Source of the DNA: a virus
Strand: one strand, 5' to 3'
Virus record (IMG/VR): IMGVR_UViG_3300006316_000001
Coordinates: 32,001 to 96,000 of that record
Length of the DNA: 64,000 nt
Made by a program: the position numbers and the translations under genes
Shown: positions 1 to 64,000 of the stretch, in pieces
Layout of the letters: every line of letters starts with the position of its first letter
Numbering within the stretch: position 1 is the first letter of the stretch
Notes under the pieces: generated by a model
What the model was told of the DNA's origin: nothing
Databases searched by the model: none
The model's input: only the letters and a program-made list of their open reading frames with translations

Positions 1-14
1 ACCCTATAACATCC

Positions 15-43
15 ATTATACTCTTATTTTACGAGAAGTAAAG
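15..43 (-). promoter_or_regulatory. Early sigma70-type promoter (CTTTAC-N17-TATAAT)
   Basis: Minus strand reads CTTTAC(43-38)-17 nt-TATAAT(20-15); the same motif recurs nine times in the window upstream of leftward genes. Confidence 0.85.
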
Positions 44-65
44 CGTTTTAGTTAAGTTTTAATGC

Positions 66-93
66 AAAAAGAGTTCCCTCCTTGGAACTCTTT
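66..93 (-). terminator. Rho-independent terminator
   Basis: Inverted repeat AAGAGTTCC/GGAACTCTT with an A-tract on + (U-tract on -), directly after the stop of 92..379. Confidence 0.7.
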
Positions 94-379
94 ATTTCCT
101 CTCTCGATAACCCATATTAATGAGGTTTGACAAGACGAGGTTATATTTACTCACTAGCACTATTTCCCACGCACCTTTGTGTTTAGCCCAAGGCTTTTCA
201 CCACGTTTATGGAGTAGAACGAAACCGTGAAACTGTGAATTAGATAATCTGAATTCACCATTCAGATCATCGTCTTCTTGTTCTGTTATTTCGAATGTGT
301 AGCTCCCGTCAGTATAACATCCGACATTAGTTACGGTAATGTCCAGCAACTCCTGTACAGAATCTAATAGTCTCTTCAT
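92..379 (-). CDS. Hypothetical early protein
   Basis: ORF in leftward early array followed by a terminator. Confidence 0.6.
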   Translation of the reverse strand: MKRLLDSVQELLDITVTNVGCYTDGSYTFEITEQEDDDLNGEFRLSNSQFHGFVLLHKRGEKPWAKHKGAWEIVLVSKYNLVLSNLINMGYRERK

Positions 380-484
380 AAATCACCCTGATTCAAGTTC
401 AAACATAAGTTCGTTGTATTCATCAAGTGTTATTTGTCCATTTTCGTATGCGTATTCTAACATTGACTGTGACATAAATAACCC

Positions 485-1075
485 CTAGAATGAGTATTGT
501 ACACCCAGTGACGCAGAGAAGTCAGAGTTCTCAACAACACCGTAATCGAACACGTCATATCCGATAGAGCCGTAAATGTCAATCCCTTCCCAACCAGTTG
601 TGCCACCAAGCTGAACTGAGTAGTATTTCACATCAACGTCACCCACGCTTTCTGATGTGTCATTGACTGTTGTACTCTCTTTACCTTGAGCGTCAATGGT
701 TGTGATAGTTTGTGAACGTGATAATGTGACATCACCAGTTCCAAAACCGTATTCGCCTTTGATGAACGTTTGAACGCCAGAAAGGTCGAATAGATCGTAT
801 GTGATGCCGAATGTGTAGATTTTGTTTTCTGCATCTTTACTATCATGGTAATATTCATCATACGTCTCGGTCTTTTTGACGCGAGTGAATTCCTTTTCTA
901 GATTGGATTCACCAGTCATGTAACCAAATGAGAATGACACATCATCAATCTTTTGGCCAACCGAGAAGTGGGTGAAGCTATCGCCAGTCGCTTTGAATTC
1001 AGCGCGAACGAATGTCTCTGCGTTTACTGAAAGTGATGCTGATGCTATAAGTGTTGCTAAAATTAGTCGTTTCAT
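485..1075 (-). CDS. Outer-membrane beta-barrel protein (OmpX/Lom-like small barrel)
   Basis: Signal peptide MKRLILATLIASASLSVNA, amphipathic beta-strands, C-terminal beta-signal LGVQYSF; first gene behind promoter at 1138-1166. Confidence 0.75.
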   Translation of the reverse strand: MKRLILATLIASASLSVNAETFVRAEFKATGDSFTHFSVGQKIDDVSFSFGYMTGESNLEKEFTRVKKTETYDEYYHDSKDAENKIYTFGITYDLFDLSGVQTFIKGEYGFGTGDVTLSRSQTITTIDAQGKESTTVNDTSESVGDVDVKYYSVQLGGTTGWEGIDIYGSIGYDVFDYGVVENSDFSASLGVQYSF

Positions 1076-1096
1076 AATATTTTTCCTATTTTAAAG

Positions 1097-1166
1097 AGGG
1101 AAGTCTGTTACCATTAACGCTTTACCCTATAAGACACATTATACTCTTTTTATTGGAAAAGTAAAG
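1097..1166 (-). promoter_or_regulatory. Early promoter plus 5' leader hairpin (long class)
   Basis: CTTTAC(1166-1161)-N17-TATAAT(1143-1138), then AUAGGG-UA-AAG-C-GUUA-AUGG-UAAC-AGA-CUU-CCCU. Confidence 0.85.
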
Positions 1167-1190
1167 CGTTTTTAGTAACTTTTTAAAAAT

Positions 1191-1219
1191 AAAAAAAGGC
1201 TCCCCGAAGGAAGCCTTTT
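1191..1219 (-). terminator. Rho-independent terminator
   Basis: AAAAAAAGGCT..CC-CGAA-GG..AGCCTTTTT stem flanked by A/T tracts. Confidence 0.75.
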
Positions 1220-1228
1220 AATGTGGTT

Positions 1229-1432
1229 TTAGAATTGCCTGAAGAACCAACCGATTAATGCAAGAACTGCACAAATTGATAGCGCAATACCTATCACAAC
1301 CACGGAAAATACTATGAAGCATATGTAAGAGATAAGCATCACGGCAAACTCAGCCCATCGGCAAATTGTTGATGCTATCCAAAGAATTGTTGCTGCTAAC
1401 CATTCAATACAATCAAGTGATTTACTTAGCAT
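1229..1432 (-). CDS. Small membrane protein
   Basis: Almost entirely hydrophobic 67-aa ORF coupled to upstream gene. Confidence 0.5.
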   Translation of the reverse strand: MLSKSLDCIEWLAATILWIASTICRWAEFAVMLISYICFIVFSVVVIGIALSICAVLALIGWFFRQF

Positions 1433-1950
1433 GGTATACCCTCACACAAGTCAGGTTTTCTATTACATACACGATAAAGCGGTTTCTTTATGCGCTGCCC
1501 TTTGATCTTAACGTCAGCGCCTTTATAGCCAACGCGAGTCAATTGGCGCTTGACACCAGTCAACTCATTAATGTATGGGCTATTGATTCCGCGATTGTAA
1601 AGAGAAATCAACTTTTCCAATTTGAAATATTCGCAACGGCTATTCATGACATGGAATCGCCCATTATCATTCGGCCATGTTGTCAAATAAAGACCTATGC
1701 TGTTAGCAAAAGCATTGAGTTTGTGCCAATGCTTTATGTCTATTCTCAATTTATGTTTTTGCTCAAATGTTTGTTTGCTCATTTCTGATACTCCTTCCAA
1801 ACTAGCCGTGTATGTCACGGTTCCCTTAATGGTATGTGACGTTATACGTGGCTCTTGGTTGGTGGGCGCTGGATGTATTTGTTTACCATCTATTGTCAAA
1901 GTACACACATCCGTGATTGTCACACCATTCACTTCTATTTCTATGCTCAT
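1426..1950 (-). CDS. Hypothetical early protein
   Basis: ATGA-coupled ORF in leftward array. Confidence 0.55.
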   Translation of the reverse strand: MSIEIEVNGVTITDVCTLTIDGKQIHPAPTNQEPRITSHTIKGTVTYTASLEGVSEMSKQTFEQKHKLRIDIKHWHKLNAFANSIGLYLTTWPNDNGRFHVMNSRCEYFKLEKLISLYNRGINSPYINELTGVKRQLTRVGYKGADVKIKGQRIKKPLYRVCNRKPDLCEGIPC

Positions 1951-2252
1951 GATATTGGCCTATATGCTATTTCCGATTGTCTGATATCTTCCTTTTCCCA
2001 GTCATCCGGACAACGCACCAGTAACCCGTCCCGAATGCAATGATCGTTAATTCTCCACACATCATTGTGTAGTGAACCCCTAATCTCGATGTACCGCTTA
2101 CCTTCGATAGCAACTATTGGAGGGGTGTGCTCCCCAAAATGGATATAAGTATCGTCATGGTCATCACGACCATTCAGAATTTCATCTTCACCAATAACGC
2201 ACGCCTCTAGAGCCATTTCGCCACTCAAAGTATTTCTTGGATCAATCATCAC
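1947..2252 (-). CDS. Hypothetical early protein
   Basis: Tightly packed ORF in leftward array. Confidence 0.55.
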   Translation of the reverse strand: MMIDPRNTLSGEMALEACVIGEDEILNGRDDHDDTYIHFGEHTPPIVAIEGKRYIEIRGSLHNDVWRINDHCIRDGLLVRCPDDWEKEDIRQSEIAYRPIS

Positions 2253-2255
2253 ATT

Positions 2256-2549
2256 CTACCCGAAAAGAGGACTAATGCTACTCTCAGCCAATTCCACATA
2301 CACATCACCGTGGCATGGTTTAGGCTTACAGAAACATCCTAGTCGTTTGCCTTGAAGAGAGTTGACCCGATCCCTGAATTCAGGGTCGGTATTATACCGA
2401 TGTATCGCGTACTCTCTATGTTTAGCGATAGACTGGGTTCTACCCAGCCCACCGAATGGATTACCGAAGTAGCCATCGCAACCATGCCCAGCCCTTCCGA
2501 TGTATACATCATATTCGTCAGTCTTGAGATTCACTACTGTTGTTTGCAT
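2256..2549 (-). CDS. DUF4326 domain protein
   Basis: Motifs YDVYIGR..GYFGNPF and LQGKRLGCFCKPKPCHGDV characteristic of DUF4326. Confidence 0.85.
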   Translation of the reverse strand: MQTTVVNLKTDEYDVYIGRAGHGCDGYFGNPFGGLGRTQSIAKHREYAIHRYNTDPEFRDRVNSLQGKRLGCFCKPKPCHGDVYVELAESSISPLFG

Positions 2550-3153
2550 GATGTACCGTTCCTGATATAGTTCCGTCTTCTTCGACCAAATAATTAGTCA
2601 GTGACGTTGTGTATGGTGAGGTAGCAAAGGCTTCAACCCAAGCATCGAGGTTCTTTTGTTGATCGTCATAACAAATAACCTCTTCAGGCTTGAATTCATG
2701 GCGCATATAGTCGACTTTACTTAGACGCCATTGCTTATGACACTCATGGATAATTCGCTTGACATCATCAGGATTATCGATATTTGCCGTTAATGACTGC
2801 TCAGCTCGAATATATGCTTTGTTTCTGAAACAAAAATGATCAATTCGATGAACGTCAACTCCAAATTCAACTAACTGTTTCATAGTCATCATCTGATAAA
2901 TTGAATCATCAGGACGAGCAGAACATAACACAACTGTTGAGTTAGGATCAGCTATAGCTTCTTTCATTCGCTCGACCACAGTCTCAACCGCTGGTTGTTT
3001 GGACATGGTAGAAATGAATGTGTCCCAATTGAAGCCTTCACCAACCCAAGGGTGGTCATAATTATGCACCAGTGTACCATCAAAATCAAAAATGTGTAGC
3101 TTCTGCTTTACTTTATCATTCACATTCATCAAGTTTTTCCTTTTCTTCAACAA
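2518..3153 (-). CDS. HAD-superfamily phosphatase (PNKP/RNA-repair-like); start may be about 3129
   Basis: HAD motif I IFDFDGTL, motif II LCSAR, motif IV CYDDQ. Confidence 0.75.
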   Translation of the reverse strand: MLKKRKNLMNVNDKVKQKLHIFDFDGTLVHNYDHPWVGEGFNWDTFISTMSKQPAVETVVERMKEAIADPNSTVVLCSARPDDSIYQMMTMKQLVEFGVDVHRIDHFCFRNKAYIRAEQSLTANIDNPDDVKRIIHECHKQWRLSKVDYMRHEFKPEEVICYDDQQKNLDAWVEAFATSPYTTSLTNYLVEEDGTISGTVHHANNSSESQD

Positions 3154-3242
3154 TTACAGTTTCGTGACACTTAGGGCAATCTACAAGATCACCATCTTTA
3201 GAATCTTCAGGCATATCCCAACAGATCCAACAACTATGGCAT

Positions 3243-3494
3243 TTAGCCTTCATCATCATTCTCCATGTAATCCACAAATGATCTATAAATGTACAGAAGA
3301 AATGCAGGTAACCACATAAGGGCAATCATACCACACATCTTGTGGGTGCCAATGTAGTTGATTGGGAATTTGTGATCAAGTTTACCCGTTCTCATGTATG
3401 TTATGAAATCAGGAATGACGATAATCAAGTAGGCGATTACAACTGTAACCAAGTAAATGCCCAAACCGATAAAAATGTTATTTAGGTAATTCAT
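3243..3494 (-). CDS. Small two-TM membrane protein
   Basis: Two hydrophobic segments; coupled to neighbours. Confidence 0.5.
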   Translation of the reverse strand: MNYLNNIFIGLGIYLVTVVIAYLIIVIPDFITYMRTGKLDHKFPINYIGTHKMCGMIALMWLPAFLLYIYRSFVDYMENDDEG

Positions 3495-3681
3495 GTTTTC
3501 TCTCCACTGCTACGAAACCGCCCTTTCCGTGAACAAGCTTAATGCCAGCCATTTCGAAGTAAGATGCACAAGTTTCAACTTCACCTTCAACCATACTGCC
3601 CGCATCACCACAATCATTCAACTGTGATAGTGATGAGTATAGTATCACCAATGTCTTTTCTGCTTCTGTTAGATATATCAT
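3478..3681 (-). CDS. Hypothetical early protein
   Basis: ATGA-coupled ORF. Confidence 0.5.
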   Translation of the reverse strand: MIYLTEAEKTLVILYSSLSQLNDCGDAGSMVEGEVETCASYFEMAGIKLVHGKGGFVAVERKHELPK

Positions 3682-3899
3682 TTCAACCCCTTAATCCATG
3701 CGATAGATTTGTTACGAGATCTTGAAATACTGAAGTGGGCAATGTTAGCATCGCGCCAGATGTAGATGCTATAGAATACTTCATTTTTGCGTGTGATTGT
3801 AACATCCATGGATAATTCAACATCATTACCCAACACTTTCTTAGCAACTTTTGAAAGATAAAGCTTTCGCTTCATCACCGAAATTAAAATATTGTCCAT
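3678..3899 (-). CDS. Hypothetical early protein
   Basis: AGGA SD; coupled ORF. Confidence 0.5.
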   Translation of the reverse strand: MDNILISVMKRKLYLSKVAKKVLGNDVELSMDVTITRKNEVFYSIYIWRDANIAHFSISRSRNKSIAWIKGLK

Positions 3900-3908
3900 A
3901 AGATTATC

Positions 3909-4229
3909 CTAGTTTATTTCTTCGACAAATGCCCATGCGGCATGATAAACTGAAGCACCTTTATCATCTCGCATACACACTGTATCCACAGGAGCGACAA
4001 CACGGTAAAGAACAGGTTCGCCACCAACGGAACGGGCAGCACGTCCTGCGTATATCTCAGCCAAACCTTTGTCCGCAGTGAAGAAGACTCTATCAAGGTT
4101 CTTCTTACGACCTTGCTCAGACAACACACCACTACACTCAGGCGGAAGAAGCATAGATTCTATACCAGCAGCCGAGCAACTACCGTGGTAGTATGTGGTT
4201 GTTTGGCGTTTACAATCTACTGTTATCAT
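3909..4229 (-). CDS. Arr-like (His-type) ADP-ribosyltransferase fold protein
   Basis: YYHGS ... LLPP ... RVFFT.D...AEIYA ... GGEPVLYRV matches motif order of the rifampin ADP-ribosyltransferase (Arr) family; first gene behind promoter at 4291-4319. Confidence 0.6.
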   Translation of the reverse strand: MITVDCKRQTTTYYHGSCSAAGIESMLLPPECSGVLSEQGRKKNLDRVFFTADKGLAEIYAGRAARSVGGEPVLYRVVAPVDTVCMRDDKGASVYHAAWAFVEEIN

Positions 4230-4260
4230 TACTGTTACCCTCGTTTTAGAACCTTTGTTA

Positions 4261-4319
4261 AGGGGTTAACCGCTAACCCCTATAACAATCATTATACTCT
4301 TATTTTACGAGAAGTAAAG
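4261..4319 (-). promoter_or_regulatory. Early promoter plus 5' leader hairpin (short class)
   Basis: CTTTAC(4319-4314)-N17-TATAAT(4296-4291), then AUAGGGG-UUAG-CGG-UUAA-CCCCU. Confidence 0.85.
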
Positions 4320-4800
4320 CTTTTTGTTTAAGTTTTTTATGCTTAGTAATCAAGCCCTTAATACGTTTTAATAAGTTCTTCTGGTCTTTGATACATTCCA
4401 AATTGAACTCAGTTTCTTCTGGATCATCGGCTTCATCTTCCAACCATTGCTTGTACCGTTCCAACGAAAGTTCACCATCATACAGTGCATATTTCAACGC
4501 ATTCAGTTTGGTGGTGTAGAACCCTTCAGGTAGGCGTTCAGCCTCGAGTCGAAACTGCATTTTGTACATCTGTCTGATGCCACCATACCACTTTCCTGCT
4601 TTGCTATCGAACGTTTCATCATTCTTGACAGCTATGTTGACACGCTTACTGAAATCAACACGAGTACGCCAATTGGGTATTCTAGGAAGTTGTATAGTCC
4701 GAACATGCCACTCATCAACGTGTATCTTTCTGTCACCACACACCATGACTTTGTACAGAACTTTACCCACAAAGAGTTTGGGAGTCTTTTGACGCTTCAT
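4300..4800 (-). CDS. Hypothetical early protein
   Basis: 166-aa ORF with TAATG coupling to the upstream gene. Confidence 0.6.
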   Translation of the reverse strand: MKRQKTPKLFVGKVLYKVMVCGDRKIHVDEWHVRTIQLPRIPNWRTRVDFSKRVNIAVKNDETFDSKAGKWYGGIRQMYKMQFRLEAERLPEGFYTTKLNALKYALYDGELSLERYKQWLEDEADDPEETEFNLECIKDQKNLLKRIKGLITKHKKLKQKALLLVK

Positions 4801-5213
4801 TAAACTATACCTCCGAACATATTCAATGTTCTTTCAAAATGGAATTCTTCAACCAATTCACCTAGAGCGCGAGCCTGATTGATGCTATCGCGACTGGGTT
4901 TGGCAAACATGTCTGTTAGGACTGTGTCTTTAGGTAGAGACAATAGAACATCAACCAAATTGGGGTTCTGAAGGAGGTATTGACGCCAAAGTTCCTTATA
5001 GAGTTGCCATTGCCGTTCTACGGTCATCTCATTGATAGGTGGTTTACCTTTGCCCTCTTTTATGGAACCATACCCTTTGATTGTGCATTGATACCAAGCT
5101 TCGATACATTGACCTCGACCATCAATACACACCCAAGCGTAAAATGCAGAGAATCTTCTATCACCGTAAGAAGAGCATTCATAACCATTAATGTGTTCAA
5201 CCGCCCATCTCAT
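4800..5213 (-). CDS. NADAR-superfamily-like protein (T4 gp30.3-like)
   Basis: ECSS..RFSAFYA, IEAWYQC.IK, WQLYKELW..Y..QNP.L...L, VLTD echo phage NADAR motifs (LSNF, E..FQ..K, QN....L). Confidence 0.5.
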   Translation of the reverse strand: MRWAVEHINGYECSSYGDRRFSAFYAWVCIDGRGQCIEAWYQCTIKGYGSIKEGKGKPPINEMTVERQWQLYKELWRQYLLQNPNLVDVLLSLPKDTVLTDMFAKPSRDSINQARALGELVEEFHFERTLNMFGGIV

Positions 5214-5553
5214 TTTCCATCCCTCTTAATATGTCGAATGTGATATTGGTGAGTTCAATATTACTATTTATCCATTCATAAATACTCTCATCGGTCATAC
5301 CATTCATGGCAGTTTGCATATCAATCGGAAATAAATCGAAAGGTATTGTCCAAGTGCGTTGTAGTGTGCCAATGTTTATGGAACGTTGTGTATACAAATC
5401 AAGCACTTTAGTGTTTGAGTCAACCAATGCGACCCTGATGGCGGCAACATGAAGGAATAGATCTGTTGCATAATTAATTTCTATTGTTTTGGTGTGTAAC
5501 ACCGTTTTATTGAAGCGTATCATTATTGTTCTCCCACGATTGATATACCACAA
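5197..5553 (-). CDS. Hypothetical early protein (start may be about 5526)
   Basis: ORF in tightly packed array. Confidence 0.5.
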   Translation of the reverse strand: MWYINRGRTIMIRFNKTVLHTKTIEINYATDLFLHVAAIRVALVDSNTKVLDLYTQRSINIGTLQRTWTIPFDLFPIDMQTAMNGMTDESIYEWINSNIELTNITFDILRGMENEMGG

Positions 5554-5914
5554 TCACAAAAAGTATCACCACACTCGAAACATAACTCTTCAGACATTTC
5601 CAACGCGGCAAAGGCCACGACAGCATCAGAAACGTCATCACCTAACATATCCGATGCAATATTTAAATGGTTCAAGTCCATATCAATCACCTGTATCAAC
5701 TGAAACAATGAAGCACCAATGGGTTTCCAATATCGAAGTCTTATGAGTGATGCGATCCTCTAAAGCCTTCATGGTCAGGATGGTGTAGCTATCGAATAGA
5801 TAACCATCACAAAACCCTTCCATGTATTCGACGGAACGAAATTCACGCTTCAGAAGTTTATCAACATCTTCACGCTTCCCTGATGTCTTTCTCGAGTCCA
5901 CCATTATCGCAAAA

Positions 5915-6133
5915 TTAGCCATTTCTAATACCTCTTCTAATTTCTGATGCGCAAGTACCACACTTTGCTCGTTTAGGTTCTGGTGCAGTTTCATTCTTAG
6001 CCAATTCACTCGGGACATAACGGTACTCTTCATGTCCACATTCTAGAGTTAGTTCCCACCACCAAGAGCGTGTACTACGAACAAAACCAGTGCACCCACA
6101 ACATAGGGATGCCTCAACCACTTTACGCATCAT
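5915..6133 (-). CDS. Small Cys/His zinc-ribbon-like protein
   Basis: LTLECGH ... KCGTC motif. Confidence 0.5.
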   Translation of the reverse strand: MMRKVVEASLCCGCTGFVRSTRSWWWELTLECGHEEYRYVPSELAKNETAPEPKRAKCGTCASEIRRGIRNG

Positions 6134-6353
6134 CTTGAATATCCTCCAATCGAGTTATCTTATGGAAGTCTGTCTCCACCGACTGGCCAACTTCTAGTGT
6201 TAGTACGTGCCCATTCCAGAACCATCGATCATCCATGGTAGATCCCTTTACGGTTTTCTCTGATGTCAACCATGTCGGTGCATCATTCTCAGTGAATGTT
6301 TTCGCCTCAGAATCTTCCGGCCAGAATAGTGACACCATTTTGAAGCGCATCAT
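6123..6353 (-). CDS. Hypothetical early protein
   Basis: ATGA-coupled ORF. Confidence 0.5.
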   Translation of the reverse strand: MMRFKMVSLFWPEDSEAKTFTENDAPTWLTSEKTVKGSTMDDRWFWNGHVLTLEVGQSVETDFHKITRLEDIQDDA

Positions 6354-6610
6354 AGTAGAGTCCTCACAAGAACCTCAATGAATGCTGTTTTGCCCCAATA
6401 ACCATGATAGTCACCGTTATGGAACACTGCAGGACGATTCCAACGATTCAGAGTTTTCCAGATACCATTACCTATTGGGCTGTTGGTCTCCACAATCTCC
6501 TTCACATTCCAGATTTCACCCACTCTTTCTTCCATGACGATGCGAAGCTTTCCTGAGCCATTACCGCTTAGGGTGATTCTGCGCTTCCATTTGTATTCAT
6601 TAACTACCAT
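6350..6610 (-). CDS. Hypothetical early protein
   Basis: AGGAG SD upstream. Confidence 0.55.
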   Translation of the reverse strand: MVVNEYKWKRRITLSGNGSGKLRIVMEERVGEIWNVKEIVETNSPIGNGIWKTLNRWNRPAVFHNGDYHGYWGKTAFIEVLVRTLL

Positions 6611-6700
6611 GATATGCTCCTAAGATAAATGATATTGTGACCACAACGACAACAATTGCGGGAACGAATAAATGCCAAATTGGTTGTTTGCTATTGAACA

Positions 6701-6919
6701 TTAGTCCTCCTCATGTCCTAAAGCGTGATATATGCCCACCATTATCCAAAATATGAGCCAAATACAAGTGGAAACGAGAAATGATGAGATTATCATATCA
6801 GTCTGAGAGATCACCACCTCAGAATCGATTATCTTTGCATCCCATAACCACCAGAAAACTGCGGTATATTCTAACCAAAGAAATATAGCAGCCAAAAATG
6901 TCTTTTGCTTTTTATTCAT
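6701..6919 (-). CDS. Small two-TM membrane protein
   Basis: AGGAG SD; two hydrophobic helices. Confidence 0.55.
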   Translation of the reverse strand: MNKKQKTFLAAIFLWLEYTAVFWWLWDAKIIDSEVVISQTDMIISSFLVSTCIWLIFWIMVGIYHALGHEED

Positions 6920-7140
6920 GATAGCTCCTAATAACCACGCTTCTTCTTTTTGGCGAGTATTTTGGACTTGACGCGACGTTCGTATTCAGAATTGCCTGAT
7001 GTGCGCAATAAAAAGTCTTCATAACTCTCACCACGCTTACTCAGGTCAGCGCCAGCAGGTTTGTTGAATCTTCCTGTATAACCCATTCTATGATTTCCCC
7101 TTCTTCATAATTAAACACCTAGTTCTTTATCACAACAACC

Positions 7141-7169
7141 ATTATACTCTCTTTATTCAAAAAGTAAAG
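7141..7169 (-). promoter_or_regulatory. Early sigma70-type promoter
   Basis: CTTTAC(7169-7164)-N17-TATAAT(7146-7141). Confidence 0.8.
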
Positions 7170-7200
7170 CACTTTTTATGTGTATCTTTTCTATGTGTGT

Positions 7201-7234
7201 AAAAAAGGGCGATTGCCTAAACAATCACCCTTTG
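7201..7234 (-). terminator. Rho-independent terminator
   Basis: AAAAAGGG.GATTG / CAATC.CCCTTT stem just after 7237..7431. Confidence 0.65.
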
Positions 7235-7236
7235 CA

Positions 7237-7431
7237 TTACATTGTGGACAGTAGATCTTTTGTATATTGGAAAGTGTTGGAGAATTCAGAATACCAATCA
7301 CATACATTCATTGTTAGGTATGCCACCATCAATCCTATAAATATACCAATAAACCATGCCGTTAATGCCAAACCGAGGATCACAATCCCCGTACCAACAA
7401 CACATGCAACCGTCTTCAGACCTTTGTGCAT
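7237..7431 (-). CDS. Small membrane protein
   Basis: Long hydrophobic stretch, AAGGA SD. Confidence 0.5.
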   Translation of the reverse strand: MHKGLKTVACVVGTGIVILGLALTAWFIGIFIGLMVAYLTMNVCDWYSEFSNTFQYTKDLLSTM

Positions 7432-8130
7432 ACTGATTCCTTACCAATAATCATTGGGGTCAATCATAATTATCATCATATTAATACCATTCTATTACTG
7501 TTAATGAAAGTTAATTTTACACCATTTACACCTCCTACCGCTACAACATGACATGTCTAATCATAACGGTAGGCATATGTATTATAAAGTATAAATACCC
7601 ATATGGATATAAAATAGATTTAATATAAATTGCACATCGCTCCAAGCCTACCGTCCATCATTATTCATGTCAATCACTCACTATTTCATTGCATGATTCA
7701 GCACAAAATGGTGAACCGCAATATTGACAACCTTCCTCTGGCCAATCTTCTTCCATAGTATTCCCCGATATTTCATTTAGTCCAATAACAAACAATATCC
7801 AACCGATCACCACCATCAATGCTAATGACGGTGCCAATAAATCCCAAGGATCATGCCCTTCTATTTCCAACCAAAGTGCAGTAGCAGCGCACATAGAAAT
7901 GAAAATAATTGAGATTCGCATAACCAGCTTATTATTGACCATAGTTTCCTCTTTATTTGTATTTATTAAACAAAAACAACATCCATTCAACCAAAACCAA
8001 TGCTGTGATTGTTGCAGCGCCCATCATGATTGTAATTTCCTTAGGATCGTGCCCCTCTGCGTAGTAACCTAAGAAAGTGAATACATACACAGGAATGGCG
8101 ACTAGTAAGAACAACATCGCATTCTTCATA

Positions 8131-8529
8131 TCAACCACCACCAATTTTGACAATTTTCGACTCACTTAGGGTTTCAGTGAGATCGCCATCAGAGATGCAT
8201 TGGAATACTTCATCCTTCGACACAGCCGAATGTATCTTCGATGGGTTGCCATTGTAGAACGAATCGTAGAAGAACAAATTCTCACTATCCTCCACTAGAA
8301 TGCCATACTCAGGACAGTCCACTTCAGGAAAATAATCTGGTTTGTTGCTTATGAAGAATGAGACCTTTCCTGTGCTGAAGTATGTCTTATAACCTTGCCA
8401 TTCGCAACATTCAGAACATGCAGCATCATTGGCAAATTCATCCCATTTGAGAGTACCAATACTCTGACATTTGCGGCATTTCTTATGAGAAACGTCTACT
8501 GATAGATTACCCGCTGATGTAAGCTTCAT
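8131..8529 (-). CDS. Zinc-ribbon containing early protein
   Basis: CxxC..CxxC pair (CRKC, CSEC); GGAGG SD. Confidence 0.6.
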   Translation of the reverse strand: MKLTSAGNLSVDVSHKKCRKCQSIGTLKWDEFANDAACSECCEWQGYKTYFSTGKVSFFISNKPDYFPEVDCPEYGILVEDSENLFFYDSFYNGNPSKIHSAVSKDEVFQCISDGDLTETLSESKIVKIGGG

Positions 8530-8659
8530 ATTCCCTCCTTACATAGAGAATAGTGATGGTGCTTCGCTAAGAACTGTGAATATAGCTATGACGATCAATA
8601 TGTCAACTATATCTATCTTTCTCATGCTATGCATCCCATGTGTTAATTAGTACCATGGT

Positions 8660-9109
8660 TCACCTCTTTAATTCGAAGTCACCAGATTCATACATAGCAG
8701 AAGCAATGCACGCAAACGACCATTCACCTTCGCTACTGATATCTTCGGCAATCGCTTCTACCCTCTTAATGAATTTCTCACGTTCCGGAGATACACCATT
8801 GATTTCTTTCTGGTGGAATTTACCAGTCTGCTTATCTAGATAGAAATTGATGGTAATTCCTTGAATAGACAGAGTGTTCGTTTTATAACAATAATGGTTC
8901 TGTCTAGAGATTCCATTGACTAAAGTCCAAATCTCGGCACAGTTAGGTGTGTGTGGCCAGAACATTATTTGATGGTCTACTGAACCAACAGCACCACATG
9001 CTGTGCAAGAGAACGCTGACAATAGACCTTTCTGGCCAGTTCCATTACACGTCTCACATTTAACAAGCAGTCTTGTATCGACTACCTTTCCAACTCTTGG
9101 CCTATTCAT
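8660..9109 (-). CDS. Protein with DnaJ-type zinc-finger repeats
   Basis: CETCNGTG and CTACGAVG motifs. Confidence 0.6.
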   Translation of the reverse strand: MNRPRVGKVVDTRLLVKCETCNGTGQKGLLSAFSCTACGAVGSVDHQIMFWPHTPNCAEIWTLVNGISRQNHYCYKTNTLSIQGITINFYLDKQTGKFHQKEINGVSPEREKFIKRVEAIAEDISSEGEWSFACIASAMYESGDFELKR

Positions 9110-9426
9110 TGTTTATCTCCTATCATTAGGTTGTACCATAATTGTGCCCTTTGTGTAAGCTCTACACATATGACACATTCAGCAATGTCGGCAATCTTAC
9201 CATCATCATCTAGCTTAATCGCCTCTAGACCATCAATAAGATCTTGAGCGATAGACATCTGGGAAAGCTTCCAATTCGGATCTACCTCTGCCTCAGATAT
9301 CACCATTCGCAATTCTTTTATTGCCTGAACCAATGAGGCTATAACCTCGAATCCTTGCTTATTGTTGTCTGTTTCCATTACATTCTCTCCACGATCACTG
9401 ATACAATGAATGCTATCACGATACAA
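9106..9426 (-). CDS. Hypothetical early protein (start probably about 9378)
   Basis: GGAG SD before METDNN. Confidence 0.5.
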   Translation of the reverse strand: MYRDSIHCISDRGENVMETDNNKQGFEVIASLVQAIKELRMVISEAEVDPNWKLSQMSIAQDLIDGLEAIKLDDDGKIADIAECVICVELTQRAQLWYNLMIGDKQ

Positions 9427-9548
9427 CCAACAACACCCTTTACACCAAGCAGTTCAACACCACCAGCCAAGACAAGTAGACCACCAGCAACAATGACAAC
9501 ACAGCACCATATGATCATTTGAATTATTGTCATAACTGATTCTCCTTA

Positions 9549-9588
9549 CGATCAGGAACCATTCCCAATCCTTAGAACCATTATACTC
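9549..9588 (-). promoter_or_regulatory. Variant early promoter (-10 only) with 5' leader hairpin
   Basis: GAGTATAAT at 9588-9580 without CTTTAC; transcript would begin GAUUGGGAA-UGG-UUCCUGAUC. Confidence 0.5.
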
Positions 9589-9935
9589 TATTGCGACTTA
9601 AAAAGAAACCTCTAATTTTCCCTATTTTATTCGCCTCCCTAGCCTGAACTTGTTTCACCTATTTAATACATATAGCGATAGAGACTAGGCATAGATAGAA
9701 CATACACTATTACTCTAATCATACATACTCTCCTATACATATACATACATACCATATAAGGAATAGACATAGACATAGTACGATAGACTATAGCATCATA
9801 CCATACTCCTAGCATAGATCATAGTACTGAGCATAGATAAGATTATATAGATAGAACATAAGAGAGAACAAGAACATGATAAGGTATCACTGCAATGAAT
9901 AATGCTCTGGGTCTGGATAAAAAATGTTACTGGTA

Positions 9936-10015
9936 AGTATAGGGGGAGTCTCTCAAAAATATGATATCTATGATAATAACCGCGCGATACCTAATTTCAC
10001 GTAAAAATAAAATCG
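9936..10015 (+). other. Putative cos (cohesive end / packaging) site
   Basis: AGGGGGAGTC..TCAAAA...AACCGCGCG..ATTTCACG..AAAAT resembles the G-run/TCAAA/ACCGC../TTTCAC layout of HK97-type cos regions; lies in long non-coding DNA; phage has HK97-type TerL plus HNH. Confidence 0.45.
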
Positions 10016-10350
10016 TAATGTTTAAAATGATTTACCATCAATTAAGCTGAAACATACTAAAAACCCTGTCTGGCACAAGCGATTACGTTCATTACGTACC
10101 ATTTTAGCTGTAATAACGTTAGGTTTGTCCTAGGATGAAAATTAAAGGATTTAAGCTACCATATTCTGAACTCAAATTTCTCGAACTTGTTCAGACCCAG
10201 AGCAGCCAACAATCCCACCACAAAAGCCAACTACAGCCCACTGCAGCCAACCATTACCAACACATATTCCCCATAACCAAGAATGGCCAACCACAGTTAC
10301 CTGCAGCTAGCCATCTGTCCCGCGTCCCCCCGCATTAGTCCCCTAAGTTT

Positions 10351-10400
10351 TATCTAGGCACTATGCAAAATAGAATAATCTATCTAGGCACTATGCAAAA
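10351..10400. repeat. Perfect 20-bp direct repeat, two copies, 30-bp period
   Basis: TATCTAGGCACTATGCAAAA at 10351-10370 and 10381-10400. Confidence 0.95.
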
Positions 10401-10407
10401 CCGTATA

Positions 10408-11211
10408 CTACACATCATCCCAAGGCTTCGGAACGTTCAGAGCAGCTCTAGCGTGAACACCAAACCGCCCGTAGTGTCTCACACTTTGATTGGTTGTCTC
10501 TTCAGTTACGATTTGCGGAGACCGCACTGAACTATCAGAAGACACGTCAGCGTTGGGAAGGACACGAGAGCGCGCATCAACAAAATACGGTTTATCAGGA
10601 TCAATTCTATACCCGATAGAAACGTCTGGATCAGAAGCGCGTTCTACACCCGTTACTAACCCTGTTCCTGACCGAACGGTGATTGACACATTACCGATAG
10701 GATCTTCCAATAATTGTACCGTGTCAGGAGTGTCCGGTTCAGAATCCATTTCAATATCTTCGTCGTCGACAAAGAACAATTCAGATAATGACGGCTCTTT
10801 TTCTGAATGAGTTTCTAGTTGATTCTCGGCACTATCCTCATCGGCAGTGACATGGAGAGTTCTAACCAACCTAGCATGTTCTGGTAAGAATACCAATTGA
10901 GTGTACCCTTCATGAACGTGCTCTTCTGGAACATTATACACACCGATGCGAAGTTCTTCATCTTTAAGTTCTTGAGGTTTGAAGAACCAACGACGAAGAG
11001 ATTGTATTGAATCAAACCCGAATACATAATCAGATCTGTTATCCCAAATGTCATCCCATATATCACAAAGCTTACCATCTTCTTGAGGTACTGGGTGACG
11101 GGAGATATCTTGACTGATAATGTGTCGTGACGACGTTCGGTAGAATCCAGTATTGACATTTGGATGTGCGTTACTTTCTTCTGTTTTGTGTTCAACGCGG
11201 TATACAAGCAT
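10408..11211 (-). CDS. Early protein: N-terminal possible ART-like domain plus acidic disordered tail
   Basis: VYRVE..G.Y..HP.P..D..FGFDS..L..WF..G..Q.VF pattern; GGAG SD. Confidence 0.55.
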   Translation of the reverse strand: MLVYRVEHKTEESNAHPNVNTGFYRTSSRHIISQDISRHPVPQEDGKLCDIWDDIWDNRSDYVFGFDSIQSLRRWFFKPQELKDEELRIGVYNVPEEHVHEGYTQLVFLPEHARLVRTLHVTADEDSAENQLETHSEKEPSLSELFFVDDEDIEMDSEPDTPDTVQLLEDPIGNVSITVRSGTGLVTGVERASDPDVSIGYRIDPDKPYFVDARSRVLPNADVSSDSSVRSPQIVTEETTNQSVRHYGRFGVHARAALNVPKPWDDV

Positions 11212-11220
11212 GATAGGCTC

Positions 11221-11523
11221 CTAGTATTTAGAAATGTGTTGTACAGTAACGCGATTCGTACCAGTCTCTCGAACCGCAATCTGAAGCCAATCGTAGTCTT
11301 TATTCTTCAGGCTGAATACACGGTAGCCTTCGTCAAGAAGTGCTCTAGCTGGTTCATCAGGTTGGGCGAAGATTAACTCATTGGTCACTGAGTTGTTCAC
11401 TTCGTACTCAGAGATGTAGTCACCTGAATCAGATTTGATTTCAGCGTTCTTACCGCCACCAATAACATTCACAAGGCGCATTGTAGTGCCGCGTGGTATA
11501 GTGATATTTAGTTCGTGTTTCAT
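11221..11523 (-). CDS. Hypothetical early protein
   Basis: First ATG downstream of promoter at 11574-11602. Confidence 0.6.
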   Translation of the reverse strand: MKHELNITIPRGTTMRLVNVIGGGKNAEIKSDSGDYISEYEVNNSVTNELIFAQPDEPARALLDEGYRVFSLKNKDYDWLQIAVRETGTNRVTVQHISKY

Positions 11524-11545
11524 AATTGGAGCCTTAATGATTAGG

Positions 11546-11602
11546 AGGGCTAACAACTAACCCTATAGCAACCATTATACTCTTATTAGCGGAGAAGTAA
11601 AG
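11546..11602 (-). promoter_or_regulatory. Early promoter plus 5' leader hairpin (short class)
   Basis: CTTTAC(11602-11597)-N17-TATAAT(11579-11574), then AUAGGG-UUAG-UUG-UUAG-CCCU. Confidence 0.85.
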
Positions 11603-11661
11603 CTTTTTAGGAAGGTTTTTATGCGAAGAGACCCCACTCTAGGTGAGGTCTGATATTGGTA

Positions 11662-12018
11662 TTATTTTGAGCTGAGTTTGGGACTAAATTCCTCTTGTTC
11701 ATAACTCCCATCACGTTGTAGTATTATGGAGATACCATTATCCTTTAGTCTTCTCTCCAATAATTGAAGTTTGTGGCGGAAATCCTTGCGGTCACTCTTA
11801 AATGCCCCAAATTTACTCCAGTTCAGAATGTTATCCAAGATATCTGCAATACTTGCGGGTGCGGCAGTTACTTTACTGTGTTTGAACATTAATATCTTGC
11901 CCGTTTCTCTATCTCGAAGACACGCTTCAATTTGGTCATGACCAACATACGAGAACATCTCAACACGACCTTCAACAATGAATGTACCTTCCTTATCATA
12001 TTTACAAGACATAATCAA
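11662..12018 (-). CDS. Hypothetical protein downstream of sigma factor
   Basis: Coupled ORF followed by a hairpin at about 11627-11651. Confidence 0.55.
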   Translation of the reverse strand: MIMSCKYDKEGTFIVEGRVEMFSYVGHDQIEACLRDRETGKILMFKHSKVTAAPASIADILDNILNWSKFGAFKSDRKDFRHKLQLLERRLKDNGISIILQRDGSYEQEEFSPKLSSK

Positions 12019-12923
12019 CCCTTATTATCTTCAGTGATGAAATCATCAAAGTGAACATCAGCCAAGTCAACGTAGAATCGAAGTTTCGATAAGCCATCAT
12101 TTTGAAGTTGACGGATTCGTTCTCGTGTTAGACCGAAGTGTTGACCACACTCTTCTAGTGTTTGATCTTCAAAGTAGCGCATTCTGATGATCTCGGAAAT
12201 GCGAGGTTTGATCACACCAAGATAAGTGTTCACATATTTATTGAATGCTTCAGGATCAACATTCAGCGCGTTACCATCTTCATCGGCTATGTGATCGTGA
12301 TGATCTAAGAAGTCCATAGGTTTACCATCGTCACCTTCAACGATTAGTTCATCGAAGCCTCTGATCGAACCACACATGAGTTTGATTGCGCTTCGGATAG
12401 ACGTTCTAGTCAGACATGATTCATTGAGGTTCTTTTCTTTGACGTACGCAGAAATGATGTCAATGGCATCAACAGAATCAACAACCGTATTGGCTTGGCG
12501 AAGAGCTGCACGGGAAACCTGCATAGCACGACCAATGTGAACAGGATATCTCATGAATTGGTCAACGTGACCTTCCATCATGTATCGTACTATACTCTGA
12601 CGAATCCATTGCATTGAGTACGTTGATAGTTTGAAGCCGCTTTGAATGTCGAATTTATCGATAGCGATCATCAGACCCATCATACCTTGGTTAAATAGGT
12701 CAAGGTAAAACTCCTCACGGCCAGCACCTGAATATTTTCTGGCCATCTTACTAACCAGTTTGATATTGTGCTTGATCAGCTCATCGCGAGCCCAAGCAAC
12801 CTGACCCTGTTGCCATAAATCGATTAGGATTAGCTCACGCCCTTTCTCAAGAACGGAATGATCCATGTAAGGTTTGAACATCTCAGGAAGTTCAATTCTA
12901 ACTACTTTTTGTTTAGCTCTCAT
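12015..12923 (-). CDS. Phage-encoded RNA polymerase sigma factor (sigma70 family)
   Basis: Region 2 (HNIKLVSKMARKY, DLFNQGMMGLMIAIDKFD..GFKLSTYSMQWIRQSI) and region 4 HTH (TLEECGQHFGLTRERIRQL); ATG 12923 overlaps upstream TGA. Confidence 0.92.
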   Translation of the reverse strand: MRAKQKVVRIELPEMFKPYMDHSVLEKGRELILIDLWQQGQVAWARDELIKHNIKLVSKMARKYSGAGREEFYLDLFNQGMMGLMIAIDKFDIQSGFKLSTYSMQWIRQSIVRYMMEGHVDQFMRYPVHIGRAMQVSRAALRQANTVVDSVDAIDIISAYVKEKNLNESCLTRTSIRSAIKLMCGSIRGFDELIVEGDDGKPMDFLDHHDHIADEDGNALNVDPEAFNKYVNTYLGVIKPRISEIIRMRYFEDQTLEECGQHFGLTRERIRQLQNDGLSKLRFYVDLADVHFDDFITEDNKG

Positions 12924-13201
12924 ACTACGGACTCCCTGCATCCAATTAGAGAAATGTCTTCTTCGTCCTTATCTTCGAAAAATACGATATCAAGACCTTT
13001 TATCTTAAAATAATTTTTATTGGCGGTAACTTCGGCACCACCATTTTCAAACTGATCAGAAACGGCTTCAGCGTACGCAACCTGCCAATCATCATGGCTG
13101 AGTGAAACTGTCATATCACATCTACCCATTTCTTCATATCGCTTTATGATGTATTTGAGTAGTGACATAGAGAATAAGATTTCCATTACGCTTTCCCCCA
13201 T
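12920..13201 (-). CDS. Hypothetical protein (start probably 13186)
   Basis: Coupled ORF in sigma operon. Confidence 0.55.
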   Translation of the reverse strand: MGESVMEILFSMSLLKYIIKRYEEMGRCDMTVSLSHDDWQVAYAEAVSDQFENGGAEVTANKNYFKIKGLDIVFFEDKDEEDISLIGCRESVV

Positions 13202-13392
13202 TTAAACATTCCAGTAACCATATCTTGCCCCATCCCAACACCATCAATGAATCCGGATAACTCCGCTTCGGACCAAAACTGCTTTGACCAATCAGTTCCA
13301 TTCAGCGTCAAGAGTGCGCAGTACTCTCCTTGTGGGGTGGTTTCAGTTTTGATGGTAAACCCACACAAACCAGCCTTAGCATTTAATTCCAT
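13186..13392 (-). CDS. Hypothetical protein
   Basis: MELNAK start after AAGGA SD, just downstream of the Imm-like gene. Confidence 0.5.
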   Translation of the reverse strand: MELNAKAGLCGFTIKTETTPQGEYCALLTLNGTDWSKQFWSEAELSGFIDGVGMGQDMVTGMFKWGKA

Positions 13393-13393
13393 G

Positions 13394-13582
13394 TTATGAA
13401 TCCTTCTTGGTATTATCCGTGAAGCACCACACAATGGCCACTAACCAGAAGATTCCGGTGAACAGTCCAATAATGTTGCAAATAAGAATTGCAGCCGCGC
13501 TGTTGTGTTTTCGGTAGCAAGCTATGATCATTGGAGCGAACGCCAATACCGCAACCACTATAAGTAAAATTGTTGAAGCCAT
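13394..13582 (-). CDS. imm: Superinfection immunity protein (T4 Imm family)
   Basis: FAPMIIA.YRKHN.AAAILICN...GIFWLVAIVW matches the Imm pattern (P.IIA..R.H....I...N......W..AL.W). Confidence 0.8.
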   Translation of the reverse strand: MASTILLIVVAVLAFAPMIIACYRKHNSAAAILICNIIGLFTGIFWLVAIVWCFTDNTKKDS

Positions 13583-13586
13583 GATT

Positions 13587-13838
13587 CTATCCTCTCATCT
13601 CATCGATGACAAATTGTAATCTATTCAGTTCGGCTTCCGAGGCACCTTTGAGGAAAGCTCTGATGCGCACTCGGGAACCCAGTGTTCGTTTGTTCTCAGA
13701 AGGTGCCGCTGTAGCACTTTCCTTTACCTTTTTAGCCTTAGTTGGTTTTGCTTCATGCATTTCATTAAGTAAGGCGGTCAGTTGCTTCTCCGCATTCTTA
13801 TGTGAGGCAGGCTTTGGACCAATATTAAACATATTCAT
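13587..13838 (-). CDS. Small basic early protein
   Basis: First gene behind promoter at 13899-13927. Confidence 0.6.
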   Translation of the reverse strand: MNMFNIGPKPASHKNAEKQLTALLNEMHEAKPTKAKKVKESATAAPSENKRTLGSRVRIRAFLKGASEAELNRLQFVIDEMRG

Positions 13839-13857
13839 TTAGTTACCCTTATATAAG

Positions 13858-13927
13858 AAGGGAAGCTGTTAACCTTAACGCTTTACCCTATAGCAACCAT
13901 TATACTCTTATAGTTTTAGAAGTAAAG
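13858..13927 (-). promoter_or_regulatory. Early promoter plus 5' leader hairpin (long class)
   Basis: CTTTAC(13927-13922)-N17-TATAAT(13904-13899), then AUAGGG-UA-AAGC-GUUA-AGGU-UAAC-A-GCUU-CCCU. Confidence 0.85.
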
Positions 13928-14325
13928 CCTTTTATTAAAGTTTTTTAATGTTCTGATCGCTGCTTTGGGTCTCTATTGAAATGTTCCGTTTACATTTTTT
14001 TCTTTTTTAGTTTCCGATATTCTTGTCTCTAATTCTCTCTATTATATTATAACCCCCGTTATTTTCCTCCGGAACGATCAAACGATCATACGATCATTCA
14101 ATCATTCCTTCGAAAAGGTCACGGACACGCTCACGCGCATCCTTAGACGTTCAACTGATAAAAGCATGCTCGCGTAGCGACTGTGCACAGCACAGCACAG
14201 CACTACACTCCCACAACATTCAACAACATCTCACCAGAACATTCCTTATATTTCCCACACACACGCGCGCGAGCATGCACACGAGAGAGACACTCGATAT
14301 GACCCAGAATGCCAGTTTAAGTGAA

Positions 14326-14356
14326 TTTCAATAGAAGGCTAATAGGAAGGAAAGTG
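14326..14356 (+). promoter_or_regulatory. Putative late promoter / direct repeat, copy 1
   Basis: TTTCAATAGAAGGCTAATAGGAAGG (25 bp) identical to 15595-15619; both copies lie upstream of rightward units. Confidence 0.6.
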
Positions 14357-14440
14357 TGCTTTTTAAAACACGCGACCTTTCATTTTATTGATGGGATAAT
14401 TCGATTACCCCATATCAAAACTAATGAGTGGGGAAATGAC

Positions 14441-15565
14441 ATGCATTTCAATAAGAAACTGAGAGCTATTGTTCTCGAAGCCGCACCACAACTGAAGGAA
14501 TCCATTCTTGAAGTTTTGAAAGCGGATAATGGTGAGATGAAGCTTGACCTTTCACGTAAGGTTAAACTTGACGACTCACTAAAGCTTAATGTTAAAACAT
14601 TGGCGATCGGTGGTACTGGTGGTGAAGCCCTAGCTATCGATGAATTGTTAATGGCTGATATCACAGATCGTGCTATTAACCAATTCTCAGGTATTTTTAC
14701 TGACCTTGATATTTCAGTGATCAATTCAGTGAATCATCGCGGTCTTGTGGAGTTAAATTCTCTTGGTGTAACTAAAGGCGTTGAAAACGTTCCTGGTCTA
14801 CCACAGTCTATGACTCCAACTGGTGAACTTGGTCAGCTTGTATCTCAGGTAGGTAAGGCTGCTATCATTACTTTTGTTTCGCAAGAAGCAGTGCGTGATA
14901 CGATGAATGGAGATTCGGTTTCTCTATGGGATTATATAGTTGAATCGGCTGCGCGCCAAATCGTACATTACTTCTCTATTCAGATCATCGCTGGAGATGG
15001 TAAACCTGACCGTCTTCGTGGCTTGGTATCTTCTAAGCGTATTGATGATGAAGAATCACTGAAGCCTGATCATGAACGTGACCCAGATTTTCTGCAAGTC
15101 AAACTATCAGGTGTCGATGGTGATTTTGGTACTGACGATAAGACAGCAGTTGAGAACATTGTATTTTTCTTGAACTCGGTTCCTTCGAAGAATCGTGCCA
15201 ATAGTAAAGTGTATATGAACTCAACAACTCACGCTGCGATTGAACTTCTTTCTTCTACGTCACCTCGTTTACGATTTGATGAAAAGGTTGTCGATGGTCA
15301 ACTGGTTACTACCGTTAATGGTTTTGTAATCTCTCTTGACGATATGATGCCTAATATGGATATGGGCTCAATCCCTATGTTGGTTGGCGATATTAATGCC
15401 GCTATTGAGTTTGCTTGGCACGACAAACAAACTGTCGTTGACCCATTCTCGATTGACGGTGCTATTAAATATAGTCAGTTCCCGCGTGCTTCAGAGCGTA
15501 TGAAAGATAATACCGCTTTACGAGCCTTCAAAATGTCAGCTGAAGCGATTCCTGCTCCTAATTAA
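14441..15565 (+). CDS. Second HK97-fold capsid protein (paralogue of MCP 23773..25026)
   Basis: Shared blocks K.LA.GGTGGEALAIDE, KG.ENV.G, GDG.PD.LRG..SSKR, ERD.DF, VDP...DG; ATG 14441 has a GGGGA SD. Confidence 0.85.
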   Translation: MHFNKKLRAIVLEAAPQLKESILEVLKADNGEMKLDLSRKVKLDDSLKLNVKTLAIGGTGGEALAIDELLMADITDRAINQFSGIFTDLDISVINSVNHRGLVELNSLGVTKGVENVPGLPQSMTPTGELGQLVSQVGKAAIITFVSQEAVRDTMNGDSVSLWDYIVESAARQIVHYFSIQIIAGDGKPDRLRGLVSSKRIDDEESLKPDHERDPDFLQVKLSGVDGDFGTDDKTAVENIVFFLNSVPSKNRANSKVYMNSTTHAAIELLSSTSPRLRFDEKVVDGQLVTTVNGFVISLDDMMPNMDMGSIPMLVGDINAAIEFAWHDKQTVVDPFSIDGAIKYSQFPRASERMKDNTALRAFKMSAEAIPAPN

Positions 15566-15594
15566 AACTTGGGTTCAGAAACACAGTTATAGGT

Positions 15595-15625
15595 TTTCAA
15601 TAGAAGGCTAATAGGAAGGGAAGTG
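15595..15625 (+). promoter_or_regulatory. Putative late promoter / direct repeat, copy 2
   Basis: Identical 25-mer to 14326-14350; 31 bp with one mismatch. Confidence 0.6.
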
Positions 15626-15855
15626 CCGCAACCTTTTAGGTGTTAGCGCAGTTACATTATCACTACTGACTTTGACCCTTCAAACTATGGTGAACAATTC
15701 TGGGATGTCTAATTGAGCGTGATAAGCTCGACCCGAACATGAAAAATTCCCAGAGCCGTAGACCCCCATTTACGACGAGTGTGTTGGGGAATGCCTCGTC
15801 GTATCTTACCTTTGAACACTTTTCCCCTTCGGGTTGAGTATCCAAAGGTAAGGTT

Positions 15856-16335
15856 ATGAAAAGAATAACAAACAACCAAAAAGAAATGTGGAGACTTTTC
15901 CTCCACGATAAGCAGAAAGGGATATGCCCACTTTGTGGAACTTATATTTCTCTCTGTAATGAAGACGGTAAGGATGAGTCCGTATTGGACCATGACCATG
16001 ATACAGGTCGTATCCGTGCCGTTCTCCATCGCAGCTGTAACTCTGCTGAGGGTAGAATTCTGAACTTCGCTGATAAGCGGTGTCGGAGTGAAGACCCTAA
16101 ATCGTTCTTGGTCAACATGGTGAAATATTGGGAAGCTGATTACAGTCATCACCCATTCCACCCTGACCATACTATTGAGGAAGAAGATGAACGTCTGAAA
16201 TTGAAGCGCAAACTGAAGAACTTGAAGGCAGCACATGCCATCGATAAAACCAAAAAGCGCATCGCTGAATTGTCAGAAATCATCAAAGCGAGTATCGAAC
16301 TTGTTCCTCCACCTTCTGAATGGTTTAAAAAGTGA
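15856..16335 (+). CDS. Endonuclease VII family (His-Me) nuclease
   Basis: QKGICPLC ... VLDHDHDTGRIRAVLHRSCNSAEG. Confidence 0.88.
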   Translation: MKRITNNQKEMWRLFLHDKQKGICPLCGTYISLCNEDGKDESVLDHDHDTGRIRAVLHRSCNSAEGRILNFADKRCRSEDPKSFLVNMVKYWEADYSHHPFHPDHTIEEEDERLKLKRKLKNLKAAHAIDKTKKRIAELSEIIKASIELVPPPSEWFKK

Positions 16336-16342
16336 GTGCACT

Positions 16343-16576
16343 ATGAATGGTAAAATTCCTGAGCGTGGCTATTTCGGTAGTAGCTCGAAGATGCTTGCAC
16401 TCACTGATGATTTCATTTCTGGTATCCGTCAGAAATGTAAAGAGCGCAAGTTGAAATTCAGCTTCCAGAAGAAAGACGATTACACAACCGATTTCCAAAT
16501 TGGTTATGATCTATATCGTTTGTCTAATAATGGTACGAGCGCATCGACCCAATTTTTGGGCACAATGAAATTCTAG
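16343..16576 (+). CDS. Hypothetical protein
   Basis: MNGKIPERG ORF between endo VII and tRNA. Confidence 0.45.
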   Translation: MNGKIPERGYFGSSSKMLALTDDFISGIRQKCKERKLKFSFQKKDDYTTDFQIGYDLYRLSNNGTSASTQFLGTMKF

Positions 16577-16651
16577 GACGGTTAGCTCAGTAGGTAGAGC
16601 AGTGGACTGTTAATCCATTGGCCACAGGTTCAAGTCCTGTACTGTCCGCCA
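16576..16651 (+). tRNA. tRNA-Asn(GUU)
   Basis: Cloverleaf: GGACGGT/ACTGTCC acceptor, anticodon arm GTGGA-CTGTTAA-TCCAT, T-arm ACAGG-TTCAAGT-CCTGT, G73, encoded CCA. Confidence 0.93.
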
Positions 16652-17195
16652 GTTTCGGTAAAGTATCTCACCTGATCAGTTAGTGAAAATCCGAAGTCAC
16701 CTTTTAAGAATCTAGAGTCTATGAAGGTGATGGAGCGGGGCATCTCCTAAACTGCCCAACAATGTTGCATTAAATGAAGTTCCTGACAGTCAGGAAGTGA
16801 ATGTTCACTACTGGACAGCTTCATTTAATCATCGCTTTCTTAGCTGAGTTGGTTTAGTGGGACTCAGACCCAAGAGCCATTTCAAAATATGATTTGCAAA
16901 AAGAAAACACCTCCACAAACTAGGATATCCGAGTGGTATAAATGGTGCGGTAAAAGTCCGAAGTATCCGCGAATTAATTTCATGCATCCTGAGATTTACA
17001 GGCTTCACGAAATCATGTGTGTAAGAGCAGGTCGTTTCGCCCCCAAACGTTGTGTGGGGCATAATTTAAGCATTCTTCAACCACTTATAGTTGGCCACCG
17101 TATTGTGGTGTCTCACTGGAGAGTGTTTAAATTATCTACATTCAGTTCGCCAGAAGTAACTTTTCAAAAGTGCGGTGGTGCTGAATGTTTCATTT
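16652..17195 (+). ncRNA. Candidate large structured non-coding RNA(s) between two tRNAs
   Basis: Continuous series of stems, e.g. 11-bp 16769-79/16819-29, 16-bp 17061-76/17120-35 with two G-U pairs, 8-bp 17138-45/17181-88, plus loop-loop complementarity. Confidence 0.55.
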
Positions 17196-17273
17196 GTGCC
17201 TAAAGCTCATTAGGTATGAGCCGTCGCCTCATAAGCGAAGGGTAGATGGGTTCGAATCCCTCTAGGCGCACCA
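17196..17273 (+). tRNA. tRNA with CAU anticodon (Ile2 favoured over elongator Met)
   Basis: GTGCCTA/TAGGCGC acceptor, TCGC-CTCATAA-GCGA anticodon arm, GGG-TTCGAAT-CCC T-arm, ACCA end; C4-G69 and C5-G68 pairs as in TilS substrates; no initiator features. Confidence 0.85.
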
Positions 17274-17302
17274 CTCCAATGTTTGACTATTCAGAGGTAT
17301 CT

Positions 17303-17533
17303 ATGAAGACTATCGAACAATTGGTCAAGCATATGAAAGAAACATATGATGTGACCATCACTCCTGAAATGCAAAGCCGCATCGAAGGAATTAGAAAACC
17401 GACTAGCAAAACCGATTTTCCAGGAATCACGTTGATCGCTCCATATCGTGGCCAGTTTGGTGTACATCGTATCATCGAAAAGGATGAATGCATCTTTTCT
17501 ATATCTGATACATTTCTGACCGCAATTAAATGA
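17303..17533 (+). CDS. Hypothetical protein
   Basis: GAGGT SD before MKTIEQ; the longer ORF call overlaps the tRNA. Confidence 0.55.
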   Translation: MKTIEQLVKHMKETYDVTITPEMQSRIEGIRKPTSKTDFPGITLIAPYRGQFGVHRIIEKDECIFSISDTFLTAIK

Positions 17534-17543
17534 GGATTTAACG

Positions 17544-17957
17544 ATGTCTCTTGATCAAAAACACCCAGATTACGCAAAACATGTTCTGATCACTAAAGGT
17601 GATGGGAAAGTTACAGCTTCAAACCTTTACATTTTCACTACTCGAAAGGAACGTCGCGGGTACTTTATCTGTGATAGTGAAGGTAATCCGCTGGAACCGC
17701 AAGTGATTAACGATAAGATCTCTGAGCCTTCAGTTCCTGAGATCACTACACAACCGATGCCTGACCTTCAGACATCTGATGTTGAAATCACTACACAGGC
17801 AACTCCTGAACTTGAAGTGAAAGAACCTGAGATCGAAGTCAAAGTCGATGAATCGGCTGTACCTGAAGACCTTGTTTGCCCTCATTGTGAAGCCAAAGCT
17901 CGCACTGAATCTTCATATTTGAAGAATCATGGCGACAACTGCTCAATGAAGGTGTAA
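17544..17957 (+). CDS. Hypothetical protein with C-terminal CPHC..H.DNC zinc finger
   Basis: GAGGA SD; PE-rich linker; CPHCEAK...NHGDNC. Confidence 0.65.
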   Translation: MSLDQKHPDYAKHVLITKGDGKVTASNLYIFTTRKERRGYFICDSEGNPLEPQVINDKISEPSVPEITTQPMPDLQTSDVEITTQATPELEVKEPEIEVKVDESAVPEDLVCPHCEAKARTESSYLKNHGDNCSMKV

Positions 17958-18014
17958 GTTTGGTGTTGGGGGTAGTTTCCTCGCCCTCAGCGCCCTTTTG
18001 CCTAGGAGTGTGTT

Positions 18015-18410
18015 ATGATACCTGTTAAGTGTGTCGCTCCAGGATGTCGAACCATCGTTCGTGATCCAGGGCATAGTCGGTGCGAGCTCCACCGCAAAAA
18101 GCAAAAAGGGCATGCCAATAAGGTTCGCGCTGAACAGAGAAAAGTGCAGAACAAAGCGAAGTCCTTTATATACAATACAGCATCATGGAAACGTTTGTCT
18201 ATTAAGAAGAGAACCGTTGATCCATTTTGTGAAGAATGTCTACTCCAGAATCCGGTAATCTATAAACAGGCTGACGTGGTCGACCATATTGTCGAACTTA
18301 CTGATGGTGGTGAGCCATATCTTTGGACCAACCTCAGATCCCTCTGTCACGCTTGTCACAACCGGAAAACTGCTCAAGAAAAGAAAAAGCGAAAGCGCAA
18401 TATTGTGTAG
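18015..18410 (+). CDS. Packaging-associated HNH endonuclease (HK97 gp74-like)
   Basis: N-terminal C..PGC..RCELH, W.RL, PFCEEC, VVDHIVE..DGG, NLRSLCHACHNRKT. Confidence 0.9.
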   Translation: MIPVKCVAPGCRTIVRDPGHSRCELHRKKQKGHANKVRAEQRKVQNKAKSFIYNTASWKRLSIKKRTVDPFCEECLLQNPVIYKQADVVDHIVELTDGGEPYLWTNLRSLCHACHNRKTAQEKKKRKRNIV

Positions 18411-18461
18411 TGTCGTTCATCCCTTTGCGAACGGCACTACACAAACAATCGAGGATTTATT

Positions 18462-19346
18462 ATGTACATTAAAATAGGTATGCGTGAAATCGAACTTGAT
18501 CTTGACGCAAAATACCATGTGTATGGTGAAAACATCGATGCGCAAGCTGTTGTCGAAATGGACTTTGAGCATCTCAACTGGTTAGACCAACGTATTGTGT
18601 CGCAGAGCATCAACCTCAATCAGGAAATTTCAATACTATTCCATCCGGAAGTTGTCTCTAGCTTGGAGACTGAAATTGAGAACAGTCCTTTTTGGGAGAA
18701 AAACCGTTTCGAAGCTTTAGCCGTATTCAGACGTCTTCAACAGAAGACACCGGATGCAAAAGAAGACAAGCAGAAACGGAAGATGCTGAAGGAAGTTGAT
18801 TTGAAAGAATCCAAGTACGTTCAGAAACGCTTCAGAGTCGTGAATATGCTGGTGTCCCGAGGGTATGAACGCCCTGACGCTATGGAATATTTGACCGCAG
18901 TTATTGAACAGAAAGGTTCAGGCGTCATGAACTTGAAGCCAGCTGAGATATGTGATTTCGTTGACATATTCACTGGTGCAGTTCAAGATCCAAATGAAAC
19001 CCAGTATCATACACGTGATGATACTCGTCCTTGCACGTTGTACTATTTACAGTTCACTCACCAACAAACGGGTGAGACGTTCAAGAAAATAGGTATAACT
19101 GTGAGACCATTGGCTGAGAGATTTGTATTGGACGTTAAGACATTCGATCTTGACATTATCCATACAGTGGAACTTCCGGCTAATGAAGCAAAAGACATCG
19201 AAGCGGCTATCAAGAAAGAGTTTAAGCCATACAAGTACACCCCTGAAACCAAATTGCGTAAAGGTGGTGATACTGAATGCTTCACTGATGAACTTATTGA
19301 TGCGTCCGTCATGAAGATGATGGGCAGAAACAAAGTTTCATTGTAG
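18462..19346 (+). CDS. Protein with C-terminal GIY-YIG/T5orf172-like domain
   Basis: TLYYLQF...FKKIGIT....ERF ... EA..IE..IK ... GGDTECF. Confidence 0.7.
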   Translation: MYIKIGMREIELDLDAKYHVYGENIDAQAVVEMDFEHLNWLDQRIVSQSINLNQEISILFHPEVVSSLETEIENSPFWEKNRFEALAVFRRLQQKTPDAKEDKQKRKMLKEVDLKESKYVQKRFRVVNMLVSRGYERPDAMEYLTAVIEQKGSGVMNLKPAEICDFVDIFTGAVQDPNETQYHTRDDTRPCTLYYLQFTHQQTGETFKKIGITVRPLAERFVLDVKTFDLDIIHTVELPANEAKDIEAAIKKEFKPYKYTPETKLRKGGDTECFTDELIDASVMKMMGRNKVSL

Positions 19347-19401
19347 AATTAACAGAAGGTCATTTAGATGGCCTTTGATTAATTTTGCTAAGGATATTGT
19401 T

Positions 19402-21159
19402 ATGAATTATCTTAAGAAGGTAAAGAATTTCGATATGGAGCAATTCAACCATGGGGTTCCCGAATATAATATGACTTGGGAGTCCATGGACCAATATGCA
19501 TACAATGTCATGATGGGAATTGTTCCCGTCGGAAAACAAGTAAAGTATTGTGTGGCTCGTTATATTTATGATCGAGTTACAAGAAAAGATTTAGAATTGA
19601 GAACTCACGAAGTAGATGAGTTGTGTCAATTCGCTGGTCTGTTGAAACACGTTAAAGGTCCATTGAATGGTAAGCCTGTCGAGTTGATGAACTGGATGGT
19701 ATTCGTTCTTGGTAACATCTTCGGATGGTATCACAAAACTGGGCATAAGAAAGGTACGCGAAGATTCACCAAAGCATTCACATTAGTTGCTCGTGGTAAT
19801 GCAAAATCTTTCTTATGTTCCATTGTTGCTCTTTGGACTCAGTTGACCTCACCCAACGGTTCTCCGTCATGTTATTCAGTTGCTCGTCAACGGGATCAGG
19901 CGAGAATCGTTTTTGACGATGCGTCTAAGATGCTTAGAAATGCTGATCCTATTTTGAGGCGTTGGTTCAAACCCCACGCCCATGATATGGAGTGTATATT
20001 CCAAGATGGTATCTTTAAACCGATGTCGTCAGATTCTCAATCGTTGGATGGGCACCGTGTTGCTTTGGGTATCGCTGATGAGCTACACGCTCACCACAGT
20101 GGTGAACTCCTTAACACATTATTGTCTGGTACGACAGCTGTTAATGATCCTCTAGTATTCTCAATATCTACCGCTGGTAAACAGTTGGAAGGTGTTTGTG
20201 TTTCAGAGAGGAATGTTGTGCGCTCAATCAATGAAGGCTTCGAAAAAGAGGATTCATACTTCGGTATCGAATATGCCCTTGATGAAGATGATGATTGGGA
20301 TGACGAGAGTTGTTGGTATAAATCCAACCCATCTCTTGGACATGCTGTGAGTATTGACGATTTGCGTGGTAAGGTTGTTCGTGCTAAGAATAACGTAGTT
20401 AACCGCGTTGATTTCCAGACCAAGCACTGTAACATATTTGTGAACACCAATGATAATCCATATTTGGACATCTTGGAACTTCAAATAAAATGTGCCAGAG
20501 AAGACCAGAAACTGTCAGACTATGTCGGACGGGAATGTTTCGGTGGTCTCGATTTGGCGCAGAAAACGGATTTGACCGCTCTAGCATTATTGTTCCCTGA
20601 GAAAGATGGTTCATTGACTGCTTTCTTCCGGCACTACCTACCTGAAGGTGCGTTGGAAAAACAGACCGCAGGTCGTTATGAAGCATATCTTCAGTGGGAA
20701 GAAGAAGGACACATGATATTCACGGAAGGTTTTTCCACGGATTATGCGTTCATAGAAAAGGACATTCGTTGGGCTGCTAAGAATTTCGATCTTCAGCAAG
20801 TTGGGTTTGACCCATACGCTGGTACGCAGCTAGCACTTGGCCTTATCAAAGATAATATTGATATGGTCGAGGTTCGCCAAGGCTATGCGAGTTTGAGTGA
20901 ACCTGCCAAGTTATTCCAATCTCTAATCGTCGACGGCAAATTCAACTATCAGGATTCTGACAAAGTCTTTGAGTGGTGTGCATCAAACTCTGTTTGTAGC
21001 GCCGACCTCAACGAGAACATCAAAGTCCATAAGGCGAAAGATAAGCCTCATGACAAGGTTGACTCTATTGTTGCCTTGATTACTGGCTTGGCTCTTGCCA
21101 AGTTGAAAGAACCTAAGAAGAAATCACCATACCGTAAACGGGGTATGTTGGTTGTTTAG
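19402..21159 (+). CDS. terL: Terminase large subunit (HK97/cos-type)
   Basis: RRFTKA..VARGNAKS Walker A, IADELH Walker B, ISTAG, W.KSNPSLG, GGLDLA, FDPY, DKVDSIVA. Confidence 0.96.
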   Translation: MNYLKKVKNFDMEQFNHGVPEYNMTWESMDQYAYNVMMGIVPVGKQVKYCVARYIYDRVTRKDLELRTHEVDELCQFAGLLKHVKGPLNGKPVELMNWMVFVLGNIFGWYHKTGHKKGTRRFTKAFTLVARGNAKSFLCSIVALWTQLTSPNGSPSCYSVARQRDQARIVFDDASKMLRNADPILRRWFKPHAHDMECIFQDGIFKPMSSDSQSLDGHRVALGIADELHAHHSGELLNTLLSGTTAVNDPLVFSISTAGKQLEGVCVSERNVVRSINEGFEKEDSYFGIEYALDEDDDWDDESCWYKSNPSLGHAVSIDDLRGKVVRAKNNVVNRVDFQTKHCNIFVNTNDNPYLDILELQIKCAREDQKLSDYVGRECFGGLDLAQKTDLTALALLFPEKDGSLTAFFRHYLPEGALEKQTAGRYEAYLQWEEEGHMIFTEGFSTDYAFIEKDIRWAAKNFDLQQVGFDPYAGTQLALGLIKDNIDMVEVRQGYASLSEPAKLFQSLIVDGKFNYQDSDKVFEWCASNSVCSADLNENIKVHKAKDKPHDKVDSIVALITGLALAKLKEPKKKSPYRKRGMLVV

Positions 21160-21183
21160 GTATAAAAATGTCGGGAGACCACA

Positions 21184-22524
21184 ATGAATTTTATTTCTAA
21201 AATAAAGGGTGCATTAAGTGGTACATCAACTCCAGTCAAGCCTTATGTTCCAGAAATGAAACAGAAGGCGAATCCGTACAGTGATAATTCATTTTTCGGC
21301 AGCTTAGGTGTTAAATCATCATACGCTGGCGTTGACGTCAATTATACGAGCGCAATGAGACACAATGATGTTTACACATGTGTTCGTATAAAGGCTGAAT
21401 CATTAGGACAACTTCCTATTCAGCTATACCGTCACAACGCAGATCGAAAAACGAGAATTACATCAGGACGTGAATACAAGATATTCACGCAGAAACCTAA
21501 CGCATATCAGACATGGCAAGATTTCATTGAGCAATACGTTGCATCATTAGAAATCCAAGGCAACTTTTATGCTGAGATTAAGCGAAATACATACGGAAAC
21601 GTGTATGAGATTGTACCATTCAGATACCAGAACAACGTGAGCGTTGAGATGGATTCTTATGGTCGTGTGTACTACACATACTCAACTAACGATGGCAAAG
21701 GGCGAGTCGAAAAGAAGACATACGCTCCTTCATCAATACTACACGTTAAATTGTTCACCACAGATGGCTATCGAGGATTATCCCCGATAACTCAATGTGC
21801 GAGAGCAGTGGGTGTCGCAATCGCAAGTGAAACCACCGCAGCTACAATGTTCGAAAAAGGAGCAAAGCCTGCAGGTGTGTTACAAACAGACGAAGTGTTC
21901 GATGATGACGATGATTCTATAAACCGTCTTCGCGACCAATGGCAAGAATTATATGGTGGACCTGATAACTCGGGTAAGATCGCCATCCTTGAATCAGGTT
22001 TGAAATTCCAATCTGTTTCATTGTCTGCTGTTGATTCACAACTTCTGGAACAACGTAAATTCACTCGTGAACAAATCTCATCAATCTTCAGAGTTCCATT
22101 ACACATGCTTCAAGCAGCTTCCGGTATGAAATATGCCTCGGTTGAGGGTAACAATAAATCTTTCTATAAAGATGCGTTGATGCCTTTGGCTATTAAGTTG
22201 CAGAATGCGATTAATGAAATTCTACCAGAGAACCATACCATTAAAATGGACGAGAAAGAATTCGTCCGTGGCGACCGTGAGTCGCATGTTAAGACAGTCA
22301 AGGAAGAATTGACTGCTGGGTTTATCTCTATCAATGAAGGTCGAATCGAATTAGGTTATCAGCCAGTCGAAGGTGGCGATGTATTTGCTGTACAGACGAA
22401 TAACTTGACGTTCGGGCGTTATGATGAACTACCATCAGTTGAGGAACAGATGAAATCTAAGAATCCATCCAGTCCTGAGCCTAAACCTGATGCCCCTCCG
22501 AAGGAGAGTAACAATGGCACGTAA
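21184..22524 (+). CDS. Portal protein (HK97 family)
   Basis: VYTCVRIKAESLGQLP, PNAYQT, GNFY, GLSPI, ILESGLKF, IFRVP, SINEGR. Confidence 0.95.
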   Translation: MNFISKIKGALSGTSTPVKPYVPEMKQKANPYSDNSFFGSLGVKSSYAGVDVNYTSAMRHNDVYTCVRIKAESLGQLPIQLYRHNADRKTRITSGREYKIFTQKPNAYQTWQDFIEQYVASLEIQGNFYAEIKRNTYGNVYEIVPFRYQNNVSVEMDSYGRVYYTYSTNDGKGRVEKKTYAPSSILHVKLFTTDGYRGLSPITQCARAVGVAIASETTAATMFEKGAKPAGVLQTDEVFDDDDDSINRLRDQWQELYGGPDNSGKIAILESGLKFQSVSLSAVDSQLLEQRKFTREQISSIFRVPLHMLQAASGMKYASVEGNNKSFYKDALMPLAIKLQNAINEILPENHTIKMDEKEFVRGDRESHVKTVKEELTAGFISINEGRIELGYQPVEGGDVFAVQTNNLTFGRYDELPSVEEQMKSKNPSSPEPKPDAPPKESNNGT

Positions 22525-23671
22525 AATGCAAACAAAAGGTTTTGACCAAAAGATTATCATCAAGTCCAAGGATGACGCACCGGAAGGTACATTCGTGGCA
22601 TATGGTAATGTGTTTGGCGTGAAAGATAACGCTGGTGACATCACAGTCAAAGGCTGTTTCTCAAACACAATTAAAAAGCATAAGTCTGAAGGCACAATGC
22701 CTCGCTTATTGGCGCAACACGGACATCGTATGATGCCTATTGGTATCATAACTGATATGATTGAAGACGAAAAAGGTCTTCGCTTTGAAGGTCAATTCTG
22801 CCTTGAGACGCAAGCTGGCTCTGAAGCCCACGCTCTTTGTAAGATGGGCGCAATCGATCAGTTTAGTATCGGTTACGTGACACTTGATCAAGAGATGACA
22901 ACTAAAGGTAATCTGTTAAAAGAACTTGACGTTGCTGAAATTTCTCTTGTGACTTTCGCTTGTAATGAACATTCAACATTAGTGGACGTTAAGTCAGCAG
23001 TGGAGAATGAAGAATTGACCCCGCGCCTTCTTCAGAAAGCGATCCGCGATGCATTCGGTCTTTCTAAACGTCAGTCTGAAGCAGCTATTAATGCGATAAA
23101 AGCGACTGAGCGTGAAGAAGTTGAAGAAGAATCCACCGAAGTTAAAGAACTTGGGTTGGACGAAGCGTTCCGCGTCAAAATGTCAGAAGCTCCGGAACTT
23201 ACTAAGTTCTCCGACGGACTTGAAGTCAAGTCCCTTGGCGATAAGTCTTTCCAACAGGTTCTTTCTGGAATCAAATCAGCTCTGGTTGAACCAATCGGTC
23301 ACTGGGATTTCTATCTTGATGATGTATTTGAATCTAAAGGATATGTCGAATTCTGTGACTACCGCGCTCGCAAGTACAAGCATGCTGAGTTCGAATGGAT
23401 GATGGACGACATGGGCGAAGTTCAAGTGACTTCCTTCAAGACTGGCACCAAAGAATACGGCACAACATTTGTTGTTGATGCTGAAGATGGCGTTAAAAAT
23501 AACGTTGACGACATCGAATCTAAACACGAAGATGAAGAAACTGTTGAATCATTAGCAGCGAAACTTCTTGGTGTTGATTTCGAGACCAAAGAAGAATCGG
23601 ATGTTGAAAATAACACAAAAGCCGATGATATTGATCTCGAAACTATTGATCTAACTGAATTGCTCAAGTAA
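22514..23671 (+). CDS. Prohead maturation protease (HK97 family) with long acidic C-terminal extension
   Basis: GTFVAYGNVFGVKD, LLAQH, PIG, EDEKGL, FSIGY, EISLVTFACN; AGGAG SD. Confidence 0.92.
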   Translation: MARKMQTKGFDQKIIIKSKDDAPEGTFVAYGNVFGVKDNAGDITVKGCFSNTIKKHKSEGTMPRLLAQHGHRMMPIGIITDMIEDEKGLRFEGQFCLETQAGSEAHALCKMGAIDQFSIGYVTLDQEMTTKGNLLKELDVAEISLVTFACNEHSTLVDVKSAVENEELTPRLLQKAIRDAFGLSKRQSEAAINAIKATEREEVEEESTEVKELGLDEAFRVKMSEAPELTKFSDGLEVKSLGDKSFQQVLSGIKSALVEPIGHWDFYLDDVFESKGYVEFCDYRARKYKHAEFEWMMDDMGEVQVTSFKTGTKEYGTTFVVDAEDGVKNNVDDIESKHEDEETVESLAAKLLGVDFETKEESDVENNTKADDIDLETIDLTELLK

Positions 23672-23772
23672 GTGGGGGAACCACTTAATTGACGGATGAC
23701 TCTTTGTGGTGGTCCACATAGATAAATCCAAACACATCTTTTATTATAATCCCTCATTTAAGGATACATACA

Positions 23773-25026
23773 ATGTCTGCTATTGAACAAATCAAAGAAG
23801 CTCAAACACTAGCTGTTAAAGAAGCAACGGCTCCACTGAACGAAAAACTAGACCAACAAGAACTTGTCATCAAAGAACAAGGTGAACTGATCACATCACA
23901 AACTGAGCTTCTTGAAGAAGTTAAGCAAACTGTTGCTGATCTTGAATCTAAGCACTCTGATCTGGTTCCTGCTTCTGTGGAAGTGTCTGAAGTTAAATTC
24001 GACCGCAAAGTGCTGAACCAAAAGCTACGTGATCTATTCACTGGCGATAAAGGTGTTGACCTTGCGAATGTTGACACTAAAGCTCTTGCTGTTGGTGGTA
24101 CTGGCGGTGAAGCCCTAGCTATCGATGAAGAACTAGGTCGTCGCGTTATCGAGCGTTCTCGTGAAAACGTTGCAATCCTTGGTCTAATCGGTTCTAAGTC
24201 TGTAAGTTCTGTTAACTATCGTGAGATGGTTCTTCGTAACTATCCTGGTACTGCTAAAGGTATCGAGAACGTTGCTGGTACTGACTGGAATGCGACAGCG
24301 ACACAGACTTACGAACAGGTTGTGATGCAAGTTGCTAAGCAATACGCGAAGCCACAAATCACACACGAAGCTGCACGTGACCCACACATCGACCTAATGG
24401 CGCATCTTGAAACACTACTAGCTGAAGAAATGTCTCGTTACTGGGCTCTTCAAGTTCTATTCGGTGATGGTCGCCCTGATAACCTTCGCGGTATCCTATC
24501 AAGCAAACGCGCATCACTTGGTGCTGGCTCAGAATCTCGTAAAGATGCTGCTGAGCGTGACTTCGACTTCTACAAAGTTGTACCATCAACTGAAGCCGCT
24601 AAACTTGGTTCTGATCATGAAGAGATCATCGACAACATGATTGATCTGACTATCGAAGTTCCAACTCAGTACCTATCTAATTCATCTTACACGATGAACC
24701 GTCGTACTCTGGGTGTTCTTCGTAAGATCAAACAATCTACGGATGGTACTGATCTTCGTCCTCTGATCCAATTCGAAGCTGGTAACTTTACTCTTGTTGG
24801 CTATGGTGTTAACATCGAAGACTACATGCCTGATGTTGCGACTGACTCAATGCCGATCATCTTTGGTGATCTTTCTCGCGCATTCGTTCTTATCGACATC
24901 GATGACGAGTACCTAGTTGACCCATACACCACAGATGGTGTTGTTACGCTGAAGTCTACTTCTCGTAAAGGTGAAATTGTTCAGAACAACGATGCTATCG
25001 TTATTCTGTCGTGTGAAGCAGCATAA
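23773..25026 (+). CDS. Major capsid protein (HK97 fold, coiled-coil delta domain)
   Basis: Position after protease, N-terminal coiled coil, GDG.P..GIL, MNR.T, IIFGDL, DPYT; highly expressed codon usage. Confidence 0.95.
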   Translation: MSAIEQIKEAQTLAVKEATAPLNEKLDQQELVIKEQGELITSQTELLEEVKQTVADLESKHSDLVPASVEVSEVKFDRKVLNQKLRDLFTGDKGVDLANVDTKALAVGGTGGEALAIDEELGRRVIERSRENVAILGLIGSKSVSSVNYREMVLRNYPGTAKGIENVAGTDWNATATQTYEQVVMQVAKQYAKPQITHEAARDPHIDLMAHLETLLAEEMSRYWALQVLFGDGRPDNLRGILSSKRASLGAGSESRKDAAERDFDFYKVVPSTEAAKLGSDHEEIIDNMIDLTIEVPTQYLSNSSYTMNRRTLGVLRKIKQSTDGTDLRPLIQFEAGNFTLVGYGVNIEDYMPDVATDSMPIIFGDLSRAFVLIDIDDEYLVDPYTTDGVVTLKSTSRKGEIVQNNDAIVILSCEAA

Positions 25027-25047
25027 TCTCACTTCATAGTGAAACAC

Positions 25048-25070
25048 GGGAGACCTCGGTCTCCCATTTT
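25048..25070 (+). terminator. Terminator after MCP
   Basis: GGGAGAC-CTCG-GTCTCCC-ATTTTT. Confidence 0.8.
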
Positions 25071-25096
25071 TAATCTAACATTCTCGGAGAATGAAA

Positions 25097-25426
25097 ATGT
25101 CTAAAACATATGAAGGTACAAATCCGGCTGTCGATCACACGAACGCGGCAACGGTTCCGGCTGGTGTTACTATAGCAGAAAACATTGACTTTGACGGTCA
25201 AGCTCGCGGCATTGATGAAATTGCTGTGCAACTTGACGCCATTTTCGATCATGCTGTAGCTGGCACTATGACAGTCGAACACAAAGCTCAATACGCTAAT
25301 CTGATGCGTCAACTTGGTACAGTTCTACAGAACACTTCAATTGAAGGTTTACGTGGCAAAGCGACTGGCGCGACTCCAGCAGCAGGTTCACTATCCGAAT
25401 CTCTTGCTGTGATCTTTGCTCTGTAA
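25097..25426 (+). CDS. Putative head-associated/decoration protein
   Basis: Directly after MCP, GGAG SD, MCP-like codon bias, own terminator. Confidence 0.5.
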   Translation: MSKTYEGTNPAVDHTNAATVPAGVTIAENIDFDGQARGIDEIAVQLDAIFDHAVAGTMTVEHKAQYANLMRQLGTVLQNTSIEGLRGKATGATPAAGSLSESLAVIFAL

Positions 25427-25451
25427 TTGAGTTTCCTGATTACAAAAAATG

Positions 25452-25489
25452 AAGCCCACTGGTCGCTTAGAGCACTAGTGGGCTTTTTT
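25452..25489 (+). terminator. Rho-independent terminator
   Basis: AAGCCCACT..../AGTGGGCTTTTTT. Confidence 0.8.
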
Positions 25490-25504
25490 GTTTAGGGGGT
25501 TCTG

Positions 25505-26066
25505 ATGAGAACAAAAATAATTTCTGTGGATATGTCGGAAGACATAGTAGGCACAGATGAAGCTATGCAGTCATTCTCGAATTGAGGATGACTACGACAT
25601 TGAGCTTGTTCAAATCCAAGTTGCTGCTGCGACTGATCTGGTTTCAAAATGGTTGAATCGGAAGTTGTTCCCTACTGATATGGTGGGTTCTATACCAACA
25701 TACCGCAAGAAGATTAATCTTCCTTATCCTCCAATACATTCCGTTTCGAAGGTCACTATTGAGGATGACGATGGGAATGAGATGACACTCACAGAAGGCG
25801 TTGATTATGTATTCGACGACATCAGTGAACAAGTTATTTTCCGAGTGATTCCCCCACAGAATACCCGCAATAACGTCAAGGTGCATTTCTCATGCGGCTA
25901 CCAAACCGCTGAAGAAGTTCCTCAAGCTATTAGGCATGCTATCAAACAGACATTCGCCACATTGTACGAGAATCGTGAAGATACCGTTATTGGTGCGTCT
26001 GTGAATGAAGTGCCACTCAAGACTCAACGTCTGATTGGTGCGTATCGTATTAAGGCGATCTCATAA
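25505..26066 (+). CDS. Head-tail connector (gp6/phiE125 gp8-like) with an apparent +1 frameshift near 25568-25571
   Basis: C-terminal VPQAIRHAI....ATLYENRE; N-terminal IVGTDEAM lies in a different frame starting at SD-preceded ATG 25505. Confidence 0.75.
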
Positions 26067-26398
26067 TGGCTGTTCGTGCAGGGAGACTGCGCCATAGATT
26101 AGAATTGTGGAAGTTGGCTGGGACAAAAGATAAGTTCGGCTCAATCACCAATGAGAAGGTGCGGGTTGGTACATATTGGTGTAACATTGAAAACACCAAG
26201 AATGAGACTGTTGGGACTGACGTAAGGCAGAACCAGAATAGTATCTCATTCATAACCAGATACAATCGAACATTGGAAACTCCGGACAATAACATGTACG
26301 TGGTATTCAAGGGCGTTGAGTATGACATTAATAGTGTCCTCAATCCAAGATTCTTGAATGAGCGTTTGGTTATAGAATGTGTAGCTAGAGGTAACTGA
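26066..26398 (+). CDS. Head-tail adaptor / head closure protein (SPP1 gp16-like)
   Basis: AGRLRHRLEL, D.FG, RY, YDINSV. Confidence 0.85.
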   Translation: MAVRAGRLRHRLELWKLAGTKDKFGSITNEKVRVGTYWCNIENTKNETVGTDVRQNQNSISFITRYNRTLETPDNNMYVVFKGVEYDINSVLNPRFLNERLVIECVARGN

Positions 26399-26399
26399 T

Positions 26400-27023
26400 A
26401 TGCCTTTTGAAGTCACGACGTCAGCGATTGGAATCAAAGATACGAACAAAGCCCTAGAGAACATGGCTGATGAACGCGGAAAGAAATGGAAGCGTGATGC
26501 ATTCATGAAATCAGGTTTCGAATCATTCCAACACGCAGTTCGAAAATCGCGCGCTAATGCCCCTGTTGGTGAAACTGGCCTCACTAAGAGAAGCATCACA
26601 TCAACGCGTGGGTATTATAACAAAAGAATTCGAACAACATCTTCTGGAAAGATAACCAAGCGCACAAGGAATGAATATTCAATTTCCACAACCCTTAAGA
26701 ATTCTTTTAATGCGAAAGCGCCTAAGAATCGAAAGGGGCAAGCGGTCAGATATCCATTCATGAATGAAGTTGGCGTTCCGGCTCAAACGTATACCCGTAT
26801 ATCCAAAAACGGAATGCTTCATTCAGTTACCCGAAAAGCTTCCCGAAACCCTTTGTTATTTCAACATAGGGCGTTGGGCACAACAGCAAATAAAGTAGTT
26901 AGTACTTGGAATCGAAAGTTCTCATTCTACCTAGATTTATATGCAAAATCGACCTATGCTACTTTGAGGGGTGCACACAGTGCATTCATTCGAACTGGTG
27001 GTGTTGGTTCTAAATGGAAATAG
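26400..27023 (+). CDS. HK97 gp10-like tail completion protein
   Basis: Basic protein with ANAPV..TGLT..SI and YPFMNEVG; syntenic position. Confidence 0.7.
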   Translation: MPFEVTTSAIGIKDTNKALENMADERGKKWKRDAFMKSGFESFQHAVRKSRANAPVGETGLTKRSITSTRGYYNKRIRTTSSGKITKRTRNEYSISTTLKNSFNAKAPKNRKGQAVRYPFMNEVGVPAQTYTRISKNGMLHSVTRKASRNPLLFQHRALGTTANKVVSTWNRKFSFYLDLYAKSTYATLRGAHSAFIRTGGVGSKWK

Positions 27024-27027
27024 ACAT

Positions 27028-27411
27028 ATGGCATTGACATTGATACATGATAAGTTTAAAGTGCTTATTGATGGAATTACGGGAGGTGATGCATATCCTG
27101 TATTCATCCCTGAAGAAGCTTCATTTCCGGCATATATGTACTCGTTGGAAACGCTATCCCGCGATATCGAGAGTAACCTTCGTGATACCACAGTATCAGC
27201 TCACGTTTTTGGTGTACATGTTGTCGATAAGACATTCGCTGGTTGTCATGACCGAACGCAAAAACTTTTAGACGGCTTGGATCAGTACACTGAAGGATCT
27301 TCTGGATCTCTTTTGCTGGTTCTTGTTGAGGATGCTCAAGACGGGTTTGACCCTGATCTTGATGCATACACAAAGACACTCGTAGTTTCAGTACGAGTCA
27401 AGGAGATTTAA
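27028..27411 (+). CDS. Tail terminator protein (DUF3168-like)
   Basis: YP...PE...FP...Y; acidic; precedes tail tube. Confidence 0.7.
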   Translation: MALTLIHDKFKVLIDGITGGDAYPVFIPEEASFPAYMYSLETLSRDIESNLRDTTVSAHVFGVHVVDKTFAGCHDRTQKLLDGLDQYTEGSSGSLLLVLVEDAQDGFDPDLDAYTKTLVVSVRVKEI

Positions 27412-27412
27412 A

Positions 27413-27907
27413 ATGGCTTTAAAAGACATTTCTCTCGCAAACTTTACCACAGTATCATTCTTCGATCATGACGTTGGTAGTGGTGAGTTTGTTGAGATAG
27501 CAGAAGTGCAATCATTGACGCATCCCACGGATGAGCGAACAATTATTGAAGTTCCCGAGTTTGGAACTGATTATCCAACCAAGCGTGTTGGTTCGAGTTC
27601 AACGGGTAATGCTGAGGTTGTTGTTAACTTCAACCCTGCTGAACCGTCACATATTCGCATGCTCGAAATTTATGAGAAGCGTGCTCTTATGTTGTTCCGA
27701 ATCACAATCAACAGTGATAACGCTGGAACTGACAGTTCATTTTTCGAATTCAATGGACAAGTGGCATCGAAAACATCTTCAGGTGAATTTGACGCGATGA
27801 CTACATTGACATTCTCAATCACAGTTGATGGAAAATTGGGTGAGTGGGATACTCCACTTTCAACCCCTGCTCCAGATCCTGAACTTCCTGACGAAAATGC
27901 TCCATAA
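27413..27907 (+). CDS. Tail tube protein paralogue 1
   Basis: Siphophage tail-tube pattern (EI..VQSL..P, G.....G...VNFNP, F.G.V, TFSITVDG); Pro-rich C-terminal tail. Confidence 0.8.
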   Translation: MALKDISLANFTTVSFFDHDVGSGEFVEIAEVQSLTHPTDERTIIEVPEFGTDYPTKRVGSSSTGNAEVVVNFNPAEPSHIRMLEIYEKRALMLFRITINSDNAGTDSSFFEFNGQVASKTSSGEFDAMTTLTFSITVDGKLGEWDTPLSTPAPDPELPDENAP

Positions 27908-27915
27908 GGGGGAAA

Positions 27916-28371
27916 ATGATGGCAGGTTTAACTGACATTTCTATTGGTAACTTTACCAAGGTGTATTACAACACCGGAACAACAGCATCTCCTACATGGG
28001 TTGAGATTGAGCGCATTCAAAGCCTAACGCATCCAACAGATGAAAAGAATATCGTGGAAGTTCCTCGATACGGTAGTATCTACCCTACCAAATTGGCTGG
28101 TTCTGCCTCAACTGGTAATGCTGAGATTGTTGTTAACTTTAATCCTGATAATTCAACACATCAATACTTGCTTGCTTCATACAAAAATGGTAGTTCTGAA
28201 GAATTCAAGATTGAAGTGAATGAAGACATTGACGGTACAAACGGTTCATATTTCCGTTTCGCAGGTCAGGTTGCTTCTAAATCATCATCAGGTGAATTTG
28301 ATTCCATTACCACAATGACATTCTCATTATCTGTGAATGGCGCTATTGGTGATTGGACACCTAACGCTTAA
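27916..28371 (+). CDS. Tail tube protein paralogue 2
   Basis: Shares QSLTHPTDE, YPTK, STGNAE.VVNFNP, GQVASK.SSGEFD with paralogue 1. Confidence 0.8.
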   Translation: MMAGLTDISIGNFTKVYYNTGTTASPTWVEIERIQSLTHPTDEKNIVEVPRYGSIYPTKLAGSASTGNAEIVVNFNPDNSTHQYLLASYKNGSSEEFKIEVNEDIDGTNGSYFRFAGQVASKSSSGEFDSITTMTFSLSVNGAIGDWTPNA

Positions 28372-28426
28372 ACTTTGTACATTAACCCAACTTAACCGTT
28401 GGGTTATTTTCGATGAGGAAACCATC

Positions 28427-28723
28427 ATGAGTGATATTCGTGACCGCCTTTTGGCAATCAAAGACAAAATTCATAAAGTGGAAGTTGGCGGTGTTGTCGT
28501 CTACTTTAAGCACCTAAAATCATCAAACGCATCAACCATCATGAAGATGAAGGGCACTGACAGTGACTCGTTAATCTTCACTATGTGCGCTTGTGAAGAA
28601 TCTGGTGAACCATTATTCACATTGGAAGAGATTGACGTTGTCAAAGAACTTCCACAAAATATAGTCAAAGCTGTAGTTACAGGCGCAGTGATGGGCAATG
28701 AAAAAAAGCCGCTCGGAGCCTAA
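28427..28723 (+). CDS. Tail assembly chaperone (gpG-like)
   Basis: Between tail tube and TMP, GAGGA SD, ends at slippery site. Confidence 0.8.
   Translation: MSDIRDRLLAIKDKIHKVEVGGVVVYFKHLKSSNASTIMKMKGTDSDSLIFTMCACEESGEPLFTLEEIDVVKELPQNIVKAVVTGAVMGNEKKPLGA
28702..28708 (+). other. -1 programmed ribosomal frameshift site A AAA AAG giving gpGT-like fusion 28427..29160
   Basis: The -1 frame reads ..KAARSLIENPDRKF without a stop into the ORF at 28747. Confidence 0.88.
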
Positions 28724-28746
28724 TCGAAAACCCCGATAGGAAGTTT

Positions 28747-29160
28747 ATGCTCCAGTTGGCAATAGCTTGGGGTCAACCCCTTGAGTATATTGAGAACTTA
28801 CCCTTTGAGGTTCTATCGGAATTTAAAGCTCTCAATGCATGGAGTCCATTCACTCCTGAACGGCAAGCTCATCAGCTCGGTGCTATAGCATCAATGCTCT
28901 CACATAAGGTCTACAAGAAGGGAAAATCCGCTAGTGAACTTTTCACATATCTTCAAGATGGCGTTCCAAGCTTCATGGAAGATGAGAGGGTCTATAAGGC
29001 TCGTTCTCTAATTCGAAGTGCGGGTGACGCGCCAGCTCATATACGCGAACAACAATTAAAAACAATAAAGACCGCTATTGCAGAAGAATTGGAAATTGAG
29101 AATAACAGCGATGACCCAGACCTGTATGTAATTAGGCAATTGACTAAATTGATTAACTAG
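28747..29160 (+). CDS. Tail assembly chaperone, gpT-like frameshift extension
   Basis: LQLA..WG.P...I..L....L.EF pattern; reached by -1 frameshift. Confidence 0.8.
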   Translation: MLQLAIAWGQPLEYIENLPFEVLSEFKALNAWSPFTPERQAHQLGAIASMLSHKVYKKGKSASELFTYLQDGVPSFMEDERVYKARSLIRSAGDAPAHIREQQLKTIKTAIAEELEIENNSDDPDLYVIRQLTKLIN

Positions 29161-29170
29161 GAGATCAGAG

Positions 29171-31510
29171 ATGTCCCAAAATCTATCACAGGTCAATATT
29201 GTCCTGAATGCCAATAGTGCTGAGTATGTGAGAAAACTGGCGCAGACTCAGAAGAAAACAAACACTGAACTGAAGAAGATGGAGAAGTCGTACAACAAAC
29301 TTTCTTCAGCTATTAGTCCAGTGACATCCACAGCATTAGCTGCAGGTGCCGCATTACTCAGCGTGGCTGAAAATGCCAGACAAAATGCAGTTGAGTTGGA
29401 ACGGAGCGCCTACGCTGCTGGTTTGACGGTTCCTGAATTTCAGGCAATGTCGCTCGCAGTTAAAACTGTTGGCATCAATACTGAGCAGTTGGGTTCGATT
29501 CTTGGTGACACCGAAGAGAAAGTTGCTGACTTCCTAACATCAGGTGGTGGTGGGTTTTTGGACTTTGTTGAGGTCATGGGTTTCACAAAAGAAGAAGCTC
29601 GTGAAGTTGCCAAAGAACTCCAAGGTCTTTCCGGACGAGACGTTTTAGTTGAGATGACTCGGCGAATGGAAGAGGCTGGCGTATCTGGTGAGAAAATGAA
29701 TTTAGCCCTAGAGGGTATGGCTTCAGATTCCCGCCACCTAATTCCGCTATTACGAGATAATGGTAGAGAATTGGAAACCATGGAAAAGCGCATGGGGTCT
29801 TTGGCTACAACTCTTGAAGAAGAGACTGTTGATGAACTGAACAAACTGGCGACTGTTACGACCATTGTTGCTAATAACATGTCCAACACACTAGCTACCG
29901 CGCTTGTTTCTGTTTCAGATTACTTGCTTGAAGCTGGTGAGAATGCTGCATTCTTTTGGGCTAGTCTACAGACAGGAACTTCGCAACAAGTTCTTTCTGA
30001 TATGGCAACTGTTTCTGACCAAATGAATGCAATCAAACGCGAGATTGGTGAACTTGAGGATGGTAATACATTTGCCAACTTCATAGGTCAGGGTGACGAA
30101 CAGATAGAAAAGCGTTTGGACCGTCTTGCTGAACTTGAGGTTGAGTATAAGAAATTGTCCGACCAGTACAAGTCACTCCAAGGTCTGGAAGTTCCTGAGC
30201 TACCTAGTGGTACAATTGAGGTCGACACTGTCATCAATCCACCGGAGCCTAAAACTCAATTCGATAAAGACCTTGAGAAAAAGGCTGGTGATATATCTAT
30301 GTCCAGCGGTTCATTACTTGGAGCGATCTCTCAAGAAGAAATCGAAGCCAGTAATAAACTCATGGAAGAAGAGATGAAGAAGTTGCAACAATACTCTTCT
30401 GACCTCAAAGATCTTTCTAATGAAAATGCGTTGAATCGAGCACTGATGGGTGGAAACCCTGATGAGATTCTTTCAGCGAAGAATGACCTTCTCAATAGCT
30501 CAATGCAACAAGAGATTGATTCTCTTGATAAGAGCCTGATGACCACTGAGCAGTATGAGGCTAATAAATCTGCCATTGAAGAGAAGTATCGCATACAACG
30601 TTCAGAACTGGCTCAAAGGGATAGTGATGAGCGTATGACGATCATGGAAGAAGAGATCCTGAAAATGGAACAATACTCTTCTGACCTTCAAGCGTTGACT
30701 CAGCAAAATGACCTTTCGCGTGCCATTATAGGTGGTAATCCTGAAGAGATTATTGCTGCCAAGGATGCTCTTCTTGAAACCTCAATGCAACAAGAGATTG
30801 ATTCTCTTGACCAGAGACTGATGACTACTGAACAGTTTGAAGCCAATAAAGCTGCCATTGAAGATAAGTACCGTCTGGCGAAACAGCAAGCTGATAAAGA
30901 TGCTGCTCAAAAGAAACATGATTTGGACAAAGCTTATCAGGACATGGAACTCACGGTTGCTAAGACTACCGTTGATAGTCTGGGGCAGATCAATAGCATC
31001 ATGGGTGAAGATAACCAAGTTCTCAATGCTGCTTTATTCGCGGCACAACAAGTTCTGGCAATCGCTCAGGTTACTATAGATACACAACGCGCTAGTATGG
31101 CGGCATTGGCCATTGACCCGACGGGTTTACTTTCAGCCAAAGCAGAGATGCAAGGTTCTATTGCGTTGGGTATAATTGGTGCGACATCTGTTGCTAAAGC
31201 AGCATCAGGTCAATTCCACGGTGGTATTGATGAACTTCCACAATCAATGGACAACAAATCATTTATGTTGAAAGCTGGTGAGCGTGTTGTTCAACCAAAA
31301 GCCAATGAAGAGTTGACTGAGTTCTTAGGTGCGCAGAAAGAGAATGGCTACCAGTCTGGTGGTCAACAAGTCATAAACGCACCACTGACCATTAATGGTT
31401 CAGTTACAGACGAAGCTTGGTTCAACAAAAAGCTTGTACAGCACCGCAACACAATAGCGGCTTCTGTTAAGAAAGTTGAGAAAGAGCGACCAAATAAATC
31501 TAGACGATAA
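29171..31510 (+). CDS. Tape measure protein
   Basis: N-terminal LNANSAEY, long helical Ala/Glu-rich body, C-terminal GQFHGG..LKAGERV. Confidence 0.92.
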   Translation: MSQNLSQVNIVLNANSAEYVRKLAQTQKKTNTELKKMEKSYNKLSSAISPVTSTALAAGAALLSVAENARQNAVELERSAYAAGLTVPEFQAMSLAVKTVGINTEQLGSILGDTEEKVADFLTSGGGGFLDFVEVMGFTKEEAREVAKELQGLSGRDVLVEMTRRMEEAGVSGEKMNLALEGMASDSRHLIPLLRDNGRELETMEKRMGSLATTLEEETVDELNKLATVTTIVANNMSNTLATALVSVSDYLLEAGENAAFFWASLQTGTSQQVLSDMATVSDQMNAIKREIGELEDGNTFANFIGQGDEQIEKRLDRLAELEVEYKKLSDQYKSLQGLEVPELPSGTIEVDTVINPPEPKTQFDKDLEKKAGDISMSSGSLLGAISQEEIEASNKLMEEEMKKLQQYSSDLKDLSNENALNRALMGGNPDEILSAKNDLLNSSMQQEIDSLDKSLMTTEQYEANKSAIEEKYRIQRSELAQRDSDERMTIMEEEILKMEQYSSDLQALTQQNDLSRAIIGGNPEEIIAAKDALLETSMQQEIDSLDQRLMTTEQFEANKAAIEDKYRLAKQQADKDAAQKKHDLDKAYQDMELTVAKTTVDSLGQINSIMGEDNQVLNAALFAAQQVLAIAQVTIDTQRASMAALAIDPTGLLSAKAEMQGSIALGIIGATSVAKAASGQFHGGIDELPQSMDNKSFMLKAGERVVQPKANEELTEFLGAQKENGYQSGGQQVINAPLTINGSVTDEAWFNKKLVQHRNTIAASVKKVEKERPNKSRR

Positions 31511-31530
31511 TATCTCCAAAGGAGGAGACT

Positions 31531-32118
31531 ATGGCTGATAATACACTTCCAGACAATCTGGTTTTCTCCGATGTTGTTTTGGACATTTTTATTCCGACTT
31601 TCACATCAGAAAGTTTGAGTCTGAAGAAAAGCAGTAAGCACCGTGGATTGCACAAATTGTCGGGATCAATCGATGTTACGATAGGCGGCTTAGACGAACA
31701 GCGAGCGTACATTGCATTCATCAATAAATGTCGTGGACAAAGCGCAACGTTCGAACTTGATTTGCCGTTACACTTTAGTAACGATGGTATTGTCGGTGTC
31801 GTCCAAACAACAGCATCATCGGGAGTTGGTGCTGTTGAACTTCAATTGGGTGCAACATTTTCCGGCTTTATACGAGCGGGTTCCATGTTCACTATTCTGA
31901 ACGACGATAAGACGTATGTTGTGGAAGAAGATGTTTTGGCTGGTGGAATAATGAAGTTCTTCCCTGCCATGCGCCTAGCTCATCCAACTGGCACTGTTAT
32001 CGAGGTTCGTGAACCTAAGATAACCGCGCGATTCGATGTTGATAAGCAATCTTTGAGCTTCACAGATCAGGGACAAATTGTCACTCATACCATCAAATGG
32101 GAGGAAGCGTTGAAATGA
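31531..32118 (+). CDS. Distal tail protein (Dit-like)
   Basis: Follows TMP; ..CRGQ..F, FFPAMR, terminal WEEAL. Confidence 0.7.
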   Translation: MADNTLPDNLVFSDVVLDIFIPTFTSESLSLKKSSKHRGLHKLSGSIDVTIGGLDEQRAYIAFINKCRGQSATFELDLPLHFSNDGIVGVVQTTASSGVGAVELQLGATFSGFIRAGSMFTILNDDKTYVVEEDVLAGGIMKFFPAMRLAHPTGTVIEVREPKITARFDVDKQSLSFTDQGQIVTHTIKWEEALK

Positions 32119-32981
32119 TAGAATATCTAAACACGCAAATTACCATCGGAACTGACGGTGGTGTGAACTTCGGATATGACAGTTTAGAGCCATATGGTAA
32201 CATTACTGATGCGACATTTGGGCAATCTACCGTCACTCGAATCATAAATACTGTCGATGGTGTTTGGCAATTGTATCTGACTGACAATCAATATGCCGGA
32301 ACATTACCTGACCGATTGACCCTCACTGTCAACAGGAATAATAAAATTGTTGTTACGCGAACCAGTAATGCGGTTTGGCAATCTTCAGACCCAGATACTA
32401 CACTTGTGGGACTTGGTTTCGGTGCGACAGCACAAATAGCCGTTCATGTTGATGCCATCAATATTGTTATGATTGACCTAGACCTTACCAGAAATGGTGG
32501 ACGGGTATTTAGGCTCGCGTCTTCAGCTCATGACGTGCAATGGAATGGTTACACATACCAAGCTGTGGGTGACCTTCTTGATGTTGAAGGTTTAGACGAA
32601 ACTGCTGATCTGACATCAATTGGTACCACTATAGGCTTGAATGGTGTTGATCCGGCATATCGTGCTGAGATTGATTCCAATGCGTTTCTTCGTGCGCCAA
32701 TTGACATCATGATAGGTACATTGCCTGAAGGTGGTGACCAAGTTCTTGATTCACAATATTGGCATCGCGGAACATGTGATACGCCAAACACTGTAATTGA
32801 CTATTCGTCAGACCCAGCAACTATGAGAATTGAGGTATCCACTCAATCAATATTCGGGAACTTGGATAAGGTTCCGGATCTATGTAGAACATCTCAAGGC
32901 TCGCATTCTTCGAGACATCCTGGAGATTTATTCTTTTCGAAAGTTGCGTCAATTTCTCAAGAAGAAGTTTGGAGGACATGA
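32115..32981 (+). CDS. Minor tail / baseplate hub protein (gpL/DUF2163-like)
   Basis: WNGYTYQAVG.L, C-terminal HPGDLFF..V; synteny. Confidence 0.65.
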   Translation: MIEYLNTQITIGTDGGVNFGYDSLEPYGNITDATFGQSTVTRIINTVDGVWQLYLTDNQYAGTLPDRLTLTVNRNNKIVVTRTSNAVWQSSDPDTTLVGLGFGATAQIAVHVDAINIVMIDLDLTRNGGRVFRLASSAHDVQWNGYTYQAVGDLLDVEGLDETADLTSIGTTIGLNGVDPAYRAEIDSNAFLRAPIDIMIGTLPEGGDQVLDSQYWHRGTCDTPNTVIDYSSDPATMRIEVSTQSIFGNLDKVPDLCRTSQGSHSSRHPGDLFFSKVASISQEEVWRT

Positions 32982-33364
32982 TGGATAAGAAACAAATATT
33001 CGACCACCTTCGACCTTTACTTGGGCAGAAATTGGAGTATGGGGTTAACGATTGTAACCTAGTATTCTTAGAACTATTCTACCCAGAAATGGCCGATGCA
33101 ATTCGGGGTAGATACAAAACTGAGCGTGGTGGTTTTTCCGTAGCCAAGAGAGAATTTGGGTACGCGAACGTCGGTCAATTATTAGACGACTATGATGAAT
33201 GGGAAGAAATTGATAATTCCTTCGCTTCATTTGGTGACGTGTTGTTCAGAATAAAATCTGTGTCTATATGTCTTGGTGATAAGACATTCAGCTTTGATGC
33301 TGATGGCTTCAAACTTATATCGACTAATCGTTTGGTTGGTACATTATATAGAAAGGTGAAGTGA
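32978..33364 (+). CDS. NlpC/P60-like tail assembly protein
   Basis: YGVNDC, RGRYKT, FGDV motifs. Confidence 0.7.
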   Translation: MMDKKQIFDHLRPLLGQKLEYGVNDCNLVFLELFYPEMADAIRGRYKTERGGFSVAKREFGYANVGQLLDDYDEWEEIDNSFASFGDVLFRIKSVSICLGDKTFSFDADGFKLISTNRLVGTLYRKVK

Positions 33365-36300
33365 TGGAAGCAGGTACTATTGCTCTGATATCATTAGTGC
33401 TGTCCGCAGCTAGTGCTATCTATGCCATGACCCTAAATCTTGACACTGATGATCAGGATGATAACGGTTCCACGATAAATAAATCGGGAACATCTGCGAG
33501 TCGCAATCCAGTCTATGGTACTTGTCGAACTGGTGCTGTTCCCGTTTACAATAATGTTTCTGACGCAAGTCAGTCACAGCTTCTTAATGTGTTCGCTTGT
33601 GGTATTGGTGTTACACATGTTAAACAGATTTATATTGATGATGTGCAAGTGCTTACTGATGATGGTATGTACCGAGAATCTGGCACAAACATCAACCAAC
33701 TCCGCTTCAGCGGATCAAGCCTAGCTAACGGCTTCGAGAAACAGTGTGAAGTGCAAATTCGCGCTGGGTTGGATACTGGTATTCCATTGGGTCTTGCTGT
33801 AGAATTTGGTGATGGCGAGTTCACTACGGACTTTCGCGGTGACCGAGTTTGTGCTATGGCCATAAAGTCCCAACGTATCATAGATGATCAAGGCATTCGT
33901 ATAATGTCTGATAATTTCGAGGTTAATCTCCTTGTTGATGGTTTACCCCTATATGATCCTCGCTTCAACACAGAACCATCAGAGAAACAGTTTGAGCATG
34001 GTAATTCAGTTCCTGCAGGGAACCGTGAGTGTGGTCGAAATCCCGCTCTTGCTGCATTGGACTACCTTACTGATGACTACTATGGTATGGCTATCCCGTT
34101 CGAATACATTAATGTTGAATCGTTCGGTGAATGTGCTAACTGGTGTGACTCTAATGGATTCCGTATCGACGGTCAGATTGATAGCTCTGGTGCATTCTCT
34201 AAAGCCCTGAAGGGTATTGTTGATTGTGCTGGTCTAATCTTAACCATTGAGAATGGTCAAATACACTGTCACTATGAAGATGCTGTTTTGGCTCCTAGTG
34301 CTAGCTTTGACCACGATAACATCATTAACGGTAGCCTTAGTGTCGAAGAAGCTAACTCAAGCTCATACTACAATGTGATTGAGGTTGAGTACAAGAACAG
34401 TGAATTGAATGATGATCAGGACGTGTATACGATTCCTGCTAACACTCAAACTGACCCAACAATCGCAAATGATGGGTTCATCAATTCGAGTACCTTATCT
34501 CTACCATTCGTTCGTATGTCCGGTTCAGAATCCAATAGTATAGATTCGCAGGTCAAGAAGTTGGCCAACCGAGAGTTAAAGCGAGGGCAGTTCTTACGGA
34601 AAGTTTCATTCGATACCGACCTGTGGGAAAATCCGGTTCAGATTTATGACGTCATTGCAGTTTCAGATGAGAATCTGGGATGGGGTCCAACTGAGACGAA
34701 CCCTTCTAATCCTCCTAAGTTGTTTCGAATTACAGACATCAATAAGTCTTTGTCAGATGAACAGGGTATATCTATCGCAACTCTTTCTTGTGTTGAGTAT
34801 GATGATAGTGTGTACTCGGGTACTATTGATGGTACTGACCCAAGTAAACCAGTTCCGAAACCGAACATAAGTGCACCTGTAGGGTTGAGCTTTGATCTGT
34901 ATGATTATGTTACTGACGGGTATGGTACGTTTTCTTGGAAACGAACTTGGTTCGAGACTGAGTGTGATTACATTGTCGATTACAAGCGCACCAATGATGT
35001 TGGTTGGACTCGTTTGGGTAGAACCAAAGACACTGAGTGGAAGGTTAGTAGACTCCAGCCTGATAGTTATGACTTCAGAGTTGCGACAAATTCTAATTTA
35101 TATGGCACTAGTGACTTCAACGCATTGACTGGAATTGTGATATCTCCATTAGGTACATTGCCTGATGTGACTGGCGCAACTGCTGAATTCTCTGGTGTGA
35201 ACTGTGAGTTATTCTGGGATGATATGTTAGGTGAGCCTGTTACTGGTTATCCTGATAGTCCTGAATCTGGTAAGCGTGTCGTTGGTGACATATTCAGTCA
35301 TTATCGCGTTAGTATCTTTGATGATGGTAATGACCTTCTCAGAGTAATCCAAGCTTCGACGAATGAGTATCTGTATACATACCAACAGAACATTGTTGAT
35401 GGTACTAACCGTACTATCCGCGCTGAGATTGAGATTGTGTCATTGGACGGCACATCTAGTTTAGTGGACCCGACAACAAGTGCGGTAACAGTGACAAACC
35501 CGCAGTGCGTTCAGCCCACTATTAGGTATGAGAACACTGCATTAAGTACGACTGTTATTGAGTGGGATCCGCCACCGGAATTAAATGATGATTACCGCAT
35601 CACCAAAATCTATTCCAGTACGGATTCAGGATTTACGCCTATTGATGCGCCACCTCCAACGGGTAATCTTATTGCTGAGCAGGTTGGTACAGTCTTCACT
35701 CGAGTGTGGGATGACGAAGATAATCACTATATTCGTTTAGCGCACGTTGACGTATTCGACAATTCAAATCAAAAATATACTGGTGAGATTCTAGCGAAAC
35801 CTAGCCAAATAGAATTGCCGATAGATAATCGGTTTGCTGAGATACGAAATCCTGATGGAGCGCAAGGTCCAGAACAGGTATTGAAAGCTGCTGATGGGTC
35901 ATTCGTTTCTGCCATTGGTTTGTTTGCTGATGAAGAAACTGAAGACACCACAGTATTGATAGCTGCAGAGAAAGTTCTATTCGGTGTTGGTGGTCGTCCG
36001 TATTGGAGTTCTAGTGAGAGCTATAGTGTTGGTGACCGTGTCTTATTCGTTTGGGGTTCTGATCCAATTACTGATACTGGTTATTTCGAAGCTTTGAAAG
36101 CCAGCGTCAATGCACCACCAACCCTCAACGGTAATGCCAATTGGAGAATGTATCAATCTAATGTGAACCAATCAGTGTTTGCTGTTCAGGATGATGGTAG
36201 GGTTCTGATTCGTAATGCTGTCATTGAAGACCTCAATGGTGGTAAGATTACAGTCGGAACTTTGCACGGTGATAGAATAATCGCCAACACCATTCAGGGC

Positions 36301-36645
36301 AATCAGATAAGCTCGGCAACAACCATCATTGCTGGTTCTGGGTCATCTCAAGCTGGTATGAATGGTGATGATGTCACTAATGCCGCTTATTCTGGATGGA
36401 GATTCTGGGCTGGTAGTTCTACTCCAAGCGCAGCTCCATTCAGGGTGACATATTCTGGTGCCACCTATATGACTAATGCTACAATCACTGGTGGTTCTCT
36501 GAACGTTAATGGTAAATTCATTGTTCAATCTAACGGAACAACTACAATAAAATCCGCATCTTCTGGATCACGTCTCGTAATGAGTGGTGATCGTTTGGAA
36601 GTCTATGAGGGTTCCACATTAAGAGTTAGAATTGGGAGATTATAA
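33364..36645 (+). CDS. Tail tip / central fibre protein (gpJ-like) with FN3-like domains
   Basis: PVYG, LYDPR, NPAL..LDYL...YG, FN3-like YDFRV, C-terminal RVRIGRL. Confidence 0.88.
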   Translation: MEAGTIALISLVLSAASAIYAMTLNLDTDDQDDNGSTINKSGTSASRNPVYGTCRTGAVPVYNNVSDASQSQLLNVFACGIGVTHVKQIYIDDVQVLTDDGMYRESGTNINQLRFSGSSLANGFEKQCEVQIRAGLDTGIPLGLAVEFGDGEFTTDFRGDRVCAMAIKSQRIIDDQGIRIMSDNFEVNLLVDGLPLYDPRFNTEPSEKQFEHGNSVPAGNRECGRNPALAALDYLTDDYYGMAIPFEYINVESFGECANWCDSNGFRIDGQIDSSGAFSKALKGIVDCAGLILTIENGQIHCHYEDAVLAPSASFDHDNIINGSLSVEEANSSSYYNVIEVEYKNSELNDDQDVYTIPANTQTDPTIANDGFINSSTLSLPFVRMSGSESNSIDSQVKKLANRELKRGQFLRKVSFDTDLWENPVQIYDVIAVSDENLGWGPTETNPSNPPKLFRITDINKSLSDEQGISIATLSCVEYDDSVYSGTIDGTDPSKPVPKPNISAPVGLSFDLYDYVTDGYGTFSWKRTWFETECDYIVDYKRTNDVGWTRLGRTKDTEWKVSRLQPDSYDFRVATNSNLYGTSDFNALTGIVISPLGTLPDVTGATAEFSGVNCELFWDDMLGEPVTGYPDSPESGKRVVGDIFSHYRVSIFDDGNDLLRVIQASTNEYLYTYQQNIVDGTNRTIRAEIEIVSLDGTSSLVDPTTSAVTVTNPQCVQPTIRYENTALSTTVIEWDPPPELNDDYRITKIYSSTDSGFTPIDAPPPTGNLIAEQVGTVFTRVWDDEDNHYIRLAHVDVFDNSNQKYTGEILAKPSQIELPIDNRFAEIRNPDGAQGPEQVLKAADGSFVSAIGLFADEETEDTTVLIAAEKVLFGVGGRPYWSSSESYSVGDRVLFVWGSDPITDTGYFEALKASVNAPPTLNGNANWRMYQSNVNQSVFAVQDDGRVLIRNAVIEDLNGGKITVGTLHGDRIIANTIQGNQISSATTIIAGSGSSQAGMNGDDVTNAAYSGWRFWAGSSTPSAAPFRVTYSGATYMTNATITGGSLNVNGKFIVQSNGTTTIKSASSGSRLVMSGDRLEVYEGSTLRVRIGRL

Positions 36646-37856
36646 TGGCTGCTTACGGTATGAATCTATACTTTAGCGGGTATCCTGTCATAAACTTGGA
36701 GGGGTGGTTAGCAATCATGCCCATTGGTGCAAGAGCGCATTCAACGGGCACTTCAGCGAACACCCCTAGTCGAGTTAGTTACTCAATGGGTTACTCAATC
36801 CCATATAAGTCTGGAGCCTCCGTAACAGTATCAGGTGGCGCCAGACATAATAAAGGTTTGACATCGGATACACGTGTGGCTGCAGTCACAGATACAACCG
36901 TGGGTGCTTCTTCGGCCACCATAACATATCAACCTCAAGGTTCACCAACTTCAGAAAATGCTTGGACTGGATGTGTGGCATATGCTACTGCTGATCAGCG
37001 TTATCTCAGCGATACTTCTGGGTATGGCATATTCACTAACAATAATGGCGTTAGTACGGTTCTGAATAATCAAACTCCGCCAATGATAGTTAGACAGAGA
37101 TATGAGCAAGATGTTAGTGCAAACTATTCAGGAGTGGTTGTATTTTCGCCGCCTGAGTTGAATAAAAATTTACAGACTAACTTTGCTACTACAGTTTATG
37201 TTGGATGTAGAAATAATGAAGCTGCTTGTCATGCATACCTGTACCCGAAAGATGGTGAATCATTTTCTTCTGGTGCTGATGTGCATGTTAGATTTTTCAG
37301 TAAGGATGCTTCGCACGGTTCCCGAATCTTCAACTATGGTGGTAATGCTGCAACGAGAGTTTATTGTCTCGTGGCTGACAATAATAATGCTTCTGCCCCA
37401 TCTGGGTATGGTGTGGCCATTTATAATTCATCTGGTGCATTGACCATGTCAGAAAACGCAGTTCCTGTGTTATGTAAGGGCGTTGTCAACAGCTTCAAAA
37501 TGTCATACAATTACAATGGTACCACAACTTTCCCATTCTCCACACAATCTGTTTCTGGTTTAAGTGGGAACTTGACATCTTCCGACACATTCCTATTTCA
37601 AGTACATCCCAATCAACGTGGTGGGTACATGTACGTTGACAATATGGGTGGTTTCGCCCCAACTGCTGATGTTGGTCCAATGATCTCATATGTTAGTGGT
37701 GGTAGTGTCCGAACCTCCATGATAGTCACATCAAGGGGCAATATAGTCAACGCTGGATCCTTGGGGTGGAGGCATTACCATGTTGATACGCCCTTTCTAT
37801 CACAATCAATACCGCTTCTAGTGGTTAGAGGTGAAGACTACTTCACTTCACTGTAA
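36645..37856 (+). CDS. Tail tip-associated / receptor-binding protein
   Basis: TAATG-coupled to gpJ; repeated YG...N..G motifs. Confidence 0.55.
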   Translation: MAAYGMNLYFSGYPVINLEGWLAIMPIGARAHSTGTSANTPSRVSYSMGYSIPYKSGASVTVSGGARHNKGLTSDTRVAAVTDTTVGASSATITYQPQGSPTSENAWTGCVAYATADQRYLSDTSGYGIFTNNNGVSTVLNNQTPPMIVRQRYEQDVSANYSGVVVFSPPELNKNLQTNFATTVYVGCRNNEAACHAYLYPKDGESFSSGADVHVRFFSKDASHGSRIFNYGGNAATRVYCLVADNNNASAPSGYGVAIYNSSGALTMSENAVPVLCKGVVNSFKMSYNYNGTTTFPFSTQSVSGLSGNLTSSDTFLFQVHPNQRGGYMYVDNMGGFAPTADVGPMISYVSGGSVRTSMIVTSRGNIVNAGSLGWRHYHVDTPFLSQSIPLLVVRGEDYFTSL

Positions 37857-38003
37857 AACAATAAACTTTTGGCTCCGAGAGGGTTGCCAATTGGAACTAG
37901 GGGTAAGTTTACCGCTTACTCCATAACTAGCCTGATTGGCATATAAATTTAACTAAAACCCCTATTCTGAGCAACAGGGATTTACCCAACAAAAGGAAAA
38001 GCT

Positions 38004-41000
38004 ATGGCTATTCAAACTGAGAGTTTCCCAATTACCGTTAGACGTGGTGATACGACACTATTCCGTTGGTGTCTTGAATATGTTGATCCTGTTACTGGTG
38101 TCGTCATCGGTCCAGTCGACATGTCTGGTTGGGTCATTCGTGCTGCCGCAAAGTATGATCAAGCGAGCGTGGTATACAACTTCCCAATCGACTCAACACC
38201 TGTAAATGGTATTTTTGAAACATACATTAATGAAGCTGATTCTAAGAAGCTTCTTGAGACTGACTCTTCAGTCGGTCTAACAGCAAAATATGAAATTGAA
38301 TTCACAATCCCGAACGGTGCGCGTGAAGAAGTTGCAACAGTCATAAATGCACCATTTGTGGTAATCCCTGATCTTGTTGGTGATGATCTTGGTGGTGACG
38401 GTGGTGATCCAGGAACGACATTGTCGTCAGCTTCATCACCATTCGGTGTGCAGAGCGTTAACCGTTCTTCTTCTACGCAAGTTACCGATTTGGGTAACGG
38501 GACACTATTCCGCGTCAACACTGATCCAATCGAAGGTCTACCGACAGGCATCACTCCAGAGTCTGGAGAGTATGATGTACGAATCACATTCAGTGAGTCT
38601 AATCCTGGATACAATTCAGAGATTACATCTATTGGTACATGGGAAGGTATCATCTTCAATACGACTCAACGTCTTGATGATCTTGTTGATACCCCTAATA
38701 CAAAAGTTGACCGCGCATTCTTGGTATCAAATACAACACAGAGCACTGAGTGGGTTAAGCCTACTGTGACTGCGTTGGATGGTATTAAGATCGTTGATGA
38801 GGAATTGATTGATTCACCGAAGGTTGGTCTATCGATTACCAGTATCGCTCAGGAATCGCAAGCTGCATCAACAACAGACATGATCGCTATCGAAATTCCT
38901 GGAGTGGGTGTCCGTAAGATTAGCGTTCAGAAATTCAACGCTAGTGTGGCAGCATACCGTCCTCGTGGCTCAATCGCTTTGGACAACTTCAGTAGCGGTG
39001 GTACAGTCACTGATGATTACGATGGTGTTGTGGTTGTTAATGCTACTACCGCTCCACCTACAGCGTCAAATGGCGCGTCATACGTGTCAACTCGTGATGC
39101 TGAATCGAACAGTATTGATGGCACTGAGACCAACTATAAAGTTGGTGATATTCTGATTTGGGATGGCGATAGCTGGGTTCGAGCTACTAGTGGTGTTGAA
39201 TCTTGGCAAGGTAAGCAGGGTGAAGTTAAAGTTGAGCTTGGTGATTTGAGTTCTTCAATAATCCATGTGGGTTCTAATGTGGGTAAGTCTGTTGAGACTG
39301 AGCAGAATGAGCAGAATGCTAGACTCTCACAAAATGAGACTGATATCCAAACCATCAATACCCGTTCTCTTGAGAATAGTGCTAAGATTGATGCTATCGA
39401 AATGGCACCAGTGTTCCCGCAGTCTTATGACTTCGAAGCTGATAAAGAAATTCGTAAACGTGCACTTTCTGGTTCAGGCTTTATTGAATGGGGTAAACAC
39501 CCAACAAACTTATCATCGTTCGAAATGCCTATCAATGAGGGGATGTTCACATCAGGTTCCATTGATAACTCACGAAAGGGTTTATTGACCATCGGTGCCA
39601 GTAATTCAGCCCTTTCTCTGGAGGGTTCGTCCCGTTCAGATTATGCGGTTCTTAATTCTGAGGGTGTTGAGTATTTCCTTTCTGATTTTGAAGATGATAG
39701 TTATGGCATTCAAGCCCCATTCCCTGATTCGCCAGACGGTTCTAAGATTTTTGATAATATTAGTGGTGAAGTGCGCAAGTATAATAGTAATCCAGGAATT
39801 GGTACTGAGTATGAAGCATATACCATCAACTTTGACGGTAATACGTGGTTGGATCTGTCAGAAAATCGATACATGTTACCTGTTGGGTCAACTGTCGAAT
39901 TCAAATTTATCTGGACCGAAGTTGGCGGTTCTAATCGTCTAATGTTTGAATCATATCTACAAAAATCTAGAGTTTTTGTTGATGGCGTTACTAAGAATTT
40001 GGCTATTACTGGATTCAACAACCCAACCATCAATGGAGCTGGAGTGACATCTCAGACATTTACTATCGAAGATGGTGTAGAGTATCACTTCAGTGGAACT
40101 GTAGTGGCTGATACCTCAACTGATAGGGTGGGTATAAGTAGCACTGGATCTGCTGCATTTTTGGGTAATATTTGGGACATTAAGCTTGCTTCTAGTGAAG
40201 ATGGTGTTGACCCTATTGAATTCAATACAGTGAAACACCAACCCAAAGCTGATAATGTGCCGTCATTCCCTACCGTTGGTGGTGACGTTAACCCTAACTA
40301 TGTAACTGGATACTATGTTGACTATGATGATGATGGTGTTGTTAAAATACCAACCTTCCCTCTTTCAGATAAGTTGACATTGACAGTTTCATTCAGAGCT
40401 GACGACGTATCTAGAACTATGTGGTTTGGTACTGATTCTGTCTCTGGTGGTCGATTATACTTCAACAATGATGTGACTCAAAATCAATTTGACATCAGTA
40501 TTGGTTCATCAGCAAATACTTTAGTCTTTGACAGAATTGATGTTGGTAAAGTTTACACTGCTGTTGTTGAGTTGGTCAAGGGTAGTGATGGTAAATATTC
40601 TGCGACTGCTAACATGGACGGTCAAACAAGAACATCTTACCCTGAAACATATACCGTTGATGAAATCGATGATTTCTGGTTAGGTGGTATGGGTAATGAT
40701 GGTAACCCATCAGATAGATGGAATGGTGACATCTTCGATCTCAGAATCGAATATCCTGATGCTCCTGATATGAATCGCTATTATAGTGGTTTTGAAAGCG
40801 TGAATCCGCAAGATCGTTTAACCGTTACTGATAATGATGGTTTCGGTGAGAATGATTGGTCTCCATCATTTTCAGAACATAGCACATCTAGATATGTGGA
40901 GATACCTGAATGGAGACCATCTGAGTATGGTGAACATTCAATTGAGTGTATGTTTAGAATGCCTGCACTTCCGCAATCTGGTAAGCATTACAAGTTAATT

Positions 41001-44000
41001 TCTGACCGCACCCCTGAAGGGGCAGCAGCTGCTGGTTTATATCTTTCTGTGGATGCTGCTGGTAGGCTTAATTGTAACTGGTTTTCAGCCCTTGATTTCG
41101 ACACACTGGAAATTAACAAGACGTACCATTTGAAATATGTCCAATACGCATATAGCGGTAGTCGAAAGGGGCAATTATTCGTTAATGGTGTGTCTGTGAG
41201 CGATAAGATGGATGTGGATGCTCCTATTACTGTTGTGCGTAGTATTGGTGCTGGTGGCTATGGACACGGCTTAAATGGTGCAGTTTGGGATGTTCGATTG
41301 ATTGACAATAGCATGCCAAACAACGACCGTCATTATCCAATGACAGTGAACAGCGTTTCTAGACCAACTACCAAAACTGTTGTTGATGCTGGTTTCGATA
41401 AGGATACTGCGCCATTCTATAGTCCTGATTGGGGTACTTCATTCAATACTAGAGTCGCTGCCATCCCTGAATGGGTAGCATCTTCTGATTCAGTGATAAG
41501 ATTCAAGACTATAGTTGATGCGGTTGCCGCTGATGGTTCAGACTATATGCACTGGTGTGGCGCTGATGGTTCTAATGCTGATAGTTCGGTGTATGTTAGA
41601 GTCGTTGATGGTACTGAGTACAAATTCTTCTTTTCGGGAACTACCAAAAATTGTGAGATTAATGGTGTTGCTGTTCAGTCCGGTATTGTGTATAATTATC
41701 TCGGGCAAGAAGTTGAGATAACAATATACCCAGAAGAGGGTAAGAAGGTTCAGCACATAGGCGCTAGATCATCATCAGGCTATGGTTCTATAAATGGGCG
41801 AATTTGGGATTTTGAGTTGATAGATAATGTTGACCCAACTAACTCACGTTTCTACCCTATTGTTGAGGAACGTAAAGATGTTATCTATGAGTTGAATGGT
41901 ACTGACCTTTTGGCTCAGGGATGGATGAGCTCAACTGCCAATTCAACTTTCGTGGACAATGTGTGGACACTGACTGACGGTGCCACTTCCACAAATGGTA
42001 TTGCAACTGCGGCAGCTCCTAGCATGGAGGATGGTAAAACTTACATTCTTGAGTATGATTTTGTGGCTCAAACCAATGACGCTAGTACCATTCAGTTGAG
42101 AAATAGTGTTGGCACTTCGGGTGGTGCAGAACCATTTACAGTTCTTGGCACTTTTAGTGGGACGCATCGATACACCGGAACGTGGGAATTCACTACCGAT
42201 GACAATGGTGGCTTCCGTGGCATTTACATTCGATGCCTATCGGTTGATTCTGGAGATTCATTAACGATTGAGAAGTTTACCATTCGTGATGCTGAAAGTG
42301 TCACAAGTGGTACTGTGATGGCGGAAACGCTAAGAACTGACTTCACTGAAAATCAGGATTTCACAGTAACAAGTTATTGGAACTACATTAATGGAAGTTC
42401 TGCCATAATCCGCAATAATGGTTACGTTGAGTTTGATGGATCATTGGATGACTGTCGCATAGGACGAGACTTACCAACAATTGAGGTTGAAGAAGTTGAG
42501 TTTTCTTTCGAGATTTATGATTATGTTGCTGGTAGTTGTACACTTTACTATTATGGACCAGAAAGTGAAAATGATGATGGACCAACAACCACAGTTACTG
42601 GTAATGGTGTTTACACTGGCACAATCAAATGTGATAAATCATATGGTTACTCTGGTCGTATTATGATTAGGGGGCGAGATGTATCATCTCAATTCCCTGA
42701 GTTCAAGATACGTAATGTCTCTGTAATTCCTGTTAGAGACGGTACTTTAACCAACTTCCCTGAAGGATCTGAGTGGGCTATTGCGGGCGTTTCAGGTAAA
42801 ACTGATGGAACCCTTGGTGGTGGTTTCCCTGAAGGATCTGAGTGGAGTCAAGCACAATTACCTAATACTGATGGTATCATGGAAAATTTCTCCACCACTT
42901 GGAAGTACAATTCTGGTGTGTATGAAGCTGAGGTTAATGGTAACGCCACAGGTGTTGATATGTTGTTGACTGCGCCTCAGAAAGCTTTCTTGGCTGTTGA
43001 TGATGATCCAAAATTCAGCGTTATCGTTGATCGCAAGGACTTTGTGTTCATTGAAACATGGCGTGAGGATTTGGCGTTACATGATCTGGTTGCTCCTAAT
43101 GGATGCGTTCAGTATCAAAAATCAACTCATGATGGTGTTTCGCTTTCATTGATCGACCCATTAAAGCAGGGTTATTCTGCATATGGTGAGTGGGATAATG
43201 TTACACGCGGCTACTTTGCCACATGGTCAACTATGACTAATGCAGAGAAGTTGAAGTGGTCAGAAAATCCTGCAAACAATATCCACTATTCTGCTGATGA
43301 TGGGAAATTCTACCAAGAGAAGTTTCGCGTTTGTGTTGCTGAGGGCGTTGGTAATGGTTGGCGAGTTTCGCACGGAGATACTTTCTGGAGAAATTACACC
43401 AGCTTGATCTACGTCAGTGATCTTGATAGAACCATGGTATTGCCGATACAAGGTGCAACAACAACACCTTACGGTTTGACGACTGGTGAATCCGCTTATC
43501 GAACTCCTGGATACGCTAACCGTGCTGTGGTTAAGTATTTGGCAAATTATGATGTCGCGTCAGCAAGAGTGTTCAATAACATAGAATATGATTCTAGTAT
43601 TTCAGCTACTGGATATGCTAACTGTATTCCTGTTGCTCTTGTTCAGCGCATGAACCAAGGTTCGTATGACCTCAGACTGAACCCATACGGTACTGCTACA
43701 CCTACATGTCCACCAGAAATCCAATCATATATGGTTTGTAAGCAAATTGATGATGTTTTGCAAATTAATCAAACATCACTAAGTCAGTGCTTCGCTACTG
43801 GAAATAGATATGGTGTTGGTGGTTATATTGCTGGTAGATATGCTGATACTGGTGTGGTTGGTTCTGGTAGTTCTTTGAATGGCATTCGTGGTGGTGTTGA
43901 AAATACTTTCTGTGATTGTGTATATAACTGTCAGGTTGAAGACTTACGTTTGAATGCTAATAAGCAGAACAAGCAAGAGTTATTGACTGATGGTACGCGA

Positions 44001-45167
44001 AGAAGTGTTGCGGCTAAGACTCGTGGTCTTGGTAAGGTTCCGTACCTTCTAGCCTCGACTTTGGGCAGCTCAACTGGTAGAGAAGATGGCGTGTCATTCT
44101 ATGGCGTGCAAGCGCGAATCCAGATCTATGGTAGATTGCCTGACGGTAGGTATGTTTCTGATGTCATTAGGGTTGGTGATGTAACCACATTCATCAATAC
44201 CAATGATGGTACATCAACCACAATGGCATGTTCGAGCATCAATAAAAACGACAACTCTGCGTGGTTCTATTATGCTGACAGCTTTACCGAAAAGCCTAGT
44301 AATGATCCTGGATGGTTGAGCGGGACTGCTAATAATGACGCTAGTCATATGCGGTTCATGATCCATACTAGATTGTCTAGCGAGTTTGATTCTTTACCGT
44401 GGGTTGACATCATCGGTGATCCTGCTCGAATAGAGGCGACATTCCCTAATGGTGTTGTTGGACAGTACATCAACCAAATGCCAACTGGTTCAGAACTGGA
44501 TTGGCCATTGAATGAGAAATGTTCATCATCAACTGCCGTATCAATCAACACTGTAAATGATGGTGTTGGGTGGATCACAACAGTTAGAACTGTTAATGGG
44601 ATTAAGAACCAACTGGATGATGTGGCGTTCATAACTGACGCTGTCACGCTACTTCTGTACAACACAGAATCTGACTTCACGGCTCTTGATACCACTAATG
44701 ATGTTGTTGGTGATTTGGGTGATGTGTTTTATTCTGATACGCATGCTGTTGCGTCCGGAAATCGTCTAATGTGCAGTCTTACTGGTGACATTGGTAAGCA
44801 TGATGCGCACCCAATAATGGGCTATTCACGCATGACCAATTATGTGATGCGTCGCAATACACTGAGATCTGAAGATGTTTATGACCATACCCACGCTTCG
44901 ATTGATTTGGAAGCGCCACATTATGGTTCTAATGCATTTAAGGCTCTCCCTCACTTAATTGAGAAGAATGGTCTACTGTACATTCAATGGCGCGCAACAC
45001 AGTTGGTGTATGATGATGATTCATTCCTACCTTGGGGTGATGATAGCAGAATCACCATCGTTGACGGTGAGACAACCAAGACTGACCTTAATGGTCACAC
45101 GGTTAAGGTTGTCACGCACACTGAGTTGAATCCAGTCGGCATCGCTAACAACAACGAAACACTCTAA
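38004..45167 (+). CDS. Giant multi-domain tail fibre/adhesin (BppU-like N-terminus, LamG/ConA-like and CBM-like repeats)
   Basis: 2387 aa; TVRRGDT start; four repeats ending G.IWD..L; beta-rich. Confidence 0.75.
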   Translation: MAIQTESFPITVRRGDTTLFRWCLEYVDPVTGVVIGPVDMSGWVIRAAAKYDQASVVYNFPIDSTPVNGIFETYINEADSKKLLETDSSVGLTAKYEIEFTIPNGAREEVATVINAPFVVIPDLVGDDLGGDGGDPGTTLSSASSPFGVQSVNRSSSTQVTDLGNGTLFRVNTDPIEGLPTGITPESGEYDVRITFSESNPGYNSEITSIGTWEGIIFNTTQRLDDLVDTPNTKVDRAFLVSNTTQSTEWVKPTVTALDGIKIVDEELIDSPKVGLSITSIAQESQAASTTDMIAIEIPGVGVRKISVQKFNASVAAYRPRGSIALDNFSSGGTVTDDYDGVVVVNATTAPPTASNGASYVSTRDAESNSIDGTETNYKVGDILIWDGDSWVRATSGVESWQGKQGEVKVELGDLSSSIIHVGSNVGKSVETEQNEQNARLSQNETDIQTINTRSLENSAKIDAIEMAPVFPQSYDFEADKEIRKRALSGSGFIEWGKHPTNLSSFEMPINEGMFTSGSIDNSRKGLLTIGASNSALSLEGSSRSDYAVLNSEGVEYFLSDFEDDSYGIQAPFPDSPDGSKIFDNISGEVRKYNSNPGIGTEYEAYTINFDGNTWLDLSENRYMLPVGSTVEFKFIWTEVGGSNRLMFESYLQKSRVFVDGVTKNLAITGFNNPTINGAGVTSQTFTIEDGVEYHFSGTVVADTSTDRVGISSTGSAAFLGNIWDIKLASSEDGVDPIEFNTVKHQPKADNVPSFPTVGGDVNPNYVTGYYVDYDDDGVVKIPTFPLSDKLTLTVSFRADDVSRTMWFGTDSVSGGRLYFNNDVTQNQFDISIGSSANTLVFDRIDVGKVYTAVVELVKGSDGKYSATANMDGQTRTSYPETYTVDEIDDFWLGGMGNDGNPSDRWNGDIFDLRIEYPDAPDMNRYYSGFESVNPQDRLTVTDNDGFGENDWSPSFSEHSTSRYVEIPEWRPSEYGEHSIECMFRMPALPQSGKHYKLISDRTPEGAAAAGLYLSVDAAGRLNCNWFSALDFDTLEINKTYHLKYVQYAYSGSRKGQLFVNGVSVSDKMDVDAPITVVRSIGAGGYGHGLNGAVWDVRLIDNSMPNNDRHYPMTVNSVSRPTTKTVVDAGFDKDTAPFYSPDWGTSFNTRVAAIPEWVASSDSVIRFKTIVDAVAADGSDYMHWCGADGSNADSSVYVRVVDGTEYKFFFSGTTKNCEINGVAVQSGIVYNYLGQEVEITIYPEEGKKVQHIGARSSSGYGSINGRIWDFELIDNVDPTNSRFYPIVEERKDVIYELNGTDLLAQGWMSSTANSTFVDNVWTLTDGATSTNGIATAAAPSMEDGKTYILEYDFVAQTNDASTIQLRNSVGTSGGAEPFTVLGTFSGTHRYTGTWEFTTDDNGGFRGIYIRCLSVDSGDSLTIEKFTIRDAESVTSGTVMAETLRTDFTENQDFTVTSYWNYINGSSAIIRNNGYVEFDGSLDDCRIGRDLPTIEVEEVEFSFEIYDYVAGSCTLYYYGPESENDDGPTTTVTGNGVYTGTIKCDKSYGYSGRIMIRGRDVSSQFPEFKIRNVSVIPVRDGTLTNFPEGSEWAIAGVSGKTDGTLGGGFPEGSEWSQAQLPNTDGIMENFSTTWKYNSGVYEAEVNGNATGVDMLLTAPQKAFLAVDDDPKFSVIVDRKDFVFIETWREDLALHDLVAPNGCVQYQKSTHDGVSLSLIDPLKQGYSAYGEWDNVTRGYFATWSTMTNAEKLKWSENPANNIHYSADDGKFYQEKFRVCVAEGVGNGWRVSHGDTFWRNYTSLIYVSDLDRTMVLPIQGATTTPYGLTTGESAYRTPGYANRAVVKYLANYDVASARVFNNIEYDSSISATGYANCIPVALVQRMNQGSYDLRLNPYGTATPTCPPEIQSYMVCKQIDDVLQINQTSLSQCFATGNRYGVGGYIAGRYADTGVVGSGSSLNGIRGGVENTFCDCVYNCQVEDLRLNANKQNKQELLTDGTRRSVAAKTRGLGKVPYLLASTLGSSTGREDGVSFYGVQARIQIYGRLPDGRYVSDVIRVGDVTTFINTNDGTSTTMACSSINKNDNSAWFYYADSFTEKPSNDPGWLSGTANNDASHMRFMIHTRLSSEFDSLPWVDIIGDPARIEATFPNGVVGQYINQMPTGSELDWPLNEKCSSSTAVSINTVNDGVGWITTVRTVNGIKNQLDDVAFITDAVTLLLYNTESDFTALDTTNDVVGDLGDVFYSDTHAVASGNRLMCSLTGDIGKHDAHPIMGYSRMTNYVMRRNTLRSEDVYDHTHASIDLEAPHYGSNAFKALPHLIEKNGLLYIQWRATQLVYDDDSFLPWGDDSRITIVDGETTKTDLNGHTVKVVTHTELNPVGIANNNETL

Positions 45168-45216
45168 AAATAAGGGGGTATCTCTATACCCCCAATTCCT
45201 TACTATGGAGAAACTG

Positions 45217-47475
45217 ATGGACAAGATAATCACTTCTAGTGTGAGTGGGCGAGTCCCCACAACCACTAATTTGAGCACCCAACAGGTGGCGGTTAATACT
45301 GCTGATGGTGCAATTTATGCTAATGATGGTAATGGTAACATTATTCAATTAAACACCACCATTGATAGTGACCTAAACTTCAAGGGTGCTATAACAATAA
45401 CATCAGAGACCACGCCCGAAGTTCCTGATGTTAACACACATAGACAGGGTGATTATTACGTTCTTTCCAATCCTGATAATTACTCAGATTGGAACGGGTA
45501 CGGACAAATTTTTAACCAAGACATGTTAATGCATAATGGTACGACATGGCAAGTATCATCAAGTAAAGAAGCATTTGATGGAATCTACGTCAATATCGAT
45601 GGTGACCAGATGAACGGTCCATTGACCTTGCCGTCGGGTACACCAACCAATGATAATCATGCCACGAATAAAAAGTTCGTCACTGACTTAGATGCCACTA
45701 GCGTTAAACTATCCGGAAATCAGAACGTTTCAGGTCGTAAACGCTTTACAACCACAGACTCTTTAAAAGTACCCGTTGGTGACACTTCAGAGCGCGGTAC
45801 TGGTGAAATGGGTGCATTTCGCTTTAATTCTGACACTGGTGAAGCTGAGATGCACAACGGTGTTGAATGGGCTTCTGTTGGTGGTGGAGGTATTCCTGAA
45901 TATGTCATCAAAACGATAGGTTCAACATATAGTCTAGATAGAAATGCTGGTGTTCTAGTTGACACCACTTCAACTGGCGGTGACGTCACAATCACATTAC
46001 CTGATAATGGTGATGGTGTGATTGCTGGTGATTGGATATCTATTGGTATGTATACCACTGCTGATCACAATATCATCATCAAGTCTTCTGATCATAAAAT
46101 TATGGGACTGTCTGAGGATTTCGTAATTAATGTTGACTACCAAGTACTGACATTCAGTTTTGTCGATACGGTTGTTGGGTGGAAAATAGTACAGGCTGTC
46201 GGTGAATCGGAATCGCCTCAAGCTGTTAAGACAGTTGTGAAAGGTACGTATGAAAAGGGGACTACCACATTCGATATTGTTTATGATGTTGGATATGTTG
46301 ACGTGTTTGTCGGTGGCTTCAAGCTGGCCGACACAGAGTACACCGCGGATGATGGTGCGACTGTTGTTCTAAATAACGGTCTAATGGTGGAATCTTACGT
46401 CTATATCCAAGCATGGAACCACATGGGTGTTGAAGAGATTAACAGTGGCATGGTGTTATACGATGACACTAATTCTGATCTGAGTGTGGATACCGTTAAA
46501 GCCGCTCTAGATGTTGTGACCAAGAAGTCAGAGTTGTTGGATAAAGTGTTGACTGAATACGCTAACCCTAACCTAATTATTAATGGTGACATGGGTGTTT
46601 GGCAACGAAGTACAGACTTTACAGGCAAAAGTGGCTATCAATCAGTTGACCGTTGGAGACATACATCAAGCACTACCCGCGTTCAGCGATGGGACTACCC
46701 CACAGGTGCAATCCTAACAAAGTATGCTGCTTCAGTCTCCGGAACGGGAACGTACATCGGTATTGAGCAACGTATTGAGGAAGGGTACAAACTTATTGGT
46801 CAACAGATAACTTTTAGTTTCCAAGCAGACTTTGATAGTTCTGACGACCCTTATGTATTCTTACGTTTCCATAAAATCTCAGATGGTTCAGTTATTTCTA
46901 CTGGAATATCTATCCCAATAGTTACAACGTCGGGATGGAATCGATACATCTACACTGTGGATTTAGATGATCTGACAGAAGATGTAGATGTAGATGCTGA
47001 TGATGTTATGTTAAAGGTTCAGATAATAGGTAACGGCTCCAATACTGCAACATCAGAGTTCAGGATCACAGCGATTAAGTTGGAGTCTGGATCAGTAGCA
47101 ACTCCTTTTGTGGCTGATGATCCACAAACTAACCTTGCTAAGTGTCAGCGATACTACTATAGGGACTCTTCAGTTAATGGTACTTATGCGCCAATCTGCC
47201 CAGTGATTAAGTTTGGTGCTAGTAGTTTGATGGGTACAATTCCCTTACCAGTTAGAATGCGCATTACACCTGAATTTGTAATCTCTGACGCTGGTCACTT
47301 TCGTCTGATCGATCAAAATGCTGCGGTGCTGACAGATGTTACTAAGTACACTTATCCGTCAAAAGACCGCATCGGCATAGTAGTCGCAGCGAGCGGATTA
47401 GCTTCAGGGGATGTGGCATCAATGTTTACATTTAATAGTACTGTTGGTTGGTACGAAGCGGACGCTGAACTTTAG
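45217..47475 (+). CDS. Tail fibre with C-terminal carbohydrate-binding module
   Basis: GD.M.GPL, ATNKKFV, LKVPVG.T.ER, NLIINGDM.VWQR..DRW, KLE.G..ATPF..NLAKCQRYY. Confidence 0.75.
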   Translation: MDKIITSSVSGRVPTTTNLSTQQVAVNTADGAIYANDGNGNIIQLNTTIDSDLNFKGAITITSETTPEVPDVNTHRQGDYYVLSNPDNYSDWNGYGQIFNQDMLMHNGTTWQVSSSKEAFDGIYVNIDGDQMNGPLTLPSGTPTNDNHATNKKFVTDLDATSVKLSGNQNVSGRKRFTTTDSLKVPVGDTSERGTGEMGAFRFNSDTGEAEMHNGVEWASVGGGGIPEYVIKTIGSTYSLDRNAGVLVDTTSTGGDVTITLPDNGDGVIAGDWISIGMYTTADHNIIIKSSDHKIMGLSEDFVINVDYQVLTFSFVDTVVGWKIVQAVGESESPQAVKTVVKGTYEKGTTTFDIVYDVGYVDVFVGGFKLADTEYTADDGATVVLNNGLMVESYVYIQAWNHMGVEEINSGMVLYDDTNSDLSVDTVKAALDVVTKKSELLDKVLTEYANPNLIINGDMGVWQRSTDFTGKSGYQSVDRWRHTSSTTRVQRWDYPTGAILTKYAASVSGTGTYIGIEQRIEEGYKLIGQQITFSFQADFDSSDDPYVFLRFHKISDGSVISTGISIPIVTTSGWNRYIYTVDLDDLTEDVDVDADDVMLKVQIIGNGSNTATSEFRITAIKLESGSVATPFVADDPQTNLAKCQRYYYRDSSVNGTYAPICPVIKFGASSLMGTIPLPVRMRITPEFVISDAGHFRLIDQNAAVLTDVTKYTYPSKDRIGIVVAASGLASGDVASMFTFNSTVGWYEADAEL

Positions 47476-47505
47476 TCACTGATTATTGTCTAAGAGGAAA
47501 ATATA

Positions 47506-48510
47506 ATGAGTAATACGGGTAACTTTTTTGGTGGGGGATCATACAATCCCGACATTGAACAGAACACAAAAGATATACAGAAAATTCCTGGAAAAAACCT
47601 GTTAATTAATGGTGACTTCTCGGTTTGGCAACGAGGAGCATCATTCACTGGTTATGTGTATGGGTCAGATAGATGGGTTGGTGGTACAAATGCGGTAACT
47701 TCCAAGCAGTGGTCTGAGGATTATGGAACAGTTTGTAGGGTACGTGCTACATCTAATCCTTCAGCTGCTGTACTCCAACAAGCTGTTGAGTTACTTAATA
47801 CTGGTTTTGGTGTTGCTTATTCTCCATTCCAGAAAGAGACTACGTACACTATCACAGTCAGAGGTGATTCGGGTGGTGTTCTAGTTACGCCGAATGTTAG
47901 ATGGGCTGAGGGTACTGCAACTGCTAGTGTTCCTGCATCGAGTTCCACTTTCACCCCCAAGGCACTTGTGAGTACAGGAACAACTTGGTCATTCACAATG
48001 AATAGCGATTTAGATTCTGCGACACACAAGTGTATGGTACTCTATTTTGCTTTGGGTACGATAAATCAGGATGTTGATTTCTACGATGTGAAGCTGGAAC
48101 ATGGTGATGTGGCTACACCTTTTGTGGCTGATGACCCTGCCACTAACCTTGCTAAGTGTCAGCGCTACTTCTTTACAACAAGAGGTAGAGGTAAGTCCGG
48201 TGTATTCGGGAATGGTACAATTTCTAGTACAGCATCAGGAACATTCCAAGTAGGTGTACCTTTGCCTACATGTATGCGAGTGACGAAGGCAACAGTATCC
48301 CTATCAGGGGATCATTCCATATATGGCGTTAGTAGCGCGGGTGGTACAATTACCGAAGAAGTTACTATGACGGATGGTGGCGCAGGTGCCGACATCGGTT
48401 TCGTGGATATCATACTTCAATCAGAAAGTGCCCCTACTAATATGCGCGGCTCGGTAGCTTTCCGTGGAATGACATCAGCTTCGTATATGGACGCGGATGC
48501 AGAACTTTAA
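47506..48510 (+). CDS. Fibre/receptor-binding module paralogue 2
   Basis: NLLINGDFSVWQRG..SDRW, KLEHGDVATPF..NLAKCQRYF, terminal DAEL. Confidence 0.75.
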   Translation: MSNTGNFFGGGSYNPDIEQNTKDIQKIPGKNLLINGDFSVWQRGASFTGYVYGSDRWVGGTNAVTSKQWSEDYGTVCRVRATSNPSAAVLQQAVELLNTGFGVAYSPFQKETTYTITVRGDSGGVLVTPNVRWAEGTATASVPASSSTFTPKALVSTGTTWSFTMNSDLDSATHKCMVLYFALGTINQDVDFYDVKLEHGDVATPFVADDPATNLAKCQRYFFTTRGRGKSGVFGNGTISSTASGTFQVGVPLPTCMRVTKATVSLSGDHSIYGVSSAGGTITEEVTMTDGGAGADIGFVDIILQSESAPTNMRGSVAFRGMTSASYMDADAEL

Positions 48511-48525
48511 CGAGGGTAATACAAA

Positions 48526-49485
48526 ATGGCAACAAATATTTTTGATAGATCGCAGTTGGATTCGCGTTCTAACCCAAATCTTCTGACTAATGGTGATTTC
48601 ACGGTTTGGCAACGCGGAACAGTAAGCTCACACACCGGATTCGCTTTCGCATTAACTGCTGATAGATGGTTTACCTATGTTGGTGGTGGAACTATTACAG
48701 TGAGTGAGGGCTACGGTTACGGCTCAGGTGTACAGAAACAGGGATTCTTCATAGATTCGGATAATGGTGCCACTGATGTTCAGATAGGTCAGCGAATTGA
48801 ATCATCCATGTTTTCTAGTAATGATTTTGGATACGGAGAACAATTCACATTCTCTATTTGGGTTTATGGGGAATCAGATGATAATGATCTGGGTTTCGTA
48901 GTCAGCGTGCCGGACACCGTTGATTCCTATACTTCTGCTACAACCAAAGTAGCTGAATATTTTGGTACGCCTAAAGCGAACGAATGGACTAAACTTACTA
49001 TTACATTTCCATGGCACAAAGATTTCAATAGAGGTATGCAAATTGCTATAACGATTGCTGGCACTTTCCAGCAAGGTTTGACGTTCTCACGTGCCAAGCT
49101 GGAAACTGGACCAGTAGCCACTCCATTCATTCCGGATCATCCAGCAGTTAACCTTGCTAAGTGTCAGCGATACTACCAAGTATGGAAAAGTCTTGAAGTG
49201 GTGGGTATGGCAAACGTGTATACATCATCTAATCATGGTTTACACATAACGCCCATAGTAACAATGAGAACCACCCCTTTGGTTGATTTTAACCAACTCT
49301 ACGTCCTCGCCCAAGGAGGGTCTGGTGATGTTGGGATAATCTCATCCAGTAACGTAATCATCAAACCTCACTCCGTGTATGCTACTTTAGGTACTGGTGC
49401 TATTTCTGGTGCTGTTGCGGGTATGGCGTTGTCTTGTCGCGTACAGGGTGGAGCCACTTTTTATCTAGACGCGGAAATTTTCTAA
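48526..49485 (+). CDS. Fibre/receptor-binding module paralogue 3
   Basis: NLLTNGDFTVWQRG..ADRW, KLETGPVATPF..NLAKCQRYY, terminal DAEIF. Confidence 0.75.
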   Translation: MATNIFDRSQLDSRSNPNLLTNGDFTVWQRGTVSSHTGFAFALTADRWFTYVGGGTITVSEGYGYGSGVQKQGFFIDSDNGATDVQIGQRIESSMFSSNDFGYGEQFTFSIWVYGESDDNDLGFVVSVPDTVDSYTSATTKVAEYFGTPKANEWTKLTITFPWHKDFNRGMQIAITIAGTFQQGLTFSRAKLETGPVATPFIPDHPAVNLAKCQRYYQVWKSLEVVGMANVYTSSNHGLHITPIVTMRTTPLVDFNQLYVLAQGGSGDVGIISSSNVIIKPHSVYATLGTGAISGAVAGMALSCRVQGGATFYLDAEIF

Positions 49486-49508
49486 GCACAGAACTTTAAG
49501 GGATTACT

Positions 49509-49871
49509 ATGTCAGTAAATAGATTCATAAAAGATTCTATGTATCTCGGCACCGATTACCATATCGACCTTTCCGAAGAGGTTAATGGAATTGAGCAGAG
49601 ATTCCGTGATGTTGATGGGAACGCTCTTGCCACATTTTCTGGTGGTATTCGAGACGGTGATGCCCAATTCCAAGTTGACTTCACATTCACACTTCTCGAT
49701 GACTTCACGGTTCGTTGTAGTTTTGACTCAACTGACACGATAAATACGTTTGTCGAATCAGGTAAAGAGTACGATTTCGGGGTAAGGGTTAATTACTCTG
49801 GGGATCACGAAGGAGGTAATGACTTCCTTTTGTTCCAAGGTAAATTGGAAATCAAGACAACACTATTCTAG
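49509..49871 (+). CDS. Hypothetical virion-associated protein
   Basis: Acidic beta-rich ORF with AGGGA SD in tail module. Confidence 0.55.
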   Translation: MSVNRFIKDSMYLGTDYHIDLSEEVNGIEQRFRDVDGNALATFSGGIRDGDAQFQVDFTFTLLDDFTVRCSFDSTDTINTFVESGKEYDFGVRVNYSGDHEGGNDFLLFQGKLEIKTTLF

Positions 49872-49881
49872 GGAGCGTGGT

Positions 49882-50556
49882 ATGAGAAAAACATCAATCA
49901 CACGTGTGGAGCAAAACACTGTGGTCAGTACTACTAGCCAGCGCCTGACTAGAGTCAAGCATGGGCAGTACCAAGGGACTCCAGTTGTTAATGTTTCATA
50001 CGATATCAATGGGCGCATGGTTGAGACTCTCACTAATGGCTCATCTAATACTATAACCAACCCCAATGAAGTTCCTCTGGGTGACAGAGATGTTGGGAAA
50101 GTCCTGATGATTAATAGGACTGGTGATATGACTTGGGTACAAACACCCCAACTCATAGGGTTTGCTACATTCAAACCTGAAACTAAAACCATTTCTGATC
50201 CTTCAGAATATTCGTACATTGGCACACAAAGTGGTGTTAGAGTTTCAAAGGACTCTACACAAGGGGCGTACAGACTCACTGTTGATGAGACGCAAATCTC
50301 GACCGATACACAAATCTCGGTTGATGGTGATCCGTACGGAAGTTCATCTGGGCAATATGAGTGGCGAATTGTAGAACATCTTGTTAAGCAGGGTGAGGTT
50401 GGCGATGTATGGTCAGCCCCTAAACGATGGTCATCAGACGGCAAATATGCAATTCTTGAACATGTGTCACTTAACTCTGACGGTTGCGTTCTTGAAGATT
50501 ACACTATTTCTGATGTTGATAACTCAATTCGCGTGGAGCTATGGAAGAAATTTTAA
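49882..50556 (+). CDS. Hypothetical virion-associated protein
   Basis: GGGAG SD before MRKTS. Confidence 0.55.
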   Translation: MRKTSITRVEQNTVVSTTSQRLTRVKHGQYQGTPVVNVSYDINGRMVETLTNGSSNTITNPNEVPLGDRDVGKVLMINRTGDMTWVQTPQLIGFATFKPETKTISDPSEYSYIGTQSGVRVSKDSTQGAYRLTVDETQISTDTQISVDGDPYGSSSGQYEWRIVEHLVKQGEVGDVWSAPKRWSSDGKYAILEHVSLNSDGCVLEDYTISDVDNSIRVELWKKF

Positions 50557-50645
50557 TATTTTAATCGCGGTGGTTAGTACCCGCCGCCTACATGGAATGA
50601 CTCTGCAGTAGGAATGGGAATCGCGTCATGTGGAGATGTAATAAC

Positions 50646-51044
50646 ATGAGCAATAAAATAGGAATTGTTGTAGCTGTTATGACATTGTTACTATCAATGG
50701 CAGCTAACGTGGGTATGGATTCTTATCGGGACGGTACGGTAGATACCGAGATACAGACCATAAAACTTGAATTAGAGAGTCGAAAGCAATATCTTGCTGT
50801 TTTGCGTGATCTTTCTTCACGAGTGACGACACTTGAAACTAACGAAATAACCCGAGATTCCGTCATCAACAAGATATTGGAAAAACAAGAAGCTATGGAA
50901 GATCGCCTAGTAGAAACTGAAATCACGGCAGCAGAGACCATGACAGTTTTGACTGCGGCGACAGAGGCTATAACAAAGCAAACTGAAGCGACAACTAAAC
51001 TAACTGAGCAGGTAATACGGTTGGAAGAAAAGATTAAGAAATAG
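50646..51044 (+). CDS. N-terminal TM plus coiled-coil lysis-module protein (holin/antiholin or i-spanin-like)
   Basis: One TM helix then heptad repeats; directly upstream of holin and endolysin. Confidence 0.5.
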   Translation: MSNKIGIVVAVMTLLLSMAANVGMDSYRDGTVDTEIQTIKLELESRKQYLAVLRDLSSRVTTLETNEITRDSVINKILEKQEAMEDRLVETEITAAETMTVLTAATEAITKQTEATTKLTEQVIRLEEKIKK

Positions 51045-51055
51045 GGAGCTATATC

Positions 51056-51475
51056 ATGAACATACCATTCATTTCCCCACTCATCACCGCAGTAGGGAAC
51101 TACTTTAATGAGGGGCAGAAAATAAGAGCCGCGAAGCAGGAAAGAGCTGACGTTTTACGTGAGAAATCTCTGGATGCTAAGATTGATGCTATTAAGAACG
51201 GACAACAAGCCGATATTGAGAAGGACACTAACTTCAAGGCTGGATGGATGGATGACTTTTCGTTCTTTGTGTTCATGATTCCCGCAATCTTAGCCTTCTT
51301 CCCTGACATGGTACCACATGTCACTGCTGGTTTCGAAGCTTTAGATAAAATGCCTTTATGGTACCAATATGCCCTTGGTGGTATGTTGGTAGCCGTGTGG
51401 GGTTATCGTCGACTAGTCACACCAATTGTGGAAGTCGTTGTTAAACAATGGGTATCGCGTATCCCCAAACTTTAG
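51056..51475 (+). CDS. Putative holin
   Basis: GWMDD followed by TM, GF.AL..MP.WYQY, second TM ending WGYR; precedes endolysin. Confidence 0.65.
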   Translation: MNIPFISPLITAVGNYFNEGQKIRAAKQERADVLREKSLDAKIDAIKNGQQADIEKDTNFKAGWMDDFSFFVFMIPAILAFFPDMVPHVTAGFEALDKMPLWYQYALGGMLVAVWGYRRLVTPIVEVVVKQWVSRIPKL

Positions 51476-51484
51476 AGAATTATT

Positions 51485-51880
51485 ATGTCTTTTAAATATG
51501 GAACATCATCACTTGCGCATCTAGAATCGTGCACACCAAACATCCAACGTCTATTCAAATCTCTTATCGAAGATTATGACATCACAATCATTTGTGGTCA
51601 TCGCGGTAAGGCTGAACAAGACGCTGCTGTGGCATCAGGGGCGTCTACGACACCTTGGCCAAAATCCAAGCATAACTCTTACCCATCATGTGGTGTTGAC
51701 GCTGCTCTTTATCCTATTGATTGGGAAGACGAAGGGCGTCACTACATGTTCGTGGGAATCGTGAAAGAACGTGCCCGTCAAATGGGTATTAAGATTCGCG
51801 CTGGAGCTGACTGGGATGGTGATTGGAACACTGATGACCAGAAGTTCAATGATCTTGTTCATTTCGAGGAAATCATCTAG
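51485..51880 (+). CDS. Endolysin, M15 L-alanyl-D-glutamate peptidase
   Basis: DITIICGHR...EQ, SKH....GVD, GADWD, DLVHFE zinc-peptidase motifs. Confidence 0.9.
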   Translation: MSFKYGTSSLAHLESCTPNIQRLFKSLIEDYDITIICGHRGKAEQDAAVASGASTTPWPKSKHNSYPSCGVDAALYPIDWEDEGRHYMFVGIVKERARQMGIKIRAGADWDGDWNTDDQKFNDLVHFEEII

Positions 51881-51902
51881 AACAAGATAAAAGGAGTCAA
51901 GT

Positions 51903-52844
51903 ATGGCAAATCTTGGTAATGTCATAGTTCCTCCAGGAGAGTGGATAAATTTAGATGCTCCGGCTCCTGGATATCCGTCATATGCCCCCGCATTACGATA
52001 CCCCCTTATGCACCAATTGAAGATTCTACAATCTCAAGCGCGTGCTGGTATCAAAGTTAAGCAATCTGAATGGTCGACGGTTTGGAGGCAGGTTGGTGAG
52101 GTTTTCGGTAATAGTGACCCTATATACCTGCTGGAAAATGATTCAGAATTTTTACAGCAGTTAGCCTCAGCTTTATGCGAACCTGCGGCTACACCATTAC
52201 CAACGGATGAGCTTGATCCAGGGATTGAAAAAGTTGGTGCACTATCGATTGAGTGGGATCTTGATCTTGATAATCTATTTCGTGACACAATGATGAACCG
52301 CCTTACGCGAATTCTATGTGAGATCCGTCAGGGTCAAAATGTGAATCGCGGGTTCTTCATTAGTGTTTGGCGTGGTTGGGTAAATGTCTTATCCAACTCT
52401 AATCCCGTATATGTGTGTAAAGACGATCTTGAGCGTGCTCGGTATATTGACTCGCTCGTTACCGTACTTACGGGCATACGGTGTAAACCTGTGTGTGGTG
52501 AGTTTTCGCTGACAGTTGTTGATGTTGATAATGCTTATACTGACGTATCGACTATCCAAGTGGGCGATAATCTTGAGCTCACACAAACAGGTAACAGTTC
52601 AGTATTGATTACTGGCCTTCCGGCTGGTATCGAATTCTACACGAAAGAAATGGACGGGCTTGCTAGTACCTTCACCGCTGAACATAACTTAGGGCGATTT
52701 ATCGCAGTTGCTAGGGTATATCAGCCGGATGGTGAAGTTGCACAAGTTGAAGTCCAGAACAAAGATAATGATGGTAATGTTTCTAAGAATGTTGCCCAAG
52801 TTATCTCGAGCGTACCTATGCTCGGCACTCTAACATTAATATAA
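51903..52844 (+). CDS. Putative structural protein with internal duplication and C-terminal HNLG domain
   Basis: AGGAG SD; two related segments (VWR.....NS.P.Y....D); AEHNLG. Confidence 0.5.
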   Translation: MANLGNVIVPPGEWINLDAPAPGYPSYAPALRYPLMHQLKILQSQARAGIKVKQSEWSTVWRQVGEVFGNSDPIYLLENDSEFLQQLASALCEPAATPLPTDELDPGIEKVGALSIEWDLDLDNLFRDTMMNRLTRILCEIRQGQNVNRGFFISVWRGWVNVLSNSNPVYVCKDDLERARYIDSLVTVLTGIRCKPVCGEFSLTVVDVDNAYTDVSTIQVGDNLELTQTGNSSVLITGLPAGIEFYTKEMDGLASTFTAEHNLGRFIAVARVYQPDGEVAQVEVQNKDNDGNVSKNVAQVISSVPMLGTLTLI

Positions 52845-52855
52845 AGGAAAATACT

Positions 52856-54733
52856 ATGGGATCTCCAATTAATACGTCACATGTCTTCCAAGGTGGCGCG
52901 ACTGTAAAAGGTATTCCGGCTTCACAAGAAACTGGTCAAGCTGTAGAGCATGATCAGCTTATTGCTGCGTTGGATACTAAGCAGCCAAATCTTACTGGTG
53001 GTTCAGGTGTTGATCTGACATCTTCAACTCTGAAGATCGATCTTGCCGTGACTGGTACTGATTATGGCACATTGACCCTAACGGGTAGCAACTATTCATC
53101 TCTAGATGGTGTCTACACTCTAGCATCGTTCAAAGGCTCTTTATCTTACTCAGGTACTAGCCTTGATCTAGATGTTGGTGGTGATTACAACGTATACTAC
53201 AAATCCAATGGTGGTGGTGTATGGTCTGTTATTGCTAAACGTGACACCGATAACATCCACAACAACTTCTCTGTTGGCGAAAGTAATGGTTCTTGGATTG
53301 TTGTATTGACTGCGGTAGACCCAACGTCTATCACTGAAGATTACAACAACTTCATCCCTAACTACCAAGCTGTGGATTTCGACTTCCTGACATCATCAAG
53401 TGAACAGGATGATAATGGTAATGGTACCATCTCTAGTGCAGCTAGTGGCGTTTCGTACGCATCAGGTAACACACCTGCTGGTTTGATTTTCGAGAACGAT
53501 AAATTGGCGATTGATTTTGCGTCAAGTACCGCTCAAGCTGAATCAACAAACGTGCTTCCTGCTTCTGTTACGGTTACTGCTATCAATGAAGCTGAAGGTC
53601 GCGCATCACAAGCACAGAACACTACATTCTCGAATGCTATTGCTCAGCTTGTCGGTAACCCTGCAAAGGTTCAGTCTGCGATTGAAGCTCTGAAATCGAT
53701 GCATGATACTCTGTCTAATACAGTGTCTAATAACCAGACCACTGCTTCGACTGAGTATGGGCACATTAATGACCTGCAGGATGCACTGGGAACGTCTTCT
53801 GATGATATGGGTGTGATGCACGCACTTCTAAGTGATGGCGTTGCTGTGAAGGCTCTATTGAACGAACTTGCTACTTTGAATGCATCACTTCGTTCTGATG
53901 CTGACACTACTCTTGGTGTTGCTGCTGGCGCCTCAATCAATTCTGCTGGTGATAACGTTACTGATTCTACAGATATTGCTACGGCAATTAGCGATCTTGA
54001 CGTTGCTCTTGGTCTAGTTCAGGGTGATTTGACTTCTCGTATTCCTGCGGTTGATCAATATCACAATGCTAACCAATACCCGTTAACTGCTGATCAGTTG
54101 GCTGGTACTGAGCCTGTGAATGAAGTTAAGTATGACCAAGTTGACATCCAGACAGGTAACACTATCACGTGGTCAACTGACATGTCACTATTCAATATGG
54201 ATGTTCGTATCCTTGTTGACTTCGGTGCGGCTGGTGATGTTGATGCTGGTATTTATGATCGTGATCACGCAACAGGTTTGCTGACTCGTTCAACATACTT
54301 CAACGAAGCGTCTGAGATTCAGAAAAATGCAATCTTCCAAATCCGTTACGGTGGTGCTATTGCTGGTGCTGAATTCATGGTGGTAACGCCTGATGAGCCA
54401 AGCATCGGTACAGACCCAATCGGTTTCGAAAACATCAGTGCTGTAATCATCGGACAAGGTACTCTTGCGAAAGACCGCCTACGTCCTGAGTTCCAAGCTG
54501 AGATTGACAACAAGCTAGTTCCTTATGAGTCTGCTGTTGTTACTGTCCCTGCTAATGGTGCGCTAACTCTAGTTCATGGTCACAAGTTGTTCAGTGCTCC
54601 TATGATCCTAGATGCTGCTGGTAACATGCAAAGTTTCGAATTGGATATTACCGTTGATGGTACTATGGTCATCACTTCTGAAGCTGACGTTGACATTCCT
54701 GTCACTGTACGTTTCGCTGGTCTTGAACTGTAG
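52856..54733 (+). CDS. Putative fibre protein (head or whisker fibre)
   Basis: Short helical A/S/T repeats, AGIYD..LTRS..F motif seen in phage fibres; last late gene. Confidence 0.55.
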   Translation: MGSPINTSHVFQGGATVKGIPASQETGQAVEHDQLIAALDTKQPNLTGGSGVDLTSSTLKIDLAVTGTDYGTLTLTGSNYSSLDGVYTLASFKGSLSYSGTSLDLDVGGDYNVYYKSNGGGVWSVIAKRDTDNIHNNFSVGESNGSWIVVLTAVDPTSITEDYNNFIPNYQAVDFDFLTSSSEQDDNGNGTISSAASGVSYASGNTPAGLIFENDKLAIDFASSTAQAESTNVLPASVTVTAINEAEGRASQAQNTTFSNAIAQLVGNPAKVQSAIEALKSMHDTLSNTVSNNQTTASTEYGHINDLQDALGTSSDDMGVMHALLSDGVAVKALLNELATLNASLRSDADTTLGVAAGASINSAGDNVTDSTDIATAISDLDVALGLVQGDLTSRIPAVDQYHNANQYPLTADQLAGTEPVNEVKYDQVDIQTGNTITWSTDMSLFNMDVRILVDFGAAGDVDAGIYDRDHATGLLTRSTYFNEASEIQKNAIFQIRYGGAIAGAEFMVVTPDEPSIGTDPIGFENISAVIIGQGTLAKDRLRPEFQAEIDNKLVPYESAVVTVPANGALTLVHGHKLFSAPMILDAAGNMQSFELDITVDGTMVITSEADVDIPVTVRFAGLEL

Positions 54734-54851
54734 AAACTTTTAGTCCCTTCTCGGAGGGACTATAACCCAATTGGGATACTCTCCCGAAATGGTGTCTACA
54801 CTTGGCGGGGCTCGAAAGAGTTACACTATGTGTGTTGTGGACATTAGATAC

Positions 54852-54889
54852 AAAAAAGGCTTCACCTCTTATCAGGGGTGAAGCCTTTT
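54852..54889. terminator. Bidirectional terminator between converging late and early/middle units
   Basis: AAAAAAGGCTTCACCTCT-TATC-AGGGGTGAAGCCTTTT. Confidence 0.88.
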
Positions 54890-54897
54890 CGTTTGGA

Positions 54898-55332
54898 CTA
54901 AATAACATTGATTTTTCGCGCTATTTTATGAATTATTAGCTTCCAAATTGGCATATTAATATATTGGCTTAACTTTAGATTTACAGCTTCTAAATCATCA
55001 GTTAATTTAGCTATTTTAGCATTTCTCTTGTCGATAATTTCGCTTGAACGCATCACACTACCTTCAAGAAGGTTGATTGAGTGGCGCAGTTCTTCTATCA
55101 TAACTAGGGGTACACCAAGATATTGTTCAACTTCCGGTGACCAAGAAAGATACATATCTCTTTTGGTGATGTGGTTGTATATCTTGACTACTGGAATCGA
55201 CGTGACATCTTCTAGAACCACGAATTCAACATTACCATTGATGACCGGAACTACTTTATCCTTATCATCAATCTCTACTAGTTCAGCTTGGTTGATTGCC
55301 GTACAACTTTTCGTGGTTATTGTGTCAACCAT
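54898..55332 (-). CDS. Hypothetical coiled-coil protein
   Basis: MVDTIT start after upstream stop; the longer call overlaps 55343..55573. Confidence 0.5.
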   Translation of the reverse strand: MVDTITTKSCTAINQAELVEIDDKDKVVPVINGNVEFVVLEDVTSIPVVKIYNHITKRDMYLSWSPEVEQYLGVPLVMIEELRHSINLLEGSVMRSSEIIDKRNAKIAKLTDDLEAVNLKLSQYINMPIWKLIIHKIARKINVI

Positions 55333-55542
55333 TATACATTCTTTACTCATCGTCAGATTCCATATTATGGTTGTAAAACCCAATACAAATATTGCATCTG
55401 GATTCATCAACATCTTCATGTAACATGCGATCACCGCATTCATCGCATCGCTTCTTAAGTTTACCTCCACACCATCTATTAGGGCAGAGGATTAGGGCAG
55501 CCAATATAAGGCTACCCAAGATAAGTGCCACCCACAATTCCA

Positions 55543-56163
55543 TTATGATTCCTTCTTGTATTTTGCTAGCCACACATCCTGCTTATCTGTCGGAGTACCC
55601 GAAGCCACGTTGAATGATTCAGCGTTCTTAATATCAGAAACTTTCAGATTTGACCATTTGATTTCTTTACCATCAACATCGATCACAAGAGGTTCTTTCT
55701 TGTTACCACGCCCCTTTGAAACTCGAGATTGTTCAATCCAATTCTTTTGAGACTCTGAAGGAGTACCATTATATTCGATGGTTTCGGCACCTTTCAGAAT
55801 GGAAGTTCTTAGATCAGCGTATTTGTATTCTTTACCATCAACAGTAACAATTAGACCCTTGCGAGTTTTCTTTTCAGTTTTGACAAGAACATCAGCAGCT
55901 TTACCAGTAGGAGCTAGCTCATCAACATTTTCTTCTTTGCGTGTTACGACCAGATGACCAAAACCTTCAATCACGTTGTGAGCCATCTTGGTGATACGCT
56001 CTTCAGCTTTTGCGCGAGAAGCGAATTTCTTAACGTTCTTCTCGCCAGCTAGATTAGCCAGCTTGTTATAGTCTTCAGTGATCTTCTTAGTAGGGAAAGT
56101 GGCAACACCGTTTTCGATGATAGAATTAGCTAGTTCAACAATGTGAGAATTTGTATTAGACAT
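55543..56163 (-). CDS. Basic early protein with tandem C-terminal repeat domains
   Basis: First gene behind promoter at 56225-56253; two copies of L...VDGKE.K...L..S..K.AE....GTP...Q..W. Confidence 0.65.
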   Translation of the reverse strand: MSNTNSHIVELANSIIENGVATFPTKKITEDYNKLANLAGEKNVKKFASRAKAEERITKMAHNVIEGFGHLVVTRKEENVDELAPTGKAADVLVKTEKKTRKGLIVTVDGKEYKYADLRTSILKGAETIEYNGTPSESQKNWIEQSRVSKGRGNKKEPLVIDVDGKEIKWSNLKVSDIKNAESFNVASGTPTDKQDVWLAKYKKES

Positions 56164-56182
56164 AGTATTTACCTTTTATTAG

Positions 56183-56253
56183 AAGGGAAGTTACTAACCC
56201 TTAGCACTTTACCCTATAACAATCATTATACTCTAATTGAACGAGAAGTAAAG
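56183..56253 (-). promoter_or_regulatory. Early promoter plus 5' leader hairpin (long class)
   Basis: CTTTAC(56253-56248)-N17-TATAAT(56230-56225), then AUAGGG-UA-AAGU-GCUAA-GGG-UUAGU-A-ACUU-CCCU. Confidence 0.85.
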
Positions 56254-56275
56254 CTTTTTAGCTAAATTTTTATGT

Positions 56276-56304
56276 AAAAAAGGCTCCCTATAGGGAGCCT
56301 TTTT
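56276..56304 (-). terminator. Rho-independent terminator
   Basis: AAAAAAGGCTCCC-TATA-GGGAGCCTTTTT. Confidence 0.85.
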
Positions 56305-56325
56305 GTTTGGTTTCAGTCACATGGA

Positions 56326-56667
56326 TTATTTTGGATTGCGAGATGCACGTCGAACTGGATGACGTCTCTCATCATCTTGGAGCGCAGTCTGCTCAACCTC
56401 CTCAGCATCAGGAACCATATCAGGCAACTCCTGTAACTGAGGTTCCTTTTGGAACTTCGGTTCCTGAGTTCTATCCTTATTCTCGATGCTAATAAGATGC
56501 TCAATTCGAGCGCTCATTTCCATGAACGAAACCTCACCTTGGAACCCCAACATGTTGGCTATAGAAGAAAGGATGGACTTACTATCACCATGAGCCTTAC
56601 GTTCTTTCTCAAGTTCCATTAAGATGTCGAAAGCCTGAGCTTTTACTTCAGTAATTTCTTGAGTCAT
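56326..56667 (-). CDS. Hypothetical protein downstream of ligase
   Basis: GGAG SD, coupled to ligase stop. Confidence 0.6.
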   Translation of the reverse strand: MTQEITEVKAQAFDILMELEKERKAHGDSKSILSSIANMLGFQGEVSFMEMSARIEHLISIENKDRTQEPKFQKEPQLQELPDMVPDAEEVEQTALQDDERRHPVRRASRNPK

Positions 56668-56668
56668 T

Positions 56669-58174
56669 TTACATCTCCATGATTTCTTTTAGTTCGCGGC
56701 TGGATTCTTCTTGAGCGATCATTTCTTCTAGGGTGTTAGCCTTATCTTTGTCAAAACGAATCCTAACGACACGCGCAAGGAACAGTGATTGCTTTTCACT
56801 ACCCTCAGTGATTGTGCGGGCGTTATATTCACCCTCAACAATTGCACCGATGTACTTGTTCGGGTCGAACTTCTCATCGTCTTCAACTGATGACTGCGTC
56901 ATGTTATCAGCGTTGTCCTGAATGAACACCTTCTTATACCCGCGCATTTCATCAGTTAGACCTGAGCCGATACCGGAAGCAACCATGCCACATTCAGACT
57001 CAATGTTGAACCCACCAATGCAGTTCTCATACTTTGAACCTTTCTTGCCAGGATACCAGCTAACGATACGGAATTCCGCAGGGTGAATTTCTTTGAACTT
57101 GTATTGTGAAGTGGATCTGCAATCTTCCCAATAGCCATTACCGTCTTTGACGATAGTGCCTTCTTCTTTACGTGCAAGCATTTCAGCATAGTGAATTTTC
57201 GCTTCAGCTAGGCTGCTGATCTTACGACATTCAGTCAACTTAATACGCTTGTGGTGACCAGAAGCATCGAACATGTCATCGTCATCTTCACCAATACGAC
57301 CGTCAAGGCAACGTAACTCTTCCCAACGCTCACTATATGTCTTCTTGGTGATACCTTCGCGCTTCTCAAACTCAGCGCGATCAATGATATCCCAGACAAC
57401 AAGAATAACGCGGTCTGCTTCTTCTGAGCCGATTGTGCCTGAAGATGCTTTGTTAATCACACCATTACCAGTCTGGCGTGCTGCGATTATACCGTTAGCG
57501 TCAATCACAACCAGTTCACCATCAAGGACGACATCACCACAAGATTCGGTGTATTTGCGGGCTGCGTTGGCTAATGATTGTAAACCGTGGTAGGATTTGC
57601 CGTTACGGGAACGCAATTCAATACCCTCAGTGTAACATTTGATTAGACAACGTGCGCCATCAGACTTCAATTGGCTGTATGCATTAGACCAATCAATGTT
57701 CTTGTTGATAGCCGCAGCGTTGTATGGGGAACAAAGCATACAAGGGAAGTCGGGCACAAAATCAACACCATATACCTTACGGAAAGTGTTGATTGTCGCG
57801 CCACACTTGAAGTCACGAGCAACGATCATATCAAGCATGGCTGCATCATCTTCTGGCAATCCTGATTTGATCTGTGCCAAATGTAACTTATCCGCGTTGG
57901 ATGCTGAACCCTTTGTATCAAGATACATTAGCTTCTCAATAGCATCACTCATGGTACTTTCGCGAGTTTCTTCGGTATCACCGAAAAGAAGATCAATAGG
58001 ATTTGGTGGTGGAAGATCTTCAATCTTACTTAGGTTGTATGAGATGAGTTGATTGTACGTCAATGCAACACACTCACGCAGAAACTCATTATCGGCATGC
58101 TGCTCAATGATTGCAGTCTTGGCCTTTGTACCCTTTGCTTCACGAAGTTGTTGAATAATTTTATTCGGATGCAT
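56669..58174 (-). CDS. lig: ATP-dependent DNA ligase (T4 gp30-like)
   Basis: Motif I QLKSDGAR, SRNGK, VLDGEL, VWDII, EEGTIVK, KFK, IGSGLTD, RIRFDK. Confidence 0.95.
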   Translation of the reverse strand: MHPNKIIQQLREAKGTKAKTAIIEQHADNEFLRECVALTYNQLISYNLSKIEDLPPPNPIDLLFGDTEETRESTMSDAIEKLMYLDTKGSASNADKLHLAQIKSGLPEDDAAMLDMIVARDFKCGATINTFRKVYGVDFVPDFPCMLCSPYNAAAINKNIDWSNAYSQLKSDGARCLIKCYTEGIELRSRNGKSYHGLQSLANAARKYTESCGDVVLDGELVVIDANGIIAARQTGNGVINKASSGTIGSEEADRVILVVWDIIDRAEFEKREGITKKTYSERWEELRCLDGRIGEDDDDMFDASGHHKRIKLTECRKISSLAEAKIHYAEMLARKEEGTIVKDGNGYWEDCRSTSQYKFKEIHPAEFRIVSWYPGKKGSKYENCIGGFNIESECGMVASGIGSGLTDEMRGYKKVFIQDNADNMTQSSVEDDEKFDPNKYIGAIVEGEYNARTITEGSEKQSLFLARVVRIRFDKDKANTLEEMIAQEESSRELKEIMEM

Positions 58175-58400
58175 CAGTCACGTCCTTACATTCAATTTTA
58201 TTTTCACGGTTGGCGGCTGCTTTTGCGCGACCACCTTCAAGTGTTAGTGGGCGATAATCCCATAACGGACATTTGTGTTTAGTTCTAACACCGTCGGATG
58301 GGCAATCCTCGGCTTGTTTGCGCCAAGAACCGCCACCTGCTGAACCATCATAAATGCACTGTTTACACATTTGGTCTATTGCTTGTTTTCTAGACATTGG
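58161..58400 (-). CDS. Small Cys-rich protein
   Basis: AI..MCKQCIYD....W..Q..DC....CPLW.YRP. Confidence 0.55.
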   Translation of the reverse strand, partial: PMSRKQAIDQMCKQCIYDGSAGGGSWRKQAEDCPSDGVRTKHKCPLWDYRPLTLEGGRAKAAANRENKIECKDVTDASE

Positions 58401-58605
58401 ATGCCCCCTGAATGTGGATTGTTGTAGTACCATCAGCCTCAACGCTGAAGTTGTAGAAGCTGCCGCAATACAAGAATTGGCAGTGGGTTGTACCCATAGC
58501 ATCAACCACGATAGACGTGTCGATGATGTTTACCTGACTCACTGTTACATCGTTGTTACAGTACTTGGCAAGAGCGATAGCTGCCTCAAACGTTAGTGAT
58601 TTCAT
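58390..58605 (-). CDS. Hypothetical early protein
   Basis: First gene behind promoter at 58668-58696; AAGGA SD. Confidence 0.5.
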   Translation of the reverse strand: MKSLTFEAAIALAKYCNNDVTVSQVNIIDTSIVVDAMGTTHCQFLYCGSFYNFSVEADGTTTIHIQGASNV

Positions 58606-58627
58606 AAACATTTCCTTCCGAAATGAT

Positions 58628-58696
58628 GGGGAAGTGCTAACCCTTAGCACTTTACCCCGTAAATATCATTATACTCTAATTTTACTAGAAGTAAAG
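58628..58696 (-). promoter_or_regulatory. Early promoter plus 5' leader hairpin (long class)
   Basis: CTTTAC(58696-58691)-N17-TATAAT(58673-58668), then ACGGGG-UA-AAGUGCUAA-GGG-UUAGCACUU-CCCC. Confidence 0.85.
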
Positions 58697-58700
58697 CTTT

Positions 58701-59360
58701 TTAAGAAGTTATGGAATCTAGATACTCAGCTAACCGAAGGTGTGTGTTCTGCATCATAAGAACGTCCAGCGCAATATCATGATCTTCACGGTGTTTTATT
58801 ACACAATCTGGCCATACGAATGAATCATCATACCCGTTTGGTGTGTGATCAGGATTCCATATTGTTGTTATCGCGTCAATTTCAGTACGGATATCGCGAA
58901 TGTTCCACCAAGGGAATGGTATTTCCCACCTGAAGTATTTGTAGATATTTTCTAACAGAACGATATCAAACTGTGGACCACGCGCCCAGATACGGTCACC
59001 ATTGGCATTGGGTTGGTATCCCATATCATCCAGATATTTCTGAATTCTTGGACCCATTAATGAAAGGTCAATATCTTCTGGGCTCGGGTCAATAACCATC
59101 GAACGGGCGTGAGCCTGATCAGGATTACTCCACCAATCAACTGTGCTCTGGTCCCAAGTTCGGTTGTATTTATTGAACTGCGTCTTCAAGTCAAACTTTA
59201 GACGGAGAGCATCACCAACCAATTCTTCGAATGACTTCATCTCAGATGGATCAAATACCAAGATTGCTAGTGATGGTGTTGCCGTATCGGGATTGCGTTG
59301 AGCATTACCCACAGTCTCGAAATCGAGAATGATTTGTTTAGGAGAGTTTGAATTTGTCAT
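58701..59360 (-). CDS. dexA: DEDDh 3'-5' exonuclease (T4 DexA-like)
   Basis: ILDFET, STVDWW, IWARG..FD, RDIRT, H...HDIALDVL. Confidence 0.8.
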   Translation of the reverse strand: MTNSNSPKQIILDFETVGNAQRNPDTATPSLAILVFDPSEMKSFEELVGDALRLKFDLKTQFNKYNRTWDQSTVDWWSNPDQAHARSMVIDPSPEDIDLSLMGPRIQKYLDDMGYQPNANGDRIWARGPQFDIVLLENIYKYFRWEIPFPWWNIRDIRTEIDAITTIWNPDHTPNGYDDSFVWPDCVIKHREDHDIALDVLMMQNTHLRLAEYLDSITS

Positions 59361-60063
59361 AATATTCTCTGAGGTTGTCGTTTAGTTTAGAACACATTAG
59401 ATATAAATCATCAAGCGTTCGGTTGTCTTCAAAGTCAAATCCTTCAATTGTACGTCCAGCATGAATCTTAGGTTCAACTCCAAATTTACGAATTGTCAAG
59501 ATCAGTGAATTCAAGCAGTCACCAGCAGCAACGCGACATATGATTCGGAATGACGATTCGCCGAATTTGCGACGGAACGTACCGTTTGCTCTCGCAATCA
59601 CGAACTTGTCATCAACGTTAATGGAGAATATATCATGTGATTCTGAGTGATTCATTTTCAGATGATTTTTGAGATAGTCGCGCTTGACGGTGGCGCATCC
59701 TGGATTTCGGAATGTCTTGACATGAAAGTTCAAAGTCTTACCCACAGCCACTGAGTGCTTACGCTTACCTAATTTGGCGTACACGCTCTCTCCAGGATTG
59801 GCGTATTGCATGCTCCAAGGACACTCAATACCATTACTGGCTGCTGCTGATTTAATGACTGTGAAGATTCTGTGGTTACGGTGTTCGCTGTGTGACGCTT
59901 TACCTTCTATCGCCATCATGATACGACGGGCAACTGCATAAGCCGCATCCAACGATTTTAATTTGTCTGGGAATGTTTCTTGGAATTTGGAAATCCAAAT
60001 CTTACCCTTTTGCTTTAACATCCACTCAATGTAATGGACGTAGTCTATTTCTGTGTGACGCAT
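59338..60063 (-). CDS. Hypothetical basic protein
   Basis: AGGAG SD; 241 aa. Confidence 0.6.
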   Translation of the reverse strand: MRHTEIDYVHYIEWMLKQKGKIWISKFQETFPDKLKSLDAAYAVARRIMMAIEGKASHSEHRNHRIFTVIKSAAASNGIECPWSMQYANPGESVYAKLGKRKHSVAVGKTLNFHVKTFRNPGCATVKRDYLKNHLKMNHSESHDIFSINVDDKFVIARANGTFRRKFGESSFRIICRVAAGDCLNSLILTIRKFGVEPKIHAGRTIEGFDFEDNRTLDDLYLMCSKLNDNLREYYDKFKLS

Positions 60064-60074
60064 ATCATTTCTCC

Positions 60075-60572
60075 TTAGAATTCATTGAACATTTCGCATA
60101 GAAGCTCGTTAACTTTCTCTTTACTCATCTCAGCAGCCCAACCTGCAGCCTGAACAGCATCATCAACAGACCGACCACAACAACACCAACCAGCGGAAGA
60201 GGCGGAACGAGCAGCCCTCCGCGCACCATCATCCCAACCAGCAGCCCAGCTAGAAGAATCAGCATTAAGAGCGACATCACGAGCGCATTCGGCTTTTGGG
60301 TCATTAAGAAAATTGACAATTGAGTCATACTTATCTGTGAGTGGCATTATTTTCTCAATGTTAATTAGGGCGCAATCGCATGCAAATCTTGCGATTCTAT
60401 TTGTTGGTATGGTTTTACTAGCTAACCACAATAGATCGTCGTATGTATTTGCCCCTCCAACCAATGTTTCTACTTCCACACTCTCTTCAGTGTTGTTGGT
60501 TTGTTCTATGAAACGATTAAGACCTAATTCGCAAGCATCCATTTCAATCAACTCAGATTTAGAAATTTTCAT
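60075..60572 (-). CDS. Hypothetical protein, tandem paralogue B
   Basis: N-terminus near-identical to 60609..61154, same MFNEF end. Confidence 0.7.
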   Translation of the reverse strand: MKISKSELIEMDACELGLNRFIEQTNNTEESVEVETLVGGANTYDDLLWLASKTIPTNRIARFACDCALINIEKIMPLTDKYDSIVNFLNDPKAECARDVALNADSSSWAAGWDDGARRAARSASSAGWCCCGRSVDDAVQAAGWAAEMSKEKVNELLCEMFNEF

Positions 60573-60608
60573 AATAGAATTCCATGTGTTAGGTGAAGTG
60601 TTAAGTAT

Positions 60609-61154
60609 TTAGAATTCATTGAACATTTCGCGTAGTAGGTCGTCTATGCAACTTGACCCACAAACATGTTGAGCTGACCGAGCAACATTAATGGCATGAA
60701 TCTTCGCGCTTCCAGAATATTTTGCGGAATATGCAGCAAAGGCGAACGAAACTGCAGTATTGGCGCAGGATGCACGAGAGTAGCGAGCCTTTTCGATAAA
60801 ACTAAAAGACTTTTCCCACAATTCATCCCGAATGTCTTTATTTATATCATCAAAATCGTCAGCAATATCATCACTTGAAGCGTTATTCAAAAAATCAACA
60901 ATCAAATCGTAGTTGTCTGTGTGGGGCTTGATATGATGTGCGACAATCAATGCGCAATCGTATGCAAATCTTACGATTCGGCGTTTCGGAATCTTCTTAC
61001 TCGCTAACCACAATAGATCTTCGTGCGTGTTCAGTCCACCAACCAATGAGGTCACTTCCACACTGTCTTCGGTGTTGTTGGTTTGTTCTATGAAGCGTTT
61101 AAGACCTAATTCACAAGCATCCATTTCAATTAGCTCAGATTTAGAAATTTTCAT
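60609..61154 (-). CDS. Hypothetical protein, tandem paralogue A
   Basis: First gene behind promoter at 61205-61233. Confidence 0.7.
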   Translation of the reverse strand: MKISKSELIEMDACELGLKRFIEQTNNTEDSVEVTSLVGGLNTHEDLLWLASKKIPKRRIVRFAYDCALIVAHHIKPHTDNYDLIVDFLNNASSDDIADDFDDINKDIRDELWEKSFSFIEKARYSRASCANTAVSFAFAAYSAKYSGSAKIHAINVARSAQHVCGSSCIDDLLREMFNEF

Positions 61155-61176
61155 AATAAATAGCCTTTTATTGGGA

Positions 61177-61233
61177 AGGGCTAACCGTTAACCCTATAAC
61201 AACCATTATACTCTAATTAGCCGAGAAGTAAAG
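61177..61233 (-). promoter_or_regulatory. Early promoter plus 5' leader hairpin (short class)
   Basis: CTTTAC(61233-61228)-N17-TATAAT(61210-61205), then AUAGGG-UUAA-CGG-UUAG-CCCU. Confidence 0.85.
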
Positions 61234-61255
61234 CTTTTTAGCTAAATTTGAATGT

Positions 61256-61282
61256 AAAAAAGGCTCCGCTAGGGAGCCTTTT
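61256..61282 (-). terminator. Rho-independent terminator ending the DNA-modification operon
   Basis: AAAAAAGGCTCC-GCTAG-GGAGCCTTTT. Confidence 0.85.
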
Positions 61283-61283
61283 G

Positions 61284-62366
61284 TTAACCTAATAGGTCGA
61301 ATATGTTGGGTTCTGGTTCGGTCTGCTGTTCAAAAATGTGACCGCGCCAATCAATCTCACCCCGCTCTAAAAAGAACGACATCGCTTCTTTGTTGATCGG
61401 GTCTTTCCGCCCACGTTCGCCACCTTCTTTGCGAGTTTCTGACGATTGTAGTAATGAGCCATGGAGCATTTCTTTCCTTGCTTCCCAAAGTAGTGACCAC
61501 TCAATTCCGTCCCATCCCTTGGACTGAACGTCGGTGATGTCCAAAAATTGTCGGTCAAGGTAATATCCTGGATACCTACCATCTCTATTACGGAAAAATT
61601 TCTTGAAAGCGCAACAGACAGTTTCGAACCCAAGACGCTCGACTGACAATCCAAAACGACAATTCGTCTCTTTAATGATTCCATTTGCCTCTTCCTCTAG
61701 CCATTCAAGCTCTTCTTTTGTGAATTTGTGGCGGATCTTTTTACCATCCACCTTACGTTTACACCATTCATCTTTACCTAGTCCGCGACACAATCCGTCA
61801 CGGTGCGACTCAGAACCACCATCACCCAACAACAAACTTGGGATGTCAATCGGGATTCCACATACATCTCGTAGAGCCTGCATATAAAACCAGCATTTGT
61901 AGCGACCAAAGTCGTGGAACTTGATGACCTCATCCCATATGCGTTTGAAGTTCGCCTCACGATCCTCACCACACATACTCATGAACCAAGCATTCTGAGT
62001 GCCGTCACCAATGGTTTCGCGATAGGATTCAAACATCGCTGGCAACTTACCCTTACTGTAACGACAATCCACCTGATAGCGCAACTTGTGGTAATTATCG
62101 TCGTTCCACTTAGTTAAGCGGTCAAGGTCAACCAAGTCATAGTCGGGAAACTCGTTCGCCATCACATACGCTTGTGGGAGTTGATAGCTATTGGCGTACA
62201 ACCAGACGTACCATAGACGTTGTTCTTTGTTGTACTCTTGGCGATTGAACATGTAGTTCATCATCCAAATAGCAGGGTCAACATCGCCTCGTAAATACTG
62301 CCAAGCTGTGTATTGGATTAAAAGCTCGCGCCTGTTTTTGTAGTCTGGAGTGCGATAATCAATCAA
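61284..62366 (-). CDS. Amino acid:DNA transferase (aGPT-PPlase2 family; thymidine hypermodification)
   Basis: D.DP, EQRLW..WLY...Y, FP, L.YQ.D.RY.KG, FGRY..WFY.Q.L, SHRDGL, ET..C.FKK, RY.GYYLDRQ, W..LW.AR match the ViI gp247/M6 gp51-type family as recalled. Confidence 0.8.
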   Translation of the reverse strand: MIDYRTPDYKNRRELLIQYTAWQYLRGDVDPAIWMMNYMFNRQEYNKEQRLWYVWLYANSYQLPQAYVMANEFPDYDLVDLDRLTKWNDDNYHKLRYQVDCRYSKGKLPAMFESYRETIGDGTQNAWFMSMCGEDREANFKRIWDEVIKFHDFGRYKCWFYMQALRDVCGIPIDIPSLLLGDGGSESHRDGLCRGLGKDEWCKRKVDGKKIRHKFTKEELEWLEEEANGIIKETNCRFGLSVERLGFETVCCAFKKFFRNRDGRYPGYYLDRQFLDITDVQSKGWDGIEWSLLWEARKEMLHGSLLQSSETRKEGGERGRKDPINKEAMSFFLERGEIDWRGHIFEQQTEPEPNIFDLLG

Positions 62367-62797
62367 AATATGTACCCCTTGTTCATCTTAGCCAACTCAG
62401 TGATGGCAGCATGATACCCTTCACGTTCTTTATTCCATAATGCGCGAGTGAAACGTTGAGCGACCCACGGCTCAAGTTCTTTATGGTGACGGTTTAATAA
62501 AATCTTGTCTAACCAATTCATATCACACAACATATCATAGTTCAGGTGAATCAAGAACGATGGGTTCTCTTTGATGAACTGCTTACATGAAGGTGGTAGC
62601 TTGACGTCAGCAACCTTGATTTGGTCATCAATATCACCAACAATCTTCTCAATGATGGCTTGTGTTAGAAAAAGACCGCTACTGTGGATGTAGTGGTCGT
62701 TACCAATCTTCTCAACGATAGCATCAAGGAAGTTGCCCATGCGTGATTTGAGCTGTTGGATTTGCGGGCTATCTTTGTGAGCAATATGTTTATTCAT
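62363..62797 (-). CDS. Hypothetical protein inside the modification cluster
   Basis: AAGGAG SD plus ATG at 62797 directly after the amidotransferase stop; overlaps the next start. Confidence 0.6.
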   Translation of the reverse strand: MNKHIAHKDSPQIQQLKSRMGNFLDAIVEKIGNDHYIHSSGLFLTQAIIEKIVGDIDDQIKVADVKLPPSCKQFIKENPSFLIHLNYDMLCDMNWLDKILLNRHHKELEPWVAQRFTRALWNKEREGYHAAITELAKMNKGYIF

Positions 62798-62798
62798 C

Positions 62799-63572
62799 TT
62801 AGTCTCCTTTGAAGTCTTTGATGGTTGTTGGTTTGATTTGGATGTCAATCTGAAGGTCTTGTCCCAAGCCATCCGGATATCTCTTTTTGGCGAAGACTCC
62901 TGGATCAGCACGACTATATGTACCCATACCCAAAGTTCGACTTTCATAAATGACGCCATTAATGCAATCATCAATCTGGGACTTTTCTATACCTGCGCGA
63001 ACTAAAGCATCTTGAGTTGATGAGAAAATTATACCCGTCCCCAAATCAGCGTGCCACAATGGGCGTTGACCGTTGCGGAATCCCTTGATTGTACAATTGG
63101 TGGTGTCTAGTTCAAGAACCGCCATGCTAGCATCTGGGAAATACTTCAGAGGATGGATACCCTGATCAAGTGCTGCTAGAACAAGACTCGAATCATTACC
63201 ATTTTTGGCAATTAGCCCGTACTCACTTTCCCAAGTACTCGGATCAGCTTGTGTAATCACACCGTTATGGGCGATAGCTCGTTTCTCACCGAATAATGGT
63301 TGGTTGTGCTCAAGGTCACTGGTTGAGTATCTAGCGTGAGCGATAAGGACAATCTCGTTGTAATCTTCGTCAACAGCATCACTCAAGTTAAACTCACTCA
63401 GTAGAGCATCAACTGGTACTGGCTTGCTGTAACCTTGAATCTTATCATCTTTAATGTACGCCACGCCTGAAGCATGACGACCGCGTATTTGTAAATTTCT
63501 AAATACACGTTCACACAACTCAAGGTCTTCGCTGGTTGGGTGAACAAAATGCATACCGAATACACCACACAT
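62799..63572 (-). CDS. Stand-alone class II (Ntn) glutamine amidotransferase
   Basis: N-terminal nucleophile MCG, RG.HASG, AHARYST, NQPL, AHNGVI, NDS, RN..RPL. Confidence 0.9.
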   Translation of the reverse strand: MCGVFGMHFVHPTSEDLELCERVFRNLQIRGRHASGVAYIKDDKIQGYSKPVPVDALLSEFNLSDAVDEDYNEIVLIAHARYSTSDLEHNQPLFGEKRAIAHNGVITQADPSTWESEYGLIAKNGNDSSLVLAALDQGIHPLKYFPDASMAVLELDTTNCTIKGFRNGQRPLWHADLGTGIIFSSTQDALVRAGIEKSQIDDCINGVIYESRTLGMGTYSRADPGVFAKKRYPDGLGQDLQIDIQIKPTTIKDFKGD

Positions 63573-63582
63573 AATAATGCTC

Positions 63583-64000
63583 CTATTTGATGTCTAAATC
63601 ATTAATGAACCACGTACAATCAGGATTATACTCACCCACACCACTTGTGGACAAGAACTCTTCCTTTGTCTTTCCATAATACGGATACCCAGAACACATT
63701 CCAGGACGGTTTTCGTAGTTTGTGCACACCCCATTAACTAGATGCTTACATAGGAAGTGGCTCGCTTTCTGTGCCCATTTGCGTAGACCTTTGTCTTTGT
63801 ATTTGAACATCTGTGGATTGATCTTCTTGGCACGACGCTTCTTTATTGGAATCAACATGTCAGCGACTTTCTGACGTTCATCACTGTAGTCAGACAAATC
63901 CCAATCAGCTCTATTATCAGGGAATTTGCGAACAAAATTTTTGTAGCCTTGAGTGGCGACAATACGAAGGACTTTACAACAGTCATAGCAGCGCTCGCCA
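63583..64000 (-). CDS. YkgJ/CxxCxxCC-family cysteine-cluster (Fe-S) protein, 5' truncated by window edge
   Basis: Frame is open to the edge and reads GERCYDCCK...; C-terminal CKHL.NG.CTNYENRP.MC.GYPY. Confidence 0.8.
   Translation of the reverse strand, partial: GERCYDCCKVLRIVATQGYKNFVRKFPDNRADWDLSDYSDERQKVADMLIPIKKRRAKKINPQMFKYKDKGLRKWAQKASHFLCKHLVNGVCTNYENRPGMCSGYPYYGKTKEEFLSTSGVGEYNPDCTWFINDLDIK

Follow-up and report, generated by a model that had tools for sequence, protein, structure and literature searches.

The window, i.e., the whole stretch of 64,000 nucleotides analyzed (positions 32,001 to 96,000 of IMG/VR record IMGVR_UViG_3300006316_000001), belongs to a marine virus record of 106.8 kb. 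The phage is unlike T4; HK97-type Vibrio phages give the matches to its head genes, and it also encodes a T7-like RNA polymerase and a sigma factor. Near-identical sigma70-type promoters, TTTACT-16-TATAAT, occur 20 times genome-wide, all on the minus strand, and the 20 cassettes read aAAAAG-CTTTACTT-N11-AGAGTATAAT, each then followed by a Shine–Dalgarno (SD) sequence and a start codon. The modules of a cassette are ordered as terminator, A-tract, -35, -10, 5' hairpin, and RBS, with a canonical terminator directly upstream of the promoter in 11–12 of the 20. The cassettes are near-identical paralogous repeats of ~100 bp, four copies being identical from the start of the -35 box through the end of the hairpin, and they head short operons whose first genes are often small orphan genes. 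The T7-like RNA polymerase gene (genome 27807–30164) and the sigma-factor gene lie downstream of such cassettes, which fits early transcription by the host polymerase.

A leader hairpin stands behind 17 of the 20 CTTTACTT-N11-AGAGTATAAT promoters of the whole genome, leaving three cassettes without one; an extra copy, at genome 770–795, has a degenerate promoter ahead of it. The short class of hairpins has a 7–8 bp stem, and the long class has 4 bp, a UA bulge, and 9 bp, that is, a 5-bp helix and the bulge are inserted between the outer GGG/CCC and the core. The features of the window are, in window coordinates:

15..42, minus strand: promoter, the nearest of this type upstream of the T7-like RNA polymerase gene; its long-class hairpin lies just past the window edge, at genome 31975–32005 (= L082:11975-12005)
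1097..1128, minus strand: long-class hairpin of 4 bp, UA bulge, and ~8 bp, with two bulges on the 3' side and an AUGG loop; it is the weakest copy (dG -5.7)
1138..1165, minus strand: promoter TTTACT-16-TATAAT, with a terminator-like hairpin upstream at ~1192–1222
4261..4281, minus strand: short-class hairpin AGGGGUUAG-CGG-UUAACCCCU, dG -11.2, z -2.4; promoter 4291–4318
7141..7168, minus strand: promoter of the cassette type, leader without a hairpin
9550..9570, minus strand: divergent 9-bp hairpin with a UGG triloop, dG -12, z -2.1; cassette-like -10 (TATAAT, 9580–9585) and diverged -35, the stem again starting from the 10th nucleotide after TATAAT
11546..11564, minus strand: short-class hairpin, two G-U pairs, loop UUG, folding at -7.4 (sense) and -3.1 (antisense); promoter 11574–11601
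13859..13889, minus strand: long-class hairpin heading the operon in which the phage sigma-factor gene (12015–12941) is located; promoter 13899–13926
56184..56215, minus strand: long-class hairpin; promoter 56225–56252, canonical terminator just upstream at 56277–56304
58628..58658, minus strand: long-class hairpin with UA bulge, GGG loop, and a perfect stem of 4+9 bp, dG -17.2, z about -3.6; promoter 58668–58695
61177..61195, minus strand: short-class hairpin, one U-G pair, loop CGG, folding at -7.6 (sense) and -3.3 (antisense); promoter 61205–61232, terminator upstream

The first paired base of the stem is the 10th nucleotide after TATAAT in all 17 copies; the 8th nucleotide is an invariant A, followed by a pyrimidine at the 9th (U in 16 copies, C in one). 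Judged from promoter geometry only, transcription likely starts at the A 8 nt after TATAAT, so that the stem would begin ~2 nt later. The hairpin ends ~19–22 nt before AUG in most copies of both classes (total leaders 41–55 nt), and the SD sequence is unpaired in predicted folds. Folding energies range from -5.7 to -17.2 kcal/mol with modest z-scores for single copies (-0.1 to about -3.5); several copies are weak (-5.7 to -8 kcal/mol), two of them with z near 0. Just 7.5% of random 36-nt genome windows have a stem with dG <= -7.5 that begins within the first 4 nt, and the common architecture at one fixed position is far beyond chance, the copies being paralogues, not independent draws. The hairpin is distinct from a terminator, since a separate terminator precedes 11–12 of the 20 promoters, the hairpin has no conserved U tract, and a terminator scan of 55000–64000 flags none of its three hairpins there. 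A covariance-model search of the genome found no hairpin copy away from promoters. Among distant relatives sharing the promoter type, leaders are unstructured and no relative with the hairpin was found; hence, the promoter family does not require it.

The preliminary description had placed a conserved hairpin at a series of these sites, and the described sequences are all found there when read as the reverse complement (minus strand). Its three base swaps, AAGC/GCUU to AAGU/ACUU, GUUAA/UUAAC to GCUAA/UUAGC, and AGGG/CCCU to GGGG/CCCC, are also real. The 159 curated pairs of the 15 distinct copies comprise 146 Watson–Crick and 13 G-U pairs, no A-C, and no other mismatch; three pairs have undergone double compensatory changes. 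At unpaired cassette positions, transitions number 10 of the GU type and 9 of the AC type, plus many transversions (paired vs. unpaired, Fisher p = 0.004; 0.026 without the innermost pair). The sense strand folds at least as well as the antisense strand in 16/17 copies. The pair closest to the 5' end shows A-U/G-C covariation in both size classes without exception, hence, its 5' nucleotide must be transcribed; the four basal pairs (P1), next to the 5' end, are Watson–Crick in 60 of 60 cases. As G-U but never A-C pairs are tolerated, swaps are compensatory, and unpaired positions lack such a bias, selection acts on the hairpin as RNA of the sense strand rather than as a palindrome of double-stranded DNA. 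This evidence comes from paralogous copies of one genome, with shared ancestry and probably gene conversion.

The apex and the loop are the most variable parts, where the bulges and most G-U pairs are found. Eight loop variants are seen in the 15 distinct copies (CGG, CUG, UUG, GGG, AGG, UGG, GG, and UU), so the "conserved NGG loop" reported earlier is overstated as such, while GG is indeed retained in 12/15 copies and the last loop G in 14/15; one copy lacks a loop G altogether. Curated loops are of 2–3 nt, and the effective loop is 4–5 nt where the innermost pair cannot close. The YUAR/UUAR arms, together with the 3' loop G, are kept in 14/15 distinct copies. The AA-UGG-UU apex noted earlier in the otherwise different hairpin 9550–9570 does recur, as two A-U pairs closing a UGG triloop.

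Similar early-promoter cassettes, PeSLs (promoter-early stem-loops), are known from T4-type phages RB49/phi1, PST/T4, and nt-1/KVP40, the PST/T4 promoter consensus being TTTACW-N17-TAYWAT (PMC2839356, PMC4122927). As here, PeSLs occur in many near-identical intergenic copies that combine an AT-rich block with a strong early promoter of the sigma70 type, SD, and start codon, and they usually stand before small orphan genes, in variable regions. PeSLs are associated with gene indels; a similar association may exist here, where a bridged deletion of 11224–11540 directly behind a cassette (three runs, two studies) has other indels nearby, while contig breaks at cassettes are possibly assembly artefacts. 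The PeSL stem-loop, which works as a terminator, is found ahead of the promoter, in the -35/-10 spacer, or across the -10 box; the stem-loop of PST and nt-1 is matched by the G/C-clamped stem with a T run just upstream of the present promoters (11–12/20), not by the leader hairpin. Unlike in the PeSLs, whose hosts are T4-type, the present phage is not T4-like and has a second, different hairpin within the transcript at ~+3, not mentioned in PMC2839356 and PMC4122927.

For this second hairpin, the closest likeness is offered by stabilizing leaders. The T7 phi10 leader is a 5'-terminal stabilizing stem-loop. Those of the ompA and papA leaders are credited to Emory, Bouvet & Belasco 1992; Bouvet & Belasco 1992; Bricker & Belasco 1999 (as listed in PMC3997798). 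All three share with the present hairpin a stem-loop with few unpaired 5' nucleotides at most, followed by an accessible RBS, and their proposed action is via poor access of RppH and RNase E (PMC8833179). They are single genes, whereas here a hairpin family of two size classes stands on 17 transcription units of one phage.

On balance, the leader hairpin appears to be a 5'-terminal stem-loop that limits the access of RppH and RNase E and is added to a PeSL-like terminator–promoter–RBS cassette, a reading we consider slightly more probable than not. Host RNA polymerase would make early and middle mRNAs from the repeated strong promoter; the hairpin would occupy their extreme 5' end with all but ~2 nt paired, making it a poor substrate for RppH and 5'-end-dependent RNase E; the resulting slower decay would yield longer-lived early messages, and, as the hairpin stops ~20 nt ahead of AUG, the Shine–Dalgarno site would stay free. 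RppH and RNase E require at least two unpaired 5' nucleotides and prefer three or more, and RppH prefers a purine at nucleotide 2 (PMC8833179); with two unpaired nucleotides, protection would be partial rather than absolute. The strict base and the variable apex and loop are as expected if sequestration of the 5' end is what matters, and the occurrence of the hairpins behind promoters only also favors end protection. The block to RppH/RNase E by a 5' stem, raised in the preliminary description, thus agrees with a leader hairpin ~2 nt from the likely +1 that behaves as RNA structure. Simple end protection leaves unexplained why AA-NGG-UU recurs in the divergent hairpin 9550–9570. Further points against it are the weak copies, the unstructured leaders of distant relatives, and the restriction of the evidence to paralogues of one genome.

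That recurrence, in an unrelated 9-bp stem and in identical register, instead favors an RNA tag, in which the apex, comprising an A-U-rich upper stem and an NGG-type triloop, is recognized by a phage or host protein and the GC base merely presents it; the candidate readers are a translational repressor or an endonuclease for early-gene shut-off, a factor sparing phage mRNA in host shut-off, or an antiterminator. The retained arms and loop G (14/15) point the same way, as does the long class, which resembles a short-class apex mounted on a further helix, as is clearest at genome 10131–10161. We consider such a tag possible but unlikely, and its narrower form, a mark (two A-U pairs and an NGG-type triloop) common to all early mRNAs and read by a phage-encoded factor, decidedly unlikely. 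If the latter were true, the early class would be switched off or protected as transcription passes to the phage's own T7-like RNA polymerase and sigma factor, the mark acting as a class-wide post-transcriptional switch in the 5' end of each transcript. However, the step from loop conservation to a protein-binding tag, taken previously, finds little support in the data, as the loop and apex, with effective loops up to 5 nt and one copy devoid of the loop G, vary most and the basal pairs not at all in their Watson–Crick character. Likeness between copies is in any case expected from the common descent of near-identical ~100-bp cassettes. The scan of 20 early proteins, far from all early genes, revealed no RNA-binding protein family. 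Lambda-type nut boxB and HK022 put are promoter-proximal antitermination RNA hairpins of early phage transcripts, boxB having a defined pentaloop. The present leaders differ in having no boxA-like element, a variable loop of 2–5 nt, and 17 copies rather than two. Moreover, canonical terminators immediately precede 11–12 of the 20 promoters, so most units look like separate transcription units, unlike what antitermination needs. Therefore, the nut/put-like signal proposed earlier fits poorly; the variation of the loop in sequence and length and the lack of an Rfam match also argue against a nut/put-type RNA.

The remaining explanations concern DNA, descent, and translation. A double-stranded operator at +3 to +21, through which a dimeric phage repressor would silence all early promoters together, is suggested by the short class, whose 19 bp form an almost perfect palindrome around a single central base pair (GGGGTTAAC-G-GTTAACCCC) and overlap the promoter region covered by RNA polymerase; Cluster O mycobacteriophages reportedly carry repeated palindromes beside phage promoters. 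The complementary ends of the short-class loop (C..G), which make the DNA a near-perfect odd palindrome, are not needed by an RNA hairpin. Nevertheless, the operator is the reading we rate lowest: on the sense strand, departures from symmetry are 13 G-T vs. 0 A-C, with no such bias at unpaired positions, half-sites covary by compensatory double substitutions that a base-reading protein would not favor, the centres vary (1, 2, and 3 nt), and in the long class the core is separated from the outer GGG/CCC by a bulge plus 5 bp of helix. Another DNA structure, the promoter of the N4 virion RNA polymerase, is a short hairpin of DNA whose loop has 3 nt, and its phage has a T7-family polymerase; here the T7-type polymerase is an ordinary enzyme of 785 aa with a candidate duplex promoter of its own, the template-strand hairpin is weaker, and long-class stems number 13 bp and carry a bulge. 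It is quite improbable that the hairpin is a near-functionless passenger of a mobile cassette, or a site of recombination or homogenization for shuffling, as proposed for PeSLs. The near-identity of the cassettes, extending in four copies from the -35 through the hairpin, the absence of the hairpin from relatives with the same promoter, the lack of gene 11224–11540, directly behind a hairpin, in three runs from two studies, and metagenome contigs that break and rejoin at cassettes all suit a passenger; but assemblers also yield contig breaks at repeats, and hitch-hiking predicts neither the G-U/A-C asymmetry nor zero pair-breaking changes in 159 pairs next to many transversions at neighboring unpaired positions. 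A role chiefly in translation, as a stable 5' clamp insulating the RBS for predictable expression of any downstream gene, is very improbable; it agrees with a hairpin–AUG gap that is nearly constant in most copies while total leaders span 41–55 nt, and with the free SD, and in strains lacking the first gene the AUG of the next one lies 19 nt behind the hairpin, although constant spacing may merely reflect homology of the whole cassette. Translation and mRNA stabilization are mutually compatible roles.

The cassette with its leader hairpin is not a new kind of system or principle, as both 5' stem-loop protection and PeSL cassettes are established. If the hairpin stabilizes mRNA, the phage would have a compact reusable unit before ~17 operons, made up of a terminator, a strong promoter, a protective 5' hairpin, and an RBS, and the idea of the mobile regulatory cassette (PeSL) would reach a non-T4 marine phage and gain a post-transcriptional module. 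The short and long, strong and weak variants would form a natural set for relating 5' structure to mRNA life in marine gamma-proteobacteria, and could furnish parts for expression design.

The IMG/VR record (106,815 bp, rated complete, 42% G+C, the window being its bases 32001–96000) occurs in marine plankton metagenomes, and its terminase, portal, and protease genes show about 65% DNA identity to Vibrio phages henriette 12B8, 2.058.O, and V6Aob. The minus strand carries all elements of the repeated cassette, which comprises, in 5′-to-3′ order, in many copies a canonical terminator (G/C stem and T run), then an A-tract, a promoter, nine bases (usually GGTTGTTAT), a hairpin, a ribosome-binding stretch, and ATG; the hairpin is followed by ATG after about 20 nt, with AAGG or GAGG inside. 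The promoter consists of CTTTACTT, 11 nt, and AGAGTATAAT; a promoter scan reports it as TTTACT-16-TATAAT (10/12). The genome has 20 promoters of this type, without exception on the minus strand; 17 of them carry the hairpin, and two further, diverged promoters exist beyond these 20. Atypical copies are:

Window 9580–9585, minus strand: diverged promoter followed by a different 9-bp hairpin in the same register
Genome 770–795: extra hairpin copy, with a degenerate promoter upstream of the hairpin

Trained on three long copies, a covariance model recovers all copies and, in a search of the genome, finds nothing convincing away from promoters; plain motif counts agree with this distribution. The first genes behind the cassettes mostly encode small proteins without a known family.

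Hairpins fall into two size classes. The short class, (A/G)GGG-UUAR-loop-UUAR-CCC(U/C), has 7–8 bp; the long class has 4 + 9 bp, being formed by (A/G)GGG, a UA bulge, AAGNG-YUAR, the loop, UUAR-CNCUU, and CCC(U/C), and five of eight copies have one bulged base in the 3′ arm. Predicted stabilities lie between -5.7 and -17.2 kcal/mol and z-scores (dinucleotide shuffles) between -0.1 and -3.5, so single copies are unremarkable; among random 36-nt windows of the same genome, 7.5% have a stem beginning in the first 4 nt at dG <= -7.5. The signal is the common fold at a fixed position, not single-copy stability. The four base pairs adjoining the 5′ end are Watson–Crick in 60/60 cells, while bulges, G-U pairs, and length variation are confined to the middle and apical helices. 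A conserved NGG loop had been proposed in the preliminary description. Of the 15 distinct copies, 12 indeed have GG in the loop and 14 keep its final G; however, the loop shows eight variants (CGG, CUG, UUG, GGG, AGG, UGG, GG, and UU; 2–3 nt as curated, effectively 4–5 nt where the innermost pair cannot close) and the apex is variable. This pattern of a rigid base and a variable apex is as expected if holding down the 5′ end matters, and runs opposite to the one predicted for a protein that reads the loop.

Pairs were counted in a hand-curated structural alignment of the 15 distinct copies, leaving out the MAFFT long-class alignment and the strand-mixing alignment made with the covariance model. 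There are 146 Watson–Crick pairs, 13 G-U pairs, no A-C pairs, and no other mismatches, although all copies are paralogous in one genome and share ancestry, so that these counts are not independent events. Both sides have changed at three pairs:

Pair nearest the 5′ end: A-U in nine copies, G-C in six, in both size classes
Pair at the base of the apical helix: U-A and C-G, with U-G intermediates
Fourth pair of the middle helix: G-C, U-A, and C-G, with U-G

The earlier proposal of a paired leader hairpin behind repeated promoters is confirmed. A double-stranded DNA palindrome or a dimeric protein site should gather G-T and A-C departures equally on either strand. On the sense strand, however, G-T departures outnumber A-C ones 13:0, or 8:0 when the innermost pair, not always able to close, is left out, whereas the two kinds of transitions in 59 unpaired columns of the same cassettes number 10 and 9, transversions being common there. 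For these paralogous copies of one genome, the comparison of paired with unpaired positions gives Fisher p 0.004, or 0.026 for the reduced count. The sense fold is at least as good as the antisense fold in 16/17 copies and clearly better in six. The restriction of departures to G-U and the folding bias thus point to selection on a sense-strand hairpin, most simply as RNA, and argue against a duplex DNA operator; an operator function of the inverted repeat is the least probable of the readings considered.

The eighth base after TATAAT is A in 17/17 copies, with T before it; the ninth is U in 16 and C in the remaining copy, and the tenth is the first paired base. The usual start distance and base preference of sigma70 promoters match this A, and we infer from the sequence that it is +1. 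Since the first pair covaries perfectly, it must be transcribed, and +1 cannot lie downstream of it. The transcript would thus begin with two unpaired nucleotides, the second being a pyrimidine. [quoted passage not shown] Classic stabilising 5′ stem-loops are those of ompA and papA (listed in PMC3997798). The hairpin is real, RNA-level, and 5′-proximal, and on balance its most likely function is protection of early-mRNA 5′ ends within a cassette resembling the promoter-early stem-loop (PeSL) cassettes of T4-type phages; as a part of such a cassette it would shield the 5′ ends of early mRNAs.

Among the alternatives to 5′-end protection, a protein-binding tag seems unlikely, and a recognition role stays as a minority reading: the unrelated stem at 9550–9570 likewise ends in AA-UGG-UU, but the variability of loop and apex speaks against such a tag, and repeated cassettes of this kind generally have leaders conserved across their genome, even where the leader is unstructured. 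It is improbable that the hairpin is carried passively or for recombination only, and even less probable that it serves as insulation of the ribosome-binding site. A nut/put-like antitermination signal, as suggested in the preliminary description, is not borne out. A distinct terminator (G/C stem and T run) lies directly upstream of 11–12 of the 20 promoters; units that close with a terminator and are succeeded immediately by a new promoter look designed for independence, which is hard to square with a signal of this type. The Rfam search yields only two tRNAs above threshold, with sub-threshold matches on the terminator and none on the leader hairpin.

Several known identities were rejected. 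The hairpin is not an intrinsic terminator or attenuator, having no conserved U tract and a distinct terminator upstream; a terminator scan of 55000–64000 flags none of the three leader hairpins there. An RNase III site was rejected in view of stems of only 7–13 bp, and an N4-type hairpin promoter because the template-strand form of the hairpin is the weaker one, the long class has 13 bp with a bulge, and the polymerase is an ordinary 785-aa T7-type enzyme with a candidate duplex promoter of its own.

The genome encodes a T7-type RNA polymerase (genome 27807–30164, minus strand, outside the window; Pfam RNA_pol, E = 2e-71) and a sigma-70-family protein with regions 2 and 4 (window 12015–12941, minus strand), a combination unusual for one siphovirus-like genome. 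As both genes are downstream of cassettes, early transcription by the host polymerase is the best reading of the cassette promoters. They were rejected as promoters of the T7-like polymerase itself, because the covarying first pair of the hairpin has to be part of the transcript and because another motif of 22 bp, CAATAGAAGGCTAATAGG followed by AAGG, fits that role better. This motif is likely the promoter of the phage's own polymerase, and is a better candidate than the cassette:

Window 14329–14350, plus strand: exact copy, flanking a capsid-paralogue gene
Window 15598–15619, plus strand: exact copy, flanking the same gene
Genome 30471, minus strand: copy with two mismatches just upstream of the T7-like polymerase operon, outside the window

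Only the transcript from 14329 would, among those from this motif, begin with a hairpin. Other features noticed in the window are:

61284–62366, minus strand: protein matching Pfam ADDT (amino acid:DNA transferase), a match that suggests hypermodified thymidine in the phage DNA
60075–60572 and 60609–61154, minus strand: tandem paralogous genes (phrog_21347, no assigned function), with a 294-nt direct repeat of 77% identity
16576–16651, plus strand: tRNA-Asn(GTT)
17196–17273, plus strand: tRNA-Met(CAT), about 540 nt from the former
46570–49180, plus strand: three consecutive genes with common repeats (85 nt and 56 nt, 61–78% identity, about 1 kb apart), which appear to be tail-region tandem paralogues

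This hairpin was found in no other genome among the phage records, IMG/VR contigs, and metagenome contigs covered, a set from which records very close to this genome may be missing. Searches of 50,697 phage records with the region and the cassette (megablast, blastn) give chance matches only, and exact-pattern scans of IMG/VR and of metagenome contigs give chance or unrelated ones. Such cassettes are absent from the first 100 kb (of 107 kb) of Vibrio phage henriette 12B8, about 65% identical in nucleotides of the terminase and portal genes, and from loci around ligase homologues of 40–41% identity; a closer ligase homologue, P0002, is 71% identical. Several IMG/VR contigs encode replication proteins of 30–50% identity and have the same promoter, CTTTACTT-N11-AGAGTATAAT, with leaders that are conserved per lineage yet unstructured, e.g., AAUGAAGUUAAACCUUAAUGA or UAAACUAAAUAAAAC. 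Hence, leader conservation alone is no evidence for a protein site, and, as the promoter is shared without the hairpin, the latter is, judged by these comparisons, a lineage-specific addition. IMG/VR contigs L005, L010, L013, L015, L018, L039, and L046 reuse the promoter consensus many times with the unstructured leader AAUGAAGUUAAACCUUAAUGA; since this leader contains GUUAA-N3-UUAA, resembling the hairpin apex, it may be a homologous remnant. Two unrelated viral contigs of one metagenome, L057 (846–862) and L071 (2822–2838, minus strand), share the palindrome GGGTTAACGGTTAACCC, flanked by a promoter-like sequence and the Shine–Dalgarno (SD) sequence; one has the promoter TTGACA-17-TATATT, and the promoter of the other terminates in the T7-like CACTATAGG. 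The match may be due to chance or to convergent evolution of a 5′ hairpin.

The cassette resembles PeSL in its repeated strong early promoter, AT-rich block, SD and start codon, and ties to orphan genes, and may also share the PeSL association with indels; it differs in that the T4-type stem-loop is a terminator placed ahead of the promoter, inside it, or across it (PMC2839356, PMC4122927). The counterpart of that stem-loop here is the terminator upstream of the promoter, not the leader hairpin; the transcribed 5′ hairpin is an extra module, absent from the PeSL descriptions in PMC2839356 and PMC4122927. Marine metagenomes contain relatives of 90–95% identity. Metagenome contigs break and rejoin at cassettes, with loose ends traced to other copies of the same genome. 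The gene at 11224–11540, which comes first after the cassette at 11574 and encodes about 100 aa of no known family, is cleanly missing and replaced by AT in contigs of three marine metagenome runs from two studies; in strains without it, the next AUG is 19 nt behind the hairpin. Other indels or replacements are seen at window positions 5924–6141, 6919–7106, and 9364–9368. The missing gene behind the hairpin is consistent with gene turnover bounded by cassettes, although assembly too produces breaks at repeats.

Follow-up and report, generated by a model that had tools for sequence, protein, structure and literature searches.

The spacer between two tRNA genes of a marine phage is a real, non-coding and partly structured element, and plausibly a new large phage RNA delimited by tRNA punctuation. 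The reading that we favor, tentatively, is that of a putative modular non-coding RNA released by processing of the tRNAs on either side of it.

The window analyzed here is a stretch of 64,000 nt corresponding to bases 32001-96000 of a 106,815-bp IMG/VR virus record that is rated complete. Its capsid protein and TerL are 31% and ~53% identical, respectively, to those of the nearest isolates (Vibrio phages henriette 12B8, V6Aob and 2.058.O). These distant identities suggest an uncultured marine phage from a sparsely sampled lineage.

Position of the spacer in a phage operon

The spacer lies in a + strand operon with the order EndoVII, a 113-aa ORF, tRNA-Asn, spacer, tRNA-CAU, two small ORFs, an HNH endonuclease, an endonuclease-like gene and TerL. 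The features that frame it are the following:

15595..15625, + strand: promoter-like direct repeat of 31 nt (second copy at 14326-14356; copies 97% identical)
15856-16335, + strand: EndoVII (Pfam PF02945)
end abutting tRNA-Asn, + strand: 113-aa ORF (orf113), which follows EndoVII
16576..16651, + strand: tRNA-Asn (GTT) with encoded CCA, the 5' boundary of the spacer (ARAGORN and Rfam, 73.7 bits)
17196..17273, + strand: tRNA-CAU (anticodon CAT, called Met by ARAGORN), its CCA encoded, the 3' boundary of the spacer (ARAGORN and Rfam, 39.9 bits)

ARAGORN and Rfam agreed on the positions of both tRNAs, so that the exact bracketing of the spacer claimed in an earlier note on this DNA was confirmed, and the tRNA ends place the spacer at exactly 16652-17195 (544 nt). 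These are the sole tRNAs of the 106.8-kb genome, even when RF00005 was searched at E <= 10. No terminator-like site was found on the + strand from 15500 to 18500, and neither a sigma-70-like promoter nor a terminator-like site was found on the + strand within the spacer. The copies of the 31-nt repeat precede a capsid paralogue (14326-14356) and the EndoVII-tRNA operon (15595-15625), and the repeat is a candidate phage promoter. A transcript carrying EndoVII, orf113, both tRNAs and the spacer probably starts at the copy at 15595, whose promoter role is presumed. Since tRNAs stand at both ends and no promoter- or terminator-like site lies inside, tRNA processing would be able to release the spacer RNA.

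The tRNA cassette sits inside an endonuclease-rich island (window 15856-19346), whose members are EndoVII (PF02945), the HNH endonuclease (PF01844) and a 294-aa protein matching endonuclease phrog_681. A 137-aa ORF has a zinc-ribbon-like C-terminal end and weak matches to endonuclease PHROGs. This ORF also contains a tandem 44-45-nt repeat (17725-17813, 70% identical) that encodes a repeated acidic or threonine-rich peptide.

The Rfam scan called for in the earlier note matched no known RNA family to the spacer. At gathering scores, Rfam 15 returned only the two tRNAs. At E <= 10 (16400-17500), the spacer gave only chance-level matches (mir-3660, ClpQY_promoter, snR4 and GHRLOS), all far under gathering scores. 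For GOLLD (RF02032, a model of the conserved 3' region with a gathering score of 150 bits), 10 candidates were scored genome-wide, none of them at E <= 10, and the E <= 10 scan of 16400-17500 gave no GOLLD match either. For ROOL (RF03087, gathering score 99.1 bits), no match was found at E <= 10 genome-wide; the control genomes were unmatched too and, thus, this direct search has little power by itself. A scan of the region with 4227 Rfam families also gave no ROOL match.

Folding of the spacer

The spacer is made up of two structured modules and a central linker, with the following parts:

16652..16867, + strand: 5' structured module (z -2.85, compensatory changes in relatives)
16653-58/16691-96, + strand: P1, which encloses P1a (16666-71/16679-84)
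16697-704/16723-30, + strand: P2, with P2a (16707-09/16718-20)
16732-35/16744-47, + strand: P3 (GGAG/CTCC, 4 bp), with a possible pseudoknot partner (16738-42/16753-57)
16769-79/16819-29, + strand: P4, closing a three-way junction with P4a (16780-85/16791-96) and P4b or P4b'
16797-800/16805-08, + strand: P4b, with the alternative P4b' (16802-07/16812-17)
16844-49/16862-67, + strand: P5 (CTGAGT/ACTCAG), with a 12-nt loop (16850..16861) that is the insert site in relatives
16868..17038, + strand: central A-rich linker (z +0.51, few changes between relatives)
16889..17203, + strand: 104-aa ORF, rejected as a gene, which runs 8 nt into tRNA-CAU
17039..17195, + strand: 3' structured module (z -4.95, helix length beats all shuffles)
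17039-43/17056-60, + strand: P7, in the 3' module
17061-79/17117-35, + strand: P8, a long hairpin of 19 bp with three G-U pairs, plus P8a (17080-85/17104-09)
17138-45/17181-88, + strand: P9, which ends 7 nt ahead of tRNA-CAU

Every local stem listed in the earlier note was found in the sequence. The 11-bp stem at 16769-79/16819-29 is perfect, and a Watson-Crick helix of this length was attained by 1% of 200 dinucleotide shuffles. A stem put at 16 bp with G-U deviations does exist and does contain G-U pairs, but it is longer than described; at 19 bp, P8 lies beyond all 200 dinucleotide shuffles (maximum 16).

Folding energies were likewise compared with dinucleotide shuffles, a check that the earlier note had proposed. 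The full spacer (MFE -154 kcal/mol, z -3.18 on the + strand), the 5' module (16652-16870, z -2.85) and the 3' module (17039-17195, z -4.95, with 0 of 200 shuffles as good) all folded better than the shuffles, but the middle 171 nt (16868-17038) did not, as 142 of 200 shuffles folded equally well (z +0.51). The description of the spacer as largely base-paired therefore fails for its middle third, which is also where the GGATA/TATCC stem sits. The minus strand of the spacer folded more weakly than the + strand (z -2.06).

Three long-range pairings had also been proposed, namely a loop-loop contact, GAGTGGT/ACCACTT and ATGATTT/AAATCAT. The spacer contains 24 complementary 6-mers at long range compared to 31 expected from dinucleotide shuffles, and four 7-mers compared to 8 expected. 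Since such matches are rarer than in shuffles, the proposed tertiary contacts carry no weight, and pairings at chance level give no sign of the parts working together as a single molecule. GAGTGGT/ACCACTT also acquires an A-G mismatch in two relatives, through 17085 T>G. With an unstructured middle third, long-range pairs at chance and substitutions that do not favour the full-length MFE structure, a single continuous ornate fold with tertiary contacts is not supported.

The folding of the spacer is strong yet not unique in the genome, and several nearby coding windows fold just as well. Among 475 sampled 200-nt windows of the genome, 4.4% matched the score of the 5' part and 1.3% that of the 3' part; in the operon, 15601-16100, 17901-18100 and 18401-18600 fold about as strongly. 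The most negative z values of the genome sample (20 shuffles each) were obtained at the start of the second capsid gene (14401-14600, -6.6), directly before TerL (19201-19400, -5.5), after the main capsid gene (25401-25600, -5.3) and in the interval between HNH and the next gene (18401-18600, -4.8). These strongest-folding windows could be regulatory or processing structures.

No tRNA remnant was found in the spacer by ARAGORN at 85% of its thresholds or by RF00005 at E <= 10, and pseudo-tRNA remnants were rejected on these relaxed searches. ARAGORN at 75% of its thresholds gave only two calls, both on the minus strand. Two readings made by eye, of 16841-16857 as D-arm-like and of P1/P1a as 'armless tRNA-like', found no tool support.

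Two short motifs were also noted. The unpaired linker contains CACCTCC at 16909-16915, the anti-Shine-Dalgarno core of 16S rRNA, with 16909 A>G in the relative X5 described below. Any given 7-mer is expected in ~3% of 544-nt sequences and, thus, this match may be due to chance. In P2, AAGGTGAT (16724-31) is Shine-Dalgarno-like.

Near-identical relatives, the insert and the substitutions

Near-identical relatives were obtained from marine metagenome runs, four of which were compared at the locus. Contigs of two runs from different studies, X3 and X5, span the full spacer, and runs X6 and X7 reach only the flanks and tRNA. The comparison covers 3-4 near-identical variants, ~93% or more identical, with X3 and X5 reconstructed from difference lists.

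Both X3 and X5 carry ~275 extra nt inside the 12-nt loop of P5, with both stem arms intact. The insert occupies contig positions 437 to 712 in X3 and 569 to 844 in X5, between window positions 16857 and 16852, and lengthens the spacer to ~820 nt, compared to 544 nt in the window. Two ENA proteins of 151 aa, P0001 and P0004, read through the end of the insert into the 104-aa ORF. Together with X3 and X5, they place the long form in at least 3-4 independent assemblies, which makes the phage of the window a short variant. The ~820-nt form is carried by most of the relatives found; the window has the short form, as runs X1 and X2 probably do. An insertion in a hairpin loop that keeps both arms is as expected of a modular RNA. 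The sequence GTTTA is common to both sides of the junction and, therefore, the short form may be a microhomology-mediated deletion. Another small indel was seen 3' of tRNA-CAU, where P0003, an ENA variant of the 76-aa ORF at window 17303-17533, is without the seven residues GQFGVHR.

No divergent homologue of the spacer was found among phage records, IMG/VR or JGI metagenomes. In a blastn search of the locus against 50,697 phage records, the tRNAs were the only matches. IMG/VR was scanned with the capsid and TerL, with a TerL alignment, with P0001 and with two DNA patterns from the spacer, which gave nothing, or only relatives 28-33% identical. Scans of JGI metagenomes with a variant-invariant 23-mer and with P0001 gave no match; both collections may lack close relatives. 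In the nearest GenBank relatives by TerL (~53% identity: V6Aob, henriette 12B8 and 2.058.O), the tRNAs are located elsewhere. Against V6Aob and henriette 12B8, blastn of the spacer gave chance matches only (E >= 0.16), and the cassette is absent. In N4-like phages of Vibrio and Pseudoalteromonas that have similar tRNAs, the tRNA genes are tightly clustered and no comparable spacer is present.

Upstream of TerL, henriette 12B8 has 1.29 kb without annotated genes or convincing ORFs (L003:7598-8890), and V6Aob has 0.86 kb without an annotated gene (L002:8158-9022). These two stretches showed no Rfam match and no similarity to the spacer. ARAGORN also called an Ile(TAT) tRNA in relatives (L002:432-524 of V6Aob; W02:103961-104050) with a length of 90-93 nt. 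A tRNA-Ile of this size is unusual, and a long variable arm or an insertion may account for it.

Covariation among homologues, a check named in the earlier note, was examined in these few variants. In the window-only MFE structure, two A-U pairs are compensated to G-C in relatives (16707A>G with 16720T>C and 16777A>G with 16821T>C), the second of them in the 11-bp stem (P4). The null mean for such double changes is 0.12, so that P(>=2) = 0.005, a value that applies to random placement and few near-identical variants. Broken pairs, on the other hand, were no better than the null: 7 pairs were broken in the full-length MFE structure compared to 6.6 expected, and the substitutions do not favour this structure.

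A third double change, 16732G>A with 16747C>T (G-C to A-U), occurs in both relatives and fits the 4-bp P3. Covariation in P3 is only suggestive, since the helix was picked after seeing the data and the structure-agnostic test is powerless for 4-bp helices (null mean 1.2). The loop of P3 could pair with TGCCC as a predicted H-type pseudoknot. Other substitutions are also compatible with helices. The X5 changes at 16666, 16670 and 16681 turn the interrupted P1a into a perfect 6-bp helix, and P8a gains a G-U pair through 17085 T>G. The change 16808 C>T gives a G-U pair in P4b, or falls at a loop position of the P4b' hairpin, which fits all three variants. One-sided changes yielding G-U on the + strand are those at 16670, 16808 and 17085, and the only clear pair-breaking change is at 16781. 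The G-U outcomes, together with the better folding energy of the + strand, point to an RNA on the tRNA strand and not to a DNA palindrome.

Divergence differs along the spacer. The 5' module diverges at 6.5%, which equals the neutral rate. The linker has 4 substitutions in 171 nt, compared to 6.5% at the third codon positions of the flanking genes, and the 3' module has 2 in 157 nt (p = 0.019 vs third positions). Over 16868-17195, divergence is 3.6-fold below that at neighbouring third codon positions (p = 0.012), at 1.8% overall. The 3' module varies too little to show any covariation. Taken together, the substitutions provide some evidence of selection on helices, at least two of them.

Alternative explanations and comparison with known RNAs

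That the ORF at 16889-17203 (104 aa), or its 151-aa P0001 form, is the gene of a small, basic and cysteine-rich protein is extremely doubtful. The window and two ENA variants do keep the frame open, and a divergence of 1.8% would also be compatible with a constrained gene. However, the X5 copy has an extra T after 16892, which shifts the frame, and a stop codon at 16970 (C>T, CGA to TGA); this breakage upheld the view of the earlier note that the spacer is non-coding. Across the variants, the ORF has seven changes, at codon positions 3, 3, 1, 3, 2, 2 and 2, so that the third position accounts for 3/7 and positions 1 or 2 for 4/7. In the two flanking ORFs, third positions account for 10/12 changes (6.5% vs 0.65% per site). 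The codon-usage score of the ORF is -0.02, compared to 0.47 +/- 0.14 for the long genes of this phage. It lies below every 105-codon chunk of those long genes and outside the range of the phage's own genes, and the small neighbours score 0.11-0.49. A ribosome-binding site is not clearly readable, and the ORF ends inside a tRNA. No Pfam or PHROG match was found, tblastn against phages gave no match, and a full HMMER search over 1.84 billion representatives returned only the near-identical P0001 and no distant homologue.

The main alternative is that the hairpins of the spacer act in cis and independently of one another, in processing or stabilizing a polycistronic transcript that is cut apart by tRNA excision, with no trans function and no single large fold. 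P8 and P8a (19+6 bp) would be an RNase III site as in T7-like phages, and P9 and P1 would give the leader and trailer of the tRNAs their shape or guard new 3' ends. All of the supported structure is local, the middle third lacks structure and the same operon folds similarly at the three places named above. Also, P8 and P8a form ~25 bp with a 7-nt bulge between them, which we take to be similar in form to phage RNase III sites. We consider this explanation unlikely but of some substance, since 544-820 nt far exceeds the need of such signals, the linker is conserved although unstructured, the genome's sole two tRNAs lie exactly at the ends and the 5' module has a three-way junction instead of simple hairpins. 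If the spacer held only processing hairpins, it would be an ordinary feature of a phage operon. The spacer might instead be decaying, functionless filler in a plastic endonuclease-rich island, with remnants of a lost gene or tRNA and partly fortuitous stems. The neighbours of the cassette do include EndoVII, HNH and a further endonuclease-like gene, the closest sequenced relatives are without the cassette, and it shows a large indel polymorphism; its 5' module is at neutral divergence, and 16841-16857 resembles a tRNA D-arm by eye. Decay is, however, quite improbable given that the relaxed ARAGORN (85%) and RF00005 (E <= 10) searches found no tRNA-like remnant, pairs were kept by compensatory changes (P = 0.005), the 3' part is constrained (p = 0.012) and the 3' module, at z -4.95, contains a 19-bp helix beyond all shuffles.

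It is very unlikely that the spacer acts in cis at the DNA level, for example as a packaging (cos/pac) site or as a replication origin, with inverted repeats read in dsDNA. In favour of this idea, HNH lies 0.8 kb and TerL 2.2 kb downstream of the spacer, which contains a perfect 8+1+8 palindrome at 16780-16796. However, the X5 changes at 16781, 16787 and 16788 spoil the symmetry of this palindrome, and two of them fall in the loop of the RNA hairpin. In addition, the G-U pairs of the stems would read as A-C mismatches on the opposite strand, 37-39 nt separate the arms and the + strand folds better than the - strand.

Under the favored reading, that of a modular non-coding RNA released by tRNA punctuation, a + strand polycistronic phage transcript would include the spacer. 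RNase P cleavage at the 5' end of tRNA-CAU (17195/17196) would set the 3' end of the RNA, and its 5' end would be set near 16652 by the endonucleolytic cleavage that releases the CCA terminus of tRNA-Asn. We infer these excision steps from general tRNA biology; co-transcription, stability and any action in trans are likewise presumed. The product would have a 5' domain of five helix groups, including the three-way junction, a conserved single-stranded A-rich linker and a very stable 3' domain of three hairpins. The P5 loop would tolerate ~275 extra nt, and the insert found there in relatives suggests that the common natural form is ~820 nt. The late-operon position and the analogy with GOLLD and ROOL suggest an RNA with a structural or scaffold role in the lytic phase, and not an antisense regulator. 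If this reading is true, it would suggest that the niche itself, with co-transcription with tRNAs and release by RNase P, is a general phage route to abundant non-coding RNAs. The natural short and long forms, without and with ~275 nt, would provide a ready-made domain-deletion pair for tests of structure and function.

According to PMC1920247, flanking tRNA structures, including tRNA-like 't-elements', are RNase P and 3'-processing signals that set RNA ends. Such tRNA punctuation is established for organelle mRNAs (the mitochondrial model), in contrast to the phage spacer, to which it is extended here by supposition.

The endonuclease-rich island at 15856-19346 is similar to the tRNA regions of T4 and T5. 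T4 RNAC and RNAD (the stable RNAs known as species 1 and 2) are encoded in the tRNA gene cluster and are matured from a tRNA precursor. They are phage non-coding RNAs of unknown function that are expressed late (PMC9697503). With ~120-140 nt, they are smaller than the spacer, whose length is four to six times theirs.

Large structured phage RNAs beside tRNAs, such as GOLLD and ROOL, are among the least understood RNAs of the bacterial world, and both were recently found to build RNA-only cages. ROOL is ~580 nt, is encoded by phages or prophages, often near tRNA islands, and its function is unknown (PMC12286853). It has multiple conserved pseudoknots, whereas the spacer has one possible pseudoknot only. 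GOLLD is a large phage or prophage RNA that adjoins tRNAs, with one marine example downstream of a Met-tRNA; its 3' region is conserved, its 5' region varies more and its linker differs in content (PMC12286853). The spacer differs from GOLLD in having tRNAs on both sides and no match to the GOLLD model, and it is known here from sequence alone. The two are alike in their phage location beside tRNAs and in size, as the ~820-nt long form is as large as GOLLD, and the conserved 3' domain, variable 5' domain and linker of the spacer give a likeness in working style only. Its anatomy and genomic niche likewise recall ROOL and the late RNAC and RNAD of T4. It is rather unlikely, but conceivable, that the spacer represents a new class of large (0.54-0.82 kb) phage RNA excised by tRNA punctuation, in which the 3' domain is conserved, the 5' domain varies and one hairpin can expand. 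Such an RNA would be a functional analogue of GOLLD and ROOL, perhaps produced late in infection to self-assemble or act as a scaffold, and unrelated to them in sequence and fold.

Follow-up and report, generated by a model that had tools for sequence, protein, structure and literature searches.

What does a stand-alone glutaminase do in a phage transcription unit that ends in a DNA-modifying transferase? The question is raised by four genes at the end of a 64,000-nucleotide stretch of a marine phage genome (positions 32,001 to 96,000 of IMG/VR record IMGVR_UViG_3300006316_000001; here, the window). Thymidine hypermodifications shield phage DNA from nucleases, including those of restriction, and the systems that make them are a source of enzymes that derivatize DNA in place. 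An earlier sequence-only reading of the window regarded its enzyme set as unusual, but glutamine amidotransferases (GATases) and amidoligases beside amino-acid:DNA transferase (AADT) genes have been listed in metaviromes since 2021, as uncharacterised machinery (Lee 2021, PMC8989533; PNAS 2026, PMC13229309). Comparable gene sets have been described before, and the unusual part is the phage's own BCCT membrane importer. Synteny and tree data now give a sharp prediction of the role of these GATases. The gene set very probably rebuilds thymines of the phage's own DNA, and the four-gene unit is best explained as belonging to a thymidine-hypermodification system, of which it makes up the downstream half.

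All four ORFs described in the sequence-only reading were found in place on the minus strand. They encode a putative YkgJ/CxxCxxCC cysteine-cluster protein (63583..64000, cut by the window; true end at window-equivalent 64020, full length 145 aa), a stand-alone class II (Ntn) GATase of 257 aa (62799..63572; PF13522), a 144-aa ORFan translationally coupled between its neighbors (62363..62797), and an ADDT/AADT of the aGPT-Pplase2 family (61284..62366; 360 aa, TTG start; PF18724, phrog_3271). The tight coupling noted earlier is also real: the spacer between the YkgJ-like gene and the GATase gene is 10 nt long and contains GGAG, the GATase stop codon is separated from the ORFan ATG by 1 nt, and the ORFan and ADDT genes overlap by 4 nt. 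An intrinsic terminator (61256..61279, minus strand; AGGCTCC-CTAGC-GGAGCCT followed by TTTTT), consisting of a 7-bp GC-rich hairpin and a T run, closes the unit 5 nt past the ADDT stop codon. This hairpin (61279-61256) is known from direct reading of the sequence and was absent from the output of the computational promoter/terminator scan. With a promoter (TTTACT-N16-TATAAT) at window-equivalent 64108-64081, just beyond the window end, the four genes are a single promoter-to-terminator unit.

The assignment of 61284-62366 to the ADDT/aGPT-Pplase2 family was confirmed on the genome by HMM search against PF18724 (78.6 bits, cut-off 26.2; profile positions 9-230 of 232), and the protein also matched phrog_3271 (E 5e-61). 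Its N terminus, MIDYR from the TTG start, aligns with those of homologues. An active-site Cys and a nearby Glu are essential in this transferase family (Lee 2021 Fig. 3A, PMC8989533), and the ET..C motif of the phage protein lines up with the essential Glu/Cys of M6 gp51, PaMx11 gp46, and ViI gp247 (FETV-CCAFKK, aligned with VETV-LCKWKS of M6 gp51 and FETSGACWLKK of ViI gp247). Both motif residues, E248 and C252, are invariant across 22 clade members. The phage ADDT shares 40-48% identity with a GATase-linked clade from IMG/VR, at whose base it forms a long branch in the ADDT tree, and 29% with ViI gp247. A further mark of the family is the company of a 5-hmdU DNA kinase and of enzymes that provide 5-hmdU; here, the kinase gene lies ~6 kb upstream, and the genes that could provide 5-hmdU are described next.

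That kinase, together with a thymidylate-synthase homologue and a dCMP deaminase, was found outside the window and bears out the reading of the locus as one for thymidine hypermodification. Upstream genes are given in coordinates of locus L002 (genome 92001-106815), to which 60000 is added for window-equivalent positions. The kinase (5-HMUDK, 615 aa; 8292-10139) matched PF18723 (220.9 bits) and PF18748, and the thymidylate-synthase homologue, a candidate dUMP hydroxymethylase, is encoded elsewhere in the genome, as is the dCMP deaminase. Between the kinase and the four-gene unit lie genes for amidoligase-1 (7208-8197), amidoligase-2 (6198-7196), a very divergent BCCT transporter (4809-6182; PF02028), and a GNAT acetyltransferase (4159-4761). 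These last four are predicted to form an upstream promoter-driven unit, separate from the one in which the GATase is transcribed with ADDT. The earlier observation that the known finishing enzymes are missing therefore holds inside the window only, since the GNAT gene lies ~160 nt upstream of the window end. No radical-SAM, PLP (PALP), or FAD (DAO) enzyme was found in the complete genome (the DAO search controls were positive), nor was TET/JBP. The GNAT showed no specific similarity to PaMx11 gp48, and the two have only the generic GNAT motif in common.

The two amidoligase paralogues are predicted, from profile matches, conserved residues (E..E, GGExN, HxH, and ExR), and a structural model, to be Amidoligase_2/glutamine-synthetase-fold carboxylate-amine ligases. 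PF12224 matches 16 of 20 members of the family (best E 2.6e-8), with the phage's own copy at E 0.049. Through an AF2 model (pLDDT 83.7), the predicted fold resembles YbdK (Z 11.0, rmsd 4.4, 218 aligned) and glutamine synthetases (Z ~10.5). A sequence-profile search of solved structures found none matching either the amidoligase or ADDT. Amidoligase-1 has an in-frame TAG at 8105-8107. Recoding or suppression of this codon was rejected: the genome has no suppressor tRNA, and TAG terminates the YkgJ gene.

The GATase starts with MCGVFG and matches PF13522 (27.3 bits; cut-off 27). In an alignment of 35 family members, C2, R30, R81-Y82-T84, N103-G104, and D127 are invariant, and the closest solved relative, the glutaminase domain of PurF, has its glutamine site at the matching positions. 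Among the invariant residues are the catalytic N-terminal Cys, the oxyanion Asn-Gly pair, and the Arg and Asp residues that bind glutamine through its alpha-carboxylate and alpha-amino groups. By its sequence, the protein looks like a working glutaminase acting on free glutamine. In PurF, glutamine-derived ammonia displaces pyrophosphate from a carbon atom, and the chemistry proposed below is formally analogous, with ammonia taking the place of a phosphate leaving group. Unlike PurF, which has a fused acceptor domain and a known ammonia channel, the phage glutaminase is a separate protein, and its presumed acceptor is a DNA-bound transferase. Class II GATases normally depend on an acceptor domain that is fused to them and provides a channel, which counts against ammonia delivery by a stand-alone enzyme. 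The phage protein consists of the glutaminase domain only, and 120 relatives span 196-262 aa; a search for fused or longer forms at 451-2000 aa found none at E < 1e-10, which is weak evidence, and no GATase-ADDT fusion was seen. The family occurs in at least 561 IMG/VR contigs, and GATases 97% and 65% identical to that of the phage exist. No cultured phage carried a member, the best tblastn matches being 24-25% identical and from PaP3-like phages.

Single-sequence IMG/VR searches with the GATase or ADDT returned no match, and the related loci were therefore gathered with alignments. In these loci, the GATase and the ADDT clade are linked reciprocally: both are present wherever a locus has enough DNA. 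The neighborhood of transferase, GATase, and YkgJ proposed in the sequence-only reading is thus conserved in its first two members, the GATase standing beside the transferase in every relative with enough sequence, while YkgJ is found in 0 of 152 related loci. Only nine GATase-anchored loci lack an ADDT ORF, and each breaks off ~2 kb or less past the GATase. Conversely, 54 ADDT-anchored loci have a GATase, in all cases (54/54) upstream on the same strand, and the 18 without one each have <4.5 kb of upstream DNA. The smallest clusters consist of GATase, ADDT, and kinase (L074 and L138) or of GATase, an ADDT::GNAT fusion, and kinase (L022). Synteny with ADDT and kinase holds in both directions, strand included, in >100 independent contigs. 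Together with the ADDT::GNAT fusion and polymerase-like C-terminal tails on ADDT and GNAT of relatives, this makes it scarcely credible that the GATase, amidoligases, GNAT, and transporter are auxiliary metabolic or cell-envelope genes merely adjoining the transferase, even though older literature, as cited in PMC10580990, gave phage amidoligase/GATase pairs cell-wall or metabolite roles. The number of polymerase-like tails in the phage genome itself is a lead only, as the pattern was picked after the tails had been seen.

We propose that the nucleophile used by this ADDT clade is ammonia, not an amino acid. Before replication, the dCMP deaminase and the thymidylate-synthase-like dUMP hydroxymethylase would put 5-hydroxymethyl-dU in the place of T, and the 615-aa kinase would phosphorylate the hydroxymethyl group in DNA. 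The Cys/Glu pair of ADDT would then expel the phosphate to leave an exocyclic methylene, which ammonia would attack to give 5-aminomethyl-dU. The stand-alone, PurF-like Ntn GATase would produce this ammonia by hydrolysing free glutamine. The AADT methylene intermediate is reported to take foreign nucleophiles (PMC8989533). The amine of 5-aminomethyl-dU would finally be acylated by swappable tailoring enzymes: the GNAT may acetylate it, as PaMx11 gp48, also a GNAT, does (PMC8989533), and the glutamine-synthetase-fold amidoligases may use ATP to join it to a carboxylate, either glutamate, left over from the GATase reaction, or a compound that the BCCT transporter brings in. The data establish what the genes encode, their catalytic residues, the layout of the operon, and the synteny counts; ammonia as the nucleophile, the order of the steps, and the final base are our inference, and we give this explanation as a whole an even chance of being correct.

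The sequence-only reading had offered two roles for the GATase, the supply of ammonia as the nucleophile or the amidation of an installed amino acid, of which comparative genomics favors the former. In the latter, ADDT would install an ordinary amino acid such as Gly or Glu, the amidoligase would activate its carboxylate with ATP, ammonia from the GATase would turn it into a carboxamide, and the GNAT would acetylate the amine. This suits the classical activity of glutamine-synthetase-fold ligases, which couple ammonia or amines to a carboxylate (the fold similarities being those to YbdK and glutamine synthetases given above), and the characterized clade-2 transferases all take amino acids or putrescine (PMC8989533). 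It also suits the distribution of the amidoligase, which 54 of 99 unique loci (~55%) carry, mostly next to the GATase, and the recurrence of GATase-amidoligase pairs without ADDT in PaP3/LUZ24-like, phiEco32, and OM43 phages; these pairs fit a GATase-amidoligase partnership and thus count against ammonia as the nucleophile. However, ~45% of loci have GATase and ADDT without the amidoligase or another ATP-dependent activating enzyme, so that under amidation the GATase would be left without a partner there. In addition, the GATase of this phage belongs to the transcription unit of ADDT and not to that of the amidoligases. The amidoligase and the GNAT (the latter in ~80% of related loci) come and go among near-identical ADDTs; mapped onto the ADDT tree, the occurrence of the amidoligase takes a minimum of 19 gains or losses, and well-supported branches force no fewer than 9 of these. 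We therefore regard amidation as unlikely. Because the amidoligase and GNAT are variable and the GATase-ADDT pair is obligate, the transfer of ammonia from GATase to ADDT is the favored reading, against which the long ADDT branch, the dissimilarity of the GNAT to gp48, the stop codon in amidoligase-1, and the lack of a GATase-ADDT fusion have to be set.

Should the ammonia route hold, it would represent glutamine-dependent DNA amination and a shorter way to the PaMx11 intermediate, and it would explain the presence of the cassette in >500 IMG/VR contigs. PaMx11 makes 5-acetylaminomethyl-dU with a kinase (gp49), a glycine:DNA transferase (gp46), an FAD lyase (gp47), and an acetyltransferase (gp48) (PMC8989533). 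Our phage resembles it in its pre-replicative 5-hmdU, 5-hmdU DNA kinase, clade-2 transferase with the same Glu/Cys motif, GNAT, and proposed 5-aminomethyl-dU intermediate. Unlike PaMx11, it has no gp47 homologue (no DAO-family match in the genome), its GNAT is not specifically gp48-like, and it adds two amidoligases, a transporter, YkgJ, and the ORFan. Given the absent FAD lyase and the obligate GATase, we propose that the amine comes directly from glutamine ammonia and not from oxidative cleavage of glycine. ViI gp247 and M6 gp51 share the Pfam family and catalytic motif of the phage ADDT, whereas the PLP decarboxylase and radical SAM isomerase of those systems are absent from the phage genome, and the ViI and M6 systems lack a GATase. 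Closer in gene content are the metavirome clusters of TET/JBP (T-dioxygenase), GATase, amidoligase, GNAT, AADT, and kinase (PMC8989533 Fig. 2; PMC13229309), which share with the phage the GATase family (38-48% identity), the ADDT clade (40-48%), the amidoligase and GNAT families, and gene order. In these clusters, 5-hmU is made post-replicatively by the TET/JBP dioxygenase, whereas the phage has the thymidylate-synthase homologue instead and thus provides an example of the cassette that acts before replication, through a hydroxymethylase. The phage further differs in its two promoter-driven units, BCCT transporter, YkgJ, ORFan, and second amidoligase.

The BCCT transporter matched PF02028 at 181.9 bits (profile positions 4-482 of 485), with BetP as its best solved relative, and may show that viruses import building blocks for DNA chemistry. 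One possibility is that it supplies the compound that ADDT attaches, such as choline or another quaternary ammonium compound bearing a hydroxyl or amine, with the GATase and amidoligases modifying the attached group or making a free transferable amide. The gene sits within the modification locus and, although only 28% identical to any cellular BCCT, is retained at 99% in a near-identical phage contig; the unrelated coliphage IME392, whose group has T-modified genomes (PMC12686479), also carries a BCCT gene within a 5-hmdU kinase cluster, and ViI gp247 demonstrates that the transferase family accepts a hydroxyl nucleophile (PMC8989533). Nevertheless, BCCT is present in 0 of 152 related GATase/ADDT loci and therefore cannot explain the conserved GATase-ADDT pairing. 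The gene may instead be an auxiliary metabolic gene for osmoprotection, and its substrate is not readable from sequence, as the aromatic box is only partly retained relative to BetP (W189, W373, and W374 kept; W377 replaced by Phe and W371 by Ala). An imported nucleophile is accordingly a slim prospect. Combining the transporter with the preferred ammonia route leads to a bolder and quite unlikely outcome, an undescribed thymine derivative in which glutamine ammonia is installed via ADDT and amide-linked by the glutamine-synthetase-fold ligases to a BCCT-imported carboxylate. If true, a carboxylate of, e.g., the betaine type would yield a permanently charged base, and the system would bring two firsts: a viral importer devoted to providing a precursor for DNA modification, and a DNA base amination coupled to a glutamine amidotransferase.

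The remaining two genes of the unit are lineage-specific. The YkgJ-like protein matched phrog_14785 (E 2e-19) and scored 21.8-22.4 bits against PF03692, slightly below the cut-off of 23; its cysteine clusters read C-x2-CC and C-x-NY-x2-RP-x2-C. The tailoring role suggested for it in the sequence-only reading is unsupported, as is its membership in the pathway: it is missing from all 152 related loci, and its phage relatives occur in unrelated gene contexts. The ORFan, likewise in 0 of 152 related loci, had no Pfam or PHROG match, and its ESM Atlas model (pLDDT 0.39) gave no usable structural match. Both genes are co-transcribed with pathway genes, but any pathway role of either is putative only. 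A search of 1.84 billion representative proteins gave the ORFan a single real relative (88% identity). None of 50,697 phage records matched the region by megablast. By DNA ligase, the nearest cultured relatives, all without ADDT and the kinase, are Vibrio phages henriette 12B8, 2.058.O, and V6Aob and Colwellia phage 9A.

The 106,815-bp IMG/VR phage genome (complete according to CheckV) that supplied the window (bases 32001 to 96000) contains all four minus-strand ORFs that the sequence-only reading had described as a thymidine-hypermodification operon. The last-transcribed gene (window 61284-62366) matches the Pfam amino-acid:DNA transferase family ADDT (also AADT; PF18724, 78.6 bits), in agreement with its earlier assignment to aGPT-Pplase2. 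The stand-alone Ntn glutamine amidotransferase (GATase; 257 aa; window 62799-63572) scored barely above the threshold for GATase_6, the putative cysteine-cluster protein YkgJ, the last of the four by window position and extending 20 nt beyond the window end, scored barely below that for CxxCxxCC, and the 144-aa ORF had no match in searches of Pfam and PHROG. At the gene junctions, start and stop codons overlap or are separated by 1 to 10 nt. A hairpin followed by a T run (window 61279-61256, minus strand) lies directly 3' of the ADDT stop, and a minus-strand copy of the genome's repeated promoter (TTTACT-N16-TATAAT; positions 4108 to 4081 of L002, i.e., genome segment 92001-106815) is immediately preceded by a terminator (L002 4154-4137); adding 60000 converts L002 positions to window-equivalent ones. 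These two boundaries delimit YkgJ, GATase, the 144-aa ORF, and ADDT as exactly one predicted transcription unit.

Four identical copies of this promoter, all on the minus strand, cut the modification locus into separate units; the other three precede a kinase unit (L002 10648-10621), a second unit (L002 8286-8259), and the gene following the four-gene unit (L002 1232-1205). The second unit comprises two paralogous genes, a 457-aa BCCT transporter (PF02028, 182 bits), a weak terminator, and a GNAT acetyltransferase (probable start at Met49, giving 200 aa). Further upstream, beyond position 64,000, where such an enzyme had been anticipated, is a 615-aa 5-hmdU DNA kinase (PF18723, 221 bits, and PF18748), preceded by an 87-aa ORF (L002 10129-10392) and the third promoter copy. 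A divergent thymidylate-synthase homologue elsewhere in the genome is a candidate for the dUMP hydroxymethylase also anticipated, and together with a dCMP deaminase it would supply 5-hmdU; no TET/JBP was found in this genome. The bases of phages M6, ViI, and PaMx11 are finished by radical SAM, PALP-type PLP, and DAO-type FAD enzymes, none of which was detected in the whole genome by searches in which the positive controls matched.

Profile scans of IMG/VR identified this GATase on at least 561 contigs and this ADDT clade on at least 555. Among the best 80 GATase loci, a same-strand ADDT lies downstream unless the contig breaks off: the nine loci lacking it all end within about 2 kb. Conversely, 54 of 72 further ADDT-anchored loci carry an upstream GATase, and in the remaining 18 the contig extends <4.5 kb upstream. 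The proposed conservation of the GATase beside the transferase thus holds from both anchors where there is enough sequence. The genes are usually arranged as TET/JBP, GATase, (amidoligase), (GNAT), (a 440- to 510-aa unknown protein), ADDT, and kinase, with parentheses marking variable members, and the minimal form is GATase-ADDT-kinase (L074 and L138). In another minimal cluster, GATase-ADDT::GNAT-kinase (L022), the ADDT is a 527-aa protein with a fused C-terminal GNAT-like domain (3477-5060, plus strand), a Rosetta-stone link that, at the sequence level, ties the transferase to an acetyltransferase. Among 99 unique loci, 54 encode an amidoligase and 79 a GNAT. Almost identical ADDTs differ in amidoligase presence, which requires at least 19 state changes on the ADDT tree, at least 9 of them forced by well-supported branches.

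None of 120 GATase relatives (196 to 262 aa) has a synthase domain, and a search for longer fused forms (451 to 2000 aa, E below 1e-10) yielded none. The Ntn catalytic Cys and the oxyanion Asn-Gly are invariant in the family, as are the Arg and Asp for the alpha-carboxylate/alpha-amino group of free glutamine, and the best solved relative is the PurF glutaminase domain. These features make the GATase look like a functional glutaminase that acts on free glutamine rather than on a residue attached to DNA. An acidic D-L-Q motif is conserved at or near the C-terminus of the aligned stand-alone GATases, beyond the glutaminase domain (GQDLQIDIQ in this phage; window 62802-62870), and may be a docking element for a partner enzyme.

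The sequence-only reading had offered two roles for the GATase: supplying ammonia as the nucleophile or amidating an installed amino acid. The GATase is the sole constant partner of this ADDT clade, the ADDT is unchanged as the amidoligase is gained or lost, and in this phage the GATase is predicted to be cotranscribed with the ADDT and not the amidoligases. Moreover, about 45% of the clusters lack an ATP-dependent enzyme able to activate a carboxylate. The simplest reading of these observations is that the GATase would supply ammonia as the ADDT nucleophile, yielding 5-aminomethyl-dU; amidation is an unlikely rival. Published chemistry allows this ammonia route: the exocyclic-methylene intermediate of AADT is trapped by foreign nucleophiles, and 5-aminomethyl-dU is acetylated by the PaMx11 GNAT (PMC8989533). 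With ammonia as the nucleophile, the amine of 5-aminomethyl-dU would then be acylated by GNAT and the amidoligases as optional additions. Glutamate, which the GATase would release alongside ammonia, is typically activated by GS-fold ligases at its gamma-carboxylate; a gamma-glutamyl-aminomethyl group would therefore be one concrete possibility for the final base.

The two second-unit paralogues had no Pfam match by single-sequence search and were identified as amidoligases from motifs common to both (GGExNT, HxH, and ExR), from matches of 16 of 20 family members to Amidoligase_2 (PF12224), and from an AF2 model of the 332-aa copy (pLDDT 83.7), which resembles YbdK (Z 11.0) and glutamine synthetases and glutamate-cysteine ligases (Z about 10). 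The other copy (amidoligase-1), 288 aa in its short form, actually spans 329 codons, of which codon 31 is an in-frame TAG (L002 8105-8107; genome 100105-100107; window-equivalent 68105-68107; minus strand). Its N-terminal 30 codons (MNYPKETFQYGTELELGD...) can be aligned with homologues, and with the TAG read as X, the 329-aa product covers the entire family profile (328 bits versus 262 bits for the short form). The genome contains no suppressor tRNA and uses TAG as a normal stop elsewhere; suppression or recoding was therefore rejected, and the TAG is best explained by a nonsense mutation, by variation within the population, or by an assembly error.

YkgJ, BCCT, and the 144-aa ORF occur in none of the surveyed GATase/ADDT loci. 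The BCCT is full length and very divergent (28% identity to the nearest cellular BCCT); among proteins of solved structure BetP is closest to it, and the aromatic box is kept only in part. A 99% identical copy shares one 14-kb contig with a 97% identical GATase. Escherichia phage vB_EcoM_IME392 (MH719082.1; L090 7055-16593), from a coliphage lineage with T-modified genomes (PMC12686479), also has a BCCT gene (30% identity) within its 5-hmdU cluster, which encodes a methyltransferase, an unknown protein, BCCT, a PIG-L deacetylase, two unknown proteins, an HMUDK helical domain, a P-loop protein, a thymidylate-synthase homologue, and an HD nucleotidase, with no PF18724 transferase. These two independent occurrences argue for a link between BCCT and thymidine modification. 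The tailoring role previously suggested for YkgJ found no support, and its phage relatives sit away from modification genes: the closest (39% identity) immediately precede the large terminase gene in Vibrio phages of 45 kb, and others lie among small early genes of Mydovirus phages or belong to 80-kb Vibrio phages, with no modification gene nearby. The closest cultured relative (39%), in Vibrio phage vB_VpS_LMAVpVPP (L092 5001-5405), overlaps the large terminase gene just downstream, a slot usually occupied by the small terminase subunit. In a set of 1.84 billion representative proteins, the 144-aa ORF has just one relative, and it has no confidently predicted fold.

In metaviromes, Lee et al. 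2021 (PMC8989533) described 5-HMUDK/AADT genes with neighbouring amidoligase and glutamine amidotransferase domains, and GATases are listed among T-hypermodification machinery in PNAS 2026 (PMC13229309); neither assigned them a function. The cassette of this phage is thus a variant within a published but unsolved kind. It differs from the published metavirome cassettes in its pre-replicative supply of 5-hmdU and its division into two transcription units, and it also carries a second amidoligase, a transporter, and two lineage-specific genes. Judged by DNA ligase (37 to 40% identity), the cultured phages closest to this one are marine Vibrio and Colwellia phages, which lack the module, and this GATase family was found in no cultured phage searched.

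In the related loci (L007 to L164), the family-B DNA polymerase ends in T/S-L-E/D-x-F/L-F, and similar tails occur in 37% of the ADDTs, in 35% of the GNATs, and in 41% of the TET/JBP-sized proteins. Such a tail is found on none of the 92 GATases or 42 amidoligases, on 1 of 75 kinases, and on 3% of other ORFs. This distribution suggests a polymerase-like tethering of the DNA-acting enzymes, with the sliding clamp as a plausible anchor, for which the tail may be a docking peptide. In this genome, the polymerase (genome 13188-15845, minus strand) ends in TLEDFFC, the ADDT in NIFDLLG, the GATase in TIKDFKGD, and YkgJ in INDLDIK; the pattern used for this genome was picked once these tails had been seen. 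Finally, two neighbouring paralogues of 165 and 181 aa (window 60075-60572 and 60609-61154, minus strand) are almost the same over their first 35 residues (MKISKSELIEMDACELGL...) and diverge in the C-terminal half, the 181-aa member being preceded by the repeated early promoter copy at window 61232-61205.
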